Shown piece by piece: positions 1 through 64,000 of a stretch of 64,000 bases of DNA (the first letter of the stretch is position 1; every line of letters starts with the position of its first letter). The stretch comes from a virus (lineage: Duplodnaviria > Caudoviricetes), in the IMG/VR virus record IMGVR_UViG_3300028886_000028, positions 1 to 64,000 of that record. One strand, given 5' to 3'. Below the pieces are notes generated by a model. That model had not been told where the DNA came from, made no database searches, and worked only from the letters and a program-made list of their open reading frames with translations. The position numbers and the translations under genes are program-made.

Positions 1-53
1 AGTCAAAAATGAAAGTTATTATTTATTTTTTCATACTTTTTTTTTAAATATAA

Positions 54-62
54 ATATTTATA
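54..62 (+). promoter_or_regulatory. Putative late promoter ATATTTATA (first of about 20 copies)
   Basis: Motif recurs about 15-50 nt upstream of most structural or leader-bearing genes on both strands. Confidence 0.6.
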
Positions 63-80
63 AATAAACTAAAAAGTATT

Positions 81-617
81 ATGGCTAAACAAATAATTAG
101 ACTAACCGAATCAGATTTACATAAAATTATAAGAGAATCAGTTAAAAGAATCATCAAAGAAGAAGGTGAAACTTATGGAGACTGGCGTGATGATTATGAA
201 AAGTGGAGAAATCACATTGGAAATAATGATGATGGAAATGAATTATTGAAAAATTATATTGGGAGAGCTAAGTCAGAATTTGGAGGCGATGAAAGCGCAA
301 GAATAAGTGCGTTAAATAAGCATATGGCACAAAAAGACTCTGAAAGAGAACAAAGACTTTCAAAAACTGACCCTGATTTCCTTAATTGGGAAAAGGCTTG
401 GAGTAGAAAATATGATGCTGAAAATGGAATAAATAATAATGTTGATGCAGATACTTTTGATTTCGAAGCAGAAAAGGCAAAAGCAGCAGAGCAGCGTGGA
501 AGAAGAAGAACTAAAAAGCCTTTACCAAATACCGCTAAACAAACTCCATCAAAATTTAGTGGAAAATCAGAAGAAGAACTTGAACAATTAATGAAAGATA
601 TGGGATTTGCAAAATAA
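81..617 (+). CDS. Hypothetical protein with conserved N-terminal leader (putative internal head protein)
   Basis: N-terminus IIRLTESDLHKIIRESVKRIIKE is nearly identical to that of 60030..60407; the rest is unrelated. Confidence 0.75.
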   Translation: MAKQIIRLTESDLHKIIRESVKRIIKEEGETYGDWRDDYEKWRNHIGNNDDGNELLKNYIGRAKSEFGGDESARISALNKHMAQKDSEREQRLSKTDPDFLNWEKAWSRKYDAENGINNNVDADTFDFEAEKAKAAEQRGRRRTKKPLPNTAKQTPSKFSGKSEEELEQLMKDMGFAK

Positions 618-621
618 GCAT

Positions 622-654
622 AAAAAAGGCAGTAGTTTATCTACTGCCTTTTTT
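622..654. terminator. Bidirectional rho-independent terminator
   Basis: aaaaaaggcagtag-tttat-ctactgcctttttt between convergent genes. Confidence 0.85.
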
Positions 655-658
655 CATA

Positions 659-1093
659 TTAGTAATGTTTCATAACTTTCTTGTAATACCCAATAGATTT
701 TCTTTTCCATTGTTTTTCGTAGAAGCCGCAATTCCATTGTTTAATTGCTTTTTCTACATTCATTTCGGGATTAAAATGTTCCTGAGTTAATACGAACATT
801 TCTTTTGATTTTTGAACGTCATATCTATCCCTCAAGGTATAACGTTTTTTAGATTTTTTTTCTTTTAGTAAATTATTGCACTCTTTCACTAAAACTGGAG
901 TAATTTGTAGGATTCCGCAGCAATCTCCAATCGGATTATGCGCTTTAGGATTACCTCCGCTTTCAACTTTGATGATTGCGTTCATCACACGTTCCCATTT
1001 TTTAATTTGGCTTTCTGTTTGGCTATAAGCCATTGAAGGCATAATTATTGTTATAATTAGTGCCGTTAAAATTGTTTTAATTTTTCTCATCAT
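659..1093 (-). CDS. Lytic transglycosylase / lysozyme-like (SLT) protein with signal peptide
   Basis: AIIKVESGGNP catalytic Glu motif, GILQI motif, hydrophobic N-terminal leader. Confidence 0.8.
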   Translation of the reverse strand: MMRKIKTILTALIITIIMPSMAYSQTESQIKKWERVMNAIIKVESGGNPKAHNPIGDCCGILQITPVLVKECNNLLKEKKSKKRYTLRDRYDVQKSKEMFVLTQEHFNPEMNVEKAIKQWNCGFYEKQWKRKSIGYYKKVMKHY

Positions 1094-1104
1094 TTATAAA
1101 TTTA

Positions 1105-1180
1105 AGTGAGGCTGAATAAATCCCTTATCCATTGACAGCAGCATACGTGAGAGAGAGCTATCTGCTGTACTATACCTCTT
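1105..1180 (-). ncRNA. Candidate structured 5' leader (three-way junction)
   Basis: GC-rich island with three nested stems upstream of the transglycosylase gene. Confidence 0.4.
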
Positions 1181-1192
1181 ATTAATATTCTT

Positions 1193-1564
1193 CTAATACA
1201 CGGACAATGAATAGTTTTTACTAATTTTATGATTATACCAGTCTTTTAAAACTTGTATTATGAATTTGTCTCTTTCTTCCCTATTAGGTAAAATTTTTTT
1301 AAATTGGTCTTGAATTATATAAAAGAGTTGAACGTCCGTTAGTGTTTTAACTACTTGTTTAAAATCATCAAGCCATGCAACCACTTGCTGTATTTTTGGC
1401 TTACCATCGTCGCCAATGATTGTTGCGGATGCTCTTGAAAAATTCTTGTCAAGGTAGTCTTTTACTGCCTTAACTTTTTCTCCCCATCCGCCAAACATTT
1501 CTTCAATGACAGCCTCTTCATAGAGAAGAGATTCTTTATTTTCGTTTATAATGATTTTCTTCAT
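1193..1564 (-). CDS. Hypothetical protein with leader-like N-terminus
   Basis: MKKIIINENKESLLYEE; ATATTTATA on the minus strand at 1586-1594, inside the upstream gene. Confidence 0.7.
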   Translation of the reverse strand: MKKIIINENKESLLYEEAVIEEMFGGWGEKVKAVKDYLDKNFSRASATIIGDDGKPKIQQVVAWLDDFKQVVKTLTDVQLFYIIQDQFKKILPNREERDKFIIQVLKDWYNHKISKNYSLSVY

Positions 1565-2153
1565 CTTTCAATCTATCTATTATATTATAAATATCATTAG
1601 AGACGAATTTTTCATTAAATAACGCATAAAAGGTGGCTTCTGGAATACTAAACAATTCTTTAAAGCCCAATCTTTTCCAGTAGTTGTCAGTCTTCAAAGA
1701 TTCCTCAACTGCGCACCATATAAATTCATACGCATCAAGAAAATCTTTTTGATAAAACAACATTTTTTTGTCAATGCCAGTTCCTCTTAGCCTTTCATCT
1801 ATAATAAATGAATGCCCGTTAAGTTGTTTAAACTGAATTAAAAAGCCACCAAGTTTTATATTATCATGTAGTATAGGAGAGCCGACATGAATTGGGAAAA
1901 TACTGAATATTAAAAATCCGTATATATCTCCATTTCTTTTATCTATAGCTTTAACTGAATTGTCAAGTTGAGCATTTGAATATATTAATTGTCTAATAGC
2001 CTCTTTTTGACTTGGCAAGTTGAAGCATTTGGCTAATAACTCAGTTATAACTGGAGCATCTTCGTATGTTGTATTAACAACTTCTATATTTGGTAACAGT
2101 TCTTCTCTGGTTAAATCATTGTCAACCAATCTGTTACATAAATCTATCATCAT
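1536..2153 (-). CDS. GNAT-family acetyltransferase
   Basis: IIDERLRGTGI acetyl-CoA-binding motif and YWKRLGF; start moved to the ATG at 2153, downstream of the promoter. Confidence 0.7.
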   Translation of the reverse strand: MMIDLCNRLVDNDLTREELLPNIEVVNTTYEDAPVITELLAKCFNLPSQKEAIRQLIYSNAQLDNSVKAIDKRNGDIYGFLIFSIFPIHVGSPILHDNIKLGGFLIQFKQLNGHSFIIDERLRGTGIDKKMLFYQKDFLDAYEFIWCAVEESLKTDNYWKRLGFKELFSIPEATFYALFNEKFVSNDIYNIIDRLKDEENHYKRK

Positions 2154-2175
2154 TGCGATAAATGATTTACAAATG

Positions 2176-2207
2176 CAAATATACATAAAATATATAAAAT
2201 ATGCAAA
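2176..2207 (-). promoter_or_regulatory. Bacteroidota primary-sigma promoter
   Basis: TTTG-N20-TATATTTG, matching the -33 TTTG / -7 TAnnTTTG consensus. Confidence 0.7.
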
Positions 2208-2247
2208 TATTTTACGTAAAAATTGCTTATTTTAACTTAATTTAAGA

Positions 2248-2287
2248 AAAATGGCAGAAAAAGTTTATTTCTAATTCTGCCATTTTA
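2248..2287. terminator. Terminator hairpin
   Basis: aaaatggcagaa...ttctgccatttt inverted repeat downstream of the clpC-like gene. Confidence 0.7.
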
Positions 2288-2320
2288 CTGATATAAAATA
2301 TTTGAAAATTATAGGAATTT

Positions 2321-4843
2321 TTATTTAATTTCTATGTGATTGTTATTACATGTAGCAGTGAAAGCATATTCCGGTTCATATTCATTTTCAAGAATCATAT
2401 CAGTTATTCTATCTTCAAGTGTATTTTGAACTATTCTTATTATTGGCCTTGCACCAAATTCTTTTTGCTTCATTGCTTCTTCATGTATATATGAAACAAC
2501 TGATTCATCGTATTTCAAATCATATTTTATTTCTTTGAGGCGTTTTCCAAACTTATTAATTTCAAGTTTAACAATTTCTTTTAAATTGTCATTTGTTAAT
2601 GAGTTGAAATAAATAATTTTATCAATTCTATTTAAAAATTCTGGAGTGAATTTTTTCTTTAATTCTTTTTCTATTATTGATTTTTTATTTTTAGATTCAT
2701 CAGTTACAAATCCAACTCCTTGCCCAAAATCTGACGCTTGTTTTGCTCCTACATTTGATGTCATTATAACTATTACGTTTTTAAAGTTAACCATTTGTCC
2801 GGAGCTATCTGTAAGCCTACCTTCATCGAACAACTGTAAAAATATGTTATAAACTTCTTGGTCAGCTTTTTCTATTTCGTCTAACAGTAAAACGCAATGC
2901 TGTTTGTGTTTAATAGCTTCTGTTAATTGGCCTCCATTTTCATAGCCTATATATCCTGGTGCTGCTCCTGTTAATTTTGCTACTGAACTTTTTTCTGAAT
3001 ATTCAGACATATCAATTCTTATTAACGCCTTTTCATCACCAAATATTTCTTCGGCTAGTTTTTTAGCAATAAGAGTTTTACCAACGCCAGACTGACCTGC
3101 AAATAATAAGTTAGCCATAGTTTTAGTTTTATCTCCAAGACCAACTTTATTTCTTTTTATAACTTTACAAAGTTCATTGACTGCCTCGTCTTGTCCTATT
3201 ACACATTCTTTTAATTTATCGTCTATATGTAATATTTTTTCTTTATCATTTGTTGATAATTTTGATATTGGAACATTTGTTATTTCTGATATGGTTTTTG
3301 AAATATCGTTTGAAAATATTTTTATTTTTTCTTTATCTGAAGAATTTTCTTTTCTTTTAAATTCATTGATGCGTCTTTTAACATCATTTTCTTCTATTGT
3401 TATCGCATCTATTTTTTCAAAATCACCATTATTTAGAATAATGTTTTTTTCATCCTCAATTTCATTTAACCTTTTCTTAAGCAAACTAAATTCATCAGAT
3501 TTAGAATTTTCCAAAGAAACATATGCCCCTGTTAAATCCATGACATCAAAAGCGGAATCTGGTAAACTTCTATCTGTTATATATCTTTCTGATAGTTCGG
3601 CACATTTTTTTAAAGAATCATCTGTATATTTTACATTATGAAATTCTTCGTAATATTTTTTACTGCTATTCAATATTTTTATGGTGTCTTCAACAGTGGA
3701 AGGCTCTATAACTATTCTTTGTAATTTGTTAGAAATACTAGGATTATTTTCAATGCAATTTCTATATTCTTTAAAAGAAGTAGTTCCGATAACTCTAACG
3801 TCACCTTCTGTAAGAATGTCGCTTATCATATTAGATATATCAGTATCTTTGTCTTTGCTACCGCCTTTTAATACTGATTGCATATCATCAATGAAAAGTA
3901 TATATTTATTGTTTGATTTTAATTCATCGAATAATCCTTTCACTCTTTCTTCAAACATACCTCTGAAGTGCGTTCCGCTAACTAAAGCCATTATGTTTAT
4001 TTCTACAATTTCTTTTCCTTCAAGTATTGTTGGCACATTTCCATTAATTATTTTTTGGGCTAATCCATAAACAATTTGAGTTTTTCCAACGCCTCCGTTG
4101 CCTATTAACACAACATTGTTTTTCTTTCTTCTAGCTAATACTTTAATAATTTGAGATAATTCACTATCTCTACCTACTAACTCGTCTATTTTACCTTTTT
4201 TAGCAAGCTCGTTTATGTTTGTTGTATATTTTCCTATAAATTCTCCCGCTGGTGAAACAGATGTAGTGTTTATTTCGCTTTTCAATGGTATTATTTGTTG
4301 CTTTGGCTGTTCTTTTTGTGAAAAACCATTATTATTAATGAAATTAATTCTCCTAACTGGTCTTGTTTTATTTTTATTATCTTTGCATTTGCTAAAAATC
4401 AGTTCATAGTCAATGCCAACTGTTTTAAAAATTTCTTGTATTTTTATTTCGTTGCTTGGATTTAATATTGAAAGTAACACATGTTCAGTTCCTATTTGAT
4501 TGGAGTTAGTTTTAAGTGCTTCTTTTTCAGCCCCATCCATTATTTTCGTTAATTCAAAATCAAACTCTACTTTTGTCATTCCATTTTCGCCTTTGATTTT
4601 ATTAACAATTGGCTTATTATTGTTCCTTAAAACTGATGTATAAATCTCCCTCAGTTCTTCCATGTTATTAGACATTAAGTAATTATCCAAAAACATATTA
4701 GCATGACATTTTTTAGTGTCTAAAATTGAAACGATAAGATACTCTGGCGTAAATACTTCTGTTGGAAATTCATTAACAAGAATATCAATCATATAAGAAA
4801 GAACTTCTTGTAGCTCGTAAGAATAATTTTTATTTTCTCCCAT
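2321..4843 (-). CDS. clpC: ClpA/ClpC-family AAA+ ATPase
   Basis: Clp N-domain, GNGGVGKT and GQSGVGKT Walker A motifs, RIDMSEY, GYIGY pore loop, LDEIEKA, VGF ClpP-docking-type loop. Confidence 0.9.
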   Translation of the reverse strand: MGENKNYSYELQEVLSYMIDILVNEFPTEVFTPEYLIVSILDTKKCHANMFLDNYLMSNNMEELREIYTSVLRNNNKPIVNKIKGENGMTKVEFDFELTKIMDGAEKEALKTNSNQIGTEHVLLSILNPSNEIKIQEIFKTVGIDYELIFSKCKDNKNKTRPVRRINFINNNGFSQKEQPKQQIIPLKSEINTTSVSPAGEFIGKYTTNINELAKKGKIDELVGRDSELSQIIKVLARRKKNNVVLIGNGGVGKTQIVYGLAQKIINGNVPTILEGKEIVEINIMALVSGTHFRGMFEERVKGLFDELKSNNKYILFIDDMQSVLKGGSKDKDTDISNMISDILTEGDVRVIGTTSFKEYRNCIENNPSISNKLQRIVIEPSTVEDTIKILNSSKKYYEEFHNVKYTDDSLKKCAELSERYITDRSLPDSAFDVMDLTGAYVSLENSKSDEFSLLKKRLNEIEDEKNIILNNGDFEKIDAITIEENDVKRRINEFKRKENSSDKEKIKIFSNDISKTISEITNVPISKLSTNDKEKILHIDDKLKECVIGQDEAVNELCKVIKRNKVGLGDKTKTMANLLFAGQSGVGKTLIAKKLAEEIFGDEKALIRIDMSEYSEKSSVAKLTGAAPGYIGYENGGQLTEAIKHKQHCVLLLDEIEKADQEVYNIFLQLFDEGRLTDSSGQMVNFKNVIVIMTSNVGAKQASDFGQGVGFVTDESKNKKSIIEKELKKKFTPEFLNRIDKIIYFNSLTNDNLKEIVKLEINKFGKRLKEIKYDLKYDESVVSYIHEEAMKQKEFGARPIIRIVQNTLEDRITDMILENEYEPEYAFTATCNNNHIEIK

Positions 4844-4860
4844 AATTTTCTTTTATTTAA

Positions 4861-4888
4861 AATATAGTTTTTTTTTAATAACAATCAA
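4861..4888 (-). promoter_or_regulatory. Putative TTGA-N16-TATATT class promoter
   Basis: TTGATT-16nt-TATATT; same spacing at 18505, 21656 and 53642(-). Confidence 0.5.
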
Positions 4889-4901
4889 GTGGCAAAATAT
4901 T

Positions 4902-4931
4902 TTGTTTTTTGAAAAATTTTATGTATATTTG
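4902..4931 (+). promoter_or_regulatory. Bacteroidota primary-sigma promoter
   Basis: TTTG-N18-TATATTTG upstream of the ligase. Confidence 0.7.
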
Positions 4932-4954
4932 CAACATGATAATTTTAATATTTT

Positions 4955-6067
4955 ATGGAATTACCGGTATTATATAAATTGAATATTAATAAAAAAATTA
5001 ATACATGGAAAATAATAATAGAAGAAAATTATTATTGGACTGAGTTTGGATTACTTGATGGAACAATACAAAAATCAGATAAGGTTTATTGTTTTGGCAA
5101 AAATAAAGGTAAGAAAAATGAAACAAATGATGAGCAACAAGCTTTGTTTGAAGCAAAGTCAATTTGGCTAAAAAAAATAAAAAAAGAAAATTTTTTTGAA
5201 AACGTTGAGAATGTTGCGAATATCACATTTAATCCGCCAATGCTAGCTAAAGTGTATGATGGAGAATATAAAGAAGAAATGAAATACATTCAGCCAAAAC
5301 TTGATGGAATAAGGTGCAATATTTCTATTGATGAAAACGGAAAAATAATTTCAAAAAGCAGAAAAAATAAAAACTTTTACACAACCACGCATATAGAAAA
5401 AGAACTACAAACTTTTTTTAAAGAATATCCTGATGCACATTTGGATGGAGAATTGTACAATCATAGCCTTCACAACGATTTCAATAAAATAGTTTCATTA
5501 GTAAAAAAACAAAAAATTAACGAAGATGATAGACAAAGCATCGAAAACACTGTATTGTATTATGTATATGACATTTGGCTTGACTCTTTACCTAATGCAA
5601 ATTTTAACAAAAGATTCAAAATTGTTAAAGAGTCATTGTTGCATCTGAAAAATGTAATAATTGTGCCGACGTTTAAAATAAACAGTTCAAAAGATATAGA
5701 TTATTATTTCAATATGTTTACTGATAATGGATATGAAGGGGCAATTATAAGATTAGACAATCCATATGAGCATAAAAGGAGCAAAAACTTATTGAAATAT
5801 AAAAAATTTAAAGATGATGAATTCGAAATAATAAAGGTTAACATAGGCAAAGCAAAGACTATAGCAGAGAGCATTACAATAAGGCTTAAAAATGGTAATT
5901 TATGTAACGCAACGCTTGCATTTAGTGATGATAAATGCAAAGAAATATTAGAAAATAAAGAAAAATACATAGGAAAATTGGCAACTGTTTGCTATTTTGG
6001 AGAAACAAATGATGGAATGTTAAGATTTCCGGTTGTTAAATCATTTAATAGAGAAGAGTATGAATAA
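4955..6067 (+). CDS. ATP-dependent DNA ligase
   Basis: PMLA, QPKLDGIRC (KxDG), LDGELY, GYEGAIIR, LLKYK, LRFP. Confidence 0.92.
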   Translation: MELPVLYKLNINKKINTWKIIIEENYYWTEFGLLDGTIQKSDKVYCFGKNKGKKNETNDEQQALFEAKSIWLKKIKKENFFENVENVANITFNPPMLAKVYDGEYKEEMKYIQPKLDGIRCNISIDENGKIISKSRKNKNFYTTTHIEKELQTFFKEYPDAHLDGELYNHSLHNDFNKIVSLVKKQKINEDDRQSIENTVLYYVYDIWLDSLPNANFNKRFKIVKESLLHLKNVIIVPTFKINSSKDIDYYFNMFTDNGYEGAIIRLDNPYEHKRSKNLLKYKKFKDDEFEIIKVNIGKAKTIAESITIRLKNGNLCNATLAFSDDKCKEILENKEKYIGKLATVCYFGETNDGMLRFPVVKSFNREEYE

Positions 6068-6221
6068 AAAGAAAAAATATGTGTATAAATCATATGATTA
6101 TTCATTTTATTATGAGTCTATTGTAACCAAAATTTTTAAAAAAACTATTGGAAGCGAGTTGATAAAAACAACTTTAATGGATTTGCCAGTTGGCAAATTA
6201 TTTTATTTCGATTTAGAATAA
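6060..6221 (+). CDS. 53-aa mini-paralog of major capsid protein residues about 76-106
   Basis: SIVTKIFKKTIGSELIKTTLMDLPVGKLFYF aligns without gaps to MCP PIIRRVFSKLLANDIVSVQAMNLPVGKLFFI. Confidence 0.65.
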   Translation: MNKKKKYVYKSYDYSFYYESIVTKIFKKTIGSELIKTTLMDLPVGKLFYFDLE

Positions 6222-6241
6222 TTTAAAAAAATATATAATGT

Positions 6242-6700
6242 ATGGCAAAAAAATTTAATGTTTATTGTAATAATGTTGATAAAACTTGGTATGACAGTTC
6301 AAATATAGTGTATACTGAGTGTATTGACAATGATAACGAGCCAAAAACTTTGAAAGTAGTTTTTTCTAATGGCACTCAATACCAATATAATAATGTTAAC
6401 GTTAATGATTATTTGCTATTAAGAGAAAGTCAATCCCAAGGCAAATCGCTCAATAGGTTAATTAAAGAAAAAAAATATGATTATGTTAAATTAGAAAATG
6501 CGGATTTAAATTCTATAGAAGAAGAACTTTTTTTTAGAAGTAAAAATGGTTTTTATATTGAAAATAATGAAACCGGTTTTGAAATAAAAAATAATAAAGA
6601 TGAAAGTGTATTCAAAATTTCAAAGCAATTAGATAACGAATGTTTTGAAATGGTTAATGATATTCTTAAATCTGTAGGAATAATAACTAAAATTGTTTGA
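6242..6700 (+). CDS. KTSC-domain protein
   Basis: SSNI...TLKVVFSNGTQYQYNNV...SQGK pattern. Confidence 0.7.
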   Translation: MAKKFNVYCNNVDKTWYDSSNIVYTECIDNDNEPKTLKVVFSNGTQYQYNNVNVNDYLLLRESQSQGKSLNRLIKEKKYDYVKLENADLNSIEEELFFRSKNGFYIENNETGFEIKNNKDESVFKISKQLDNECFEMVNDILKSVGIITKIV

Positions 6701-6701
6701 T

Positions 6702-6932
6702 ATGGGAGAAATATTACAAGAATGTATTGTTGAGTTTAGAATAGTGTGTGAAACATTATTTTTAACATTTTTAATTCTTAAATTAACAGATGTAGTCGCA
6801 TGGTCTTGGTGGTGGATATTTTCACCAATATTAGCGGTAATGGCATTAATATTATTTTTTTTAATTGCGTTTATAATTTTCAAACATTATGGAAAAAAAC
6901 GAGAGGAAGAAACTGTATCAGAAAGCAATTGA
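6702..6932 (+). CDS. Small two-TM membrane protein
   Basis: LILKLTDVVAWSWWWIFSPI and a second hydrophobic helix. Confidence 0.65.
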   Translation: MGEILQECIVEFRIVCETLFLTFLILKLTDVVAWSWWWIFSPILAVMALILFFLIAFIIFKHYGKKREEETVSESN

Positions 6933-6998
6933 TACTTGGGGTATGATGAATATGAAAAATAAAAAGAGTTCAAATTAGATAGGTTAAAAAAAGGCTAG
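6889..6998 (+). pseudogene. Internally deleted MazG-like gene remnant
   Basis: MEKNERKKLYQKAIDTWG joined out of frame to YDEYEK*KEFKLDRLKK, resembling the two ends of phage MazG-like proteins. Confidence 0.45.
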
Positions 6999-7013
6999 AA
7001 AAATATTGATAGT

Positions 7014-7586
7014 ATGGATATAAAAACGAATGTTAATGTTATACAAGAGACTACATGGAAAAGGGCATTAAATGCGGCTAGGAGAACAATTGGTAAAGAG
7101 CCAATAGATAAAGAACCAAGTAATAATTGGAAGGCTAGTGTATTACTTGCTGAACATTCTCCGATAAAACTTGTTGAATATCTTATTTCATATAAGGATT
7201 TAAGGCAATGGGTTGGGGTACACTTATTGAGGCATGATTTTACATTACCATTTATACATTCTCAAAGAGAAGATAGAAGAAAACTTGAATGTGATAGGGA
7301 TGAATTACCTCAAGGAACTCCAAATGACCAAGATTTTGTTGTTAATGCACAAACATTAAAAAATATTTCTAGGAAAAGATTATGTAATTGTGCTTCAAAA
7401 GAAACAAGAGAGGCTTGGCAAATGGTAAAGGATGAAATAAAGAAGTTTGACCCTATTATGGCCGACAAAATGGTTAGGAATTGCGTATATTGCGGCTTTT
7501 GCCCGGAACTTAAGTGTTGTGGGTTTGTGAATACTGATGAATATAAGAAAGAATTAGAGGCTTATAGGAAAAAGGACTACGATTAA
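7014..7586 (+). CDS. thyX: ThyX/Thy1-like FAD-dependent thymidylate synthase
   Basis: EHSP, HLLRH...SQR motif, RLC..A..ETR. Confidence 0.75.
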   Translation: MDIKTNVNVIQETTWKRALNAARRTIGKEPIDKEPSNNWKASVLLAEHSPIKLVEYLISYKDLRQWVGVHLLRHDFTLPFIHSQREDRRKLECDRDELPQGTPNDQDFVVNAQTLKNISRKRLCNCASKETREAWQMVKDEIKKFDPIMADKMVRNCVYCGFCPELKCCGFVNTDEYKKELEAYRKKDYD

Positions 7587-7600
7587 GTAGTCCTTTTTTT
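7569..7600 (+). terminator. Rho-independent terminator
   Basis: aaaaggactac-gattaa-gtagtcctttttttt. Confidence 0.85.
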
Positions 7601-7654
7601 AATAAAAACTATATTTATATATAAATAATATAGTAATAATAAAATAGTTTAATT

Positions 7655-7918
7655 ATGAATATTAAAAAATATGATGAAAATTTCATAGAAAAGTATCATG
7701 ATGATGCTGAAGATAATAATTATCTTTATGAATATAAAACTGGAGAATTACAAGCAGGAGAAATAATAGGTATGCAGACAATACCACAAGTTTGTAAAGG
7801 TACAGTGTATAATTATCCAAAAGATACAACACAGGAGTATGTTCAAATACTTGAATTCATAACAGAAGAAGGCTACCGTGAAACAGATTTGCAATTCCCT
7901 ATTTGCGATAATTGCTAA
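7655..7918 (+). CDS. Hypothetical protein
   Basis: ORF downstream of ATATTTATA at 7611. Confidence 0.65.
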   Translation: MNIKKYDENFIEKYHDDAEDNNYLYEYKTGELQAGEIIGMQTIPQVCKGTVYNYPKDTTQEYVQILEFITEEGYRETDLQFPICDNC

Positions 7919-7923
7919 TTTTT

Positions 7924-10900
7924 ATGAGAAAAACAGTTTATATAGGAGAAAATAAATTAGTAGATTTAAAAAATGCTATGACCAGTAATAATACTGGCCA
8001 TAGTATTTTCATGTCTGAAGATGTGCCCCCATATGAAGCAGATGAATTTGAAGCTTGTGGAGAGGGTGGCAATAATGATTTTTTCCATATAAGCAAAAAA
8101 AAGAAATTAACAGAAATAGAACAAAATGTAATAAATTTGGCGTTAAAGTTAAAGCCAAATATATTTGCAAGATGGGCAGTAGCTAACGAATATTATGCTA
8201 AATATTTCGAAAAAAAGAAATATGCCATTGAATATTATAATTGGGTTACCAGAACTAATAAAAGTTTTAGATTAATAGACACTGAAAAATATTTAGCAGA
8301 AAATAAAATATTAAGTGAAAATTCTTTTGAATCGTGGTTTGGCGATTCTATATTGATTGATTCAGAAGGTAAACCAATAAAAATGTATCATGGAACTAAC
8401 AAAAAATTTGATGCTTTTAGTAAAGATTTTATTGGAAGTAGTGGGTCAGGATGTTATGAGGGCTACGGGTTTAATTTTACTCCTGCTTGGAGCAGAGCAG
8501 TTTGTTATTCAAGTGGTGGCAATGTTATTGAAGCATATTTAAAAGCTAGCCATCCTTTGAAAAGTAATGAGCATAATATAACAGTCAATCAACTTGTAGG
8601 AATTTTAAGGAAAATAGACGAAGGACTTCCAATTACAGATACTTTAGTGCCAAATTATGAATCACCTAGATATGGAGAAAATTGGGATGAGAGATATTAC
8701 AATAGAGCGGTTAAAGTTGTTGCTAAAAATTTAATTGAATTTAATGAAGAATATGGTGATGCTGGTATATATGCCGGTATATGTGAAAGTTGTTCTGCTG
8801 ACCCAAAAAAAGTTATAAAGATTTTTGAAGAAATAGGTTATGATTCTGTTATTTTTTTTGAAGATGATGGCAGAATAAAAACAGTGATAGTTTTTGAACC
8901 AAATCAGATTAAATTAGTAGGCAACAAAACATTTAATTCTAATTCTGAAATTATGAGCGAAAATTTCAGAAGTAAAAATATAATAAAAGAGTCCCAGGAA
9001 TCAAAGTCCATTGCAGCAGCAAAGAAACTTGTGATGCAAAGGCTTAACTATAATGAACAAGAAGCTGATGAGTTCATTAGAATTAAACTTAGAAACGACA
9101 TACCAAGTTTAAAAACGCTACAAGGCAGCAAATTCATCCTTGGTGTGACAAGGATGTTTTGCGATGGTGAATTAATGACTGCTAATGACATTGGCAATCT
9201 TAATTCTACACTTAAGCTTGTTGCTTCTGATGCTCACATTAATGAGTATGACAGAAACCTAAATGGGATGTCTTGTCAAGAACTCGTTCAAAGGTTCGCA
9301 AAAGCAATGAGCGATAATCTTGAGGCTGAGAAAGCTGAAATCAATCAGATGGTGTTTGACACACCTTCGGATTATGAGATTGTTAGAATTGATTCTTTTG
9401 AACAAGCAGAGGAATATGGAGATTACGTGCCTTGGTGTGTAACACATGATGAAGAAATGTTCGATTCTTATACAAGTGACGGTATTAACCAATTCTATTT
9501 TTGCTTAAGAAATGGTTTTGAGGGTGTTAAAGAAGTACCATCTGAAGGTTGTCCGTTGGATGAGTACGGTTTGTCTATGATAGCAGTTAGCGTTAATGAG
9601 AATGGTATGTTAAACACTTGTACTTGTCGTTGGAACCATGACAATGGTGGTGATGACAGTATTATGAATGCAAAGGAAGTGAGTCAAGTAATTGGTATGA
9701 ATTTCTTTGAAGTATTTAAGCCAAACAACAAGTGGAAGGACTTGTTAACTAGTGTTATGCAGCGTCTTGAAAATGGAGAAAACCCAAGAAATGTGTTTGA
9801 CAATGTTGACGATTTCAGTGAAGGTTTTGCTGTGGTTGTACTTAATGACAAGTGGAATTTCATCAATCAAGAGGGTAGACTTATAAGTGACCAATGGTTT
9901 GATTATGCTGACACTTTCAGTGAAGGTTTTGCTAGGGTTAAACTTAATAACAAGTGGAATTTCATTAATCAAGAAGGTAGGTTTTTAAGTAACCAATGGT
10001 TTGATTATGCTTATTATTTCAGTGAAGGTTTTGCTGGGGTTAGACTTAATAACAAGTGGAATTTCATTAATCAAGAAGGTAGGTTTTTAAGTAGCCAATG
10101 GTTTGATGGTGTTGGTTATTTCAGTGAAGGTTTTGCTGTGGTTGTACTTAATGACAAGTGGAATTTCATCAATCAAGAGGGTAGACTTATAAGTGACCAA
10201 TGGTTTGATTATGCTGACAAATTCCGTGATGGTTTTGCTATGGTTAAACTTAATAACATGTGGAATTTCATTAATCAAGAAGGTAGGCTTTTAAGTGGCA
10301 AATGGTTTGATATTGTTGGCGATTTCAGTGAAGGTACTGCTAGGGTTGAACTTAATGGTAAAACATATGAACTTGACACTAGCGGTAATTTATCGTTAAT
10401 TAAGTCAAAGAATAAAAATAAGAAAATATTAGTTTCTGAAAACCAACTAAAAACAATTAAAGAGAATCTTGATTTGGAGGTTGATAGTTCTGAAATAGAT
10501 TTGTCTTCTTTTAAAAAGAAACATGAGTTAGTACCTAATATTTGGAATCCTGACGGAACGTTAAATTCTAGAGTTAGACTAAAATTGCTAGATATAGCTG
10601 ATGATTTTTGGGATTTCGTTAATATAACTTGGGTGAAAAGAAAAGGTATATTTTTAACAGGTTCTATATGTAATTTTAATTGGTCTAAATTTTCAGATAT
10701 TGATTTACATATAGTTGTTGATTTTTCTGAAATTGACGAAAGAGAAAATTTTGTACAAGAATATTTTAACTCCAAAAAAAATGAATGGAATGATGAGCAT
10801 TCTAATCTAAAAATTTTTGACTATCCTGTTGAACTTTATGTTGAAAATATAAATGCTAAAACAGAAACTGGTGGGCTATATGATTTAGAAAAAAATGAAT

Positions 10901-11625
10901 GGGTTAAAAAGCCTGATTCTGATAATATAAAACAAATAGGGTTAGATAAATATGAAATTAAAAATAAATCAGCAAAATTGATGACATTAATTGATAATTT
11001 GCATGATAAGTGTAACGAAACTGATGATGACGCTATTCTTAGAAAGATAATTATAAAATCTAAAGACCTGTTTAAAACAATAAAAGAAATGAGAAAATTA
11101 GGTCTAGAACGTAGTGGAGAGTCTGATTGCCTTAATGTAATTTACAAAGTGCTAAGAAGAACTGGTTATCTTGACAAACTTATCAATTTAAATAATGAAC
11201 TTTATGATAAGTTAAATTCAGTTTCAATTGATGAATCAACAGAAAAGAAAGTTATAAATCACTATTTTAATAAATTTATTACTTTAAATGAAGAAGTCGT
11301 TGCTGATGGAAATGCAAGTCATAACCCATTTAAACAAAGATGGAAACGTGAAAGAGAACTTCTAATAAATTATCTTTGTAATTATGGAGAAATTATGACA
11401 AGCAAAGAAAATGGAAAACAATATAAAGTTTTATATGATTCAATGTTGTCAAGCAGATTAGGAATTAATTATTGCATATGTATTCAATGGAATCCTGTTA
11501 CTATGAAGCCAGGCAATATTATTTATGTAAGGGCATTTGATAAATTTACTAGAAGAATTTTTAGACCTGAATTCGATACCCGTGGATTCGATAACGTAGC
11601 TGGTACTAGTGATGATATTTCCTAA
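7924..11625 (+). CDS. Multi-module (polyvalent) protein: ART-PolyVal-like, unknown WC-motif domain, WG repeats, Pol-beta nucleotidyltransferase, C-terminal domain
   Basis: FESWFGDS..GKP..MYHGT..G.GFNFT..NQIK; PWCVT; six FSEGFA..KWNFIN repeats; LTGS..N.NW..SDIDLH. Confidence 0.75.
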   Translation: MRKTVYIGENKLVDLKNAMTSNNTGHSIFMSEDVPPYEADEFEACGEGGNNDFFHISKKKKLTEIEQNVINLALKLKPNIFARWAVANEYYAKYFEKKKYAIEYYNWVTRTNKSFRLIDTEKYLAENKILSENSFESWFGDSILIDSEGKPIKMYHGTNKKFDAFSKDFIGSSGSGCYEGYGFNFTPAWSRAVCYSSGGNVIEAYLKASHPLKSNEHNITVNQLVGILRKIDEGLPITDTLVPNYESPRYGENWDERYYNRAVKVVAKNLIEFNEEYGDAGIYAGICESCSADPKKVIKIFEEIGYDSVIFFEDDGRIKTVIVFEPNQIKLVGNKTFNSNSEIMSENFRSKNIIKESQESKSIAAAKKLVMQRLNYNEQEADEFIRIKLRNDIPSLKTLQGSKFILGVTRMFCDGELMTANDIGNLNSTLKLVASDAHINEYDRNLNGMSCQELVQRFAKAMSDNLEAEKAEINQMVFDTPSDYEIVRIDSFEQAEEYGDYVPWCVTHDEEMFDSYTSDGINQFYFCLRNGFEGVKEVPSEGCPLDEYGLSMIAVSVNENGMLNTCTCRWNHDNGGDDSIMNAKEVSQVIGMNFFEVFKPNNKWKDLLTSVMQRLENGENPRNVFDNVDDFSEGFAVVVLNDKWNFINQEGRLISDQWFDYADTFSEGFARVKLNNKWNFINQEGRFLSNQWFDYAYYFSEGFAGVRLNNKWNFINQEGRFLSSQWFDGVGYFSEGFAVVVLNDKWNFINQEGRLISDQWFDYADKFRDGFAMVKLNNMWNFINQEGRLLSGKWFDIVGDFSEGTARVELNGKTYELDTSGNLSLIKSKNKNKKILVSENQLKTIKENLDLEVDSSEIDLSSFKKKHELVPNIWNPDGTLNSRVRLKLLDIADDFWDFVNITWVKRKGIFLTGSICNFNWSKFSDIDLHIVVDFSEIDERENFVQEYFNSKKNEWNDEHSNLKIFDYPVELYVENINAKTETGGLYDLEKNEWVKKPDSDNIKQIGLDKYEIKNKSAKLMTLIDNLHDKCNETDDDAILRKIIIKSKDLFKTIKEMRKLGLERSGESDCLNVIYKVLRRTGYLDKLINLNNELYDKLNSVSIDESTEKKVINHYFNKFITLNEEVVADGNASHNPFKQRWKRERELLINYLCNYGEIMTSKENGKQYKVLYDSMLSSRLGINYCICIQWNPVTMKPGNIIYVRAFDKFTRRIFRPEFDTRGFDNVAGTSDDIS
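9814..10380 (+). repeat. Six tandem 102-nt coding repeats (WG-type beta repeats)
   Basis: Units start at 9814, 9916, 10018, 10120, 10222 and 10324; units 1 and 4 are nearly identical. Confidence 0.9.
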
Positions 11626-11691
11626 TAAAACATTATTTTTTAATATATTGTAATATTTATATAAAAATAAGAAAAAAATTATTTAATAATC

Positions 11692-13431
11692 ATGATTAAT
11701 AATAACAAAGACATGAACAACCAGTTTAGCAGAATGAAGCAGCTAATGAGCTATGGCTTGACAGAAAGCAAGAAACAGCCATATTCTGGTATTGAATATA
11801 CTAAGGTTGCTGCTGATGGTAAACTATACGGTATTGTACGTGAAGGAACTAAGTTTTACATAAAAGTTTCTTCAAAAAAAGACAATGTATTAGCAGAAAA
11901 TTTCGAATACATTGGAGGGTTTAGAAATAGGAAAGACCATGAATACTCAAGTTTCGCAAGCGCTCAGAAAAATTTTGATTTTAAACTAAGGTCTTTGGCT
12001 GAAGCATACAGTAATGGAAAAAACATCGTTGTTGAGTCGTGGAATCCTGACAGGCAAGAGGAATTAACTGTTGAGGCTACTGATAAGATGAAGAAAGAAA
12101 TTTCGCGTGAGAGACAAATCATGGAGAATGCAATGAGAATTTTCAACCGTAAGCCGCAGACAGCTATTAAACCTATTAATGAAGGAAATGATTGTTGTGG
12201 AAAAGGCGGCGACCCATTCTGTCAAAAAGTTGATAAAGAATTTGTTGATTCGCAAAAAGCAACTATGAATGAAAAACCAGAAAATGGAGGCGATGCTGAA
12301 AAAGCAAACAAGGAATATAAGAAAGCAACCACAAAGGGTAGTAAAATTGTAGGTGAAGGAAGTGAAAAGCCATTAGGATGGAACCGTGAAGACCCAGATT
12401 ATATGGATAAGTCTCATGGAACTGAAATTGGAGACAGTATGCCATTTGATGGTCCTGAAGCAAGAAACATTGATGATGGTGATAAGAAAGTCACACGTTC
12501 AGGCGAAGAAAAACAAGGAACTATCCATGAGGAAGATACATCAATGATTTATACTCCAGACAATCAGAATTCACCAAAGCCAGGTGTTGGAGAAATTGGT
12601 GATGATAATCCTTTTGACGGAGAAAAAGGAAGACAAATTGATGAGGCTATTGATGATTTAGATGGTGATGCAGACCTTGAAGATGATACTGATGCAAACC
12701 TTGGTGATGAATCATTAGATGATGATGAAGGTTTTGATAACAATGAAGGACTTGATGATGAGCCTGAACTTGATGCAGATGATGATGATTTAGACCTTGG
12801 TGGAGAAGATGCTGTAGGCGGTGGAATTGAAGATAGAATCACCGCAATTGAAGATAAACTAGACCAAATTCTTTCAGCACTTGGTGATGAGCAATATGAA
12901 GATGATGATTTGTATGATGATTCTGGTTTGGCTGATGATGAAGATGGCGATGCCGAATTTGAGCTTGAAACAGATGACGATTATGATGAAGACTTCGGAG
13001 CAGATGAGGGTGGTGAAGAAGATTTTGCTGATGATGAACCTATTGAAGATGCCACAGCATTTGACGATGGAACTGAGGTATATGAATCAAAAGCATATCG
13101 TGCAATGAAACTTAGAGAATCAATAAGAAGAAAAAACATCATGGAAGGTGGCATGACTCCATTTAAAGATGCAGGTAGAGTTCCATCTGGTAATATGAAT
13201 AAACTTGATGATTTTGGAAAACATCCTGCTTATCAGAAAGTTGTTATGTCATTGCCTCCAAAAGATTTGCAAGAATTCCCTGAGTATTATGATATGAATG
13301 ATGAATCTGTTAGAAATGATTCTCCTTATGGAGAAAAGATTGGCGATGGAGCACCATTCGATATTGACCCAGAATCAATTGACAATGCTATTTCAGAAAG
13401 CGTTAAAAGGGTTTTAAAAAAAAACAGATAA
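11692..13431 (+). CDS. Acidic low-complexity putative prohead core/internal protein
   Basis: Late motif at 11653; D/E-rich; many [IL]xE sites; internal G.EIGD..PFD repeats. Confidence 0.7.
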   Translation: MINNNKDMNNQFSRMKQLMSYGLTESKKQPYSGIEYTKVAADGKLYGIVREGTKFYIKVSSKKDNVLAENFEYIGGFRNRKDHEYSSFASAQKNFDFKLRSLAEAYSNGKNIVVESWNPDRQEELTVEATDKMKKEISRERQIMENAMRIFNRKPQTAIKPINEGNDCCGKGGDPFCQKVDKEFVDSQKATMNEKPENGGDAEKANKEYKKATTKGSKIVGEGSEKPLGWNREDPDYMDKSHGTEIGDSMPFDGPEARNIDDGDKKVTRSGEEKQGTIHEEDTSMIYTPDNQNSPKPGVGEIGDDNPFDGEKGRQIDEAIDDLDGDADLEDDTDANLGDESLDDDEGFDNNEGLDDEPELDADDDDLDLGGEDAVGGGIEDRITAIEDKLDQILSALGDEQYEDDDLYDDSGLADDEDGDAEFELETDDDYDEDFGADEGGEEDFADDEPIEDATAFDDGTEVYESKAYRAMKLRESIRRKNIMEGGMTPFKDAGRVPSGNMNKLDDFGKHPAYQKVVMSLPPKDLQEFPEYYDMNDESVRNDSPYGEKIGDGAPFDIDPESIDNAISESVKRVLKKNR

Positions 13432-13481
13432 ATGAGAGGTTTGTTCTCAAAGCCCCAAATTCAGGAGTTGGTAATGATGTA

Positions 13482-13988
13482 ATGCCTCCAATGCCACCTA
13501 TGGGTGGAGGAATGCCCAATGAAGACCCAATGATGGGTGGTGAGCCACCTATTGACATGGACAATACGATGGGAGAACAGGGGGCAGAAGAAGACCCTGA
13601 AAACGGACCTGGTGCCGACGTTAAAAAGTATTCTGGAGAGTTGAGCCAAGCGTTAAACACTTATAACGATGAAAATCCAAGTGACGAAGAAAAAATTAAC
13701 AAATACGCTGCAAATATGATTGCTGCTCAGGTTGCTGATTATCTTAGCGACAAAGACAAAAGAAGCGTAATCAAGAAATTGCAAGGCGATGATGGCGATG
13801 CATCAGATGGTATGAGTCCTGATGAGCAACCACAATTTGAAGAGCCTATGCAGCAAATGGAAAATAGAATCGTTAAAGAAATAGCTGATGAACTTTTAAA
13901 CGGCAGAAAAGGAGCAAGGCGTAGTGAAAGATTTATAACAAATGATGAAATATCTGGAGAAGATAATCCGTTTGTTAGTAAAAGATAA
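13482..13988 (+). CDS. Hypothetical protein; likely -1 frame extension of 11692..13431
   Basis: Frame is open from 13407 across TTTAAAAAAAAAC; the first ATG lies within a low-complexity MPPMPPM tract. Confidence 0.6.
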   Translation: MPPMPPMGGGMPNEDPMMGGEPPIDMDNTMGEQGAEEDPENGPGADVKKYSGELSQALNTYNDENPSDEEKINKYAANMIAAQVADYLSDKDKRSVIKKLQGDDGDASDGMSPDEQPQFEEPMQQMENRIVKEIADELLNGRKGARRSERFITNDEISGEDNPFVSKR

Positions 13989-13991
13989 ATT

Positions 13992-14020
13992 AAAAGGAGT
14001 GAATATTCACTCCTTTTTTT
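13992..14020 (+). terminator. Rho-independent terminator
   Basis: aaaaggagtgaa-ta-ttcactccttttttt. Confidence 0.8.
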
Positions 14021-14054
14021 ATTTTCTTATTATTTATATAGAAAAGAAAATATC

Positions 14055-14489
14055 ATGGAAATTGTTTTTAAAAAAAGTCAATTGAAGATTAATGAAGATG
14101 TTCTTACTAATACATCTTCTCCAGAATCATTAAATAATATGAAACCTGCTCTTGATGTTTCAAACAGTGAGCAAGACAACGACGTATCTTCTCTTGATAG
14201 GGACATTAGCAATACAAATCAATATAATTCAAATAAAAATCCTTTAAGTATAGATACTCAATCATATACTAATAAAAAATTACCTACTGGTAATACCGGT
14301 AGTCAAACAATGACATTTAAAAATACTCCTCAAGCCGCGTCTCAAATACAGCAAATGATTAATAGTACGCCGGCAGCCGCATTACCAAAAAAGATAAGGC
14401 TACAAAATGGCATTGAACGTAATGCAAAGTTAGTGGAAGTTACTACATTTAAAAAGAAAGAATTGGATAAATTTTTAAAATCGCTTTAA
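14055..14489 (+). CDS. Hypothetical protein
   Basis: Late motif at 14030; MEIVFKKSQLKINE, with a similar FKKKEL at the C-terminus. Confidence 0.7.
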   Translation: MEIVFKKSQLKINEDVLTNTSSPESLNNMKPALDVSNSEQDNDVSSLDRDISNTNQYNSNKNPLSIDTQSYTNKKLPTGNTGSQTMTFKNTPQAASQIQQMINSTPAAALPKKIRLQNGIERNAKLVEVTTFKKKELDKFLKSL

Positions 14490-16607
14490 ATGAAAGATTT
14501 GATTAATGAAGAAGGGCAAGATTTATTAAAACTAGCTCCATTTATATATAAAGCAATTTCAACAAAAAGAACGTCATTGGGAGATAATAAAGCATTTCCC
14601 CCATATGGCGATTTTGGTTTTGAATATGATGTAGTTAAAAAGAAATATGGAGAAGTTGATGATAAAATTAATAAGTTGATAGAATATGGTGAAATAGAAT
14701 CTAAAGATATTGATTATTTATTATCTATTTTAAGCAAAAAGTTTGAAGAATGCAAAAAATTAGAAGAGCCTATTAGGCCTCAGTTACAAAAACTTTGTGA
14801 AAATATCATAAATAAGGCATTTTCAGTGCCTTCAGAAACTATAATTTTTAAAAGTAAACTAGTTGGTAAAATAAAGCCAAAAAAAGGAATGAGAATATTG
14901 CCTGAAGGAGAAGATGAAAAAAATACTTATGATTTTGAAGATGTTGATGAGGTTATATTAGCGAACGATGTAATATTGAAAAGAAGATTTATAAATTCTC
15001 TAATACAAGGGATTTCTTATTGGCTTTCAACAGATATAGATGAATGGTTTGATGAAGTTAATAAACTAAATAAAAAGTTATTGAATTTGTGGCTTCAAAT
15101 AAAATATATAAGTGATTATCTGTTGTTTGTAAAAGAAGAAAAAATAAGTGAGAAAAACCCAATGCAAATGTCATACGTTGAAGTTACTATTGGGAAAAAA
15201 GGTAGAAAAACAATAATAGATGCACAGGGATTAATATTTCCTTATTTATTAAGAGATTCATTTAGGGGTTTTTTAGAATTATTTTCTTCTCATGGCCTTC
15301 CTAATGACAATAAAAAAGCAATGTATATTATAAGAAGAGCCGATTTTATAGTAGCTGAACCTTGGGATTTAAGACTTGGAATGGGAATTGTTGACGTGCT
15401 AAAAGATAATTTAACAAACAAATATCAAACAGGCTTGTTATATCAAACAAATATGATACCTTTTTTCTTTACATGGTTATGCAAATTAAAAACAGATGAA
15501 TTTAATGACATAGTACAAAATTTTTTACTTGGCACAAAAAAAGGAAAAATTTTGGCAAAAAAAATTGATTCAAACATTATACATGATGTAGAATATCAAA
15601 AATTTAAAGATAGAATACATCAAAAAAATATAGATAAAAGTTTAATTTCTGATGGGTATTTTTCAAAAGAAGAACTTGACAGCTATGTTATTCAAGAAAA
15701 TGAAACAAATGAAATGATGGCTTATCACGGAACAGGTGCCGATTTTGATAAGTTTAATCATAAAAAATATTTGGATACTGGTGCAGGTTCTCAAACTTTT
15801 GGATGGGGAACTTATGTCACAAATGATGAAGAAGTCGCAAAAGGATATTCAGAAAATTCAAAAACTGTAGGCGTAGATACAGAATATGAAATTGAAAACT
15901 TTTTAATTATAAATTATAACTATGATTCAGAATCGGCTCAAAGAGAAGCACATGATATTATTGCAAATTTTAGATGGGCTGGTAGTTGGAAAGAATTTAT
16001 TGAATTATGTGAAAAAGGAATAACGGCAGATTGGAATAATGATGAGCAAAAAGAGAGGGATAAAAGGTGGTTAAATATACTTAAGTCAATAAGAAAAGAA
16101 AATGCTTTTTTATATGAAGTTGACATACCTGAAGATAATGGCCAAAATTATATAGAATGGTATGGACAGTTCCCATCTGAATTTATGAGGCGAATATTAA
16201 ATGGTTTTTTGAAAATACATGATAAATATCTTAATTTAATGGCAGAAAAAAATTATCCATTTAAATGTGATTTATATCAAGACATTCAATGGATGAGGCA
16301 AAATCCTGATAGAGCCAATAAAATGATAGATATTATAAGTAATGGAGATTATGAAGATTTTTTTTCATCAAGTTATTACACAAATAAAGCACTGACAGAT
16401 GGAAAAAGTGTTTATAGAAGGCTTCAAGCAATATTTTTCAATAGTGATAAAGCAGCATCGTTATTCCTTATGCAATGTGGCTTTGATGGTTTGAAGTATC
16501 CATCAGGAACAAAATGGCGTAAGCCTGATGGCGCGTCTGAAGATGCTTATAATTATGTTATATTTGATGCCAATAAAGTTAAAATAGTTAATAAAACAAG
16601 AGTGTAA
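14490..16607 (+). CDS. Two-module protein: helical N-domain plus C-terminal ART-PolyVal-like domain
   Basis: AYHGTG..FDKF..G.G...GWGTYVT..LYEVDIP..GFDGLKYP..NYVIFD from about 15715. Confidence 0.7.
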   Translation: MKDLINEEGQDLLKLAPFIYKAISTKRTSLGDNKAFPPYGDFGFEYDVVKKKYGEVDDKINKLIEYGEIESKDIDYLLSILSKKFEECKKLEEPIRPQLQKLCENIINKAFSVPSETIIFKSKLVGKIKPKKGMRILPEGEDEKNTYDFEDVDEVILANDVILKRRFINSLIQGISYWLSTDIDEWFDEVNKLNKKLLNLWLQIKYISDYLLFVKEEKISEKNPMQMSYVEVTIGKKGRKTIIDAQGLIFPYLLRDSFRGFLELFSSHGLPNDNKKAMYIIRRADFIVAEPWDLRLGMGIVDVLKDNLTNKYQTGLLYQTNMIPFFFTWLCKLKTDEFNDIVQNFLLGTKKGKILAKKIDSNIIHDVEYQKFKDRIHQKNIDKSLISDGYFSKEELDSYVIQENETNEMMAYHGTGADFDKFNHKKYLDTGAGSQTFGWGTYVTNDEEVAKGYSENSKTVGVDTEYEIENFLIINYNYDSESAQREAHDIIANFRWAGSWKEFIELCEKGITADWNNDEQKERDKRWLNILKSIRKENAFLYEVDIPEDNGQNYIEWYGQFPSEFMRRILNGFLKIHDKYLNLMAEKNYPFKCDLYQDIQWMRQNPDRANKMIDIISNGDYEDFFSSSYYTNKALTDGKSVYRRLQAIFFNSDKAASLFLMQCGFDGLKYPSGTKWRKPDGASEDAYNYVIFDANKVKIVNKTRV

Positions 16608-16617
16608 ACAATAACAT

Positions 16618-18495
16618 ATGATAGTCGAATCTGAAGAAATAATTAAAGATTATATAGAATGCTTGCAAGATGAATCAGGGATAAAATTTATTGAAAAATA
16701 TTTGTATACATTCGATGCTACTAGGGGTAAGAAATTACCGTTTATGTTATTTCCAAGGCAGAGGGTGTTTCTTGAAGCACTTGCCGCAAATAGAAATGTT
16801 GTGTCAATTAAACCACGTCAATGCGGAATCACAACATTAACATCTGCATGGGCAACACGTAAGTGCGCTTTGGCTGACAAAGATGCCCCTGAAACCATTC
16901 TTTGTATAGGTAATAAACTTGACCTTGCTCAACAACTTATAACAAAAATCAGGGATTTCCTTTTGCAAGTGCCTCGTTGGTATTGGGGAGAAGAATATTA
17001 TTCACCAGACCCAAAATCAGAAAAAAATCGTAAAAGCATTTTCGTTAAAGATTCAAAATCAGAATTAGAACTATTTAATGGGTGCAGAATAGTAGCTCGT
17101 TCATCAGGTGAAAATGCTGCCCGTGGTATTTCAGCAGTATCAATCCTTATATTAGACGAGGCTGCATTTATAGAAAACTCTAAAGCAGTTTATGCAACAG
17201 CAGCGGCTACTATGGCATCAAACCCAAATTCTAAAACGGTAATGGTTTCAACGCCTAATGGACATGATGAATTGTATTATGACACATATAGGCAAGCACT
17301 GGCTGGAGAGAATAATTTTGTTGCAGTTCAGTTCAGATGGTATCAAGACCCTCGTTATAACAAAAATTTAAAGTGGTTTAAAAAAAATGAGAAAACTGGT
17401 GAAACAGAATGGATAGTTGAACCTACTATTGATAAAGAAGGTTCAATTAAGTATGATGAAGAACGATGGGAGAACTTTGTGCAAAAAGGATGGACACCAC
17501 GTTCACCTTGGTATGAAGATATGTGCCAATCTTTCAATAATGATAGGGTTAAAATCGCGCAAGAACTTGATGTTTCGTTTGCTGGTTCTTCAGATAATGT
17601 AATAGACCCAGAATATATTGAAATGCATGAAAGACTTAATGTTCGTGAGCCATTATCAGATATGAAAGACCCTTTAGTTGATGAAACATGGTTTTGGAAG
17701 TCACCAATTGAAGGGCATAGGTATATATGCTCATGCGACCCAAGTAGAGGCTCCAGCGATGATTATACTGCCATAGAGATAATAGATATGGATGGACGTG
17801 ATGAAAATGGAATGCCAATTGTTGAGCAAGTTATGGAATATTATGGTAAAAAACTTGGTGATGATATTGGAGAAATACTTTACAATTATGCTGTTTTGTA
17901 TAATAATGCTTATGTAGTAATTGATTGTACTAATGGATTGGGTGATGTTCCATTGTTTGTGTTGATTAATAAGGGGTATAAAAATTTGTTTTATGATGAT
18001 TCTGCTTTAAAAAAATATACTGTTCAAATTAGTACTCAACAGCCATCAAAAGATTATACTGATGTAATGCCTGGCTTCCATATGCAAGGAAATAGATACC
18101 CAGTGCTTGCTAATTTTGCCAATATGGTTAGAAATAATGAATTTAAAATTAGGTCTAATCGTGTTATTACTGAATTAAATAGTTGGATATTTAAAGGAGA
18201 AGCAAAAAGAATGGACCACCAGGATGGACAACACGATGACGCAATTACTTGTTTAGCAATGGGCTTATTTGTTATGATGTTTTCATATAAAAAATTGGAA
18301 AATGCCCAAAATAAAGATAAAGCAATACTTAATGCTTATATGATGGGTAATTCTATAAGCGTAAATCAACGTCATATGATTAATAATAAACCAATTACTC
18401 CTAGTAATGGCTTGCCATTTTACAATGATAAAATATTAAAAAAAATAGATGCTATAAATGGTAATTTTATGTGGCTATTTGCTAATTACGGTTAA
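16618..18495 (+). CDS. Terminase large subunit (T4 gp17-like)
   Basis: KPRQCGITT, ILILDEAAF Walker B, STPNG, CDPSRG..DY, HDD. Confidence 0.92.
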   Translation: MIVESEEIIKDYIECLQDESGIKFIEKYLYTFDATRGKKLPFMLFPRQRVFLEALAANRNVVSIKPRQCGITTLTSAWATRKCALADKDAPETILCIGNKLDLAQQLITKIRDFLLQVPRWYWGEEYYSPDPKSEKNRKSIFVKDSKSELELFNGCRIVARSSGENAARGISAVSILILDEAAFIENSKAVYATAAATMASNPNSKTVMVSTPNGHDELYYDTYRQALAGENNFVAVQFRWYQDPRYNKNLKWFKKNEKTGETEWIVEPTIDKEGSIKYDEERWENFVQKGWTPRSPWYEDMCQSFNNDRVKIAQELDVSFAGSSDNVIDPEYIEMHERLNVREPLSDMKDPLVDETWFWKSPIEGHRYICSCDPSRGSSDDYTAIEIIDMDGRDENGMPIVEQVMEYYGKKLGDDIGEILYNYAVLYNNAYVVIDCTNGLGDVPLFVLINKGYKNLFYDDSALKKYTVQISTQQPSKDYTDVMPGFHMQGNRYPVLANFANMVRNNEFKIRSNRVITELNSWIFKGEAKRMDHQDGQHDDAITCLAMGLFVMMFSYKKLENAQNKDKAILNAYMMGNSISVNQRHMINNKPITPSNGLPFYNDKILKKIDAINGNFMWLFANYG

Positions 18496-18554
18496 TGTTA
18501 ACTATTGATATTTATTGTTAATAAAATATATTTTTTTAAAAAAACAAAATTATA

Positions 18555-20630
18555 ATGGCTAAAAATAAATTAACAGTCTTTCAAACATTGGAAAGGGCTT
18601 TAAAAGGCAATTTCACATCAGACCAAGGTTTTCAACCACATATTAATTCTTATGACATGTCTGGTGTTAATTCTGTGTTATATAAAACTCAGGATAAGGA
18701 CGATTATGAAAGGACTAAATTAGAATTACAGCAAAATCAATATCTGAAAGATAGATGGGTTAAAGCAAACGTTGATTTGTCTGTTACGGCATTTGCTGGT
18801 TTAACAAACGTCAAATTAATGTATCGTGATGCTGACCTTATGGACTCATTTCCAGAAATTGGTGCAGCACTTGATATTTGTGCTGAAGAGAGCACATTAA
18901 ATGGGGACAATGGGCAAATAGTAAACGTCTATTCAAAATCAGAAAGAATTAAGGCTATTTTGGAAGATTTATTTGTTAACAGACTTAACCTTCAAATAAC
19001 AGCACCAATGGTTATCCGTGGAATGTGTAAATACGGTAATCAATTCATGATGCTTGACATTGACAATAAATTGGGGGTTAAAGGGTGGAGGCAATTACCA
19101 GTATTCAATGTTGAAAGGCTTGAAAATGGTATAGCAAATCCTTACGGCAGCGGCCAAAGCCTTGCTATAAATAATACCACAACAGATAAGGAAGATTTAT
19201 CAACTAAATTTGTTTGGTTTGATGAGAATAATTCTCAAGTACCTTTTAGAAATTGGCAGATAGCGCATTTTAGACTGTTAACTAATTCAATGTGCCTTCC
19301 GTATGGTACGTCTTTTTTAAATTCAGCCAGACGTCACTGGAGGTTACTAAGCCTTATGGAGGATATGATGCTTATATATCGCCTTGAACGTTCAATAGAA
19401 AGGAGAGTATATAAAATATATGTAGGAGCAATTGATGATGCTGATGTTCAAGCATATGTTGAACAAGTCGCTAATAATTTTAAGCGAACTCCAATTGTTG
19501 ACCCTATGACTGGTCAGATTGATTTAAGGAAAAATATTTTAGACGTTTCACAAGACTTATTCATACCTGTAAGAGACCAATCTGCTCCAACTCCAATTGA
19601 CACGTTACCAGCTGCCCAAAATTTGACAGCTATTGATGATATTAAATACATTCAGAATAAAGTTCTTACTGCACTTAGAATACCAAAATCATTTTTGAAT
19701 TTCGAAGAAAATGCCGGAGAAGGTAAAAATCTTGCATTGATGGATATTCGTTTTACTCGTGTTATTAATAGGATACAGCAAGCATTTTTGATGGAGTTAA
19801 CAAAAGTTGCTAGCATTCATCTTTATCTTTTAGGATTTGAAGATGATTTAGCCAACTTTAGTCTTACCATGAATAATCCATCAACTCAAGCCGAGCAACT
19901 TGAAATTGATAATTTGCAGAAAAAAATATCAGCAGTTCGAGACGCAGTGTCAGACCCAGGAAATGGATTACCTGTAATGTCGCAAACAAGAGCATTGAAA
20001 CAAATAATGAAATGGTCAGATAAAGAAATTAAAGAAAATCTTGAAGAAATACGTCTTGAAAAAGGACTTTCTGCTGAACTTGAAAAAACCACACAGATTA
20101 TTAAGAGAACAGGTATATTCGACATCGTTGACAGGATGTATGGAGAGCCGGGAGCTGAATACCAAGAAGATGCACAAATGGGTGGGCCTGATAGTGGAAT
20201 GCCTGGAGGCGGAGGAATGCCTGGAGGCGGTGGTGGCTTTGGCGGAGGCCTAGATGATTTAGGCTCGCCTGGTTCTAATGAACAAGGAGATATACAAGGC
20301 GCTGAAGGTTCTGAACCTACAAATGAAATGGAAGGCGGGAATAATTCCGGCGAAACACAGCCAACTTCTCCACAAACAAATGAATTAAAATCAATAAAAA
20401 ACAAAAAAGTAATATCTGAAAATGCCGTGAAAGCAAATAATAAAGTGCTTGACAATATGTTTGAACAATACATTAATAAAATAGACAATAGAATGAAAAG
20501 TATTAAAAAGCCAGAAAGTATTGTGGAGAGAACTGACATTTATGATAAATCACTTTTAATAAACGAGGAATTTTCTAAAATGATAGATTCGTTAAACATA
20601 ATAGTAACTGAAGAAGAGACTGATGAATAA
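18555..20630 (+). CDS. Portal protein (T4 gp20-like)
   Basis: PEIGAALD, LMEDMMLIYRLER..ERRVYKI, D.FIP.R, IDTLP, L.AL.IP. Confidence 0.92.
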   Translation: MAKNKLTVFQTLERALKGNFTSDQGFQPHINSYDMSGVNSVLYKTQDKDDYERTKLELQQNQYLKDRWVKANVDLSVTAFAGLTNVKLMYRDADLMDSFPEIGAALDICAEESTLNGDNGQIVNVYSKSERIKAILEDLFVNRLNLQITAPMVIRGMCKYGNQFMMLDIDNKLGVKGWRQLPVFNVERLENGIANPYGSGQSLAINNTTTDKEDLSTKFVWFDENNSQVPFRNWQIAHFRLLTNSMCLPYGTSFLNSARRHWRLLSLMEDMMLIYRLERSIERRVYKIYVGAIDDADVQAYVEQVANNFKRTPIVDPMTGQIDLRKNILDVSQDLFIPVRDQSAPTPIDTLPAAQNLTAIDDIKYIQNKVLTALRIPKSFLNFEENAGEGKNLALMDIRFTRVINRIQQAFLMELTKVASIHLYLLGFEDDLANFSLTMNNPSTQAEQLEIDNLQKKISAVRDAVSDPGNGLPVMSQTRALKQIMKWSDKEIKENLEEIRLEKGLSAELEKTTQIIKRTGIFDIVDRMYGEPGAEYQEDAQMGGPDSGMPGGGGMPGGGGGFGGGLDDLGSPGSNEQGDIQGAEGSEPTNEMEGGNNSGETQPTSPQTNELKSIKNKKVISENAVKANNKVLDNMFEQYINKIDNRMKSIKKPESIVERTDIYDKSLLINEEFSKMIDSLNIIVTEEETDE

Positions 20631-20680
20631 TCAGTCTTTTTCTTTTAACATAAATATTTATTTATAAATTATATCGTAAA

Positions 20681-21619
20681 ATGGACGAAAAAATAAAGTA
20701 TCAAGAATTATGGATGGCCGCTGTTAAAAAGGCTACTGAAGCAATGAGAAGCGGTGATTTGGAATTATACGACAAATATTTGCAAGAAATGGAAGACGCC
20801 GCTGAAAGATATAAAGAGGCGTGTAATTTTTCTGACAATATGATAAACGCCAATTTTGCAACTGTAAATGCTACATTGGAAAGTGTTATGCCTAAATTGA
20901 TGATTAAAAACAAAAAAGTTTTAAAGGAATGCGTGAACTTAATCAAGAGCGATAAAAATTTACTTGCTCAGTTTAAGTTTTGTAATTCTTTAAAAAAGTT
21001 TAATTGTGATACTGATGCCAAAGATTATATCAATGAGTCATTGAATCTTGTTGCAAAAGATATTGATTATAGAACTTTGAAAGAGTCAAACAAAAAACTA
21101 GCAAAACTGTTAATAAAGCATAATATTAGGCCAAACGAAATTAGTGAAAGTGAAATGGCTTTCGCTAAGAATTGTGATTATCTTTTAACTCATAAAAAAA
21201 ATCTTAACAATTTAAATGAATTTACTAATAATCTTAAAAGCGTTAGCGATTACATTGTTGAGAATAAAAAGTTGAATAATAATAAGGTTGATGTTCTTTC
21301 AATGGCGGAACAAGTTGAAAAGAAACTTAATTCTTTAAACGAGGCTGAACAAGCACTTGTTAAAGATATTATGATGGCAAATACAAGTATTGCTGAGTCA
21401 AGGAGGGAGAATCTTTTCAACAAAATTAAAAACGAATGCATTGAAAAAATCAATAAAATGATTTCAGAAAATGATGGTAGCGAAAAAGAAAGGCTGCTTA
21501 ATTTGAAAGAAACAATTATGTTGAAAGAATATGATAAAACTAATATTGTTGGGGACATTGCTAAATTATTGGAAATTGGAGCAGTATTAAGCGATAGTGA
21601 CCACGATAAATATATGTAA
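20681..21619 (+). CDS. Hypothetical helical head-module protein
   Basis: Long ORF with its own late motif and terminator; multiple [IL]xE sites. Confidence 0.7.
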   Translation: MDEKIKYQELWMAAVKKATEAMRSGDLELYDKYLQEMEDAAERYKEACNFSDNMINANFATVNATLESVMPKLMIKNKKVLKECVNLIKSDKNLLAQFKFCNSLKKFNCDTDAKDYINESLNLVAKDIDYRTLKESNKKLAKLLIKHNIRPNEISESEMAFAKNCDYLLTHKKNLNNLNEFTNNLKSVSDYIVENKKLNNNKVDVLSMAEQVEKKLNSLNEAEQALVKDIMMANTSIAESRRENLFNKIKNECIEKINKMISENDGSEKERLLNLKETIMLKEYDKTNIVGDIAKLLEIGAVLSDSDHDKYM

Positions 21620-21626
21620 TTTTATG

Positions 21627-21657
21627 AAAAAAGGGAACGTTAAGTTCCCTTTTTTTG
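21627..21657 (+). terminator. Rho-independent terminator
   Basis: aaaaagggaac-gttaa-gttccctttttt. Confidence 0.85.
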
Positions 21658-21695
21658 ACTGGTAATAAAAAAATCATATATTTTATAAAAAAAAT

Positions 21696-22130
21696 ATGAT
21701 TAGATTAAATAAAGAAATTAAAATTGATTCGTGTAAAAATATTTGTTTAAAATATGGAAGCGTTAACAAAAATAACCCACAGGTGATTTATATATCAGGT
21801 AAAATGTGGATATGCCCAAATTACGATGGTGATTTTGATGATTCTATAAAAATTTTACATTCTAAATTCAAAAAAGAATTATCAAAAATTTTAAGGAGCA
21901 GTAGCGTTTTTGAAAGTAAATATATATTAGATTTTGATATAAATTCTGATAATTTGATTGTTAATAAAAAAAAGTTTTTTTCTATAACTTTTTTCATAAA
22001 ACAAAAAAAAGAAAAACTTTTAAAATTAAATAGCCTGAAAAATATAATTTCTTCAGAATTTAGTTATTTATTTAATGATTTGGAAAAAGATTTAATTGAA
22101 AATGAATTTGAAGTTAGTAAAGTTAAATAA
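21696..22130 (+). CDS. Hypothetical protein
   Basis: ORF preceded by TTGACT-N16-TATATT. Confidence 0.65.
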   Translation: MIRLNKEIKIDSCKNICLKYGSVNKNNPQVIYISGKMWICPNYDGDFDDSIKILHSKFKKELSKILRSSSVFESKYILDFDINSDNLIVNKKKFFSITFFIKQKKEKLLKLNSLKNIISSEFSYLFNDLEKDLIENEFEVSKVK

Positions 22131-22132
22131 AT

Positions 22133-22477
22133 ATGTCTATAGAAAATGTGGTTTTATGGTATGAAAAAAATGTTAATTACAAATTAACTAAAACTTTTTT
22201 AAAATTTCTCATCAAAACAGGAATCATAAAAGAAGAAATTAATTTAGAGTTGTTAAATTCGTTTTTATTGGAAACATTTGGGAATGATTTTGTCAAAGAA
22301 AACGATAAATTTAAAATTAAAAATAACAGAATCCAAATAATTGACAATTTTAAAGATGAAGTTAAAACAAATGATAAAGATAATTCAGTTAAATTAGTGA
22401 AAGAAGTTAACAATATAAAAAATAAGTTTAAAATTGAAAGCGTTGGCGGTAAAAGGCTTAAATTAGTTAAGGTTTAG
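22133..22477 (+). CDS. Hypothetical protein
   Basis: Tightly coupled ORF. Confidence 0.6.
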   Translation: MSIENVVLWYEKNVNYKLTKTFLKFLIKTGIIKEEINLELLNSFLLETFGNDFVKENDKFKIKNNRIQIIDNFKDEVKTNDKDNSVKLVKEVNNIKNKFKIESVGGKRLKLVKV

Positions 22478-22504
22478 ATTATATTTATATATAAAAGAAA
22501 ATAT

Positions 22505-22756
22505 ATGATAATCAAAATAAATGAATCAATGTTTAAAAAATTACTTGAATATGTAGGCGATGAAGAAGAATTTGGAAGATATGATATTTCAAGTAATGAT
22601 TATATACCTGAGCTAGAAAGGAACAAAATAATTAACAAAAAAACTCATGGAACAGAGTTTAACAATAATTATGAAATTTCTGAGCCTGAATATATTGGCC
22701 AAGAAATAAATGACCCGGGGCCATATGCAGAATATAAAAGATACGATTTCAAATGA
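22505..22756 (+). CDS. Small protein with leader motif
   Basis: MIIKINESMFKKLLEY; late motif at 22481. Confidence 0.65.
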   Translation: MIIKINESMFKKLLEYVGDEEEFGRYDISSNDYIPELERNKIINKKTHGTEFNNNYEISEPEYIGQEINDPGPYAEYKRYDFK

Positions 22757-23589
22757 AAATAGTTTTACACGAAAATCAATTATTGCCTATACGTGAAGCG
22801 TTTCAGAATAGTTTTTCTTTTGAAACTCTTTCTTCTATTGGCTTAAATGCTAATATTGAAGATGGTAATAAAATGAGATATGATTATTGCATTAAACATC
22901 TAGGCAACCCGGTCGGTGAAGGCACTTCAAGAGCAGTTTTTACATTATCAGATAATTATGTTTTAAAATTGGCGTTTACTAACCCGTCCGCTATAATGAC
23001 AAGCATGGCAGCAGGAATTGAACAAAATAAACATGAGTATAATACATATAAAGAAATAAACTCTCCTTTACTCCCAAAAATTATTTATTGCGATAGAAAT
23101 TATTTTTATATTGTTTGCGAAAGTGTTATTCCAGCTGAAGAGATTGATTTTGAAAAGTTTTTGGGCATTCCATTTAGCAGAAAATGGAAACAAAAATCTA
23201 TAAAAGAACCAATATATGATAAAGAATCTGGTAAAATTAAAAAAGGCGATAAAACAATTGGTTTCAACAAATATTTTAACAATTTAAAAAATTATAATGA
23301 AACATATCTTGGCGAAACAGTTTATGATATATTAAATTATATAGACGCAAATTACATTCAAGATGAACCAATGTATGATAGAAATATTGAAAATACTATC
23401 AGAAATTCAGAATGGTTAACTGAATTGGTGAGTTTTATTAAAACAACAGGCACAAGTGATTTTTGCGATGTTGAAAATTTCGGAATTGTAAATCGTGATG
23501 GAAAGCCTATGATAGTTCTTCTTGATACAGGACTTGATTTAGATGTATGGGAAGATATTTTTGTAAAGCAAAAATCTGATGGCGCATAG
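22753..23589 (+). CDS. Protein-kinase-fold protein with leader motif
   Basis: GEGTSRAVF Gly loop, VLK, QNKHE, SDFCDVENFG, LLDTG; N-terminus MKIVLHENQLLPIRE. Confidence 0.7.
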   Translation: MKIVLHENQLLPIREAFQNSFSFETLSSIGLNANIEDGNKMRYDYCIKHLGNPVGEGTSRAVFTLSDNYVLKLAFTNPSAIMTSMAAGIEQNKHEYNTYKEINSPLLPKIIYCDRNYFYIVCESVIPAEEIDFEKFLGIPFSRKWKQKSIKEPIYDKESGKIKKGDKTIGFNKYFNNLKNYNETYLGETVYDILNYIDANYIQDEPMYDRNIENTIRNSEWLTELVSFIKTTGTSDFCDVENFGIVNRDGKPMIVLLDTGLDLDVWEDIFVKQKSDGA

Positions 23590-23601
23590 TATTTATACCA
23601 C

Positions 23602-23635
23602 ATAAAAATGCAACCTACAAAGGTTGCATTTTTAT
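23602..23635. terminator. Terminator hairpin
   Basis: ataaaaatgcaacct-acaa-aggttgcatttttat. Confidence 0.85.
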
Positions 23636-23675
23636 GTTGTCTTATATATTTATATATAAAAAGAAATATATAATT

Positions 23676-24995
23676 ATGAAAAATTATTTGACATTGTATG
23701 ATAATATCGAACAATTCGAATTAGATGAAAATAGTGTAAACTATTGCCATATTATTGATAATGCTGAACTTAAAATCGCTCCTGAAAGAAGGTTAGTTAT
23801 AGAATTATATGAACCATATTTAAGTGATAACATTGTAACGCTTTTTCATGAAGGAAAAGAAGATTTATTTAGCGAAATAGAAGTTGATGGCAAAAATGTA
23901 GAGCCAATAACTAACCAATATAAGTTAAAAAGCCGTAATAACCATGTTGCTAAATATACTTTTGCTGATGAAAAAAATATTGGAAATGGAGCATTTCAAT
24001 GGTGTAGAAATTTTAAAAGCGTAACAATATCTAATAGTTTTACAAGTGTTGGAGAAAGTGCTTTTTATAAATGTTGGAATATTAAAGATTGTTTTATAGA
24101 CTGCGAAACAATTGGCAATCGTGCTTTTGATAATTGTAGTGGCATTACATCTTTAACAATAGGTAATAACGTGAAAAGCATTGGTGATGGCGCTTTTATT
24201 TATTGCACAAAATTAAAAAATATAGTAATACCAGATAACGTTACAAGCGTTGACAATGATGTTTTCTATGGTTGTAATGGCCTTACAAGTTGCACTATTG
24301 GCAATGGAGTTACAAATATTAGCGCTGGCTTTTTACGTAGTTGTTACAAACTCGCAAATTGTACAATAGGTAATGGCGTTACAAGTATTGGTAATGGGGC
24401 TTTCCAAGATTGTGCTAGTCTTACAAGTATAGTTATACCTGATAATGTAACAAGTATTGACGAATATGCTTTTGGTGGATGTTATAATCTTACAGGTATA
24501 GATATACCAGATAGTGTAACAAGTATTGGTAACTTTGTTTTCAAGAGTTGTAATGCACTTACAAGTGTAACAATTCCAAGTGGTGTTACAAGTATTGGTG
24601 ATAGTACTTTCGCTAATTGTAATAGTCTTACAAGTATAGATATACCAAATAATGTAACAAGTATTGGTACAAATGCTTTCCAATATTGTAGTGGACTTAC
24701 AAGTTGCACAATAGGTAGTGGCGTTACAAGTATTGGTAATGGCGCTTTTTACAGTGCTACTAGTCTTACAAGTATAGATATACCAAATAAAGTTACAAGT
24801 ATTGGTGATAGTGCTTTTTATAGATGTTATAGTATTACAGGTATAACATCTAATGCTATTATAGCCCCAACAATAGAAAGTCAAACATTTGGAGGGCTTA
24901 GTCCAAATGGTACATTATATGTCCCTCAAGGAAGTAGTGGATATGATAGTTGGCTAGAAGTATTAGGAGATGGATGGACTATTGTTGAGCAATAA
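23676..24995 (+). CDS. BspA-type leucine-rich repeat (LRR_5) protein
   Basis: 23-aa C..LTSI.IP..VTSIG..AF repeats; C-cap GTLYVP.GSSGYD.W...WT.VEQ. Confidence 0.85.
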   Translation: MKNYLTLYDNIEQFELDENSVNYCHIIDNAELKIAPERRLVIELYEPYLSDNIVTLFHEGKEDLFSEIEVDGKNVEPITNQYKLKSRNNHVAKYTFADEKNIGNGAFQWCRNFKSVTISNSFTSVGESAFYKCWNIKDCFIDCETIGNRAFDNCSGITSLTIGNNVKSIGDGAFIYCTKLKNIVIPDNVTSVDNDVFYGCNGLTSCTIGNGVTNISAGFLRSCYKLANCTIGNGVTSIGNGAFQDCASLTSIVIPDNVTSIDEYAFGGCYNLTGIDIPDSVTSIGNFVFKSCNALTSVTIPSGVTSIGDSTFANCNSLTSIDIPNNVTSIGTNAFQYCSGLTSCTIGSGVTSIGNGAFYSATSLTSIDIPNKVTSIGDSAFYRCYSITGITSNAIIAPTIESQTFGGLSPNGTLYVPQGSSGYDSWLEVLGDGWTIVEQ

Positions 24996-25001
24996 TTTTA
25001 A

Positions 25002-25036
25002 AAAAGCGAGATTCAGTTAAGAATCTCGCTTATTTT
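25002..25036. terminator. Bidirectional terminator
   Basis: aagcgagattc-agttaa-gaatctcgctt between convergent genes. Confidence 0.8.
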
Positions 25037-25733
25037 ATGATAGTAAAATTTTGTCAATTTTATTTAATTTTTCGTTTACCATTTTTTTATCTTTTGATTT
25101 TTCTTCTACGTATTGTTGTAATTCTTCTTTATGCCCTATATATGCGCCTGGGGTCGAAGGGTCACTCACGATGTCCCAACATATTAGCTCAAAATCGTCG
25201 CCTACTATTGTTTGCCCTAGTTTTTGCTCTACTGAACCTACACCGCGTGACGATACTCCAATTTTATATCCATTAATCAAATGATTAGCCGCCATATCTC
25301 CCATTGTAGAAACAATTCCAAGTTTCCTAAATCCTTCTGATATGTTAAGTTCAAGTTTTCCGACTAATGTTCTTCCTTCCCAATGTAGTTCAATTATATT
25401 ATGAGAAATCCTTCCCAAATCAATTGTTGATTCGGCTGGGTGGTTTAATTCCCCATATGCTCTTCTTTCGTCAATTTTTTGCTGATATATTTCTACTTGT
25501 TTTTTAAGAACTCTTTCAGGATAAACTCTGCCATTTGCATTTTTAATATCAAACTTTTGAAAAACGGCATCAACAATAAATGGGTAAGGCACATTCCATT
25601 CCCCATTTGTCATTGATTCGTATATTTTTTTATTGTTTGTTGATTCTATCATTGATATATAACCATCGTTTTCTATTAACAAACCAGTTCCATATTCGCC
25701 TTTTTTTATTTCTTTTAAATCTTTTTTATCCAT
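25035..25733 (-). CDS. Prohead maturation protease (T4 gp21-like)
   Basis: NANGRVYP, GELNHP, ISH, GVSSRGVGS, WDIVSDPS. Confidence 0.92.
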   Translation of the reverse strand: MDKKDLKEIKKGEYGTGLLIENDGYISMIESTNNKKIYESMTNGEWNVPYPFIVDAVFQKFDIKNANGRVYPERVLKKQVEIYQQKIDERRAYGELNHPAESTIDLGRISHNIIELHWEGRTLVGKLELNISEGFRKLGIVSTMGDMAANHLINGYKIGVSSRGVGSVEQKLGQTIVGDDFELICWDIVSDPSTPGAYIGHKEELQQYVEEKSKDKKMVNEKLNKIDKILLS

Positions 25734-25911
25734 AATAGATTATATTTTAATATAATATAAATATTTATATTTAAAAACAAATACATGTAAAATGTTTATA
25801 AAAAAGGAATAAATTGTTTAAAAATCGTTTATAATAAAGGATTTTTAATAATTTTTCTTTTCTTTAATATATTTATAATTAAAATAATGAAAAATTAATA
25901 ATTTCATTTAA

Positions 25912-27477
25912 ATGAAAAATAACGGTAAAATTAGAAGCAATTTTGTTAAAGAATCTTTATTAGAGTATAACAACCTTGCCAATACATTAAAAGAAAATAC
26001 CGAGAGTGCTGTTCGTGATTTACTTAAAGAAACAGTACTTGAGCAATATGCCAAAATCCTAACAGAAGATGAGGATGAGGATAATTATGATGTAGAGGAA
26101 GTGGATGGTACTGATTCTGTAAACACAAGCGAAGACGAAGAAGCAGTAGATGATGCTGCTGATGGAATGGACTCTGAGGATGCAGAAGGTGGTGATGAGT
26201 TGGAAGATGCTGATATGGAAGGTGAAAATACTGACGATGCCGGCACTGAAGATATTGCTGCTGATGGAGTTGCCGAAGACGAAGAAGGTGATGGATGGTC
26301 TGAGTTTGATAAATACAAGGTTTCAGATGACGAGTATGACTTCTCAAATGCGGAAGACGATGAAATCGTAAAGGTTTACAAACTTTTAAAAGATGATGAC
26401 CAAGTTGTTGTTACAAAAAATGATGACAAGGTTAACATCAAAGATAATGAGACTGGCGCTGAATATCTTATCGACTTAGGCGGAGATAACGAAGCAATTA
26501 ATACTGGGTCAGAAGAAGTAGATGATACTGTTGATGACTTTGGTGGCGAAGATGACTTCAACGATGAAGAAAGCTTCGAAGAAGATGATTTTGAAAACCA
26601 AGAAGATGAAGATATGAATGAATCAAGAATTTTTGAAATCGCATTAAATGAGTATAATTCTAACGTTGGTTATACTGATAACTATCAAAATAAAGATGTG
26701 ATGACAAATCCTGGAATGTCAGAGCCAGGTAAAAACGTTAATGACTGGGATAAAGGAGTTCCAAAAGACTCAAAAAAGCCTTGGTCAGGCAAAAAAGGAG
26801 ATAAGAGCGAAAATCAGCCATTTACAGCAGAAAAAGGTAAAACTGTCGAAGAAGAAGATGTAGTAGATGACGCAACAGTTGATGAATCAATTAGTAGAGC
26901 AATACAAGAATTGAAAACCAGACAAGAGCATACTGCAAATGTTGGTAGCACTTCAAGAACAGACGGAGATAATGGAAACCGTAGACGTAAAGGACGTAGT
27001 TTCCATACTGCACAGAATGGACAGGAAACCGGAACAGGAGATAATCCATATTCAAACAATTCTCCAAAAGATGTAAATGTTAATGTAAAGGTTGAGAGCA
27101 TTATTAAAAAAGCTAATAAAATTTTCGAGGAAAATAAACAGCTTAAAGGCGCTCTTATGAAATTTAAAAACACATTGGAAGAAGCAGCAGTAACCAATGT
27201 AAATCTAGGAAATATTATTAAATTAGTGATGGAAAATTCTACCACTAAAGATGAAAAGAAAGAAATTATTGCTAGATTTGGAAATGAAGCAAAAACTGTT
27301 GAGGCTTCTAATACATTATTTGAAAACATTTCACGCGACTTGAAGAAAAAATCAAAAATGAATATTGATGAAAGCAAAGAGTACGCAGTAAATGAAAACA
27401 AAATTAATGAAACACAAATCTATCGTTCAAATGATATTTTAAATTCATTAGATTTAATGCATAGAATTTGTAAGTAA
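25912..27477 (+). CDS. Prohead scaffold/core protein (gp22-like position)
   Basis: Acidic, directly upstream of MCP, C-terminal coiled coil, many [IL]xE sites. Confidence 0.7.
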   Translation: MKNNGKIRSNFVKESLLEYNNLANTLKENTESAVRDLLKETVLEQYAKILTEDEDEDNYDVEEVDGTDSVNTSEDEEAVDDAADGMDSEDAEGGDELEDADMEGENTDDAGTEDIAADGVAEDEEGDGWSEFDKYKVSDDEYDFSNAEDDEIVKVYKLLKDDDQVVVTKNDDKVNIKDNETGAEYLIDLGGDNEAINTGSEEVDDTVDDFGGEDDFNDEESFEEDDFENQEDEDMNESRIFEIALNEYNSNVGYTDNYQNKDVMTNPGMSEPGKNVNDWDKGVPKDSKKPWSGKKGDKSENQPFTAEKGKTVEEEDVVDDATVDESISRAIQELKTRQEHTANVGSTSRTDGDNGNRRRKGRSFHTAQNGQETGTGDNPYSNNSPKDVNVNVKVESIIKKANKIFEENKQLKGALMKFKNTLEEAAVTNVNLGNIIKLVMENSTTKDEKKEIIARFGNEAKTVEASNTLFENISRDLKKKSKMNIDESKEYAVNENKINETQIYRSNDILNSLDLMHRICK

Positions 27478-27514
27478 AAGATTAACTAAAAATAAATTAT
27501 TTAAATAATTCATT

Positions 27515-29551
27515 ATGAGAGAATTTTTAACAAGCGGACAAGTTGGTAATATTGAACTTAACGCTCAGAAAAAAATACGTGAGGACATTCAGAATCGTTG
27601 GGACTCTCTAGGCTTTACCGAAGGTCTTGATGGTAACATTAAAGAGAATGTCGCTACGTTGTTTGAGAATGAGGCAAAGCACTTGATTTATGAGGCTACT
27701 GCTTCTGATAACAGCGGTTCATTTGAAACTGTTGTTTTCCCTATTATCCGTCGTGTATTCAGCAAGCTTCTTGCTAACGACATTGTATCAGTTCAGGCTA
27801 TGAACCTTCCTGTTGGTAAGTTGTTCTTTATCCTTCCTGTTACTTCAGAAAGAGAATGGGCACTTCCAGAGAGCTATTCAGGCGAAACAGAACCAGGCGA
27901 TATAGTAGATGGTACAACTGGACGTCATAAAGGTCTTATGGGTTATGACCGCGTTAACCGTAATCAGGGTGGACGTATCGACCCAAGATATTATCTTCCA
28001 GATGAGACAATTAACGAACTCGAAAAGAAATTCGTTAAAATCAATCCAGCTATCGAAGCAGGTGAAGACGAGTATGCAGATGGCTATGCTCTTGCACAAG
28101 CAGTGAAAGAAGACCCAACAATTCCTGCAACAAACTATCGTCAGGCAGGCCCTGAGGTTACACAGTACTTCCAGAAGAGTCTTTATGATTTATTCTATAA
28201 TGACTTCCTTTATGACAACTCTAAGGGTAAGGTAACTATTAAAGTTGGCGCAGCTGTTCCTGTAATGCTTACACCAATGGGTATTCGTCCATTTGGCGCA
28301 GATAACCTTAACAAATATTTCAAGAGTGGCTTCGATGGAACTGTTCGTAACATTATCCTTGAAGTTGATGGCTTCTCAGCATTTAACGCAGGTCGTTTAA
28401 CCGGTCCTGATGGAAATGAAATGGATACAGAAGGATTCCTTGCTTCATTGAAAGTTGTCACAATGAAAGAACTTGCTTCTGCTCCAGTTGCTGATGGTTC
28501 AGCAGTTATGACTTCAGCTTTCCGTAAGTTTGAGTCAATCCCATTCCGTGTAGTTACACAAAAATATGGTAAAGGTATTGTAGAGTATGATGGCATTTGC
28601 GATGCAGAAGGTAAGATTTATCTTGAACTTGACCTCGCTAAACCAGTTGTACAGCAAGCAGGTACTATTGATGGCTATATTGGTGTAGATTCAAATGCTC
28701 TTGATGCCGCAATTTCATCAGGTAGCACAGAGGAAACTAAAGAGGCAATTGCTGCATTGTTCAAGGTTGCTTGGGCACAGTATGATTCTCTTGAACTTGA
28801 AACTGAAATCGGTGAGGTTTCATTCAAACTCGATAGCGTAACTGTTGCTGTTGAAGAAAGAAAACTTCGTGCTACATGGTCTCCAGAACTTGCACAAGAC
28901 GTTTCTGCATTCCACAACATCGACGCAGAGGCTGAGTTGACAGCTATCCTTTCAGAGCAGATTGCTGCTGAAATTGACCGTGAAATACTCCGTGACCTTC
29001 GTAAAGGAGCACCTTGGCAAGCACGTTGGGATGTTAACGGTTGGAGAAGAATGGCTGCATTCTCTACTAACTACACTCAGAAAGACTGGAACCAGGAGTT
29101 ATTCACAAAGATTAACCAGATTTCAGCACAGATTCATAAAGCAACTCTTCGTGGTGGTGCAAACTTCATTGTAGTATCTTCTGAGATTTCTGCATTGTTC
29201 GATAACCTTGAGTTCTTCCATGTTTCTGACGCATCTGCTGAAAGCGACCAGTACAACATGGGTATCGAAAAAATCGGTACATTGAGTGGACGTTATCAGG
29301 TCTATCGTGACCCATATAGCCCTCACTGGTCTATTATCATTGGCCATAAAGGAAAGAGCCTTCTTGACACTGGCTACATTTACGCACCATATGTGCCAAT
29401 GCAGTTGACTCCAACAATTATTAATCCATTCAACTTTGCACCAGTAAAGGGTATTATGACGCGTTATGCGAAGAAGATGGTCAATAATCGCTATTACGGG
29501 CACGTTCGCGTGGATGGACTTGTTCACTGGCCAGTTTCAGAGTTAAGATAA
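27515..29551 (+). CDS. Major capsid protein (T4 gp23-like)
   Basis: VSVQAMNLPVG, RKLRATWSPELAQD, DAEAEL..ILS..I..EIDREI, YAPYVP, GIMTRY; strong codon bias; likely cleavage at LIYE|A (E60). Confidence 0.95.
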   Translation: MREFLTSGQVGNIELNAQKKIREDIQNRWDSLGFTEGLDGNIKENVATLFENEAKHLIYEATASDNSGSFETVVFPIIRRVFSKLLANDIVSVQAMNLPVGKLFFILPVTSEREWALPESYSGETEPGDIVDGTTGRHKGLMGYDRVNRNQGGRIDPRYYLPDETINELEKKFVKINPAIEAGEDEYADGYALAQAVKEDPTIPATNYRQAGPEVTQYFQKSLYDLFYNDFLYDNSKGKVTIKVGAAVPVMLTPMGIRPFGADNLNKYFKSGFDGTVRNIILEVDGFSAFNAGRLTGPDGNEMDTEGFLASLKVVTMKELASAPVADGSAVMTSAFRKFESIPFRVVTQKYGKGIVEYDGICDAEGKIYLELDLAKPVVQQAGTIDGYIGVDSNALDAAISSGSTEETKEAIAALFKVAWAQYDSLELETEIGEVSFKLDSVTVAVEERKLRATWSPELAQDVSAFHNIDAEAELTAILSEQIAAEIDREILRDLRKGAPWQARWDVNGWRRMAAFSTNYTQKDWNQELFTKINQISAQIHKATLRGGANFIVVSSEISALFDNLEFFHVSDASAESDQYNMGIEKIGTLSGRYQVYRDPYSPHWSIIIGHKGKSLLDTGYIYAPYVPMQLTPTIINPFNFAPVKGIMTRYAKKMVNNRYYGHVRVDGLVHWPVSELR

Positions 29552-29576
29552 TTATCTGATAAACAATATTTTAAGA

Positions 29577-29609
29577 AAAGGGCAACGTTTTTGTTGCTCT
29601 TTTTTTTTT
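29577..29609 (+). terminator. Terminator after MCP
   Basis: aaaagggcaac-gtttt-tgttgctctttttttttt. Confidence 0.8.
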
Positions 29610-29637
29610 GTTTTTTAAAATATTTTTTGTATATTTG
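29607..29637 (+). promoter_or_regulatory. Bacteroidota primary-sigma promoter
   Basis: TTTG-N19-TATATTTG. Confidence 0.65.
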
Positions 29638-29641
29638 TAAA

Positions 29642-30628
29642 ATGAATACAAAAGAGGCTTTAGAAAAAATTAAACTAGTTCATGGTGATAAGTACAAAAT
29701 ATCAGATTCTTGGGAATATAAAAACGCAAAATCTGATATTATTCTTTATTGCCCTGAACATGGTGAATTTCATAAGGATTTTTATAGACTTGTTAACAAA
29801 AAACAAGGCTGCCCAGCGTGTTCGTATGGATTTACTCATAAACCATTTGGATATTGGAATGTTAGAGAACATTGCGTAGAAGAGGCTAAAAAGTATGGTA
29901 ACAAATATGAATTACAACGCAAAAGTGAAGGCTGTTATTCTGGTTTAGTAAGAAATGGTTGGCTTGATGATTTATATTTTGATAATTCCATACACTACAT
30001 GAAATATAATGAACCAATTAACTGTGTTTATATTTACGAATATAAGGATTTAAACTCGTTTTATGTAGGTAGAACAAATAATATAAAACGTAGGCATAGA
30101 CAACATTGTAATGGATACAGGCATAAGGATGGAAGTAGAACTTATGATATAGTACATAAATTCGCTCAAGATAATGGTGTAGAAATACCTGAGCCGATAA
30201 TATTAGAAGAAAAATTGACAGCAGAGCAAAGTCAAGAAAGAGAAGATTATTGGAAAGGATATTATATAGATAAGGGTTTGAAATGTTTAAACAAAGCAAC
30301 AACTGGTATTGGAAAAGGCTCTCTTGGGGCTACTATTAAATGGACTTATGAAGAGTTCTGTAAAGAAGCATCAAAATATTCTTATAAAACAGAAATGAAA
30401 GCAAAAAATCAAAGCGCATACAGAACTGGACTTAATAATGGATGGCTTAATGATTTTTTTAATGACAAAAAAAGAAAAGACGCATATTGGAATAATTTGG
30501 ATAACGTATTAAGTGCCGCAAAAGAATGTGTGGGCGCAAGAGATATGCTAAAGAAATATGGCGGTGCATACAATTCAGCAAAGAAACATGGGTGGGTAAA
30601 ACTACTGGTATATAAAGATAAAGGCTAA
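29642..30628 (+). mobile_element. Free-standing GIY-YIG homing endonuclease
   Basis: CVYIY..FYVGRTNNIKRRHRQH..E..W...LN; N-terminal CPEHG..GCPAC Zn module; repeated YWN..C.EEAKKY units. Confidence 0.8.
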
Positions 30629-30638
30629 CCTTAAATGG

Positions 30639-30887
30639 TTAGCCTTTTTTGTTTCTAATAATTTCATCTAACTTCTTTTTTTCTTCTTCATTACACAGTT
30701 CAAAAAATTTTTGATAATTGATTTGTAAATCATATTTTTTGTCTGATACGTCTTTTAATTCATCGAACATATTGCAATAATATGCTTCAAATTGATAATA
30801 TCCTTTTTTTGTTATTCCTTTTATGATTGCCATGTCTTCTGATGCGTGATTGATAATGTAATCTCCTGGTTTAAAAGTTGGTTCCAT
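30639..30887 (-). CDS. Hypothetical protein
   Basis: ORF ending at the bidirectional terminator 30620-30650. Confidence 0.6.
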   Translation of the reverse strand: MEPTFKPGDYIINHASEDMAIIKGITKKGYYQFEAYYCNMFDELKDVSDKKYDLQINYQKFFELCNEEEKKKLDEIIRNKKG

Positions 30888-30970
30888 AATTAATATTTTT
30901 TATAAAATTATAATTCTAATATATTTCTAAATATTTATAAGTAATGAGTTTTATAAAATATTTTTATAAT

Positions 30971-33490
30971 ATGTCAAAAAAATATATGAATACACTGGAC
31001 TTTTATGGTTACAGAGAAAACAATATGATGGAATCAACATTTGATTCATCTTATACAGTAAGTGTATCAGACAAAGATGGTAACATAATAACAATTGAGA
31101 AGGGCAATTCTCTTTATGCTTGTGTTAAATTGGCATTTGACACAAACACAGGTATTTTGAGTTTACTTGATGCCGCTCATAATGATTCTGTTCTTGCTGA
31201 AGTCGAAATGCCAAATGCTGATTATATCTACAATTGTAGATTTGACGAAGAAAAGAATGCCATTCTATTTGATGTCAAGTCTCTTTATGGCGATAATACC
31301 GATACTATAGAACTTGATGTTGAAAGTTTGGTAGAACTTTACGAAGCCGGTCAAGGTATTGAAATTGGTGAGAAAAGCGAAGAAACTGGAAGAAGACCAA
31401 TTAACGTTAAACTTGCAGAGGAAAATGGTTTACTCACATTAACTGATGAAGGGCTTGGCATTGATGGCAAAGTTGTTACAGAAGATGAGCTTGATGCTGC
31501 AATAAGTGGAAAGGCTGATGCTGAATGGGTTGAAGAAATATTATCAGGTTTAACTGGTGTTACTGAAATTATTGAATTGGTCGAAGAACACGAAGATGAA
31601 ATTGAGAAGTTAAAGAAAATTGTCGGTACTGAAGAAGAAGTTCCTTCACTTTTTGAACAAATAGAAAGCAATAGAGAAGATGTTTCTGAGCTTGATGGAG
31701 AAATTGGAGAGATTAGTGGAGTAGTAGGAACGATTGAAAACAATCTTTCAACGATAGTTGGTGATGTAGAGTTGTTAAAAGATAAACTTGATGAAGAAGT
31801 GGCAAGAACAATCAGTGCTGAAACAGAACTTAATGAGAAGTTATGTGAAGAAATAGAGGCTCGTAAGTCTGGTTCAGTAGTAAGTGCTGATTATGATTCT
31901 ACAGAAAAGTTGATTATTTTCTACAACGCGAATGATGAAGTCATTGATTCAATTGATGCTACTGCATTTATTAAAGATGGCATGGTTGATTCAGTGGAAC
32001 TTGTGAAAATATCTGGTAGTACATATTTACGCATAGTATTCAATACTGATGCCGGTAAAGATGACCTATATATTAATATAGGTGACATATTCAATACTGA
32101 TAATTATTATACAAAAAGTGAAATTAATGAATTAAAAGATGAAATAATAACGATTATCAGTGACGATGAGGAAACTGTTGCTGTTGCATTAGGAGACCTT
32201 AATGTTAGAAAACTTGATATTTCAGCATATACACCGGCTGATTTTTCAAATTATTATACTAAAGGACAGGTCGATACTAAGGTAAGTGATATTAACAATT
32301 CAATATCAGCAGTGCAAAGGTCAGTAACAAATCTTGATTTTAAAAAGTTAGATGCTAGTGCTTATACACCAACAGACCTTTCTGACTATTATACTAAGGA
32401 GGAAACAAACAATAAATTAAGTAAGAAACTTGATACCAGCGCTTATACCCCAACTGATTTATCTGATTATTATACTAAAGAAGATGTAAACTATAAATTA
32501 AGCGAAAAACTTGATACAAGTGCTTATACACCGGTTGATTTATCTGATTATTACACAAAAGAAAATGTTAATGATATAATAATAGAAAATGAAGAAATAA
32601 TATCTGCTGCGTTGAATGATTTAAAACATAGTAAATTAGACTCAAGTGCTTATACGCCTGTTGATTTGTCTGATTACTATACAAAAGAAGACGTTAATGC
32701 AATTATAATAGACGATGAAGAGGTAATAAGTTCAGCATTAAATGATTTAAAAAGTAATAAGTTAGACATTAGTGCATATACACCAGTTGATTTATCTGAT
32801 TATTATACTAAAGAAGAAACAAACGATGAATTAGATAATAAATTAGACATATCAGCTTATACGCCAACAGACCTTTCGAATTATTATACTAAGGAAGATA
32901 CAAGTGCGTCAACTGAAATTTCTGACGCATTGGAAGAAAAGGTTAATTATCAAGAGTATATTTCGCATGCCATCAATTCTGATTTGCATTTCAATGGTTC
33001 TGAAAAAGAAAATCTTGACTCTCTAGAAGCAAATATTACTGCAATAAGTGGAATTTCATCTACTAATGTCGGTAATTGGAATGATGCATATGATAAAAAA
33101 CATATTCACGATAATAAATCGTATATTGATTCTATAAGTGGAAATGTTGGGACTATGGCTTATGAAAGCACAAATACATATTCAAGTGCTACGCAAGTTA
33201 ATACTGCATTGTCAGATAAGGCAGATATTTCAGCAGTTACAGAAGCCATTAGCAACATAACAATTACTTCTAATGCTGTAATTTCTATGGGTAATTATAT
33301 TATAGCAGAAAGTGGAACTCCAATAGCAGATTCAGATACTCTTAATCAGGCAATAGGAAAACTTGAAAAGATGATTGAAGAACTAAAATTATATATCAAT
33401 AGCATTAAAGATATTATAATTGACAATGAAGAAATTACAGCGGCTTCATTAAATGAACTTGATAATAGGATTAAACTTTTGGAGGAATAA
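30971..33490 (+). CDS. Fibre/coiled-coil virion protein A
   Basis: Paralogous N-terminus with 39121; seven KLD.SAYTP.DLSDYYTK repeats. Confidence 0.75.
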   Translation: MSKKYMNTLDFYGYRENNMMESTFDSSYTVSVSDKDGNIITIEKGNSLYACVKLAFDTNTGILSLLDAAHNDSVLAEVEMPNADYIYNCRFDEEKNAILFDVKSLYGDNTDTIELDVESLVELYEAGQGIEIGEKSEETGRRPINVKLAEENGLLTLTDEGLGIDGKVVTEDELDAAISGKADAEWVEEILSGLTGVTEIIELVEEHEDEIEKLKKIVGTEEEVPSLFEQIESNREDVSELDGEIGEISGVVGTIENNLSTIVGDVELLKDKLDEEVARTISAETELNEKLCEEIEARKSGSVVSADYDSTEKLIIFYNANDEVIDSIDATAFIKDGMVDSVELVKISGSTYLRIVFNTDAGKDDLYINIGDIFNTDNYYTKSEINELKDEIITIISDDEETVAVALGDLNVRKLDISAYTPADFSNYYTKGQVDTKVSDINNSISAVQRSVTNLDFKKLDASAYTPTDLSDYYTKEETNNKLSKKLDTSAYTPTDLSDYYTKEDVNYKLSEKLDTSAYTPVDLSDYYTKENVNDIIIENEEIISAALNDLKHSKLDSSAYTPVDLSDYYTKEDVNAIIIDDEEVISSALNDLKSNKLDISAYTPVDLSDYYTKEETNDELDNKLDISAYTPTDLSNYYTKEDTSASTEISDALEEKVNYQEYISHAINSDLHFNGSEKENLDSLEANITAISGISSTNVGNWNDAYDKKHIHDNKSYIDSISGNVGTMAYESTNTYSSATQVNTALSDKADISAVTEAISNITITSNAVISMGNYIIAESGTPIADSDTLNQAIGKLEKMIEELKLYINSIKDIIIDNEEITAASLNELDNRIKLLEE
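32209..32900 (+). repeat. Seven coding repeats KLDxSAYTPxDLSDYYTKE
   Basis: Seen in the translation. Confidence 0.85.
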
Positions 33491-33555
33491 AAAAATAATT
33501 TAACACTTATTGTGATATTTATAATAAACTAATATTGCACAAATCAATAAAAAAT

Positions 33556-35898
33556 ATGAAATATTTAAGAAAATTTAATAGCCATTCAGATTATGAGGCG
33601 GCTGAAAGTAGTTTAGATTTGCCTAATGTTGCATATTGTAAGCAAGAAGATGATGTTCATTACAAACCTCTTGTTGTTGTTGAGGTGACGGGCGTTACTA
33701 TTAACAAACAGACTTTAGAACTTGCAAAAGGTTCAACTGAAACATTAATTGCAACAGTGAAACCAGCAAATGCAACAAACAAATCAGTTACGTGGGCATC
33801 AAGTAATGAAAACGTATTCACTGTATCATCAGATGGCCTAGTAACTGCTGTAGGAAATAATGGCAATGCAACCATTACAGTTACAACAGTTGATGGAGGC
33901 TTCACTGCCCAATGTACAGCCAATGTAGTTGTTCCAGTGGCAGTAACAGGTGTCACACTTAATAAGTCTACTATTAATTTAAGTAGCGGAGATTCTGAAA
34001 CACTTGTGGCTACTGTATTACCTAACAATGCAGCAAATAAAAATGTAGAATGGGCATCAAGTAATAATAGTGTTGCTACAGTAACATCAAATGGTTTGGT
34101 AACAGTTGTTGGAAACCCAGGAGATAGTGCAACCATTACAGTTACAACAGTTGATGGAGGCTTCACTGCTCAATGTGGTGTGACAGTTGATGACCCATGT
34201 GCAAGTGAAATTATAGAGACAACATATAGTTATGTTGACCTTGGATTGCCTAGTGGAAGATTATGGGCAAATAAGAACATCGGAGCATTGACTGAAACTG
34301 ATTACGGCCAGTATTTCCAATGGGGCGATACAAGTGGATACACCGCTGAACAAATAAGTGGTGGCTGCAAGGCATTTGCTTGGACTGGTTATAAGTACAA
34401 CGGTGATGGAGCAAGCCCATCTGCTTCTGATATGACCAAGTACAATTCAACTGATAATTTAACTGTAATTCAATTATCTGATGATGCAGCAAAGGCTAAT
34501 ATGGGTAATAATTGGAGAATTGCAAGTGAAGATGAGTATCTTGAACTTATAAATAACACGAATTATGAATGGACCACTATTAATGGGGTTTATGGATATA
34601 AGTTCATTAACAAGTCAGATTCAACTAAGTATATATTCTTACCAGCTGCTGGTAAAGCTGAAAATGCATCAGTAAATAATACTGAGGTAAGAGGATATTA
34701 TGCAACTAGTAGTATTAATAGTATACTAGCCTCTAGATGTTTGTATTTCTATATTGATGACTCTTTAATTATGGCAAACAGCAGCCGTTGCGTTGGTTTT
34801 TCTGTTCGCGCTGTAAAAACAAGTATTGCTGACCAACCATTGGCATTCACTGCTCTTGAGGATGGAACATTCAAATTCACTGGTAGAGCAGCACAAACTT
34901 CTGGAAACAATTTGAGCTATTCCCTTGACAGTGGTGAGACTTGGACAGTGTTGGCAAATGGTGCTGATTCTCCAACCGTGACTGCTGGTAAAAAGATTAT
35001 GTGGAAAAATGAAAGTACTTTAACCTCTTACGAAGGTGTTGGAACTTTCAGTTCCAGCGCAAAATTTAATGCTGAAGGAAATTTCCTCTCTATATTGAGA
35101 GGTGATAATTTTATCGGCGTTCAAAATAGTACTGCCGGTTCACTCGCTAGCTTTTTATTTGATGGGTGTACTCATTTAGTAAGTGCTGAAAACTTATCAT
35201 TATATTTAGTTAAACCAACATATAGAGCGTTTTATTGTATGTTTAGAGGCTGTACAAACCTAACAACAGCGCCACAATTAATGTCCCTTAATGTTGGTAG
35301 CGGGGCTTATGATTCTATGTTCCGAGATTGTACAAGTCTAACGACAGTCCATTCATTACCTGCTATGACAGTTGATTCTAGTGCATACAATTCCATGTTC
35401 CTTAATTGTACAAGTTTAACTACAGCACCCGAGTTACCAGCAACTACATTGGCAAATTACTGTTACAATTCTATATTCCAAAATTGTACAAGTTTAACTA
35501 CAGCACCCGAGTTACCAGCAACTACATTGGCAAATTACTGTTATAAAGGAATGTTCAAAGGTTGTACAAGTCTAACGACAGCGCCTGAGTTGCCAGCAGC
35601 AACAGTACCTACTAGCGCTTATACATCTATGTTCCAAGGTTGTACAAGTCTAACGACAGCGCCTGAGTTATCAGCAACAACATTGGGAGATTATTGTTAT
35701 GCTGAAATGTTCTATGGTTGTACGTCATTGAACAGTATAACTTGTTTAGCAACAGACATTAGTGCAACAAACTGCACATCTAATTGGGTAAATGGAGTTG
35801 CAAGCAATGGTACATTCACTAAAGCAGCAAGTATGAATGATTGGACAACTGGTATTAATGGCATTCCTAACAATTGGGAAGTAAATGATTCTATATGA
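33556..35898 (+). CDS. Adhesin-like protein: two Ig-like (Big_2) domains, C-type-lectin-fold domain, LRR
   Basis: V.GVT.NK..L.ATV.P.NA.NK.V.W.SS twice; VDLGLPSG.LWA..NIGA..GFSVRAV; TTAPELPATTL..CY..MF repeats. Confidence 0.8.
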   Translation: MKYLRKFNSHSDYEAAESSLDLPNVAYCKQEDDVHYKPLVVVEVTGVTINKQTLELAKGSTETLIATVKPANATNKSVTWASSNENVFTVSSDGLVTAVGNNGNATITVTTVDGGFTAQCTANVVVPVAVTGVTLNKSTINLSSGDSETLVATVLPNNAANKNVEWASSNNSVATVTSNGLVTVVGNPGDSATITVTTVDGGFTAQCGVTVDDPCASEIIETTYSYVDLGLPSGRLWANKNIGALTETDYGQYFQWGDTSGYTAEQISGGCKAFAWTGYKYNGDGASPSASDMTKYNSTDNLTVIQLSDDAAKANMGNNWRIASEDEYLELINNTNYEWTTINGVYGYKFINKSDSTKYIFLPAAGKAENASVNNTEVRGYYATSSINSILASRCLYFYIDDSLIMANSSRCVGFSVRAVKTSIADQPLAFTALEDGTFKFTGRAAQTSGNNLSYSLDSGETWTVLANGADSPTVTAGKKIMWKNESTLTSYEGVGTFSSSAKFNAEGNFLSILRGDNFIGVQNSTAGSLASFLFDGCTHLVSAENLSLYLVKPTYRAFYCMFRGCTNLTTAPQLMSLNVGSGAYDSMFRDCTSLTTVHSLPAMTVDSSAYNSMFLNCTSLTTAPELPATTLANYCYNSIFQNCTSLTTAPELPATTLANYCYKGMFKGCTSLTTAPELPAATVPTSAYTSMFQGCTSLTTAPELSATTLGDYCYAEMFYGCTSLNSITCLATDISATNCTSNWVNGVASNGTFTKAASMNDWTTGINGIPNNWEVNDSI

Positions 35899-36017
35899 CA
35901 AATAGAACAGAAATTGTAGTTAATAACCATGTATTATATGGCGATTCAAGTACAGTTAAAATAGATTACTACACACGTAGTCAAGGTAAGTCTGTAAGAA
36001 GAGTAATTAATTTCTAA
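35895..36017 (+). pseudogene. 40-aa ORF resembling the C-terminus of a lectin-fold domain
   Basis: ATGA overlap; ends RSQGKSVRRVINF, compare RCVGFSVRAV in the upstream gene. Confidence 0.4.
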
Positions 36018-36034
36018 AAAATTAAATAACAACA

Positions 36035-36071
36035 AAAAAAAAGGAATAACAGTAGAGTTATTCCTTTTTTT
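36035..36071 (+). terminator. Rho-independent terminator
   Basis: aaaaaaggaataac-agtaga-gttattccttttttt. Confidence 0.85.
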
Positions 36072-36113
36072 ACTTTATTTTGAAATATTTATATAAGAAT
36101 ACACGCATATAAT

Positions 36114-38984
36114 ATGAAATATATAAGAAAATTTAATTCAACTGAAGAGTATGAAGTGGAAAAGGATAAATTACCTTTTCCAAATTTGTCTTTTGCTCTT
36201 GATAAGCCTAGAACTGTTTATTATCCATTTGAGGTAGAGGACAAATATTATGACCCAACATTATTTACTGGCCTTGGTAGAAAAAATCTTAAAAAGAATA
36301 TCGTAGATGGCGTTAATTTATTAACTCAGGATATGTTCAATGCTTCTCATACTGTGTATATTATTCAGTTTGATTATGTATTGAATTCTAACATTGAAAT
36401 TCCAAATAACAGCGTCTTGGAATTTAGAGGCGGTAGTATAAGTGGAGGAAGCATTTCATTGGAAAATACTTATTTAAATGGCGATGTTTCTTTTATTGAT
36501 ACTGTAATATCTGGTAGCTGTTCAAATGAAATACTGACGCCTAAATTATTTGGAGCAGTACCTTCTGTTTATGAAGATGAGAGTAATAAATATTTGCACA
36601 CAAAAGCATTTAAAAGTCTTGCCAATGTAATAGATAATCCTAATACGTTGTCAAGGGTTGTATTTATTCCAAGCGGCCACTATAGTTTAAATGAAAGGGT
36701 AATATTTATGTCAAGCTGTAAAGTGTATGGTAATGGTGACACAACAGTAATAGATTGTTACGATGGAGCTGGCGGGCTTGGTTTTGGCTATACTAAAGAT
36801 GGAAATCATTATTATCATAGTTGTGAGGTTTTAAATTGTACAATTGTGGAAGATGCTTATAAATTTAATGATTATATCATAGTTAATAATTCATCTGAAT
36901 TAAATGTAGGCGATTATATAATAATAACTGATACAAATGATTCCAGTTTTAATACCTCAAGAAAATATTACAGAACTAGTGAAATATTGAAAATTAGTAA
37001 CATTGAAGGCAACAAAATAATTTTTACAAGTAAATTATATGGGTATTATTTTGCTGATTTTGGAGAAGGCTATGCAACAACTTTAACACCGCAACCTCAA
37101 CACAGAACAGTTATTTCAAGGTTTACGCCTCAACAATATAATTTATCTGATTTTATGGTAGTGAGCCATAATCATGATATTTCAAATCCCACAACATATT
37201 ATACTTTAACAGTTTGTGGATTTAGAGATAGTGTTTTTTCAGGTGTTCATATGGAAAATCACGGAAACTATGTTCCTTGGTGTTTGAAACTTGGAATTCA
37301 TTATTCTGTAAGGGATTGCGTTGTAAGAAATTATGCTAAATACACTACTGATGGCTATGGGCTGGTTATAAGTACCTCTCAAGAATTTGTTGTTTACAAT
37401 TGTAAATTCCGTGCAACATCACATGCCCTTTCAACCGGAGGTGGCAGCTCTTTGTTTGATGTTATCAACAGAAATTTCGTATACGAGTGGCTTTATTTTG
37501 AGAATTGGGTTTATGACGCAAGTAGTGGTAAAACATATACAAAAATTGACTTAGATGTTCATGCTGATGCTGAGTATTATAAGTTTATTAACATAATGGC
37601 CCCAAATTCTACATGTGACACTGGAGGATATAATGTTCTTATTGAGAATTGTAAATTCAATAAAATATCAACATCATTTAATGAGGGCGATTTAACAATT
37701 AAAAATTGTGAAATATTTACTGAACAAGATGCAGGAGGGCTTCTTTGGAATAATAATGCGTATGATTACTATAGCGATAACTCATTAGTTATTGAAAATT
37801 CTGTTATACATGGTAATATGACACTAGATTATCAAGGTTCAAGTAAAGTTTATAAAAAATTAGTTTTCAAAAACAATAGATGTAAATCATTGCAAATGCG
37901 TCATGGACACATTGAAAGCACAATTATTGAGGATAACTTATTTGAATCTGGCGGTATATATAACTATAACTGCTCGTTTGATTTTGTCTCAGTAAGAGGA
38001 AATACATTATTGAATGGATTTATATTTATAACCTCTAAAGAGAGCGGAAATTGTATTGTTAATAATAATTATGTTAGAACTGTAGAGCATTCGCAATCAG
38101 ACAAAGAAACTATTATATTAAGGAACATGAATGGTAGTTTTAATGATAATACTGTTATAAGAGATTATGCATATTATCGGCCACCAATATCAATAACTCA
38201 AGGAAATATTATAATAAACAATTGTATTATAAAGTTGAACAATGACGATTTAAATAAAGAGATTGTAGCATCAAACGTTGCAAACGTTGTTCTTAAAAAT
38301 AATGTTCATAATTCAACATCAATTTCACTAATAAAGTATCCGGATGGAGATTCAAAGAAATATAGTTATGCATTTATTGATTCATATCCTAGCATATCAA
38401 ATAATTTAGACAGGTTTGATGTTAAAGATTCTATTGGAATGGTAACATATGATAATAGCACAAAGTCATTGGCATATATATCAAGCGTTCCGCAAGGTAA
38501 CGTGTTACTTAACTTAAAAGTTATAAACTCAGAGCCTGTTATAACTGAAAATGTGTTTGATAGTGGAAAAACATATTATGTTAAGTTCGGCAGAAATAAT
38601 GTGCATAATATGGTATATTTTTCAAAAACACGTATAATAGTAGAAGAAGATTTACTATGTGCATTACAAAGTTACGGTTCCTACGATGGAGTTTTCCAAG
38701 CACCAAATAAGACAGATTATCCGTATGTATATATAACATCATCTTATAACTCAAGTACTGGTGTGTCATTCGATTTCTATGAAAATAGAAATGTATCATC
38801 TTACGATGGTGCTGTATTTAATGTTAAAAGAAGTGGCACAACAGCACAACGCCCTATTGGATATGATGTATATGTTGGTTTTATGTATTTTGATACTAGT
38901 ATTGGTAAGCCAATATATGTAAAAAACATAAACTCTTCTAATTATTCGATAACTTGGGTTGACGCAAATGGAAATGTATGTTAA
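36114..38984 (+). CDS. Putative beta-helix tailspike/depolymerase
   Basis: FGA..AF..VFIPSGHY pectate-lyase-like start, N-rich beta-helix repeats, C-terminal GTTAQRP..G.MYFDT.IGKPI..WVDANG. Confidence 0.7.
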   Translation: MKYIRKFNSTEEYEVEKDKLPFPNLSFALDKPRTVYYPFEVEDKYYDPTLFTGLGRKNLKKNIVDGVNLLTQDMFNASHTVYIIQFDYVLNSNIEIPNNSVLEFRGGSISGGSISLENTYLNGDVSFIDTVISGSCSNEILTPKLFGAVPSVYEDESNKYLHTKAFKSLANVIDNPNTLSRVVFIPSGHYSLNERVIFMSSCKVYGNGDTTVIDCYDGAGGLGFGYTKDGNHYYHSCEVLNCTIVEDAYKFNDYIIVNNSSELNVGDYIIITDTNDSSFNTSRKYYRTSEILKISNIEGNKIIFTSKLYGYYFADFGEGYATTLTPQPQHRTVISRFTPQQYNLSDFMVVSHNHDISNPTTYYTLTVCGFRDSVFSGVHMENHGNYVPWCLKLGIHYSVRDCVVRNYAKYTTDGYGLVISTSQEFVVYNCKFRATSHALSTGGGSSLFDVINRNFVYEWLYFENWVYDASSGKTYTKIDLDVHADAEYYKFINIMAPNSTCDTGGYNVLIENCKFNKISTSFNEGDLTIKNCEIFTEQDAGGLLWNNNAYDYYSDNSLVIENSVIHGNMTLDYQGSSKVYKKLVFKNNRCKSLQMRHGHIESTIIEDNLFESGGIYNYNCSFDFVSVRGNTLLNGFIFITSKESGNCIVNNNYVRTVEHSQSDKETIILRNMNGSFNDNTVIRDYAYYRPPISITQGNIIINNCIIKLNNDDLNKEIVASNVANVVLKNNVHNSTSISLIKYPDGDSKKYSYAFIDSYPSISNNLDRFDVKDSIGMVTYDNSTKSLAYISSVPQGNVLLNLKVINSEPVITENVFDSGKTYYVKFGRNNVHNMVYFSKTRIIVEEDLLCALQSYGSYDGVFQAPNKTDYPYVYITSSYNSSTGVSFDFYENRNVSSYDGAVFNVKRSGTTAQRPIGYDVYVGFMYFDTSIGKPIYVKNINSSNYSITWVDANGNVC

Positions 38985-39120
38985 TTATATTTTTTTAGTT
39001 TGCAAAAGCATAAAATGAGCAGCAATTAAATTGTCTGCTCATTCTTTTTTGTAAAAACTTATTATTTACCTGTTTATTTAAATATTTATAAGTAATAAGT
39101 TTTATAAAATATTTTATAAT

Positions 39121-41553
39121 ATGTCAAAAAAATATATAAATACTCTAGATTTTTATGGCTACGGAGAAAGTAATAAAATGGAGCCGGCATTAGGTTCATC
39201 TTACAAGGTAAAGGTATCAGACAAGGATGGAAATATCATTACCATTGAAAAAGATGGGTCTCTTTATGCTTGTGTTAAATTGGCATTTGACACAAACACA
39301 GGTATTTTGAGTTTACTTGATGCTGCCCATAATGATTCTGTTCTCGCGGAGGTAGAAATGCCTAATGCTGATTACATTTATAATTGCAGATTTGATGAAG
39401 AGTTAAATGCAATTTTATTTGATGTAAAATCTCTTTATGGCGATAATACAGATACCATAGAACTTGATGTTGAAAGTTTGGTAGAACTTTACGAAGCCGG
39501 CCAAGGTATTGAAATTGGCGAGAAAAATGAAGAGACCGGTAGAAAGCCAATTAGTGTTAAACTCGTTGAAGGGGAAGATTTACTTACTTTAACAGATGAT
39601 GGACTTGGTATTGATGATTCAGTTGTTACCGAGGATGAACTTTATGCTGCTATTAGCGGAAAAGCGGACATTTCATATGTTAACGAACTTTTTTATGGCA
39701 TTAGTGGAATAACTTCAGGCATTACTGATATACTTGAAGAGCATGAAACTGAAATAGAAAAGTTAAAAAGAATTGTTGGTACTGAAGAAGAAATTCCTTC
39801 ACTTTTTGAACAAATAGAAAGCAATAGAGAAGATATTTCTGAACTTGATGGAGAAATTGGCGATATTAGTGGGGCAGTAAACACAATATCTGAAAAGGTA
39901 GATAGCATTGAAAATAATATTGATTCATTAAATGATACTGTTAATTCATTATCTGATGATGTTGATGACCTTAGAGAGGCAATAGAAAAAGAAGTTGAAA
40001 GAGCAACGTCAGCAGAAACGGATTTAAGAATTTCAGTGGAAGTCGAAGAAGGTAGAGCAATAAGTGCGGAAACTGTATTAACAGAAAGAATTACTGGAGA
40101 AGAAAATGCGAGAAAAGAGTCTTCAGTGTCTGATGTTGTATATAATTCTTCAGCAAAAACAATTAATTTCTTTAATGAAAATGGAAACATTATAACTTCA
40201 ATTGACACTACTGATTTCATTAAAGATGGTATGGTTAAGTCTGTTGCTATTGAAACAGTAGATGACACTACTTATTTGGTAATAACGTGGAATACTGACG
40301 CTGGTATTGAAGAAACGAGAATTAATCTTGGAGATTTATTTGATGCTGACGATTATTACACAAAGGCAGAGATAGATTCAAAAATTGACGAATTACATAG
40401 CACAGATGATGAACTTGCTCAGGCAAACGAAAGACAATGGAGTGCTATAACCCAAAACAGGGAAGAAATTAACGATGTTGACCAAAATATTCGTTATCTT
40501 ATTTCTCAAGAAGCAGAATCTAGAGAAAACGAGGATAATAATTTATGGGAAGCATTAAGAACAGAGACAAATGAACGCACTACTTCAGATGCTTCTTTGC
40601 AAGCACAAATAAATGCAGAAGCAGAAGAAAGAAGAGCGAAAGACACTCAATTAGAAAACGCAATCGCAGATGAAAGAAGAGAAAGAATATCCGATATTAC
40701 TGATACAAGAAATCAAGTTATTTCAGGTATTACGAATCTTCAAATACAATTAACTGCTGAAGTACAAAGAGCTCAAGGAGAAGAAGGCAGAATAGACGCA
40801 AAATATGATGGTGCTATAACTGATTTAAGAAATGCAGATATAATAATAAACCAACATATTGATGACCAAGATGCTATAATTAATCGTAGAATAGATGGTG
40901 TCGTTTCTGACTTAGAAGTTGAACAAAACACAAGGCAAACTGCTGATTTGGAAATGTCAAATGATATTAATTATATCAGGAGAAATTATGCTACAGTAGA
41001 ATATGTAGATAATCAAGATGATAATTTCAAAGAAGCCGCAATTCAAACATCAACAGGATATGCTAAATCTTATACAGATACTGAGGTAGATAGATTAGAA
41101 GTAGCATTAAAAAGATATTGCGATTCAGGGCACACGGAACTTCAGCATGAAATAAGTGATAATGCTACTAAAATTAATGCAATATCAAGCCTTAGAGGAG
41201 TAACCGGTAGTAATATAAGTAATTATGACGATTCTGGAAATGGTATTTTAGATGTACTACATCGTGAATTCCACTATCACATTACACATGATGGCTCTAT
41301 TAAAGAAATATATTACGAAGATGGTAATATAATTATTATATATGAAACACCTTATGGAGAAAAATCAGCAACAATACCGGTTAGTACAGTAGTTGATTTA
41401 AGAGATTATTATAAGAAGAATGAAGTAGATGCCCTTCTTGATAATAAAGCGAATGTGACAGATTTAAATGGTGAAATACAAAGAGCAACCGAAGCAGAAA
41501 GATTGTTGAATGAAAAAATTGATAATCTTGATATTGATGGAGGTATATACTAG
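39121..41553 (+). CDS. Fibre/coiled-coil virion protein B
   Basis: Paralog of 30971; E..R...D coiled-coil repeats; ends IDGGIY. Confidence 0.75.
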   Translation: MSKKYINTLDFYGYGESNKMEPALGSSYKVKVSDKDGNIITIEKDGSLYACVKLAFDTNTGILSLLDAAHNDSVLAEVEMPNADYIYNCRFDEELNAILFDVKSLYGDNTDTIELDVESLVELYEAGQGIEIGEKNEETGRKPISVKLVEGEDLLTLTDDGLGIDDSVVTEDELYAAISGKADISYVNELFYGISGITSGITDILEEHETEIEKLKRIVGTEEEIPSLFEQIESNREDISELDGEIGDISGAVNTISEKVDSIENNIDSLNDTVNSLSDDVDDLREAIEKEVERATSAETDLRISVEVEEGRAISAETVLTERITGEENARKESSVSDVVYNSSAKTINFFNENGNIITSIDTTDFIKDGMVKSVAIETVDDTTYLVITWNTDAGIEETRINLGDLFDADDYYTKAEIDSKIDELHSTDDELAQANERQWSAITQNREEINDVDQNIRYLISQEAESRENEDNNLWEALRTETNERTTSDASLQAQINAEAEERRAKDTQLENAIADERRERISDITDTRNQVISGITNLQIQLTAEVQRAQGEEGRIDAKYDGAITDLRNADIIINQHIDDQDAIINRRIDGVVSDLEVEQNTRQTADLEMSNDINYIRRNYATVEYVDNQDDNFKEAAIQTSTGYAKSYTDTEVDRLEVALKRYCDSGHTELQHEISDNATKINAISSLRGVTGSNISNYDDSGNGILDVLHREFHYHITHDGSIKEIYYEDGNIIIIYETPYGEKSATIPVSTVVDLRDYYKKNEVDALLDNKANVTDLNGEIQRATEAERLLNEKIDNLDIDGGIY

Positions 41554-41577
41554 TGATTTTTTACAATTTTTAATATA

Positions 41578-41610
41578 AATGAGCAAATCTTTTTAGGTTT
41601 GCTCATTTTT
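41578..41610 (+). terminator. Terminator hairpin
   Basis: aatgagcaaatct-tttt-aggtttgctcatt. Confidence 0.8.
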
Positions 41611-41765
41611 ATATATATTCCAAAATATTTATAATAAAACAAATATCTTATTAAGATATATTTTGTTAAATAAAAACGCTGGTATCCTTACCATTTTTTG
41701 AACTCTATAGTTCTGAAAAACAATATATTGAAAGTAAAATAAATAAGATAAATAATTCACATATT

Positions 41766-43313
41766 ATGACTAAAAACGTTAATCATGTTTCTCATAAGAA
41801 AAGTAAAGTTAAAAATAATGGCAAGCCTCAATTACCATTGGCTTCTGCATTGACAGAAGGAGAAATTGCTATTAACTATGCTGAAAATGTCGAAACATTA
41901 TCTATTAAAAACGAAAGTGGAAACGTTGTCACGTTTTCATCAGATGATTATTATTCTGAGCAAAAACTTGGAAGCATGTTTATAGGCGCAAATAGCGCTA
42001 AAACCGTAACACAAGCAATAACTTTGCTTGATGAAAATAAGTTAGAAATTAGTTCATTTAGCAGTCACACTGCTGATACTACTGTTCACCTTACGTCAAC
42101 TGATAAGGCTAATATCGAGTCATTAACGACAAATATTGCCTCTATTAGCGCTATTTCTTCAAGTGATGTGACAAATTGGAATACTGCATATAGTAATAGT
42201 CATAGCCATAGTAATAAATCAGTTTTAGATGATATTACATCTACCAAAACAAGCAATTGGGACACTGCATATGGTAATAGTCATACTCATTCAAATATGA
42301 GTGCGTTAAATGATATTACGGCTGAAAGCGTTGCAATTCTCACAGGCTTAACCGGGAACGTAGGTTCAATGGCATATGAAGATAAAACATCGTATTCTAG
42401 TGCAACAGAAGTGTCTGGCGCCATTAATTCACACGCCACCAACACTGCACTGCATTTTAGCGGAAGCGAAAAGGCTAATCTTGATTCTTTGGCAACAAAT
42501 ATTGCTGCAATTAGTGGCGTAACATCTACTAAAGTAAATAATTGGGATGGTGCCGCAACAAATAGCCATACTCATAGCAATAAATCAGTTTTAGATAGTA
42601 TTACGTCAGAGAAAGTAAGTGGATGGGATAGCGCTTCAACAAATAGCCATACTCATAGTAATAAAACTTATTTAGACTCTGTATCAGGCACTATTGGCAC
42701 TATGGCTTATGAAAACGCAAGTTCTTATTCTAGTGCGACACAAGTTAATACCGCATTAACAGGAAAAGCAGATAATGCTTCATTTACTGCTCACACTGCT
42801 GATACTACTGTTCATCTTACATCAACAGAAAAAACTAATATTGATTCTTTGGCAACAAATATTGCTACCATTAGCGGCATTTCTTCAAACAATGTAAATA
42901 GTTGGAATAGTGCAGTCACAAGTAGCCATACACATGCAAATAAATCAGCATTAGATGCTATAACAGGTAATGTTGGCACTATGGCTTATGAAAGCACAAG
43001 CTCATATTCTAGCGCAACACAAGTTAATACTGCGTTAAGTAGTAAGTTAGACTATTCAATGTTTGTTATTAGCCGTGTAACTGTAAATGGAAATATTTCA
43101 TCAAGTTGTAGTATAACAGGAAGTAGTAATAGTGGTAGAAATGAGACTATTATTTATAATAATTCATCTACTACTACTGATAGAACTGTTACTATTCCGA
43201 CAACATATAAAACTCCTGATGGGGCTGCTATAGAATTAACATGCCCTGCCGGTGGTTATTGTGAGGTTAACTATTTAAATATTGATGGAACAATATACGC
43301 AAGAGGTTTATAA
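41766..43313 (+). CDS. Fibre protein with Mtd_N-like N-domain and HxH repeats
   Basis: P..L.EGEIAINY; repeated W..A..NSHTHSNKS.LD. Confidence 0.7.
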   Translation: MTKNVNHVSHKKSKVKNNGKPQLPLASALTEGEIAINYAENVETLSIKNESGNVVTFSSDDYYSEQKLGSMFIGANSAKTVTQAITLLDENKLEISSFSSHTADTTVHLTSTDKANIESLTTNIASISAISSSDVTNWNTAYSNSHSHSNKSVLDDITSTKTSNWDTAYGNSHTHSNMSALNDITAESVAILTGLTGNVGSMAYEDKTSYSSATEVSGAINSHATNTALHFSGSEKANLDSLATNIAAISGVTSTKVNNWDGAATNSHTHSNKSVLDSITSEKVSGWDSASTNSHTHSNKTYLDSVSGTIGTMAYENASSYSSATQVNTALTGKADNASFTAHTADTTVHLTSTEKTNIDSLATNIATISGISSNNVNSWNSAVTSSHTHANKSALDAITGNVGTMAYESTSSYSSATQVNTALSSKLDYSMFVISRVTVNGNISSSCSITGSSNSGRNETIIYNNSSTTTDRTVTIPTTYKTPDGAAIELTCPAGGYCEVNYLNIDGTIYARGL

Positions 43314-43333
43314 TTTTTATTAAAAGATAGATT

Positions 43334-43924
43334 ATGGAAAAATACGTTTATATAAAGAAAAGTATAGCAAAGCATTTCGTTGACTTTGCAGAGCCTCTTA
43401 AAGCCGAGGAGTATAATAACCTCGGAGAGACTTATGAAGATTATGAGGAAAACAAATGGGTATTGCTCAGTGATGAACAAGTTGAGTTCTATGAGAATCA
43501 CCTTAATGCTTCACCTAAAGAGGTATGGGAAATGCAGATTTATGTTCCTGTGAAAACGTTGGAACAAGCTAAACAAGAGAAGATATTGGAGATTGATGAA
43601 TATGACCATAGCGATGCCGTAAATTCTTTCAGCGTCAACGGTAAGGAAATGTGGATTGATGCACAGATACGTCAACAACTTAGGATTAGCCTCGATGCTT
43701 GTAGGGATATGGGTAGGGAGACAGTTACTAAATGGTTTGATGGCATTGAGTATATTTATCCTATTAATCAATGGTATCAGATGCTTGCTGCTGTTGAAGT
43801 ATATGCAAGTGATGCTTTGAATGTTACAGAGTCTCATAAGGCTGCTGTCAATGCTCTAGAGACCATAGAGGCTGTGGAGAACTATGACTATACAAATAAT
43901 TATCCGGCTAAACTTGCATTCTAA
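43334..43924 (+). CDS. DUF4376-like fibre-associated protein
   Basis: TLEQAKQEKI.EI.EYD.S..VNSF..W.D..R; YDYT..YP.KL.F. Confidence 0.7.
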   Translation: MEKYVYIKKSIAKHFVDFAEPLKAEEYNNLGETYEDYEENKWVLLSDEQVEFYENHLNASPKEVWEMQIYVPVKTLEQAKQEKILEIDEYDHSDAVNSFSVNGKEMWIDAQIRQQLRISLDACRDMGRETVTKWFDGIEYIYPINQWYQMLAAVEVYASDALNVTESHKAAVNALETIEAVENYDYTNNYPAKLAF

Positions 43925-43926
43925 TT

Positions 43927-43959
43927 ATGCTAAGAAGAAGGGTAATAATGAAGAAATGA
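43927..43959 (+). pseudogene. Truncated MLRRR-type gene start
   Basis: MLRRRVIMKK*, compare MIRRRRLL at 44459 and 45922. Confidence 0.4.
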
Positions 43960-43979
43960 ACAATAAAAAACAATAAACA

Positions 43980-44450
43980 ATGTATATATCTTGTTTAATA
44001 GGATTTTTAATAATCTTATTATATTGTATTATTATAATAACTAAAGATAAGGAAATTCCAAATTCAATTTCTCAAATGGTATATTCGCTTGAAGAGAAAA
44101 TGAAATGGACATTTACTATGGTAATGATGATTGTAGGGTTTATGATTGTTCCACAATTGATGGAGGTCATAAACTCCAATTATGAATTTCTTGGTTTTTT
44201 AACTGTTCTTGGTATATTTGGAGTGGGCGCTGACCCACTGGTAAAAGGAGAAAAAAATATAGTACATTATGTGTCGGCAGCAATAATGGGAATTTCATCA
44301 CAAATTATTGTTCTAATGAATATGCCAAATTTAATGTATATGTGGATTCCTTATGTAATGTATACATTATATGAGAAAAAATCAGATAAAAACATGTTTT
44401 TTGCTGAAATAATAATGCTTATTTCATTGGGCATTGTTTGTTTAATTTAG
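43980..44450 (+). CDS. Multi-pass membrane protein
   Basis: About five hydrophobic helices; IPNSIS..Y motif. Confidence 0.7.
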   Translation: MYISCLIGFLIILLYCIIIITKDKEIPNSISQMVYSLEEKMKWTFTMVMMIVGFMIVPQLMEVINSNYEFLGFLTVLGIFGVGADPLVKGEKNIVHYVSAAIMGISSQIIVLMNMPNLMYMWIPYVMYTLYEKKSDKNMFFAEIIMLISLGIVCLI

Positions 44451-44458
44451 TACATAAA

Positions 44459-45901
44459 ATGATTAGAAGAAGACGATTATTAGAAGCGAAGAAAGAAATG
44501 GCATTAAAATGCACTTTTAACCTACCATCCAATCAAATTAGCAATATAAAAATAATGGGTGTTAGTGAGCCATCAAGTGTGGTGGAAAAAATGAGAGTTG
44601 ATGGCGTTTTTAAAACGCCAAGCAATTATTGTGATTTTTCAGGAGGTGGGTATCATGTTGTTGAATATACGTTAATAAATCCGTCTATATTGAGTGAAAG
44701 TTTTTTTGAAAAATGCGAAAAACTTATATATGTTGAAATGCCTGAAACAATTGAAAGCATCGAATCGTATGCCTTTAGCGGATGCACAGGCTTAACTAGA
44801 GTGAATAGCAATACTAATGGAGTATGTAATATACCAAGTGACGTAACAAGCATAGGTATAAATGCTTTCTATAATTGTAAAACACTTTCAAGAATAAATA
44901 TACCAAGTGGCGTAACAAGTATTGGTAGTGGGGCTTTCAATAGTTGTAGCGGGCTTACAAGTATAAATATTCCAAGTGGAGTTACAAGTATTGGACAAAA
45001 TACTTTCGAAAGATGTAGAAAACTTCCAAGTATTATTATACCTGATAGCATAACAAGTATTGGGGCCAGCGCCTTCACTTATTGTAGTGGCCTTACGAGT
45101 ATAAACATACCTAATAGTGTGAGAAGTATTGGTAATTATGCTTTCAGTGCATGTACTAAACTTACGAGCTGTACAATAGGTAGTGGGCTAACAAGCATTA
45201 ATAGTGGAGTTTTTGGCAATTGTAGTAGTCTTACAAGTATAGGACCGGTTGGAAGTGGGGCATCAGTAAAAATTCCAAGCGGCGTAACAAACATTGGCTA
45301 TGAAAGTTTCAGATATTGCTATGGCCTTACAAACGTAATTATCCCTGATAATGTAAGAACTATTGGTAATTATGCTTTCGATAGTTGTTCTAATATGACA
45401 AGTTGTACAATAGGTAGTGGAGTTACAAGTATTGGACGTTATGTTTTTGCTAAATGTATTAACCTTCCAAGTATAGTTATACCTGATAGTGTAACAATTA
45501 TTGATAACTATGCTTTTTCTAATTGTAGCGGTCTTACGAGTATAGATATACCAGATAGTGTAACAAAAATTAATGAAAGGGTTTTCGAATATTGCTATGG
45601 TATTACAAGCTGTACAATAGGAAATGGAGTTACAAGTATTGGCCAAAGTGCTTTTTATGAATGCCACGGTATTAAAAATTTAACATTAGGTAGCGCAGTT
45701 AGAAGCCTTAATTTTAAAACTTTTTATTATTGCAGTAGCCTTAGTAGTATAACTTCAAATGCAATAACTGCTCCTTCAATACAAGATGATACGTTTCGAT
45801 ATGTTAAAAACAATGGTACATTATACGTTCCAATAGGTAGTAGTGGTTATGATGTATGGATTAGCAAGTTAGGCAGTGTATGGACAAAAGTAGAGCAATA
45901 A
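44459..45901 (+). CDS. BspA-type LRR protein
   Basis: MIRRRRLL start, LRR_5 repeats, WTKVEQ end. Confidence 0.85.
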   Translation: MIRRRRLLEAKKEMALKCTFNLPSNQISNIKIMGVSEPSSVVEKMRVDGVFKTPSNYCDFSGGGYHVVEYTLINPSILSESFFEKCEKLIYVEMPETIESIESYAFSGCTGLTRVNSNTNGVCNIPSDVTSIGINAFYNCKTLSRINIPSGVTSIGSGAFNSCSGLTSINIPSGVTSIGQNTFERCRKLPSIIIPDSITSIGASAFTYCSGLTSINIPNSVRSIGNYAFSACTKLTSCTIGSGLTSINSGVFGNCSSLTSIGPVGSGASVKIPSGVTNIGYESFRYCYGLTNVIIPDNVRTIGNYAFDSCSNMTSCTIGSGVTSIGRYVFAKCINLPSIVIPDSVTIIDNYAFSNCSGLTSIDIPDSVTKINERVFEYCYGITSCTIGNGVTSIGQSAFYECHGIKNLTLGSAVRSLNFKTFYYCSSLSSITSNAITAPSIQDDTFRYVKNNGTLYVPIGSSGYDVWISKLGSVWTKVEQ

Positions 45902-45921
45902 AATATGAAATTAATAATGAA

Positions 45922-47328
45922 ATGATTAGAAGAAGACGATTGTTATCCCCGGCTAAAAAAACTGTATTAATAGGAACTTTTAATATAATAAACACCGGCG
46001 CCACTAAAATAATAGGTTATGGAATTCCATCAAGTGTAGTGAAAAAAATGAAAGTTGATGGGGTTTCTGAAAAGCCTTCAAATAGATATTCTTTTACTTC
46101 AACTGGAGACCATGTTATTGAATATACATTAGTAGATTCATCTTATATACCGGGAAATTTTTTTGAAAGTTGTTCGGCTCTTACAAGTGTTGAAATGCCT
46201 GAAACTATAAAAAATATCGAATGGTATGCTTTTAGCGGTTGTACAAGGTTAACTAAAGTGAATAGTAATATTAATGGAGTATGTAATATTCCAAGTGGTG
46301 TTACAACTATTGGCGAAAATACATTCATTAAATGTAGTAGCCTCACAAGCTGCACAATAAATAGTGGCGATATTGGAAATAATGCATTTTCTGGCTGTAG
46401 TAACCTTAAAAGTTGTACTTTTAATAGTGGCGTTACTAGTATTGGCGATGGTGCTTTCAGAGCTTGTAGTGGCCTTACAAGTATAGATGTTCCTGATAGT
46501 GTAACAAGTATTGGTAACTATGCTTTCTATTATTGTAGAAGTATTACAAGTTGCACCATAGGTAGTGGTGTAACAAGTATTGGCGAATATGCTTTCTATA
46601 ATTGTGGAAGCCTTACAAGTTGTACAATAGGTGGTGGCCTTACAACTATAGGTAATAGTGCTTTTTCTAATTGTAGCGGCCTTACAAATATAGTCATGTC
46701 AAGTGGTGTTACAAGTATTGGTAACTTTGCTTTCCAGAGTTGTAATGCACTTACAAGTGTAACTATACCAGATACTGTTACAAGTATTGGTTATTATGTT
46801 TTCGCTTATTGTAAAAGCCTTACAAGCTGTACAATAGGTAGTGGCGTAACAAGTATTGGCGAACATACTTTCTATGGTTGTAGTGGCCTTACAAGTATAG
46901 ATATTCCTGATAGTGTTACAAGTATTGGTAACTATGCTTTCAGTAATTGTAAAGGTCTTACAAGTTGTACAATAGGTAGTGGTGTAACAAGTATTGGTAA
47001 TTATTCTTTCGAAGCTTGTAATGGTCTTACAAGTATAGATATTCCTGATAGTGTAACAAGTATTGGTACTTATACTTTCTTTTATTGTAATGGCCTTACA
47101 AGTTGTACCATAGGTAGCGGTGTTACAAGTATTGGAAATTCTGCTTTTTATGGGTGTAGAGGCCTTATAAATATATTATCTAACGCAACAACAGCTCCTA
47201 CAATACAAAGTAATACATTCTACTTAATCGCAGAAAATGGTACATTGTATGTTCCTATAGGTAGTAGCGGCTATGACACTTGGATGCAGAGATTAGGAAA
47301 TTATAGCTGGACAAAAGTAGAGCAATAG
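45922..47328 (+). CDS. BspA-type LRR protein (tandem paralog)
   Basis: Same start, repeats and end as 44459. Confidence 0.85.
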   Translation: MIRRRRLLSPAKKTVLIGTFNIINTGATKIIGYGIPSSVVKKMKVDGVSEKPSNRYSFTSTGDHVIEYTLVDSSYIPGNFFESCSALTSVEMPETIKNIEWYAFSGCTRLTKVNSNINGVCNIPSGVTTIGENTFIKCSSLTSCTINSGDIGNNAFSGCSNLKSCTFNSGVTSIGDGAFRACSGLTSIDVPDSVTSIGNYAFYYCRSITSCTIGSGVTSIGEYAFYNCGSLTSCTIGGGLTTIGNSAFSNCSGLTNIVMSSGVTSIGNFAFQSCNALTSVTIPDTVTSIGYYVFAYCKSLTSCTIGSGVTSIGEHTFYGCSGLTSIDIPDSVTSIGNYAFSNCKGLTSCTIGSGVTSIGNYSFEACNGLTSIDIPDSVTSIGTYTFFYCNGLTSCTIGSGVTSIGNSAFYGCRGLINILSNATTAPTIQSNTFYLIAENGTLYVPIGSSGYDTWMQRLGNYSWTKVEQ

Positions 47329-47429
47329 TGCTAAAAAAAAATCAATTAAATAGAAATTTATAAAACATTTAAGATATTTATTATAAAAGTATAATAAAGA
47401 AAATAAATAATTTTTAAAATATTTTAATT

Positions 47430-49157
47430 ATGGCAAACGCTAGAAACATAAGACTTTTACGTAATGGTGATTTGTATGCATCAGCTAATGCTGCAAGAAA
47501 TGCATTAAATAACCAAACAATAACATTAGAGCAAGATGGTACTATCATATTGGCTCGTTATGGCTCTTCAGGTACTCCTGAAGAAGTTAAAACACTTGCA
47601 GGTTTTGTCTTTTCAAATGTCAATGGGCATTCATTAACGATATTTGACGTCGATGGCTCTGGAGCTGACGTGGATGAAAAAATTCAAGATGTTTATGATA
47701 CAATAGGCAATGAATTTAACAGTGGGCATACAGTAGCAGATGCTATTGATGAAATTAATGAAATTTTAGGCGAAGGTTTTAATACCGGAAATACTGTTAC
47801 TGATGCAATAGACGAAATCAATGGTGCTATTGATGAGATTAATGATAAATTAGGCGATGGATTCGACAGTGCAAATACAGTAGCAGATGCTATTAACGAT
47901 ATTAATGATGCTTTAGGCGAAGGTTTTGATGCTGAAAACACTGTTGCTGATGCTATTGATGAATTGAAAGGCAATACTGCAAGCACAAGCGCAGATACTT
48001 CTATAGAAGGTGCTAAAAAGTATGCTGACGAAAAAGATAATGAACTTGAAGAAAAATTAAAGGGTAATACTGCAAGTACCGGTAGTGAAGAGTCAATAGC
48101 AGGTGCTAAGGCATATACTGATGAAAAGATTAGCGGTTTGTCAGCAACTTCTGTTTCTGCTGATGGCAAAGTTATTATTAATATAACTCAGAACAATGGT
48201 AAAATTAGCGCAACAACTGGTGATATTACAGATATAAAGCTTAACAGTTATTCTAAAGATTCTTCAACTGGCGCAATTACGTCAGCCGATACCATTAATT
48301 CCGCATTATCAAAAATTGAAAACAGCATTAATGCTGCTGCTGACATTAAAATTGAAAAGGTTACTACTGGTCTTCCTGAAACAATTAAGGAAAGCTATAA
48401 ATTGCTTGCAAGTGATAATTCACAACTTGGTGATAGCATTGATATTCCAAAGGACAGCCATATTGTAAGTATAAATTATATCACAACAGGAGAACATGCG
48501 CAAAACCTTGAATATGTATATGTTGATGTATCAGGTAATTCTCAAACTACATATGTAGATATGTCAGAACTTGTTCTTGAAACAGAGTTTGCAAGTGGTA
48601 TAACAGTTACTAACCATATCGCTCATGGTAAAGTTGACACAACTTCTGAGAAAGATAGTAACAATGCAGATTTCTTAACCGTAGGAGCAGATGGATTTAA
48701 AGTAAATGGAATTAAGGCTGAAATTGATGCAAAAATTAATCCTTTAAGTGGTAAAACAGTAACTGAGATTATTTCTTCTAATTCAAGTATTAGTGCAGCA
48801 TCAACATCGGCAACTGATGGTACTGTTAAGTATGATGTCGTGACAGACGCATCTAAGATTAAGATGGCAGGCTTCACGGCAGATACAAGTGGCTTTACTG
48901 GTATTACCACAGCAACATCTGTTTCTGATGCAGTAAAGGAAATTGAAACATCTATTATAAATAATGAACAAGTTGTATCTTCTTCATTAAATGACCTTAA
49001 TACAAGAGTGTTGGCTGCTAAGTCTGAAGTTACGTCTAGTAATGATGCAGCAGCTAGTGGAGAAACAGCAGCTATAGTTGTTACAGAGGAAACAGGAAGT
49101 GATGGCCAAACAATTTATACTTTACAGTTAGGAACAATTGATTGTGGAACGTATTAA
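47430..49157 (+). CDS. Fibre-like virion protein
   Basis: LG.GF...NTVADAIDE repeats; ends IDCGTY. Confidence 0.7.
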   Translation: MANARNIRLLRNGDLYASANAARNALNNQTITLEQDGTIILARYGSSGTPEEVKTLAGFVFSNVNGHSLTIFDVDGSGADVDEKIQDVYDTIGNEFNSGHTVADAIDEINEILGEGFNTGNTVTDAIDEINGAIDEINDKLGDGFDSANTVADAINDINDALGEGFDAENTVADAIDELKGNTASTSADTSIEGAKKYADEKDNELEEKLKGNTASTGSEESIAGAKAYTDEKISGLSATSVSADGKVIINITQNNGKISATTGDITDIKLNSYSKDSSTGAITSADTINSALSKIENSINAAADIKIEKVTTGLPETIKESYKLLASDNSQLGDSIDIPKDSHIVSINYITTGEHAQNLEYVYVDVSGNSQTTYVDMSELVLETEFASGITVTNHIAHGKVDTTSEKDSNNADFLTVGADGFKVNGIKAEIDAKINPLSGKTVTEIISSNSSISAASTSATDGTVKYDVVTDASKIKMAGFTADTSGFTGITTATSVSDAVKEIETSIINNEQVVSSSLNDLNTRVLAAKSEVTSSNDAAASGETAAIVVTEETGSDGQTIYTLQLGTIDCGTY

Positions 49158-49160
49158 CAT

Positions 49161-49191
49161 AAAAAGCCCTATTTTAACAATAGGGCTTTTT
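49161..49191. terminator. Bidirectional terminator
   Basis: aaaagccctatt-ttaac-aatagggctttt. Confidence 0.85.
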
Positions 49192-49228
49192 CATGAGAAT
49201 AAATTTAAAATTATTTAAAACTGAGTGT

Positions 49229-50407
49229 TTATTTGTTTACAGAATTATATGTATTTTGCGAAACAACAACAACTTGTGCTTCTTTTAAATCATCAAGCGT
49301 TCTTGAATTTGTATAACTCATTGCTGATTTAAGATAATCTGTCATATTTTCAGTCCATGTTTTCATTGTATAGGTGACTGGCAATGTTTTTTCTATTCCT
49401 TCGCTTGTATGCACTTTCTTGCCTTTCATTGCTATTTGTCCAGCTTTTGAAGCCATACCGTAAAATTTTGCTTCTATGCCGCCTATCACCTTATTCTTTT
49501 TTTCAATGTTGCGACCGTCTTTTTTCATTTTTTCAACAAAATCATCTGTGTAATCCCCATACCAACAATTATTTTCAAATTTTAAATTTTCGTATCTTTC
49601 AATTGGAAATCTTAATTGTAATTTTTTCCCAGTTGAACTATCTTTATCCATTATCTTCATGGCGGCAGATTCTAACATTTTTGAAAATACACTTCCAATC
49701 ATAACATAGTCGGCCCCTAACGCAATGGCTTTAATTACATCTGAATAATTTCTAATTCCACCATCTGCAACTATTTTCGTTAATTTATTTTTATCAACTC
49801 CACGTTCTATAAATTCTTTTTTAATAGCGGCTATTTCTGATATGAGAGAAGCAATAGGATAGCCAACTGATGTGTTACTAGAAGTTATGCAGCCGGCCCC
49901 TGTACCTATAGAGCATCTAACATAATCAACCTTGCTTTCAACGCATACTCTGTATGTTTCAGGGTTTGCTATATTTCCAACCATTACTTGAATTTTATCT
50001 CCATATATTTCTTTAGATTTCCTTACTAAATCGTAAAGTCTAGCAACGTGGCCATTTGCAATATCTATAAGAGCCTTAATATTATCAGCCGTTACTATTT
50101 TCCCTTTTGTAAATTCTTCTTCAAATTCTTGTAATGAAAATGCTGCCCAATATCCATCACAAGAATAATTAATTCTATGCTCAAGAGATTCTGTTCTAGG
50201 CAATATTGGAGTTATTTTATTTTCTATGAATTTAGAAAAATTTTCAATGTTAACAACGCTATCCATTGGGGCTGTAAATAATGGCAGCATTCCATTTTCG
50301 TTATAAGGGTTGCATTCTGCTCTATGTTCTATTGTTGATAGCATTGCAGGTTTTACCATTATATCATTATAACTGTATTTCATTGCAGCGTTCGTCAATT
50401 TTCCCAT
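49229..50407 (-). CDS. IMP dehydrogenase / GMP reductase family enzyme
   Basis: APMDSV, IDIANGH, GNIA, IGTGAGCIT (catalytic Cys), ADGGI, ALGADYVMIG, FYGMAS. Confidence 0.88.
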   Translation of the reverse strand: MGKLTNAAMKYSYNDIMVKPAMLSTIEHRAECNPYNENGMLPLFTAPMDSVVNIENFSKFIENKITPILPRTESLEHRINYSCDGYWAAFSLQEFEEEFTKGKIVTADNIKALIDIANGHVARLYDLVRKSKEIYGDKIQVMVGNIANPETYRVCVESKVDYVRCSIGTGAGCITSSNTSVGYPIASLISEIAAIKKEFIERGVDKNKLTKIVADGGIRNYSDVIKAIALGADYVMIGSVFSKMLESAAMKIMDKDSSTGKKLQLRFPIERYENLKFENNCWYGDYTDDFVEKMKKDGRNIEKKNKVIGGIEAKFYGMASKAGQIAMKGKKVHTSEGIEKTLPVTYTMKTWTENMTDYLKSAMSYTNSRTLDDLKEAQVVVVSQNTYNSVNK

Positions 50408-50915
50408 AATCAATTCCATTTTCACTTTTATAAAAAATGTTTTTTACAATATCTTTTCCTTCAATTTTATGTATGCTAAATATTGTCCTGTCAAATTCTG
50501 TCATGTAATTTACATCTTTAATATGAAAGATGTTTTTATTTATTTTAAGTATTCTCCCAACTCTTGTGGCGCAACAACAATCAGTAAATTCTACAATATC
50601 TCCAACACATACGTTATGCTGTAAAAAAAAATTTTCCTTTACAAATTCTTTCCATTTTTTGTTTAGTTTATAGAAATACTTTCTTTCTTTAGAATTATGG
50701 TCGCCAAGAAAAATAGCACTATGTTTGAATACTTCATAAAAAATCATTTCAATGCCATTTTGAAATACTGAATTACGCATGTCTATTATGTAAGGTGCTA
50801 TTAGCCTATTAATTTTTATATGATTTAACGAATTACGTTTTTTAATTTGGCATTTTAATGGCCAATAAATACCGTTATCTTTAAGAAATCTGTATAGTAA
50901 TTGTTCTAGTGTCAT
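50367..50915 (-). CDS. Hypothetical protein
   Basis: ORF within the minus-strand operon. Confidence 0.6.
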   Translation of the reverse strand: MTLEQLLYRFLKDNGIYWPLKCQIKKRNSLNHIKINRLIAPYIIDMRNSVFQNGIEMIFYEVFKHSAIFLGDHNSKERKYFYKLNKKWKEFVKENFFLQHNVCVGDIVEFTDCCCATRVGRILKINKNIFHIKDVNYMTEFDRTIFSIHKIEGKDIVKNIFYKSENGIDYGKIDERCNEIQL

Positions 50916-50919
50916 TTTG

Positions 50920-51690
50920 TCATTTTTTTAAATCAGTACTACCAAAAGCGCCGTCGCCTCTTTCTGTTTCTGATAGTTGTTCCCTTTCAGATAATTTAAC
51001 ATTAGGGTAAGGTAAAACTACCATTTGACCTATTTTTTCTCCTATTTTATATGGAGCAAATAGCATTGGGTTTTTAAAAACATAATTCCACGATTCAATG
51101 CTTTCTTTTTGTGCATTTTCTACTGATTTTCCTTCATTAATATAATTGAAAAATGAAATAGTTCTGCTTTCAAGTGCTACTTGCCTCAATGAAGTTCTAT
51201 TTTTATAACAAAAAATAATTTCTCCGCGATATATAGCAGAATCTGCTATACCAACATGATTGCAAAGGTACGCTTCAGTTTTTCTGTTAGAACTTCTTGG
51301 AAATAAAAATATTCCATAGTGCAAATCGCTTTCAAAAGCAAGTCCAGTGTGGTATAGATAGCAATCCATATCGGCATTATATTCAACATCAATTGCAGTA
51401 AAATCCATTCCAACGTCACCATTATGGGCGTATGTTGGCATTACTGCTCTTTCATCTAGTTTTTTGAATTTTATTTCCAATGGAGATAACCCTATTGCTT
51501 CTTTTGCAAATGTTATAAAATCTTTTCTGTCACTTATAATTTCCCTTTCTTCTCCGCTAGTTGTTGGAGTTATTTTTGTAATGATGTGCTTTGTTAGTTT
51601 TTCATCATCTTTTTTAGACTTATCTGATATTTCGTTTAAAAAATTGATTTTTTTAAAAATATCATTAATTTTAATACTTTCTTCCATCAT
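50920..51690 (-). CDS. dut: Trimeric dUTPase
   Basis: GMDF, PRSS, GIADS.YRGEI, IGQ, RGDGAFGST. Confidence 0.9.
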   Translation of the reverse strand: MMEESIKINDIFKKINFLNEISDKSKKDDEKLTKHIITKITPTTSGEEREIISDRKDFITFAKEAIGLSPLEIKFKKLDERAVMPTYAHNGDVGMDFTAIDVEYNADMDCYLYHTGLAFESDLHYGIFLFPRSSNRKTEAYLCNHVGIADSAIYRGEIIFCYKNRTSLRQVALESRTISFFNYINEGKSVENAQKESIESWNYVFKNPMLFAPYKIGEKIGQMVVLPYPNVKLSEREQLSETERGDGAFGSTDLKK

Positions 51691-52256
51691 TAAGTAGTTT
51701 TTATTGTGTTATTTGCCTCAAGATAAACCATTTCATTTGCCTGCCTTATTATAGATGCCATTATGCTTGAATGCCATCTTGCCTGGTCATCACTCAAATC
51801 CCTATCATTTATCGTCATAGCTTCTGCTTCTTCTGCTGTAAATTGTATTCCACAGTTTGTTGCTATAATAAGTGAATGTAAACCGGTTCTGATAGATGGT
51901 TGTTTTTCAGAATATTTATAAATTATTCCTCTTTTTTCTATTTCCCATTCATTATCATTTTTTTCTAATCTTATCGCCTTTGCTATTTGGTGAAGTAGAC
52001 AAATTTTAACAAGAGAATTTTTATCAACCTGTAATTCTTTTGGTAGCATTTCGTTAATTTTAATCGCATATGGGGTTAATTTATATAACAAAGTATTTAT
52101 TAATGCCCCATCATACGCCAAGCCGCTTGTTGATAAATGACTAAACGGCGCATCGGCAATTTTTTCTCCAATTGTATCGGCTAAATTTGTTGTTTCAATT
52201 CCGATTTGATTTAACTTTTTCAAATAAAGTTCATAATTTTTTAATTTATCTGCCAT
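51690..52256 (-). CDS. Degenerate HD-domain-like protein
   Basis: AP.S..AY.G.L..LLHQIAK..L...EA.A pattern, with HD replaced by HQ. Confidence 0.5.
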   Translation of the reverse strand: MADKLKNYELYLKKLNQIGIETTNLADTIGEKIADAPFSHLSTSGLAYDGALINTLLYKLTPYAIKINEMLPKELQVDKNSLVKICLLHQIAKAIRLEKNDNEWEIEKRGIIYKYSEKQPSIRTGLHSLIIATNCGIQFTAEEAEAMTINDRDLSDDQARWHSSIMASIIRQANEMVYLEANNTIKTT

Positions 52257-52288
52257 AATTATATGTTTTTTAAAAATGAATTCTATTG

Positions 52289-52318
52289 CAAATATACAAA
52301 AAATTGTTAAAAAACAAA
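52289..52318 (-). promoter_or_regulatory. Bacteroidota primary-sigma promoter
   Basis: TTTG-N18-TATATTTG. Confidence 0.7.
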
Positions 52319-52375
52319 AAAAAAGGCAAACTTTTTAAAAAAGTAAGCCTTTAATGATAGGTTTAATAAAATATT

Positions 52376-53596
52376 TTAATTATGTACAGATTTATCTACA
52401 ATTGATTTATACAACTTAACTCTTTCTGCGCAAACTGCTTCAATGGAATATTTGTCTTTTACATAATTGTATAAATTATCTTGTAATTTTTTTAGCATAT
52501 CAGGATTTTCTGCTAATTTATTTATGTATTTTGTCCAATCTTTATGATTTTTTCTTGAATCTACCAATAAACAATTTCCATTTTCGTTTATCTTACCACC
52601 AAATTCAATCATTGGTATTGCATCTATTGTATACGCCCCAAAATTCTGTGCAATTAATGCTGTATGCGTAAATCCTGCTTCAATTGTTTTAAGCTGCGAT
52701 TTCATTTGATTAAATTCGTTTTCTTTCAATGGAGCAAGTAGTACATCTACGTTTTCATAATGAGTAGCATATTCTGTAATATTACGTGTCCACATTCTTC
52801 TATACTTTTCATTAACAAATGGGTCATCAACTCCTTTCATGAACCCCATAAGGAAATCTTTATGCTCTTGAGAAAGTCCTTTATAATTGCCTGTAATTAT
52901 TTTTTCATAGGTGAACCATACACTTTCTTCTGGTTTAATTGGACGTTGTGTTTTCTCTCCAGTATCTCTATTGTAAGTAGTGATAGTTCCGTTTGTATCG
53001 AAACCGCATAACACTATTTGAACATTGTCATTAACCCTATTAACCAAATCTCCAAGCAATTCAATGTCTTTTAAATGAGACGAGCCACAAATTATTCCTA
53101 CTCTCATTTTATCTGACTTTTTCTTCTCCTGAATGTATTGTTTTTCGTTAGGGTTAATTGCATTAGGCAAAACATATACATTTTTATTGTGCTTGCTTAA
53201 TTCCTTTGCAAAAATAGGAGTTGTTGTCGTAACATAATCTGCAAGTTTTAGGTGGCTAATTATAGGTTCGTGCCATTTTTCTTTTTTTGCAGTCAAAGAC
53301 ATTGGGTGGTCATTTCCTAATTTGTAGTGGTCATCAATATCAATAATTACTGGTATTTCCAAAAATTTAATCATTTTCATAATTTCACAGTTCCTGTCTA
53401 ACTGTTTATGAATATGAATTAAATCGTATTTTTTCAAATAAGTGTCTAAATTTTCTTTTGGCAAATTGTAAACAATATCAATATCGAATTCATCTTTATA
53501 ATGTTCCGCAATATAAACATGAGGGTCTACAGAACGGAACTTGCCCACTCCAGTCCTATCGGACGGTATCACTAACATTTTAATTTTTTTATCCAT
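52376..53596 (-). CDS. GT-B fold glycosyltransferase
   Basis: G.G.FR..P, IDIDD, ADYVTTTT, VLPNAI, LAPL..N.FN..KS.LK.IEAG. Confidence 0.8.
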   Translation of the reverse strand: MDKKIKMLVIPSDRTGVGKFRSVDPHVYIAEHYKDEFDIDIVYNLPKENLDTYLKKYDLIHIHKQLDRNCEIMKMIKFLEIPVIIDIDDHYKLGNDHPMSLTAKKEKWHEPIISHLKLADYVTTTTPIFAKELSKHNKNVYVLPNAINPNEKQYIQEKKKSDKMRVGIICGSSHLKDIELLGDLVNRVNDNVQIVLCGFDTNGTITTYNRDTGEKTQRPIKPEESVWFTYEKIITGNYKGLSQEHKDFLMGFMKGVDDPFVNEKYRRMWTRNITEYATHYENVDVLLAPLKENEFNQMKSQLKTIEAGFTHTALIAQNFGAYTIDAIPMIEFGGKINENGNCLLVDSRKNHKDWTKYINKLAENPDMLKKLQDNLYNYVKDKYSIEAVCAERVKLYKSIVDKSVHN

Positions 53597-53669
53597 GCTT
53601 ATCGTTTTTATAAAAAATATTATTTTTATTTGCATAATCAAGTTTTATTGATATATAAAAAGGTGAATC

Positions 53670-54398
53670 TTAAGATTCACCTTTAATATTTTTTTTAAAT
53701 TCTAATTTCCCTTCATACAAATTACCAGATTTTGTTACAATTGCTATTTTTTTATCTGTAATTTGTATTGCATTAATTTCATCTAAATTAGGTATTGATT
53801 TATTTTCGTTTAGCATTTTTTTACCTAGTGCGTTTACATATTTTTTAACAGATGACTCAACTATTGCCTTAATCATTTCATAATCTATTTTTGAAGTAGT
53901 TTGATTTTGTTGAGGTATATAATTTTCTTGTTGGGCTTGTAAATTATTATCAGTTATACCTATTTTGTCAAGAATAGATGTATTAGGATTAAACGCACTT
54001 TGGTCTATATAATTGTTACTAAATGATTCTAGTATTTCTTTTGGTAAACTTTTATTGATTTGAGCGTGAGATTGCATTGGTTGAGAAGGCTGAGATTTTC
54101 TGCTTTCTGCATATTGTTTCATCCTATTGTCAATATCATTATATAATTTTTCTTCGCTAGTATCATTAGAGTAATTTTCATTTATTTTATTTATAGACGT
54201 TCCATTTGAGCCATATGAAGGAGCAATATTTTCGAAACCTGTCATAACAGGAGCACTTGAACTCTTTAAACTTCTGTAAGTTCTTTCCCTGTCTTCTTGG
54301 CGTTCTTTTATTATTTTGCTATCAATTTTTGCATCATCATGAATCATTTTTCGTGCTTTATCTTTAATAGCATCAAATTTACTAATATCCATTGCCAT
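53670..54398 (-). CDS. Hypothetical protein
   Basis: Long ORF in a late operon; terminator at 53659-53684. Confidence 0.7.
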   Translation of the reverse strand: MAMDISKFDAIKDKARKMIHDDAKIDSKIIKERQEDRERTYRSLKSSSAPVMTGFENIAPSYGSNGTSINKINENYSNDTSEEKLYNDIDNRMKQYAESRKSQPSQPMQSHAQINKSLPKEILESFSNNYIDQSAFNPNTSILDKIGITDNNLQAQQENYIPQQNQTTSKIDYEMIKAIVESSVKKYVNALGKKMLNENKSIPNLDEINAIQITDKKIAIVTKSGNLYEGKLEFKKNIKGES

Positions 54399-55141
54399 TA
54401 TTTTTCATCATTTTTTTTATCATTATTTTTAGTGTTAATCGGCCCCTGCTTATTTTGTTGCGGGGCTTTTACGCTATTTTGTAACATTAAATTTTTTTGT
54501 TGCTCTTTTTCTGCTTCTGCTTTTGACCAAATATCATCATCAAACCTATTAAAATCGTTTTCAGTATCTTTTATGTTTTTAGCATATTGAGCATATTTTT
54601 TACTATTTGGCTGAGAAGTGAATACGTTCTTTTTCCATTGCTGATTTGCGTATGGAATTGGCCCTTGATTGTTTTTAGAAGATATTTTAGGCACATTTCT
54701 AACAAACTCTCTTTGTGCTTTGACAAAGGATAAAGTGTCATCTAAATCATTGTTAAATTTAACTTGGGAATATACTACACTCATAGAGCCATCACCCTCT
54801 TCATTGTATTCAGGTGTGTCATATCCTTGCATTGGTGGCGGTATATTAAATGTTTTATTACTTGGTTGCCAATAATTAATGCCAGACAGTAAAAACATTT
54901 TCCATCCTGGTTGCCCTCTTAATGAATCTCCAGATACTTGAAACGCTCTTAATGCTTCATTTCCCGCTTTTGTAAGCCCATAATCATAAGGTTGAATCAA
55001 ACGTTTTCCTGGCGCGCTATTGTTTTCATCAGAATATTCTATTGTGACATATCTGCGTTTATTAATAACATCAACCACTTCGTTTGACCCAACCGACTCA
55101 TTTAAAACCTTTTGTAAAATTTCACATAGATTTAATGACAT
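54398..55141 (-). CDS. WYL-like domain protein
   Basis: VTIEY..G.R.IQPY.YG..LRAFQ..GWKMF.L..I. Confidence 0.6.
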   Translation of the reverse strand: MSLNLCEILQKVLNESVGSNEVVDVINKRRYVTIEYSDENNSAPGKRLIQPYDYGLTKAGNEALRAFQVSGDSLRGQPGWKMFLLSGINYWQPSNKTFNIPPPMQGYDTPEYNEEGDGSMSVVYSQVKFNNDLDDTLSFVKAQREFVRNVPKISSKNNQGPIPYANQQWKKNVFTSQPNSKKYAQYAKNIKDTENDFNRFDDDIWSKAEAEKEQQKNLMLQNSVKAPQQNKQGPINTKNNDKKNDEK

Positions 55142-55151
55142 GGTAAATTAA

Positions 55152-55562
55152 TTATAAATGTTTAATTGTTTGACCTATGTAGTACTGACCTTGTGCTATA
55201 TTTTCAGCAGTGTTAATTAAATCTGCCCCATACTGATTTTCATAGTTATACTTTGAACTGCGTATAGATTTTTCACGGCCGCCAACATCGTTCCTACCAT
55301 TAATATCATATGAGCCTCCGCCGTTGAACGTGTCAAAATTACTATAATCAATCATGTTTGTTGGCTTAGTACAATCTGGTTGCCAAGCATTATGGCCACC
55401 ATGACCAGTACCTTTACCCTGAGGGTCTCCATCGCTCAATGCATCTTTGTGAGTTGGGCCATAAGGTCTTAACTCGTTATAGTCACTTTTATTAATTTCA
55501 TTACTTCTTTCATCAATGCCTCTTTTTTCGAGACAAGATTGACCATTTTCAAATGTTGCCAT
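55152..55562 (-). CDS. Hypothetical (putative virion) protein
   Basis: Late motif at 55595-55603; DALSDGD..GKGTG. Confidence 0.65.
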   Translation of the reverse strand: MATFENGQSCLEKRGIDERSNEINKSDYNELRPYGPTHKDALSDGDPQGKGTGHGGHNAWQPDCTKPTNMIDYSNFDTFNGGGSYDINGRNDVGGREKSIRSSKYNYENQYGADLINTAENIAQGQYYIGQTIKHL

Positions 55563-55618
55563 ATCTGTTTAAATTTTAAATATTTTATTTTATATATAAA
55601 TAGTTATTTACTATGTTT

Positions 55619-57697
55619 TTAATATGTTATAATATATGGAGTTTTCATCAATGATTTACCAGAAACTGATTGCCCATTAACCTTTCCATACTCTAACACA
55701 ATGTCAAATACTTCAATTTTCGCTCCATATGCGTTTACGCAAACTTCTTTTTCATCTTTTAGAGAATAACAATTACGATAAACTGTTTCTTTCCAATTTA
55801 TATCTTTTGGGTCTACCCAACATTTTAATTTTATCTCTGAATGCCCTTCTTTACCAAAACTGTTTCCACAATATGCTTCGCCTCGTCCTTCTTCCCAGGA
55901 AAAACAATTTCCTAAATCGTTATATGTATTTTTAAGATAATTAAAATAGTTTTTGCTTCCGAAATAGTTAAAATTAGGCGAATTAAAATTAGGTATGGTA
56001 ATATTTCTTTCTATGTAAACTAATCCTCTTTCATTAACAATCATATCAGACTCCATACCGTTATAGTCAAAATTTTCAATGAATTTTTCTTTTAATATTT
56101 CGTCAAATTTTCTATACCCATCATAAGTTAAAAAATCTTCTATACAGTCTATATCATATAAAATGTTTGTTTTGTTTTTGATATATTTTTCTATTATAGT
56201 GCATTCGTCATAATCATTAAATTCTTTTTTATATTCTTCATAACCTTCAAAGAATTCAAAAAAATCTTCATTAAACATTTCTTCTTTATAGCCATTAATA
56301 AATGATTCGCACACTAGAGATATAAAAGCATCTACATATTCATATTCATCTATATCATCTTGCATAGGTTCTATTTCTTCTTTTGCACGGTTTATAGCAC
56401 TTCCAATATTATATTCGTTCCATTCACTTTTAGGCAAAATTCCAGGTGTTCCAATATATTCAATGAAATCAACATAATTTTCCCAATTGTTTTTTTCATA
56501 ATATGCATTTCCATCGTTATCAAAATTGAAAACTAATTGGTCATGATATTCTTTTAAGCAAAGTAGTTGGCTTTCATTAACTATTATTTTTTTACTTCTT
56601 TTTATTGATTCAGAAATTGATGAAAGTGTTTTACTTCCGCCAACTATAAATATAGAAGATAAATCACCTCTTGGGTGAGCAACATCTAGTGCTTTATTGA
56701 TTATAACAATTGTTTCTTCAGGAGTCATGCCTTCTTTATATTCACATATAACCTTTTCTAATGTCGGTAAACCATCATCTGACCACGCATCACTTCCATC
56801 AGGCATACACATCCAATCATAAAAGCCAAGATAATCCATAAAATCATAGCAATTGTCTTTATTTGGCGTTCCAAATTTTTTTATTGGTTCATTAAAAAAG
56901 TTAGGATACATTTCAATAGCTTCTTCTAACTCATCTATTGGGAATACCGCAAGTTCAATATGACCAGCTAACTCACTATTAGCCCTTAATTTTGCCGTAT
57001 TATTTAAAATAATACCAATCCATTGATAAACATATTTTGTTGGAAAATGGATAAATTTACCAAATTTTACAAATTCAGACAATGCTTTTTTATACATATC
57101 AGGCTGTATAAGCGGAGTCCAATCCTGTTTTCCATTTGCATCATGAATAAAATCGCATAAAACATTCCATGTGTTGTTTTCCTCAAATGCATCATAATAT
57201 GGTAGCCAATCATTAGATTCTGTTAGCCTAATAGACGCATTGCCCATTTTAATGTCTTTATTTGTGTCTTTTGGCTTTGCTGGATTTTTTTCTAATTTTG
57301 GAACCTGTGGCACACATTTTACTTTTTTGACAGCAGTCCTCATTTTTCTAAGAGTATCATGCGCCCAATTTTTCATGTCATTACCACCAGGTAAAATATA
57401 TCCTAAATTTTTAGCATTAACATCGTCATCGTTAATACTCATATTTTTATATTCATGGTCTATTTTTTTTATATCAGAAAAAGACAATGTTTTATCTCCG
57501 TTGTGTATTTTATCTTTTTTATTAGACCTTTTGTTATAATCATCGTTAACAATAGAACTAGCTCGCTTAAATCCTTTTGATTGTTTATATTTGCCAAAAA
57601 GATTTAAGTTATTTTTTATTTTATTAACAAGTTTATCAGGAACCTTTACTTGCCTTTTGCCAAGTACTTTCCCTTCATCTTCTATTATTAGTGGCAT
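55619..57697 (-). CDS. Three-module protein with internal leader motifs; C-terminal module possibly an R-S-E ART fold
   Basis: IRLTES and KKIIVNESQLLCLKE at module junctions; YIER..CFSW..EKEV. Confidence 0.6.
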   Translation of the reverse strand: MPLIIEDEGKVLGKRQVKVPDKLVNKIKNNLNLFGKYKQSKGFKRASSIVNDDYNKRSNKKDKIHNGDKTLSFSDIKKIDHEYKNMSINDDDVNAKNLGYILPGGNDMKNWAHDTLRKMRTAVKKVKCVPQVPKLEKNPAKPKDTNKDIKMGNASIRLTESNDWLPYYDAFEENNTWNVLCDFIHDANGKQDWTPLIQPDMYKKALSEFVKFGKFIHFPTKYVYQWIGIILNNTAKLRANSELAGHIELAVFPIDELEEAIEMYPNFFNEPIKKFGTPNKDNCYDFMDYLGFYDWMCMPDGSDAWSDDGLPTLEKVICEYKEGMTPEETIVIINKALDVAHPRGDLSSIFIVGGSKTLSSISESIKRSKKIIVNESQLLCLKEYHDQLVFNFDNDGNAYYEKNNWENYVDFIEYIGTPGILPKSEWNEYNIGSAINRAKEEIEPMQDDIDEYEYVDAFISLVCESFINGYKEEMFNEDFFEFFEGYEEYKKEFNDYDECTIIEKYIKNKTNILYDIDCIEDFLTYDGYRKFDEILKEKFIENFDYNGMESDMIVNERGLVYIERNITIPNFNSPNFNYFGSKNYFNYLKNTYNDLGNCFSWEEGRGEAYCGNSFGKEGHSEIKLKCWVDPKDINWKETVYRNCYSLKDEKEVCVNAYGAKIEVFDIVLEYGKVNGQSVSGKSLMKTPYIITY

Positions 57698-57708
57698 ATT
57701 TTATTTAT

Positions 57709-57975
57709 TTAACGAACAATTCCACCACCCCATCCTGCACCGGTACTTGACCAAGTATTATCAGTTGTAAGGCGGCTAGAAATTTTATCAGCAGTAGGCA
57801 TTTTTCCATATTTTGGATTGCCTTCATCATCATGTATGGTTGCACTAATACCATTTTCAGTAGTATCACCATATTCTTTAACATCGCCATCCTCAAAATC
57901 AGGCGCTTCACTAGTATCTTCTATCAATTTAGTGAATAACCTCATTTGGCATTCAGTTAACTTTATTTTTTTCAT
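57709..57975 (-). CDS. Small protein with leader motif
   Basis: MKKIKLTECQMRLFTKLIE; late motif at 57995-58003(-). Confidence 0.65.
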   Translation of the reverse strand: MKKIKLTECQMRLFTKLIEDTSEAPDFEDGDVKEYGDTTENGISATIHDDEGNPKYGKMPTADKISSRLTTDNTWSSTGAGWGGGIVR

Positions 57976-58032
57976 TATCACATCTTTTATTATTTATAAA
58001 TATTTATTGATGATAAATAATATAAATTGTGA

Positions 58033-60033
58033 ATGGCTAATTTAAAAGACAATAATTATCATAATTTAAAAATTAGGGTAAATAAGGACGAATATTGGGA
58101 CTTTTTCATAAATAAAGACTATTATGGCCCTTTTAAATCAAATAGTAATAGCATGTATGATGAATGTTTAATATCATACATTGATGCTTCATTGTCTGAA
58201 TGCGTTAGCGGAGATACTTGGATTTATAGCACTAATAAATATAAATGGGAAAGTGCTTATACAACAAATAGTATATTAAATAATATAGGATATACTGGCG
58301 TTGATAATGGACTTGTTTCTTACAGAAAAGATAGAATAAGCAATAAAGATTTTTTTAATATATTTACAACCTCTAAATATGAAATTGATGGCGATGATAT
58401 TAGGCTTAAGTTACACGCTGTTAGTGGCAATACTTTACTTTACGAGTATCCACTGCATGCTGAAAATGGAGTAATAAAATTAAATGGTGGTTTTTATCAA
58501 GGATTTTTTAAAACAAAATGCGATGAATATTATATACTTCCATCTAAAATGGATGATAATGACACATGGGAATTTGAGTTTGTTTTAAATAAGTGCGAAC
58601 TCGAAAAAGAATCAAATAAAACATTAAATGATAAGTACCCAAATAATAAAGGAATATTTTTTTATTTAGGAACGAGAGCTGAAAATAAATGGATATATTT
58701 ATATGATAAAGAAGATATTGAAGGAAGGGAATCTTGTTTTACTTTATCATATGACGAATACATTGAAGATGCAAAAGTAAATAAAGAAGATTACATAATA
58801 GGTAATTTTTATGATTTGGACCCTGAATTTACAGAAACACCTCCACTAGATATTGATGATTATTTAAATTTTCAATATTATGATGAATCATACTATACGC
58901 CAAACGAGGAAGAACTGTTTTCTGACAATATAGAATGTGATGGACATAGTATATTAGATGATTATTTGGACTATGAAATAACGCCAAGGACTATAGACGA
59001 AAATCTACCTCATATAACTTTAGATAGTTGGTGCTGTGATATTGAAAAAAAGAAAAAAAAGGTAAAGCAAGTGTCATTTTTTAATGCATGCGGATGCGTA
59101 AAACAAGCATACGTAAAAGTTGATGTTGAAGATGATTCAAAATTATCTGGATGCGATTTATTTGGAGAAGGTGACTATATTGATGATTTTGATGGACTAG
59201 ATTATGATACCGATTATTGGGAACCTGAATTAAATATAACAGATTTTGAGTATGAGACAAACAATGGCTTCTTACTTACATCGGCTAATGATTACTATTT
59301 CTACACAGATAATAAATTTTTATTGTTCGACAGAACTTCTAAAGGATATACAATAAAAGATTGGGTAGAAGGTACACAAATGATGTATTTCGGCAAAAAA
59401 AATAAATTTAAAGATAATTTATTCATATTAATGAATAGAACGTCAACCGGCTATACAGTAAAAGACATTGACCAATTAAAAGATAAAGCAAACAATAAAT
59501 ATGATGATTTATATAATGACATATATAACAATGCATTTGCTTTGAGGATTAAAGATGATGGTTCAATAGGATATAGGTATTTGGTGTTTGATTGCGACGC
59601 TAGCAATAAAGGAAAATATACAGTAGAAGAAGGATATTCTTTCCCTAACGTCATAAAAGATTGCGAGTGGCATACTGTACACATCAAGATAAAATCGTTC
59701 TTCAGCTGCCTTAAAATATACTTCTACGTTGATGGAAAATTGGTGTATATAACAAAAGGCTTACCGAAATTTAATTTTCACGAATTAAATGACCTTTATG
59801 AAAAGCAAGAAGGAGTTCCATTCAATATTTCAATTGGCGGAGGAACACAAGGTTTGGCAGAAACTGTTTTAACTAATTACATGCTAGAGCCAACAAGAGT
59901 GTATCCATTAGAAGAAAACTTTGCTGGAACATTTATAGGGTATATGAAGTCATTTAAATTCTATAATTGTGGAATGGAATATATGAGAATATTGAATAAT
60001 TTTAAATATGAAAAAAATATGTTTAAAGTATGA
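58033..60033 (+). CDS. Putative structural protein with LamG-like beta-sandwich
   Basis: WHTV.I..YFYVDGKLV..ISIGGG..FIG.MKSFKFY. Confidence 0.6.
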   Translation: MANLKDNNYHNLKIRVNKDEYWDFFINKDYYGPFKSNSNSMYDECLISYIDASLSECVSGDTWIYSTNKYKWESAYTTNSILNNIGYTGVDNGLVSYRKDRISNKDFFNIFTTSKYEIDGDDIRLKLHAVSGNTLLYEYPLHAENGVIKLNGGFYQGFFKTKCDEYYILPSKMDDNDTWEFEFVLNKCELEKESNKTLNDKYPNNKGIFFYLGTRAENKWIYLYDKEDIEGRESCFTLSYDEYIEDAKVNKEDYIIGNFYDLDPEFTETPPLDIDDYLNFQYYDESYYTPNEEELFSDNIECDGHSILDDYLDYEITPRTIDENLPHITLDSWCCDIEKKKKKVKQVSFFNACGCVKQAYVKVDVEDDSKLSGCDLFGEGDYIDDFDGLDYDTDYWEPELNITDFEYETNNGFLLTSANDYYFYTDNKFLLFDRTSKGYTIKDWVEGTQMMYFGKKNKFKDNLFILMNRTSTGYTVKDIDQLKDKANNKYDDLYNDIYNNAFALRIKDDGSIGYRYLVFDCDASNKGKYTVEEGYSFPNVIKDCEWHTVHIKIKSFFSCLKIYFYVDGKLVYITKGLPKFNFHELNDLYEKQEGVPFNISIGGGTQGLAETVLTNYMLEPTRVYPLEENFAGTFIGYMKSFKFYNCGMEYMRILNNFKYEKNMFKV

Positions 60034-60407
60034 AAAAATTGATAAGATTAACAGAATCAGATTTACACAAAATAATAAAAGAATCAGTAAATAGAATTTT
60101 AAAAGAAGAAGAATACCGCATTCCAACAGGCGGTATGGATGTATACGCCTATGATTATGATAAGGCGCTTGAAAAAGCAAATTCGTTGGAAGATTGGGAT
60201 AGCATGATGGTAAATAGAAAAAAACGCAGCGATGTTAGTTATAATAATGGAATTTTAAATCATCCACAGCGTAATCAGCCATATGGCGGTTTGGGGGCAT
60301 CGCAATATGTTAATCCAGAACTTTATTGCAGGAATGATGATAATATACTAGACAGTCTTGAATCAGACGCTGAATACAGAAAAAAACAGCACGGCTTTCC
60401 ATTTTAA
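60030..60407 (+). CDS. Hypothetical protein with conserved leader
   Basis: MKKLIRLTESDLHKIIKESVNRILKE. Confidence 0.75.
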   Translation: MKKLIRLTESDLHKIIKESVNRILKEEEYRIPTGGMDVYAYDYDKALEKANSLEDWDSMMVNRKKRSDVSYNNGILNHPQRNQPYGGLGASQYVNPELYCRNDDNILDSLESDAEYRKKQHGFPF

Positions 60408-60441
60408 AATAAATGAAGGGGTGATTATTAGTCACTCCTTT

Positions 60442-60765
60442 TTAATATTCTATGTAGTTGTCAATGAAAAAATCATCTATTATTCCCATTTTTAAAGCAG
60501 CTCTATATGCAGTTTGATTTTTTTTGAAAAATTCTGTTTTTGTTTTATATTTTATTGCTTCTTCTTCAATATGCTTATAATTCCAATAGTTTTTTTTATG
60601 CTGTTTTTGCTTAACCAACCAGGTCATTTCATCTACATACCCATATTTATAGGCAGCCAGAAAAGCACTCAAATTGTGTTTTTTAAATTCTTCTTTGGTT
60701 GAGTATTTTTTAGCTTCTTCCATCATGTTTTCCCTATTTTTCCAATATCCTTTAATATGTTTCAT
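60442..60765 (-). CDS. Nuclease-less protein made of two homing-endonuclease-type repeats
   Basis: YW...EEA.KY.TK.EF.K.N..A..AA.K.G twice, as in 29642..30628. Confidence 0.65.
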   Translation of the reverse strand: MKHIKGYWKNRENMMEEAKKYSTKEEFKKHNLSAFLAAYKYGYVDEMTWLVKQKQHKKNYWNYKHIEEEAIKYKTKTEFFKKNQTAYRAALKMGIIDDFFIDNYIEY

Positions 60766-60865
60766 TTTTTTGTAAGGTTTATATTAATAAATAGTTTATA
60801 AATATAAACAAAGGGAAAACTTTCAATATTTATAATAAATTAATAAATAAAATAAAAATAATAAC

Positions 60866-63223
60866 ATGTCAAAGGGACTTTATTTCTATAAGTTAGTTAG
60901 TCCTTACGAAGAAGATGTAACGAAGAATTGCAAATTAACAGTAAATGAAATTGATAGCAATTTTTTAAATCTTAAGGACGTAGATATTAAGAAAGCAGAA
61001 CTTGATGAAAATACAAAATCTGTTATTCTTACAAGAAATGATGGGGACAAGTTAGTTGTAGATTTAACGCCTATATTGAGTGGCGCAGTTTACGACCTTG
61101 AAGTAGTTTATGAGAATCCTTCTGATTCAGGCTCTTGCGAAGGTGCTAATGTATATGTTACATACAGTACTTTAACTAGTGATGATATTAAAACAACTGT
61201 TACTGTTCCTATTACAGGGTTAGTTACCACAGAGAACATTAATGAGGTTCTTGGTGGCGGCTTCTTATCTAGTGTTATTTCTGATGGTAGCCTTACAGGA
61301 AAGGGTACGATTGATTCCCCATTAGGTATTAGTCCTACTGAGAAAAATAGACCTGCTGTTAAAATTATTGACAAGACAAAAGGAGAAGAACTACCTGAAA
61401 CTTTTACAGTTGGCACAAGATACGTTACTAAGGAGTACACTAGTGAATTTGGTTATCTTTACAATTATTATGCTGTACAGCAGATTGATGCTAAACTTAA
61501 AGCAGAGGGAAGAGGATGGAGAATTCCGACAAAAGCAGACTGGGATTGTTTATTGAATTCAATAGAGCCTTGTGATTATAGAGACCACGATTCAGCACTT
61601 TGCCACCAGATACTTGGTAAATATGCAGGAACTAAGCTCAAATCAGCATGCGGATGGTTAGAAGAACCTGATTGCGAATGCAAAGTAACAAAGCCAATGA
61701 GAGGCAATTATTGCCCGGATGGGGATGGAATAGAAAGCGACGAAATTGACCCATTTGCAGATGATTTTGACTCTGATGATTCTGTTATTGACGTTGATAA
61801 TGAAACTGAGCCTGAATTAGTTCGTAAACCATATTGGGGAACTGATGACTTCGGCATGAAAATTCTTCCTACTGGTTATGGCGATGGTGATGAAGTTGAG
61901 CATTATTTTAACAAGAAGACTGTATTTTGGACAACAACTCATATTTACAACGATTTAGGACAAGACATTTACGTTAAAGAGTTTGATTGGAACAAATCAG
62001 GAGTAATTCAAGAGGCTCAATGCCCAGATGCATTATTTAGCATTCGCCTTGTTAAAGACTATACAGGAAGCAACCATTTTGAAAGTGAAACAATAGATGG
62101 TAATAACTATAGAACTATTTTATTTGCTGATTGTGGCACAGTTTGGACAGCATCTAATTTTGCCGGCACAAACTATAATTACAAAGAAGCCAATATGGGT
62201 CAGAATCCATATAAGAGAATAGTTTATTATATAAATGTATGGAATGGCAAAGAGTGGGAAAAGAGAGAGTTAGAAGAAGGTGAAAGCATTACCATTATGG
62301 AAGGTAATGAACATTGTCAATACAACGTTCAATATCGTGTATATACTGAAGATGATTGCAATCATGTTCTTGTTAATATTGATGATGTTGTAACTGATGG
62401 CGTTATTAATCAAATTCTTCCAATAATTGATGAAGAAAGAAAAGAAAGAATTTCTGCTGACACTGAATTATGGGATGCGTTAATGGCTGAAATTTCAGCA
62501 AGGACTGAAGCGGATGCAGAAGAAAAAGAAGAAAGAGAAAATGCAGATGAAATACTGCAAGAAGAAATTGATGCAGAAATATTAAGAGCACAAGAAGCAG
62601 AACAAGAACTGTGGGACGCAATTAACCAAGAGTCTCAAGCTCGTGAAGAAGTAGACCAGGAACTTTGGGACGCAATTGCGCAAGAAGCTTCTGCTAGAAC
62701 TGATGATTACTATAAACTTTTGGATGCAATTGAACAAGAAGTTTCTGCAAGAACTGATGCTGACAACGACATTTGGGATGCTATTAATCAGGAAATATCT
62801 GCAAGAACAGATGCAGATGACCAATTAAGTGATGAAATTGCACAAGAAATTTCTGCAAGAACTGATGCTGACAACGACATTTGGGATGCTATTAATCAGG
62901 AAATATCTGCAAGAACAGATGCGGATAACCAATTAAGCGATGCAATAACTGTAGAAACTGAAAGGGCTAAAGAATCTGAAGAAGAACTCTTTAATGCTAT
63001 TAGCGGAGAAACCGAAAGGGCAAAATCAGAAGAAGAGAGAATAGAATGCCAGTTAATTGATAACCCTGCTGAACCTGTTAATGAAAACACAAGATTTGAA
63101 ACCAAAATAATCGACGGAACTGCTTATTATATTTTGCACGTAAATGGTGGCTTAACACTTTATTCAAAATGTGGAACAAATGATATTCCAATTAAGTTGG
63201 ATGCGGATTTCGGAACTTTCTAA
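60866..63223 (+). CDS. Fibre-like protein with Fib_succ_major-type lectin-fold domain and coiled coil
   Basis: GYLYN..GWRIPT..DW..KLKS..GW..FW..FSIRLVKD; 18-aa EISARTDAD repeats; ends ADFGTF. Confidence 0.7.
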   Translation: MSKGLYFYKLVSPYEEDVTKNCKLTVNEIDSNFLNLKDVDIKKAELDENTKSVILTRNDGDKLVVDLTPILSGAVYDLEVVYENPSDSGSCEGANVYVTYSTLTSDDIKTTVTVPITGLVTTENINEVLGGGFLSSVISDGSLTGKGTIDSPLGISPTEKNRPAVKIIDKTKGEELPETFTVGTRYVTKEYTSEFGYLYNYYAVQQIDAKLKAEGRGWRIPTKADWDCLLNSIEPCDYRDHDSALCHQILGKYAGTKLKSACGWLEEPDCECKVTKPMRGNYCPDGDGIESDEIDPFADDFDSDDSVIDVDNETEPELVRKPYWGTDDFGMKILPTGYGDGDEVEHYFNKKTVFWTTTHIYNDLGQDIYVKEFDWNKSGVIQEAQCPDALFSIRLVKDYTGSNHFESETIDGNNYRTILFADCGTVWTASNFAGTNYNYKEANMGQNPYKRIVYYINVWNGKEWEKRELEEGESITIMEGNEHCQYNVQYRVYTEDDCNHVLVNIDDVVTDGVINQILPIIDEERKERISADTELWDALMAEISARTEADAEEKEERENADEILQEEIDAEILRAQEAEQELWDAINQESQAREEVDQELWDAIAQEASARTDDYYKLLDAIEQEVSARTDADNDIWDAINQEISARTDADDQLSDEIAQEISARTDADNDIWDAINQEISARTDADNQLSDAITVETERAKESEEELFNAISGETERAKSEEERIECQLIDNPAEPVNENTRFETKIIDGTAYYILHVNGGLTLYSKCGTNDIPIKLDADFGTF

Positions 63224-63247
63224 TAAATAAAAAATATATTATAGAGC

Positions 63248-64000
63248 ATGGAAAATATATACGATAGATTGCAATTTATAAGGCATGAAGAAGTCTTCCC
63301 TACCAGAGAAGATGCTTACAACTATGTTATTAATTATCAGATTATGGGTAATTATCCCACAATAGAAGACCCAACAAAAAATATGCCAACACTTTTTGGT
63401 GAACCTATGGTTCTTTTATATGAAAGTGGAGATAATACTAAAGGCCCAAATGTTATTTTAGCAATTGGTTCTGTAGGAAATGGCATACCAGACAATAAGA
63501 ACAGAACATTCTTTATTGATACCCATAAAACTGAAGAAGAGATAGATGCCCTTAATATAAGAATTGACGAAATAAAGTCTCTTATAGGAATTGGTATAAA
63601 TCCTATTGATAGTGATACTATAGATATGAGTGCAGAATTTCATACTAGTGGTACTACTATTAGTGGCGATGTTAAAATTGCTGATTATAGAATCGTTGAC
63701 GGCAAAGCCAATTATAACATAATCCAAAAAGAAGGCAACAAAGGAATTTATGCTTTTGTTGATATGGATTATGACCCAGAAACTCTTGCTATTAAGTTAA
63801 ATGTTAATGGCGTAACAAAAGAAATTCAATTGCCTGCTGACCAACACGTAGTTAGAGGATGGTATGACCCAAGGGAAGAATCTATTATCTTTAAATTGGC
63901 AGATGATTCACAGGTTAAAGTACTTGTAAGTAAATTAATTGAAGAATGGACTGTATTGCCTGATGGACAGACAATCAATGGATATGATATATCCGGCCAA
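63248..64000 (+). CDS. Fibre-like protein, truncated by the window end (absent from the ORF track)
   Basis: ATG at 63248 opens MENIYDRLQFIRHEEVF..LFGEPMVL..VILAIG, open to 64000. Confidence 0.75.
   Translation, partial: MENIYDRLQFIRHEEVFPTREDAYNYVINYQIMGNYPTIEDPTKNMPTLFGEPMVLLYESGDNTKGPNVILAIGSVGNGIPDNKNRTFFIDTHKTEEEIDALNIRIDEIKSLIGIGINPIDSDTIDMSAEFHTSGTTISGDVKIADYRIVDGKANYNIIQKEGNKGIYAFVDMDYDPETLAIKLNVNGVTKEIQLPADQHVVRGWYDPREESIIFKLADDSQVKVLVSKLIEEWTVLPDGQTINGYDISGQ

What the first reader, a model, noticed from the sequence alone, without database searches (positions are those of the whole stretch)
81..60407. Portable capsid-loading leader: a candidate system for packaging and protease-releasing diverse effectors
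Seen: one peptide motif, roughly K-I-x-[LIV]-x-E-[SN]-[DQ]-L...[IL]-x-E, starts unrelated ORFs: 81 (IIRLTESDLHKIIRESVKRIIKE), 60030 (LIRLTESDLHKIIKESVNRILKE; DNA similarity to 81 stops right after KEE), 1564(-), 7924, 22505, 22753 and 57975(-). It also recurs internally at domain junctions (about 10420 KKILVSENQLKTIKE; about 57220 IRLTES; about 56570 KKIIVNESQLLCLKE). These genes lie behind the late motif or in operons that do; for 1564 the motif sits inside the upstream gene. Known: T4 internal proteins use an N-terminal capsid-targeting sequence removed by gp21, which cuts after Glu in [IL]-x-E, and a gp21 homolog is at 25035. Inference: this is a different, mobile targeting tag that lets the phage load arbitrary cargo (kinase, ART-like, NTase) into heads for injection.
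Basis: partly seen in the sequence, partly recalled or inferred. Interest (0 to 1): 0.85.

Follow-up and report, generated by a model that had tools for sequence, protein, structure and literature searches.

The report
Portable leader tag, rumen jumbo phage
A 401-kb phage from the cattle rumen puts the same 23-residue N-terminal helix, which ends in the cut site expected for its T4-type head protease, on 16 otherwise unrelated small late proteins, and metagenomes hold it on thousands of protein families; it is most likely an address tag that loads cargo into the capsid, as T4 does on a small scale, but neither packaging nor cleavage has been shown.

Summary
The window is the first 64 kb of a complete 401-kb T4-like jumbo phage from the bovine rumen.

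- **Strong leader.** A near-invariant peptide, M(N)KK-[LI]-I-R-L-T-E-S-D-L-H-x-I-[IV]-K-E-S-V-x-x-[IV]-L-x-E, heads 16 genes in the genome, two of them in the window (81 and 60030). It heads 8-20 genes in each complete relative and matches 7,428 protein clusters in public data.
- **Where conservation stops.** It ends exactly at an invariant Glu preceded by L/I at P3. That is the T4 gp21 rule and resembles the predicted maturation site of this phage's own capsid protein.
- **Selection and expression.** Codons vary freely, so selection acts on the peptide. The genes follow the ATATTTAT late-type motif and never the host-type promoter.
- **Position.** In relatives, leader genes lie beside the S77 protease gene, in the slot of T4 gp67/gp68.
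- **Loose motif.** The shorter K-I-x-[LIV]-x-E-[SN]-Q-L motif (7924, 22505, 22753, 57975, 1564 and two internal copies) is enriched at N-termini, but homology to the strong leader is not shown.

Best reading (about 0.5): a capsid-targeting propeptide removed by the prohead protease, a large-scale variant of the T4 capsid targeting sequence. This scan has noted analogous tags on other T4-like jumbo phages.

The parts
81..617 (+). Strong-leader gene, 178 aa. The leader is residues 1-27 (bases 81-161). The cargo has no known family.
   Evidence: No Pfam or PHROG hit. The late motif lies at 54-61.
60030..60407 (+). Strong-leader gene, 125 aa. The leader is bases 60030-60107. It lies in a unit with 58033-60033, behind the palindromic late motif at 57996-58007.
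   Evidence: orthologues and leader-only matches. The AF2 model shows the leader as a helix (residues 9-26), a low-confidence linker (27-34), then a helical cargo.
22505..22756 (+). Loose-leader gene, 83 aa (MIIKINES..LLE). It sits in the head module between the portal and protease genes, the slot of T4 gp67/gp68.
   Evidence: The late motif lies at 22481-22488. The T4 gene order was confirmed.
22753..23589 (+). Loose-leader gene, 278 aa, kinase-like by lead only. The N-terminus MK-x-IKINESQ..RLFEA is conserved in 50 homologues.
7924..11625 (+). Polyvalent protein, 1233 aa. In order: loose N-terminal motif, ART-PolyVal domain, WG repeats, internal loose motif (bases 10420-10464, residue 835), then a nucleotidyltransferase-like C-terminal domain.
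   Evidence: Pfam ART-PolyVal at 1.5e-19 and WG_beta_rep at 8.6e-32. PHROG 36119 matches residues 863-1097. An Atlas lead points to NTP_transf_2. Sequence.
57709..57975 (-). Loose-leader gene, 88 aa (MKKIKLTECQM..LIE).
   Evidence: The late motif lies at 57996-58003 on the minus strand.
1193..1564 (-). Loose-leader gene, 123 aa (MKKIIINENKESLL..VIEE).
   Evidence: The late motif at 1587-1594(-) lies inside the upstream ORF 1536-2186.
55619..57697 (-). Protein of 692 aa and unknown family. It has an internal loose motif at residue 371 (bases 56549-56593) and a bare IRLTES at residue 157 (bases 57212-57229).
25035..25733 (-). Prohead protease of the T4 gp21 family, the presumed processing enzyme.
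   Evidence: Pfam PF03420 at 3.2e-22. PHROG 207 at 7e-43.
25912..27477 (+). Candidate scaffold (core) protein, 521 aa. It is acidic with helical ends, and carries invariant V-K-E-S, x-N-E-S and x-E-S sites.
   Evidence: It occupies the position of T4 gp22. Alignment with 6 relatives is; sequence. It has no family hit, so the role is inferred.
27515..29551 (+). Major capsid protein of the Gp23 family. The predicted maturation site L-I-Y-E|A is at residues 57-61 (bases 27683-27697).
   Evidence: PHROG 138 at 2.3e-67. The propeptide aligns with T4 gp23, whose F-L-T-E|A cut corresponds to the conserved LIYE|AT / LLKE|AT here.
18555..20630 (+). T4-type portal protein. With the large terminase (16618-18495) it marks the head module.
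   Evidence: PHROG 213 at 1.3e-63 and PHROG 2 at 4e-41.
57996..58007 (.). Palindromic late-type motif ATAAATATTTAT serving the divergent units 57975(-) and 58033/60030(+). Other copies before leader units lie at 54-61, 7611-7618, 22481-22488 and 1587-1594(-).

Best explanation
The strong leader is an N-terminal propeptide that works as a capsid address tag. It has a short strand (KK-L-I-R-L-T) followed by an 18-residue amphipathic helix (E-S-D-L-H-x-I-V-K-E-S-V-x-x-I-L-x-E), joined to the cargo by a flexible linker.

The proposed mechanism has three steps:
1. Genes carrying the leader are transcribed from the phage's late-type promoters, together with the head genes.
2. The tag makes the proteins co-assemble with the scaffolding core of the prohead.
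3. The S77 (gp21-type) protease cuts after the conserved Glu residues (L-T-E, [IV]-K-E and [LI]-x-E). This frees the mostly small acidic cargo inside the head, from where it can leave with the DNA.

The shorter loose motif and the internal copies would be weaker or older versions of the same signal. In multi-module proteins they would mark the points where the protease separates the modules.

**Shown:** the tag, its modularity, peptide-level selection, late-motif linkage, restriction to T4-type jumbo phages, head-module position, and fit to the cleavage rule.

**Inferred:** binding to the core, cleavage, packaging and injection.
For: 1. **Sharp module edge at Glu.** In 468 distinct leader instances the information content is 3-4.3 bits from position -2 to 23. 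It then falls to 0.6 bits at position 24. Glu is 100%, 85% and 98% at positions 6, 15 and 23. Asp was not seen at positions 6 or 23. Position 4 is L in 98%, position 13 is V/I in 100%, and position 21 is L/I in 93%.
2. **Known T4 rule.** T4 gp21 cuts after L/I-x-E, and Asp at P1 blocks processing (PMC9026906).
3. **The phage's own capsid protein.** It keeps a T4-homologous propeptide. T4's F-L-T-E|A cut aligns with the conserved L-I-Y-E|A / L-L-K-E|A, close to the leader's I-L-K-E end.
4. **Selection is on the peptide.** Paralogous leaders have pS 0.68 against pN 0.22. Ser uses both TCN and AGY codons.
5. **Late expression class.** 8 of 14 strong and 5 of 12 loose leader genes have ATATTTAT directly upstream. 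For strong leaders against all other genes, Fisher p = 1.9e-4. None has the host-type TAnnTTTG, which 90 other genes have. The same motif precedes the portal, protease, scaffold and tail-like genes.
6. **Lineage.** All six complete relatives that contain a head module have the S77 protease, and each holds 8-20 leader genes.
7. **Synteny.** In six relatives, two to four strong-leader genes lie between the portal-side genes and the protease gene, and another lies next to the terminase gene. That is the slot of T4 prohead core proteins gp67/gp68. The acidic 106-aa g90888 is the orthologue of one of these genes.
8. **Structure.** The leader is a separate helix followed by a low-confidence linker. 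Indels cluster right after the final Glu.
9. **Multi-leader proteins.** They repeat [leader-cargo] units. 54% of internal leaders are preceded by E-[ST], against 17% background.
10. **Cargo.** It is soluble, small (median 132 aa), without membrane segments, and includes NUDIX, HicA, HNH and ART domains. No replication or tail domains were seen.
Against: - No proteomic, structural or genetic datum shows packaging or cleavage. No cultured phage carries the tag: it is absent from 50,697 GenBank phage records.
- The tag is 23 residues long and nearly invariant across genomes whose scaffold proteins are only about 50% identical. The T4 targeting sequence needs only 10 residues and tolerates substitutions. 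That much constraint suggests a further or different partner.
- [LIV]-x-E is common in any amphipathic helix, so the fit to the rule is weak evidence on its own.
- The residues before internal leaders (N-E-S, D-E-S, Y-E-S) lack L/I at P3.
- Single promoter-leader cassettes sit in Prevotella chromosomes, and 4 Prevotellaceae MAGs that hold single cassettes and were searched lack the S77 protease.
- The loose motif is not detectably homologous to the strong leader. In the kinase-like family it is simply a conserved part of the protein.
Confidence: 0.5

Rival explanations
1. The leader is a permanent functional helix of the mature proteins. It would be a docking or oligomerisation module that brings many late proteins to one conserved hub (a phage or host protein, or nucleic acid) outside the capsid, and it would not be removed.
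For: - The 23 residues are almost invariant across thousands of families. That is more constraint than a loose targeting signal needs.
- Copies inside proteins are frequent.
- Solitary cassettes exist in bacterial chromosomes without a phage head protease.
- The closest matches in the structure database are idealised designed helices.
Against: - The sharp end of conservation at an invariant Glu, with a flexible linker after it, and the absence of Asp at the Glu positions are not expected of a plain docking helix.
- The placement of leader genes beside the protease and scaffold genes and the exclusive late-motif linkage point to head assembly.
Confidence: 0.23
2. The tag addresses proteins to another machine than the prohead. 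One candidate is the phage-encoded ClpB/ClpA-like AAA+ protein (2321-4843), as a recognition or degradation tag. Another is a membrane or export route.
For: - An 840-aa Clp-type AAA+ protein is encoded in the window (PHROG 4871, 4.5e-204). It is present in the same six complete relatives.
- N-terminal tags are a common way to recruit substrates to such machines (general knowledge).
Against: - The co-occurrence is uninformative, because all six genomes are close relatives and share most genes.
- No leader gene lies near the Clp gene in a conserved way, whereas several lie beside the head protease gene.
- The tag is not hydrophobic and no cargo has membrane segments.
Confidence: 0.08
3. The conserved unit is mainly an expression and recombination cassette. 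It would consist of late promoter, 5' UTR and first codons, spread by recombination, with the peptide as a by-product.
For: - A subfamily shares promoter and UTR almost exactly. The 42 nt upstream of the Segatella bryantii copy match the phage gene at 357795 in 41 positions, better than the synonymous sites of the leader itself.
- 54 of 105 leader genes from public contigs have ATATTTAT at about -30 or -45.
Against: - Synonymous sites are saturated while the peptide is kept (pS 0.68, pN 0.22).
- Half of the leader genes have no promoter of their own, and many copies are internal to proteins.
- The cassette probably explains how the tag spreads, not why it is conserved.
Confidence: 0.07

Closest known systems
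Capsid targeting sequence (CTS) of phage T4 internal proteins IPI, IPII, IPIII (and Alt), removed by prohead protease gp21
   Same: - A short N-terminal peptide is shared by otherwise unrelated proteins.
- It ends in L/I-x-E.
- The phage has a gp21-family protease, a Gp23-type capsid and a T4-type portal.
- The genes are late.
- The cargo includes an ADP-ribosyltransferase, as Alt is.
   Different: - There is no sequence similarity to the T4 tag.
- It is 23 residues with three conserved Glu sites instead of 10 residues with one.
- It is nearly invariant, whereas the T4 tag tolerates substitutions.
- It heads 16 genes per genome and 7,428 protein clusters overall, against a handful in T4.
- It recurs inside multi-module proteins.
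- Packaging and cleavage are untested here.
T4 prohead core proteins gp67 and gp68
   Same: - Both are small proteins encoded between the portal and protease genes.
- They are processed at L/I-x-E.
- gp67 has a helical N-terminus and an acidic tail, like the conserved ~110-aa leader protein (g90888 family) that lies beside the protease gene in relatives.
   Different: No detectable homology. In this window the slot holds the loose-motif genes 22505 and 22753 instead. A role in core assembly is only inferred.
Propeptides of inner-body and ejection proteins of giant phages phiKZ, 201phi2-1 and SPN3US
   Same: Many head proteins are processed after Glu by a gp21-related protease. Their propeptides carry redundant cleavage sites (PMC9026906).
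   Different: Those propeptides are long, family-specific and cut at S/A-x-E. No single portable tag shared by unrelated proteins is described there.
Polyvalent proteins of phages (Iyer, Burroughs, Anand, de Souza, Aravind 2017, PMC5512222)
   Same: The 7924 protein carries the ART-PolyVal domain plus further modules. That class is predicted to be packaged in the head and processed.
   Different: The class is defined by its domains, not by a targeting tag. The junction motif seen here is not part of its description.

Membership tests
T4-type capsid targeting sequence / internal protein system | A short N-terminal peptide shared by otherwise unrelated proteins | tested here: met
   There are 16 genes in the genome, 8-20 in each complete relative, and 7,428 clusters in public data. 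Nucleotide identity falls from 0.68 in the leader to 0.31 after it.
T4-type capsid targeting sequence / internal protein system | The peptide ends in the prohead protease site (L/I-x-E, cut after Glu) | tested here: met
   By sequence only. Glu is 98% at the last conserved position, L/I is 93% at P3, Asp was not seen, and conservation ends there. The rule is taken from PMC9026906.
T4-type capsid targeting sequence / internal protein system | The phage encodes a gp21-family (S77) prohead protease with a Gp23-type capsid | tested here: met
   PF03420 at 3.2e-22. Gp23-like capsid protein and T4-type portal. All six complete relatives that contain a head module have the protease.
T4-type capsid targeting sequence / internal protein system | Sequence similarity to the T4 tag (first 10 residues of IPIII) | tested here: not met
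   The leader bears no resemblance to the T4 tag as I recall it (MKTYQEFIAE); the T4 tag was not fetched or aligned here. Nothing like the leader was found in GenBank phages, T-even phages included. It is an independent tag, not a homologue.
T4-type capsid targeting sequence / internal protein system | Late expression with the head genes | tested here: inconclusive
   Association with the ATATTTAT motif, which precedes the structural genes, and no host-type promoter. No timed transcript data exist. RNA-library contigs only show presence.
T4-type capsid targeting sequence / internal protein system | Tagged proteins are present in the virion and the tag is removed | not testable with these tools
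   This needs virion proteomics with N-terminal mapping. There is no cultured phage.
Polyvalent proteins (ART-PolyVal class) | ART-PolyVal domain combined with further effector modules in one phage protein | tested here: met
   In the 7924-11625 protein, ART-PolyVal scores 1.5e-19 against a cut-off of 31.2 bits (71.5 bits observed). It also has WG repeats and an NTase-like C-terminal module.

The most novel reading that the evidence does not exclude
One near-invariant 23-residue tag defines, from sequence alone, the injected proteome of a whole group of rumen Prevotella jumbo phages. That would be thousands of unknown small acidic protein families loaded into T4-type heads and delivered with the DNA, many of them counter-defence effectors. 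Host chromosomes such as Segatella bryantii DSM 11371 carry single late-promoter-plus-tag cassettes. These would be switched on only during infection and could place a host-encoded protein into progeny capsids.
Probability: 0.3. Interest if true: 0.85.

Novelty: new variant of a known kind. Interest (0 to 1): 0.62.

Why it matters
If the tag does load proteins into the head, several things follow.
- A simple sequence search would list the proteins these abundant rumen phages deliver into Prevotella. That is more than 7,000 families now without any annotation, and a rich source of candidate anti-defence proteins.
- It would show that the T4 internal-protein principle scales up to dozens of cargos per genome.
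- It would show that the principle has arisen with unrelated tags in different T4-like lineages.
- It would offer a compact, natural tag for loading foreign proteins into large capsids.

Even if the tag does something else, a 23-residue peptide this conserved on this many families is an unexplained and testable feature.

Tried and rejected
- **Complex prediction.** Leader (residues 1-36, alignment A2) with the candidate scaffold protein (alignment A4) gave no verdict, score 0.00. It says nothing either way.
- **Structure database.** A profile search of the leader found only designed helical repeats and chance hits.
- **Literature.** Full-text searches for six leader substrings found nothing relevant.
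- **GenBank phages.** tblastn of the leader protein and of the leader alone against 50,697 records found no true match. Megablast of the head module also found none.
- **Linking the two motifs.** The strong-leader profile gives only marginal hits (E 0.2-0.7) to a few loose N-termini. A NUDIX cargo occurs with either type, which is suggestive only.
- **RNA libraries.** Metatranscriptome contigs from cattle and sheep cover parts of the head module, including 22569-22769 and 23222-23582. They are contigs and may include DNA carry-over, so they show neither level nor timing.
- **Record G009.** This 317-kb record has 11 leaders and no S77. It also lacks the portal and has only capsid-gene fragments, so it is a fragment without the head module and not a counter-example.
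- **Clp-type AAA+ co-occurrence.** It was checked and is uninformative.
- **Caveat on gene counts.** Counts for the whole genome come from my own crude ORF picker, so promoter-class counts are approximate.


Full report
**What the window is.** The window is bases 1-64,000 of a 401,138-bp virus record. Its last 148 bases repeat its first, so the assembly closes on itself. Exact-word matches place it in bovine gut/rumen metagenomes. The window holds a T4-type head module:
- large terminase, 16618-18495;
- portal, 18555-20630;
- S77 prohead protease, 25035-25733(-), Pfam PF03420 at 3.2e-22;
- an acidic 521-aa protein in the place of the scaffold, 25912-27477;
- a Gp23-family capsid protein, 27515-29551.

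The nearest deposited phages share only about 40% identity in the capsid protein.

**The observation.** They fall into two classes.

The strong class is a 23-residue peptide. Its consensus is KK-[LI]-I-R-L-T-E-S-D-L-H-x-I-[IV]-K-E-S-V-x-x-[IV]-L-x-E. It begins 2-6 residues after the start codon. A profile built from it finds 16 loci in the genome, all at ORF starts and all on the + strand. The + strand carries 79% of genes. One ORF has a second, internal copy. Genes 81 and 60030 of the window belong to this class.

The loose class is shorter: [KR]-[ILV]-x-[ILV]-x-E-[SN]-[QK]-[LF] ... [IL]-x-E. It heads 7924, 22505, 22753, 57975(-) and 1564(-). It also recurs inside two large proteins, at residue 835 of the 7924 protein and residue 371 of the 55619-57697 protein. 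A relaxed pattern covering both classes hits 34 gene starts against 9.3 expected. The strong profile does not detect the loose copies at meaningful scores. I therefore treat their identity as one signal as a hypothesis.

**Scale outside this genome.**
- A word-based search with the 60030 protein returned its orthologues plus dozens of unrelated small proteins. These share only the first 25 residues, at 80-96% identity.
- A profile of the leader scored against 1.84 billion representative proteins gave 7,428 clusters at E <= 0.001 and 1,722 at E <= 1e-10.
- A degenerate DNA pattern found 97 stretches in IMG/VR, many on contigs of 295-413 kb.
- It found 21 stretches in species-representative genomes, almost all rumen Prevotellaceae bins.
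- Complete relatives carry 8-20 leader genes each.
- The tag is absent from 50,697 GenBank phage records and from the searched literature.

**Anatomy of the tag.** I aligned 468 distinct instances.
- Information content is 3-4.3 bits per position from two residues before the tag to its last Glu. It drops to 0.6 bits at the very next residue.
- The three Glu residues are 100%, 85% and 98% conserved. Asp was not seen at the first or last of them.
- Two residues before each Glu stands L (98%), V/I (100%) or L/I (93%).
- In an orthologous family the insertions and deletions pile up right after the last Glu.
- An AlphaFold model shows the tag as a helix (residues 9-26), then a low-confidence linker (27-34), then the cargo fold.
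- Between the paralogous tags of this genome, synonymous sites are saturated (pS 0.68) while non-synonymous change is low (pN 0.22). Ser is encoded by both codon families. The peptide, not the DNA, is under selection.

**Link to the head and to late expression.** Upstream regions show two motif classes:
- a host-type TAnnTTTG, before about 90 genes, including the DNA ligase gene;
- ATATTTAT, about 25-45 nt before the start of about 70 genes.

The second class precedes the portal, protease, scaffold and tail-like genes. Of 14 strong-leader genes in my gene set, 8 have ATATTTAT directly upstream (Fisher p = 1.9e-4 against the rest) and none has the host-type motif. Of 12 loose ones, 5 have it and none has the host-type motif. 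The remainder follow a gene that has it. In 105 leader genes from public contigs, 54 have the motif, peaking at -30 and -45.

All six complete relatives that contain a head module encode the S77 protease. In those six genomes two to four strong-leader genes lie between the portal-side genes and the protease gene. Another lies next to the terminase gene. T4 has its prohead core genes 67 and 68 in exactly that slot. In the window the slot holds 22505 and 22753. One of the conserved neighbours of the protease in relatives is the orthologue of this genome's acidic 106-aa g90888. It recalls gp67 in size and acidic tail.

**Fit to the protease rule.** T4 gp21 cuts after Glu in L/I-x-E, and Asp at that place blocks processing (PMC9026906). 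The capsid protein here has a propeptide homologous to that of T4 gp23. T4's F-L-T-E|A cut aligns with a conserved L-I-Y-E|A-T, which is L-L-K-E|A-T in a more distant relative. This is close to the I-L-K-E that ends the tag. The scaffold candidate keeps three invariant x-E-S sites, one of them V-K-E-S, the same tetrapeptide as in the tag. These agreements are suggestive, but [LIV]-x-E is common in amphipathic helices.

**Cargo.**
- Behind the strong tag the cargo is small (median 132 aa), mostly acidic (67% with net charge <= -3) and without membrane segments.
- Only about 8 of 148 sampled proteins have any Pfam domain: cREC_REC, NUDIX, HicA, HNH.
- Many proteins carry two to four [tag-cargo] units. 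54% of internal tags are preceded by E-[ST], with a mode ten residues before the Arg of the R-L-T-E core, against 17% background. 60 of 94 internal tags keep a Met.
The ART-PolyVal protein is confirmed by Pfam and belongs to a class predicted to be packaged (PMC5512222).
- Its C-terminal nucleotidyltransferase and the kinase-like 22753 rest on language-model and fold leads only.
- In the 22753 family the N-terminal motif is conserved in all 50 homologues found.

**Interpretation.** The best-supported reading is a capsid-targeting propeptide removed by the prohead protease. It is the T4 internal-protein principle with an unrelated, longer tag used on a much larger scale. I put this at about 0.5. 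The arguments against it are:
- the complete lack of physical evidence;
- the extreme conservation of the tag compared with the candidate partners;
- junction residues that lack L/I at P3;
- single cassettes in bacterial chromosomes without a head protease.

The rivals are a permanent docking helix (0.23), a tag for another machine such as the phage's Clp-type AAA+ protein (0.08), and a promoter-UTR-leader cassette conserved for expression and recombination (0.07). The last probably explains how the tag spreads. The 42 nt upstream of the Segatella bryantii copy match a phage copy in 41 positions. A complex prediction of tag with scaffold gave no verdict.

**Novelty.** The concept is known from T-even phages (PMC3012670). 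Earlier notes of this scan describe analogous but different tags on other T4-like jumbo phages, and the same idea on other windows of this genome. Those notes are unchecked and are not independent evidence. What is new here is this particular tag, its near-invariance, its reach (thousands of families in ruminant gut phages), its repetition inside multi-module proteins, and its presence as solitary cassettes in host genomes. I class it as a new variant of a known kind.

Noticed in passing
L126 6932-7195 (= L136 9933-10196), Segatella bryantii DSM 11371 chromosome: A solitary late-motif + UTR + strong-leader gene (87 aa) lies in a roughly 3-kb low-GC islet (28-32% against about 42%) next to an rRNA operon, with no phage genes around. 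Its 42 nt upstream match the phage gene at 357795 in 41 positions. This is a lead to the host range of these phages, and an oddity in itself.
   Followed up: partly
L130 5795-6823(-) (= L137 9796-10824), Prevotella sp. MA2016: A strong leader with its Met sits inside a 342-aa ORF, at about residue 214. The ORF lies in a low-GC patch beside an ORF whose zinc-ribbon-like N-terminus (CPYCGEHHC) recalls an IS transposase; that ORF was not annotated here.
   Followed up: no
window 50-61, 20650-20661, 25757-25768, 57996-58007: The late-type motif often occurs as the perfect palindrome ATAAATATTTAT. At 25757-25768 (protease/scaffold) and 57996-58007 (57975/58033) it lies between divergent genes, so one site could serve both strands.
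   Followed up: partly
whole genome; window examples 4955 (host-type) and 18555 (late-type): There are two upstream motif classes. One is the Bacteroidota-like TAnnTTTG (TTGTATATTTGC, TACCTTTGCA), before about 90 genes. The other is ATATTTAT, before about 70 genes. They differ essentially in the base after TTT.
   Followed up: partly
window 11692-13431: This very acidic 579-aa late protein has a C-terminus (..AISESVKRVLKKNR) resembling the second half of the leader. It has GLTES near its N-terminus. It may be another core or scaffold-like protein.
   Followed up: no
window 27515-29551: The capsid protein has 678 aa against 521 in T4 gp23. The extra part is a roughly 300-residue stretch (about residues 100-400) between the conserved N-terminal block and the HK97-like part. 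It is conserved in relatives.
   Followed up: no
window 29591-30628: An endonuclease-like gene with a host-type promoter sits directly after the capsid gene, as segD does after gene 23 in T4. Its paralogues occupy different places in the head modules of relatives, as expected of a mobile homing gene.
   Followed up: no
window 2321-4843(-): An 840-aa ClpA/ClpB-like AAA+ protein (PHROG 4871, 4.5e-204) is conserved at 53-62% identity in six complete relatives.
   Followed up: partly
G030 contig C1 (GTDB bin reached through L121): A 5-Mb Bacteroidales bin holds 13 leader copies, 11 of them on contig C1 together with an S77 protease. The contig looks like a jumbo-phage contig binned with a bacterial genome.
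   Followed up: partly
G000 401073-401138 and window 81-146: The record's ends overlap by 148 bases, so the leader of gene 81 appears twice in genome-wide counts. I counted it once.
   Followed up: yes

Follow-up and report, generated by a model that had tools for sequence, protein, structure and literature searches.

The 53-codon open reading frame at positions 6060–6221 (plus strand) of the window, the 64,000-nucleotide stretch analysed here from the genome of a 401-kb cattle-gut phage, is very probably a real gene under selection. It belongs to a family in which a short, constant and tyrosine-rich N-terminal handle is followed by a copy of a block from the N-terminal arm (N-arm) of the gp23-type major capsid protein (MCP). 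This family was undescribed before, and automatic pipelines label its members as "major capsid protein" domains; our literature search found no description of natural stand-alone capsid-fragment genes. The mini-gene starts with an ATG at 6060 and ends with a TAA at 6219–6221 (translation MNKKKKYVYKSYDYSF...DLPVGKLFYFDLE). The ATG is located in GAGTATGAATAA, and the start therefore overlaps the stop codon (6065–6067) of the gene for an ATP-dependent DNA ligase (4955–6067, plus strand; Pfam DNA_ligase_A_M, E 2.4e-19), just as a preliminary description of this DNA had stated. The ligase gene is found in some relatives only. Downstream lies a KTSC-domain gene (6242–6700, plus strand; Pfam KTSC, E 7e-9), which is the conserved neighbour on this side at all loci examined and overlaps the end of the mini-gene in several relatives. 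A divergently transcribed gene for a ClpB/ClpC-like double AAA+ protein (2321–4843, minus strand) forms the conserved left border of this accessory spot. The mini-gene is surrounded by DNA-metabolism genes and lies outside the head module.

Upstream of the ligase, mini-gene and KTSC operon, a Bacteroidota-type promoter consensus, TTTG-N19-TAtaTTTG, occurs at 4901–4931 (plus strand) as a consensus match only. The host-sigma promoter of the preliminary description amounts to this match, and early timing is only putative; 9 copies of the simple pattern occur in the window against 5.3 expected, so it is not overrepresented. An extended motif is common to four copies, and across the genome TAnnTTTG precedes long ORFs more often than expected (15% versus 5%). 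Two cattle-gut metatranscriptome runs gave exact contigs for the ligase (5631–5781) and the thyX region (6919–7129 and 7329–7557) and no contig over 6060–6221; the data consist of contigs and may include carried-over DNA.

The MCP gene (27515–29551, plus strand; Pfam Gp23, E 9e-74; T4 gp23 structures, E about 1e-27) is present in single copy and is the sole Gp23-family gene of the 401-kb genome. Residues 20–50 of the mini-protein (6117–6209, plus strand) align without gaps to MCP residues 76–106 (27740–27832, plus strand), with 11 of 31 positions identical, including M.LPVGKLF. This match, first noticed in the preliminary description, was reproduced, and both BLASTP (mini-protein 2–49 against MCP 52–105, E 8e-8) and shuffling agree with it: the Smith–Waterman score against the MCP is 79, shuffled sequences score 29.4 ± 4.5, and none of 2000 reaches 79 (z = 11). 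Three family members gave z values of 11, 11.3 and 16.9 against shuffles. The gapped part of the BLASTP alignment that extends into the handle (mini-protein 2–19 against MCP 52–75) is probably spurious, because the handle is also found on proteins without any MCP part. When the mini-protein was searched against all six frames of the 401-kb genome, only itself and the MCP block were recovered (E 7.9e-5). With hhalign, the family profile matches MCP residues 72–110 with a probability of 94% (E 9e-8), and it matches the MCP N-arm in all ten related jumbo genomes (E 7e-11 to 2.5e-9).

The 53-aa protein represents only Gp23 profile positions of about 3–48, and it gives no match to Pfam Gp23 (PF07068) even at E up to 10; its homology therefore rests on BLASTP, the shuffles and the profile comparison. 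Its orthologue P0004 scores 19.3 bits against Gp23 (E 8.5e-4; gathering score 24.4), and the long family members score 27–41 bits, above the gathering score, some with two stretches. Among PHROG families, the mini-protein and three long members match none except the major head protein family. A weak Pfam match of the mini-protein to WD40_APC4 (E 0.013, below the cut-off) was dismissed as chance. In the 401-kb genome, the mini-gene shows no nucleotide similarity to the MCP gene, and a recent origin by duplication or gene conversion there was therefore rejected.

The copied block coincides with a well-known segment of the T4 capsid protein. The T4 gp23 propeptide has 65 residues (PMC9958956). 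MCP residues 72–109 align to residues 28–65 of mature T4 gp23*, equal to residues 93–130 of the precursor. Gol, which we take to be gp23 residues roughly 93–122, falls within this range, and the mini-gene corresponds to it in sequence; the proposed equivalence of the MCP block to T4 Gol is thus borne out. Gol belongs to the Gol/Lit protease/EF-Tu exclusion system of prophage e14, in which it binds domains II–III of EF-Tu and so enables Lit to cleave EF-Tu; the mini-gene copies this very block of the gp23 family. Gol is also the most conserved segment of gp23 (PMC3014915), like the copied block in the present MCP lineage, where MCP residues 76–106 are almost invariant across 47 MCPs of 58–94% identity. 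However, Gol is a segment inside a full capsid protein, whereas the mini-gene stands alone, has a start codon of its own and adds a foreign handle; and since the free Gol peptide activates a defence, an effect of the mini-protein, if any, might go in either direction. The mini-gene block retains the MCP-invariant M96, P99, G101, L103 and D89, and in 77 diverse members the MCP-like block has M in 97%, P in 99%, G in 100% and L in 92%. It is not a faithful MCP copy, because the family has its own invariants, T85 and G87, where every MCP has L and A; together with E98, these are systematic differences of the family from every MCP.

A search for homologues, whose absence the preliminary description had regarded as fatal to its proposal, found at least 80 clusters of proteins, 53–184 aa long and from uncultured phages, all of which have a start Met of their own and the handle. 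The architecture is an invariant N-terminal motif, K[YF]xYxSYDYSFL, followed by the MCP N-arm block. In the window the handle reads KYVYKSYDYSF (residues 6–16; 6075–6107, plus strand), and it is the most conserved part of the family: in 70 sequences, Y9, Y12 and Y14 are invariant and K6, D13 and F16 are at least 90% conserved. The handle is absent from the MCP. Typical members are 110–170 aa long and have a second MCP block, the ORF at 6060–6221 being the shortest form of the family. This second block is colinear with the MCP and consists of a helix and an RGxANF strand (MCP 526–566); in the 10 members carrying the motif, the second stretch maps to MCP residues 521–566. The long members end in a strongly basic tail that is predicted as a confident helix, and the short forms have no basic tail. 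C-terminal parts have been lost repeatedly, as the short forms P0031, P0048 and P0001 arise in different long-form subgroups.

The mini-protein alone is predicted to be one short helix and coil, not a fold (AlphaFold2, pTM 0.20), and a long form is modelled as three helices (pTM 0.27). The complete HK97-type fold, with its A and P domains, is not found in the 53-aa protein. The T4 capsid vertex protein gp24, a paralogue of gp23, is likewise a second MCP-derived gene in one phage genome; however, gp24 retains the full length and the complete HK97-type fold and forms the vertices, whereas the mini-proteins have one or two short blocks in 53–184 aa. The 401-kb genome has no gp24-like second Gp23 gene.

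The handle also carries other payloads. It is common to ORF A of relatives and to ORF G000:125151–125444, and ORF A is a copy of a fibre-like protein repeat module (z up to 11.3). In the relative L010, the handle heads a piece of the MCP spine-helix block, a 77-nt patch with 86% DNA identity to the MCP gene; this piece is a second MCP block that was captured independently, and apparently freshly, behind the same handle. P0006, a 923-aa repeat protein from the exhaustive search, was dismissed as unrelated low-complexity repeats. A DNA-pattern scan of viral_contigs for the handle gave 0 matches, and a profile-guided scan was swamped by MCP matches.

The mini-gene is selected as a protein. Compared with a 98%-identical strain, it has 6 synonymous and 2 non-synonymous changes (binomial p = 0.003); dN/dS is 0.07–0.52 in 7 of 10 pairs with estimable dS; and conserved residues of both the handle and the block show synonymous codon variation among relatives. 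The dN/dS values, a check suggested in the preliminary description, indicate purifying selection at the protein level and not neutral decay. At the same time, the mini-gene is the fastest-evolving among the genes compared here: it is 48% identical to its orthologue, and the MCP is 94%, ThyX 92%, the ligase 70% and the KTSC protein 69% identical. Strain differences are also enriched in the mini-gene ORF (p = 0.03 and 0.002). The gene is absent from ten related jumbo genomes (100–412 kb), and it is therefore an accessory insertion, dispensable in sister phages of the same size. In two of these ten genomes, ClpB lies near KTSC and the interval lacks a mini-gene: the two genes are directly adjacent in one genome and separated by an unrelated 123-aa ORF in the other. 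Being small, fast-evolving, variably present and placed in an accessory spot that conserved genes flank, the mini-gene has the profile of anti-defence genes.

It is highly improbable that the mini-gene acts as a nucleic acid, either as a terminator or attenuator hairpin or as a template for recombination with the MCP gene, and not as a protein. A terminator-like hairpin does lie over the DLPVGKL codons (6180–6199, plus strand), and L010 contains an MCP DNA patch. However, two non-compensating changes (6183 and 6194) break the hairpin stem in the 98%-identical strain, and relatives encode the DLPVGKL motif with other codons and have no hairpin there; it was rejected as a functional terminator and judged incidental. 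A template role is at odds with the mini-gene and the MCP gene having no nucleotide similarity in the 401-kb genome. Conservation tracks the reading frame, and the codon evidence largely refutes this reading.

For the function of the protein, we tentatively propose, as the leading reading, that it may be a trans-acting molecular mimic of the capsid block. The copied segment would bind whatever normally recognises new or unassembled MCP, and the handle would supply a second function or stop the fragment from behaving as a real capsid protein. The N-terminal region of T4 gp23 is located inside the prohead, where the scaffolding core is its probable contact, and becomes the N-arm at a later stage (PMC9546572); the partners of this region in T4, transferred here by homology, are probably the scaffolding core and then neighbouring subunits and the portal whisker (PMC9546572, PMC9958956). 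It is established that protein fragments can inhibit their parents by titration (PMC9245647, PMC11831152), and through its homology to the N-arm block the mini-gene would encode an interaction surface of the kind that an inhibitory fragment needs. Engineered dominant-negative fragments (Savinov et al. 2022, PMC9245647; FragFold 2025, PMC11831152) are also short and occupy the interaction sites of their parent, a mechanism that we infer for the present case; they are laboratory constructs of E. coli proteins, whereas the mini-genes are natural and selected, have an added handle, and inhibit only putatively. If mimicry is correct, the partner could be, with roughly equal chances, a host factor, such as a capsid-sensing defence, EF-Tu or a chaperone, or the head-assembly machinery of the phage itself or of a co-infecting T4-like rival.

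Several observations speak against mimicry. Conservation is highest in the handle and not in the MCP-like block, T85 and G87 of the family differ from all MCPs, and the gene is dispensable in same-size sister phages. For a host sensor as the partner, the difficulty is that known gp23 sensors are switched on by such segments, so an early mimic could harm the phage; for head assembly, it is that the phage would also put its own capsid at risk by mimicking the most conserved block. A complex prediction with the mature MCP (59–678, 47-row alignment) and the mini-protein (69-row alignment) scored 0.01, with the mark at 0.32, which speaks neither for nor against binding.

Three other explanations have to be weighed. 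Considering the exact positional equivalence to Gol, the mini-protein might be a decoy made early against host immunity: it would occupy EF-Tu or a capsid-sensing defence, Lit-like or other, but would not activate it. Capsid proteins are documented defence triggers (PMC9712102; 10.1101/2024.02.24.581662), accessory, fast-evolving and variably present genes are typical of counter-defence, and the differences at T85, G87 and E98 from every MCP could separate binding from activation. Nevertheless, we regard such a decoy as unlikely. For Lit, the free Gol peptide is enough to switch it on (PMC3014915), and CmdTAC responds when newly made gp23 binds the chaperone of this system (10.1101/2024.02.24.581662); if a mimic were faithful and made early, such sensors would therefore be expected to fire, not to fall silent. 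A decoy also fails to explain why the same handle carries a fibre-module fragment. The Lit family (Pfam PF10463) had no match in two Ruminococcus genomes or in 300 genomes sampled from their class, a search in which the control genomes were also silent and the host group may differ. The gene might instead encode a head protein that is packaged, its N-arm-like block being a targeting signal that binds the scaffolding core as the MCP N-terminus does, with no competition or mimicry; the mini-protein and the basic-tailed long forms would enter the prohead as internal or minor capsid proteins. Indeed, the N-terminus of T4 gp23, up to about residue 105, is located within the prohead before expansion, with the core as its probable contact (PMC9546572), and T4 internal proteins reach the core via a short N-terminal targeting sequence (PMC9958956). 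The strongly basic, predicted helical tail of the long members agrees with such a role. T4 internal protein genes are located away from the head genes, and those of IPII and IPIII lie outside the T4 head module. IPII and IPIII are, like this family, small proteins in which a short and conserved tag at the N-terminus precedes a variable body; however, their tag ends at a prohead-protease site (Glu), and the mini-gene payload, unlike theirs, is a copy of a virion-protein block. In the handle, the second Tyr is followed by Q, K, T or V, in occasional cases by E, and there is no conserved Glu further on; thus, it does not have the L/I-x-E tag of T4 capsid-targeting-sequence proteins. The short forms without the basic tail, the location among DNA-metabolism genes behind a host-type promoter consensus and outside the head module, and the absence from sister phages also make a packaged head protein improbable.

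The last explanation takes the mini-gene as a historical remnant, in which a partial MCP duplication was fused to a small gene; only the handle or the neighbours would be functional, and the MCP part would be a linker or kept by inertia. The conservation of the handle above all other segments, the repeated C-terminal losses (P0031, P0048 and P0001) and the widely varying lengths are consistent with this. However, the block keeps the MCP-invariant residues in 77 members, with synonymous codon turnover and dN/dS below 1, the short forms retain exactly the MCP-like block at a divergence where the ligase is only 70% identical, and a second MCP block has been captured independently behind the same handle; a remnant is quite doubtful on these grounds.

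Extending mimicry in trans to the whole family, it is conceivable, though we consider it rather unlikely, that huge T4-related phages keep libraries of "handle plus payload" mini-genes, in which captured virion blocks act as interfering or decoy peptides. The payloads would be blocks that virion proteins cannot mutate (the capsid N-arm with Gol, the capsid spine helix and the fibre module), new ones would be acquired when recombination copies parts of structural genes of the same phage, with L010 as an apparently fresh example, and the targets would be host immune sensors or the assembly of rival phages. If true, phages would have a new class of weapon, one built on self-mimicry.

Bacterial immunity is now known to be triggered commonly by capsid proteins, whose most conserved blocks have little room to mutate and evade it. 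Even if the function of the mini-gene proves trivial, the present work documents an unannotated family that is labelled automatically as "major capsid protein" domains, and the freshly captured capsid patch in L010 gives a view of how such genes arise. The family may also offer natural peptides, tested by evolution, that bind the partners of the gp23 N-arm, among them EF-Tu, whose interaction with Gol has long been unexplained. A stand-alone block that is selected and joined to a constant handle suggests that phages exploit conserved capsid blocks in trans; they might use them to blunt sensing, to manipulate EF-Tu or a chaperone, to steer their own head assembly or to sabotage competitors.

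The mini-gene (6060-6221, +) encodes 53 residues. The window in which it lies covers the initial 64 kb of a virus record of 401,138 bp that is rated complete; the public runs that match best are cattle-gut metagenomes. The ATG of the mini-gene is located in GAGTATGAATAA and so shares bases with the stop codon of the preceding gene, an ATP-dependent DNA ligase (4955-6067, +; Pfam DNA_ligase_A_M, E 2.4e-19). A KTSC-domain gene (6242-6700, +) follows on the 3' side, small membrane ORFs and thyX (7014-7586, uninterrupted in the window) lie downstream as well, and a divergent ClpB/ClpC-like AAA+ gene (2321-4843, -) lies upstream.

The mini-protein resembles one block of the gp23-type major capsid protein (MCP; 27515-29551; Pfam Gp23, E 9e-74), the sole Gp23 protein in the genome. 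The gapless core of 11/31 identities (nt 6117-6209 against 27740-27832) reported in the preliminary description was reproduced, and it is backed by BLASTP (mini-protein 2-49 against MCP 52-105, E 8e-8) and by a local alignment score of 79, which is 11 SD over 2000 shuffles and was reached by none of them. Searching the entire genome in all six frames with the mini-protein returned only its own ORF and this MCP block. The proposed equivalence to the T4 Gol segment also holds: Gol (gp23 residues 93-122) falls inside the precursor segment 93-130 aligned to the MCP. MCP 72-109 aligns to mature T4 gp23* 28-65, and adding the 65-residue propeptide (PMC9958956) gives precursor 93-130, which covers the 29-residue Gol region (PMC3014915). 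No nucleotide similarity was found between the mini-gene and the MCP gene, and the LPVGKLF common to both proteins is written in differing codons; the copy is therefore old and has been maintained at the protein level.

By its sequence relatives, the mini-gene is a gene-family member and not a stray fragment. The preliminary description had named a lack of homologs as a ground for refuting its proposal; word-indexed and exhaustive protein searches gave six relatives at first, and a profile search gave 80 clusters at E <=0.01 with lengths of 53-184 aa. All members have their own Met and a near-invariant N-terminal K[YF]xYx[SR]YDYSFL, a Tyr-rich handle foreign to the MCP, followed by the block P.A.KVAAKTIGFDLxTVxPMNEPxGQLF[YW]FD. 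The family profile matches MCP 72-110 (probability 94%, E 9e-8) and the MCP N-arm in 10/10 related jumbo-phage genomes (E 7e-11 to 2.5e-9). Long members score 27-41 bits, over the Pfam Gp23 gathering score, some with two stretches; in members with the motif SN.I...S.RG.ANY.VT, this second stretch corresponds to MCP 521-566 (10/10 members tested, z up to 8.5), and many long forms carry a basic, aromatic C-terminal tail. A typical member is thus a drastically shortened, colinear MCP skeleton behind a foreign handle, and the copy in the window is its minimal form. Short forms occur inside several long-form subgroups (for example, clusters P0031 beside P0019 and P0048 beside P0018). T85 and G87 are invariant and the family's own, every MCP having L and A there; most members have T4-type I86, F88, P95 and Q102, where all 47 lineage MCPs have invariant L, N, A and K; at four other columns, members share lineage-specific residues with the MCPs. 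The source of the block may be an old duplication, a foreign MCP or selection. Such short proteins also form clusters of 50-99 in the ESM Atlas, where they bear the automatic name 'Gp23 domain-containing'; only the MCP family was matched in PHROGs, the INPHARED cultured phages gave MCP matches and no mini-gene, and we found no account of natural stand-alone capsid-fragment genes in the literature.

The handle occurs on other bodies, which indicates a separate module with exchangeable payloads. ORF A, which is absent from the window and often lies 5' of the mini-gene in relatives (53-77 aa; contigs L013:5796-6008, L017:4787-5008 and L009:54-254), begins with the same handle, and its remainder matches a ~75-residue repeat module (..FIKDGMIDSV..LVITWNTDAGK..GDIF..DNYY) of the phage's large fibre-like proteins, with z = 11.3, 8.9 and 6.6 for three ORF A proteins. 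This module, for which no Pfam family was found, is present in the proteins encoded at 30971-33487 and 39121-41550 (module at ~31922-32104 and ~40171-40344) and in three ORFs at 204.8-211.6 kb (whole-genome positions 204781-211603). In another relative (L010:474-677, Logan contig SRR33322325_741032), the ORF that separates the ligase from the mini-gene carries the handle in front of the MCP spine-helix block (residues 458-497, z = 21). Over 77 nt its DNA shares 86% identity with the MCP gene of the window (compare 28928-29004), and a degenerate second copy of the ligase 3' end comes next (compare 6003-6068), which suggests that capsid-gene DNA was captured recently by illegitimate recombination. 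Cluster P0083, obtained from a different sample, combines this form with a normal mini-protein in one hybrid. Outside the window, a 97-aa ORF (125151-125444 of the whole genome) starting MDKFNYKIYDYS has the same handle, and its body has no other match in the genome. The handle on MCP block, fibre module and spine-helix block points to one design, in which the handle stays constant and is joined to a copied, conserved block of a virion protein.

The gene is under constraint, and the neutral decay considered in the preliminary description does not describe it. Against the 98%-identical strain L001, there are 6 synonymous and 2 non-synonymous changes (p = 0.003 under neutrality), and for the 7/10 pairs that allowed an estimate of dS, Nei-Gojobori dN/dS across the initial ~60 codons lies at 0.07-0.52. 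Judged by identity to the relative G001 (MCP 94%, ThyX 92%, ligase 70%, KTSC 69%, mini-protein 48%), it evolves fast. Local strain differences fall inside the ORF at 8/24 and at least 9/31 in two close strains (p = 0.03 and 0.002), and one strain change brings back the family-typical Pro before Met. AlphaFold2 models from a 70-row family alignment gave no compact fold: the 53-aa form has one helix at 21-30 (MCP 77-86) and otherwise coil (pLDDT 70, pTM 0.20), and a 139-aa form has three helices (pLDDT 72, pTM 0.27). The models agree with a peptide that would be shaped on binding a partner.

The mini-gene lies between the ClpB-like and KTSC genes in every locus examined and shares a few bases with its neighbours; the ligase occurs in some of these loci only. 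Its accessory nature is confirmed by its absence from 10/10 related genomes (100-412 kb, MCP identity 51-85%): in G002, ClpB and KTSC are directly adjacent, and in G004, only an unrelated 123-aa ORF separates them. The thyX of G001 is interrupted by ~345 nt (L004:5064-5406, IMGVR_UViG_3300028591_000210), which match the group I intron model RF00028 at 39.2 bits (E 1.5e-8), short of its gathering score of 50. A terminator-like hairpin (6180-6199) coincides exactly with the stretch that codes for the conserved DLPVGKL; one close strain has it disrupted and relatives do not conserve it, so it is probably a chance effect of codon choice.

A match to the Bacteroidota-type promoter consensus TTTG-N19-TAtaTTTG lies at 4901-4931 (+). 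The pattern alone shows no enrichment (9 in the window versus 5.3 expected); an extended promoter-like motif of the Bacteroidota -33/-7 type, TTTG(T/C)..TTTT.TGTATATTTG, has four copies in the window, at 4901-4931 (+), 29607-29637 (+), 52289-52318 (-) and 2176-2207 (-), one of them directly 3' of the MCP gene. Genome-wide, TAnnTTTG is enriched upstream of long ORFs (15% versus 5%) and Shine-Dalgarno cores are depleted (3.5% versus 8.5%), consistent with a Bacteroidota host. However, host signals conflict, as the ClpB/ClpC-like protein finds its top bacterial matches in Ruminococcus (42%). A 4.9-kb contig (JAEEHF010000054.1) that was binned to a 'Bacillota' MAG encodes a 78%-identical copy, but this contig is probably phage DNA placed in the wrong bin.

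The N-terminal part of T4 gp23, to about residue 105, has no ordered structure in the prohead, where it probably contacts the scaffolding core, and later shifts outward as the N-arm linking adjacent subunits; N-arm mutations alter head length, and Met98 helps portal anchoring (PMC9546572, PMC9958956). The Gol block is an EF-Tu binder and an activator of Lit (PMC3014915), freshly synthesised gp23 triggers CmdTAC via a SecB-like chaperone (10.1101/2024.02.24.581662), and protein fragments can block their parents by partner titration (PMC9245647, PMC11831152). Considering this literature, and a copied N-arm block that is selected, fast-evolving, accessory and unfolded, we propose as the best reading, though a tentative one, that the mini-protein may be a trans-acting mimic of the capsid block. 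Counting against this, the handle is better conserved than the MCP-like block, the family has its own T85/G87 and mixed T4-type residues at four columns, and a segment of this kind activates the known gp23 sensors.

The immune-decoy proposal of the preliminary description is partly supported: it keeps its Gol equivalence, conservation and accessory nature, which are borne out by alignment, family, selection and the ten genomes without the gene; its specific form, a putative Lit/EF-Tu-type decoy, is unlikely. It is likewise improbable that the product is a head protein packaged in the virion. A remnant, whose MCP-derived part would have no function, is more doubtful still. Synonymous codons vary at conserved residues of handle and block. 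A nucleic-acid element is very hard to credit. As a trans-acting mimic of the MCP N-arm block, the mini-protein would target host factors or, with equal plausibility, head assembly, whether that of its own phage or of a rival.
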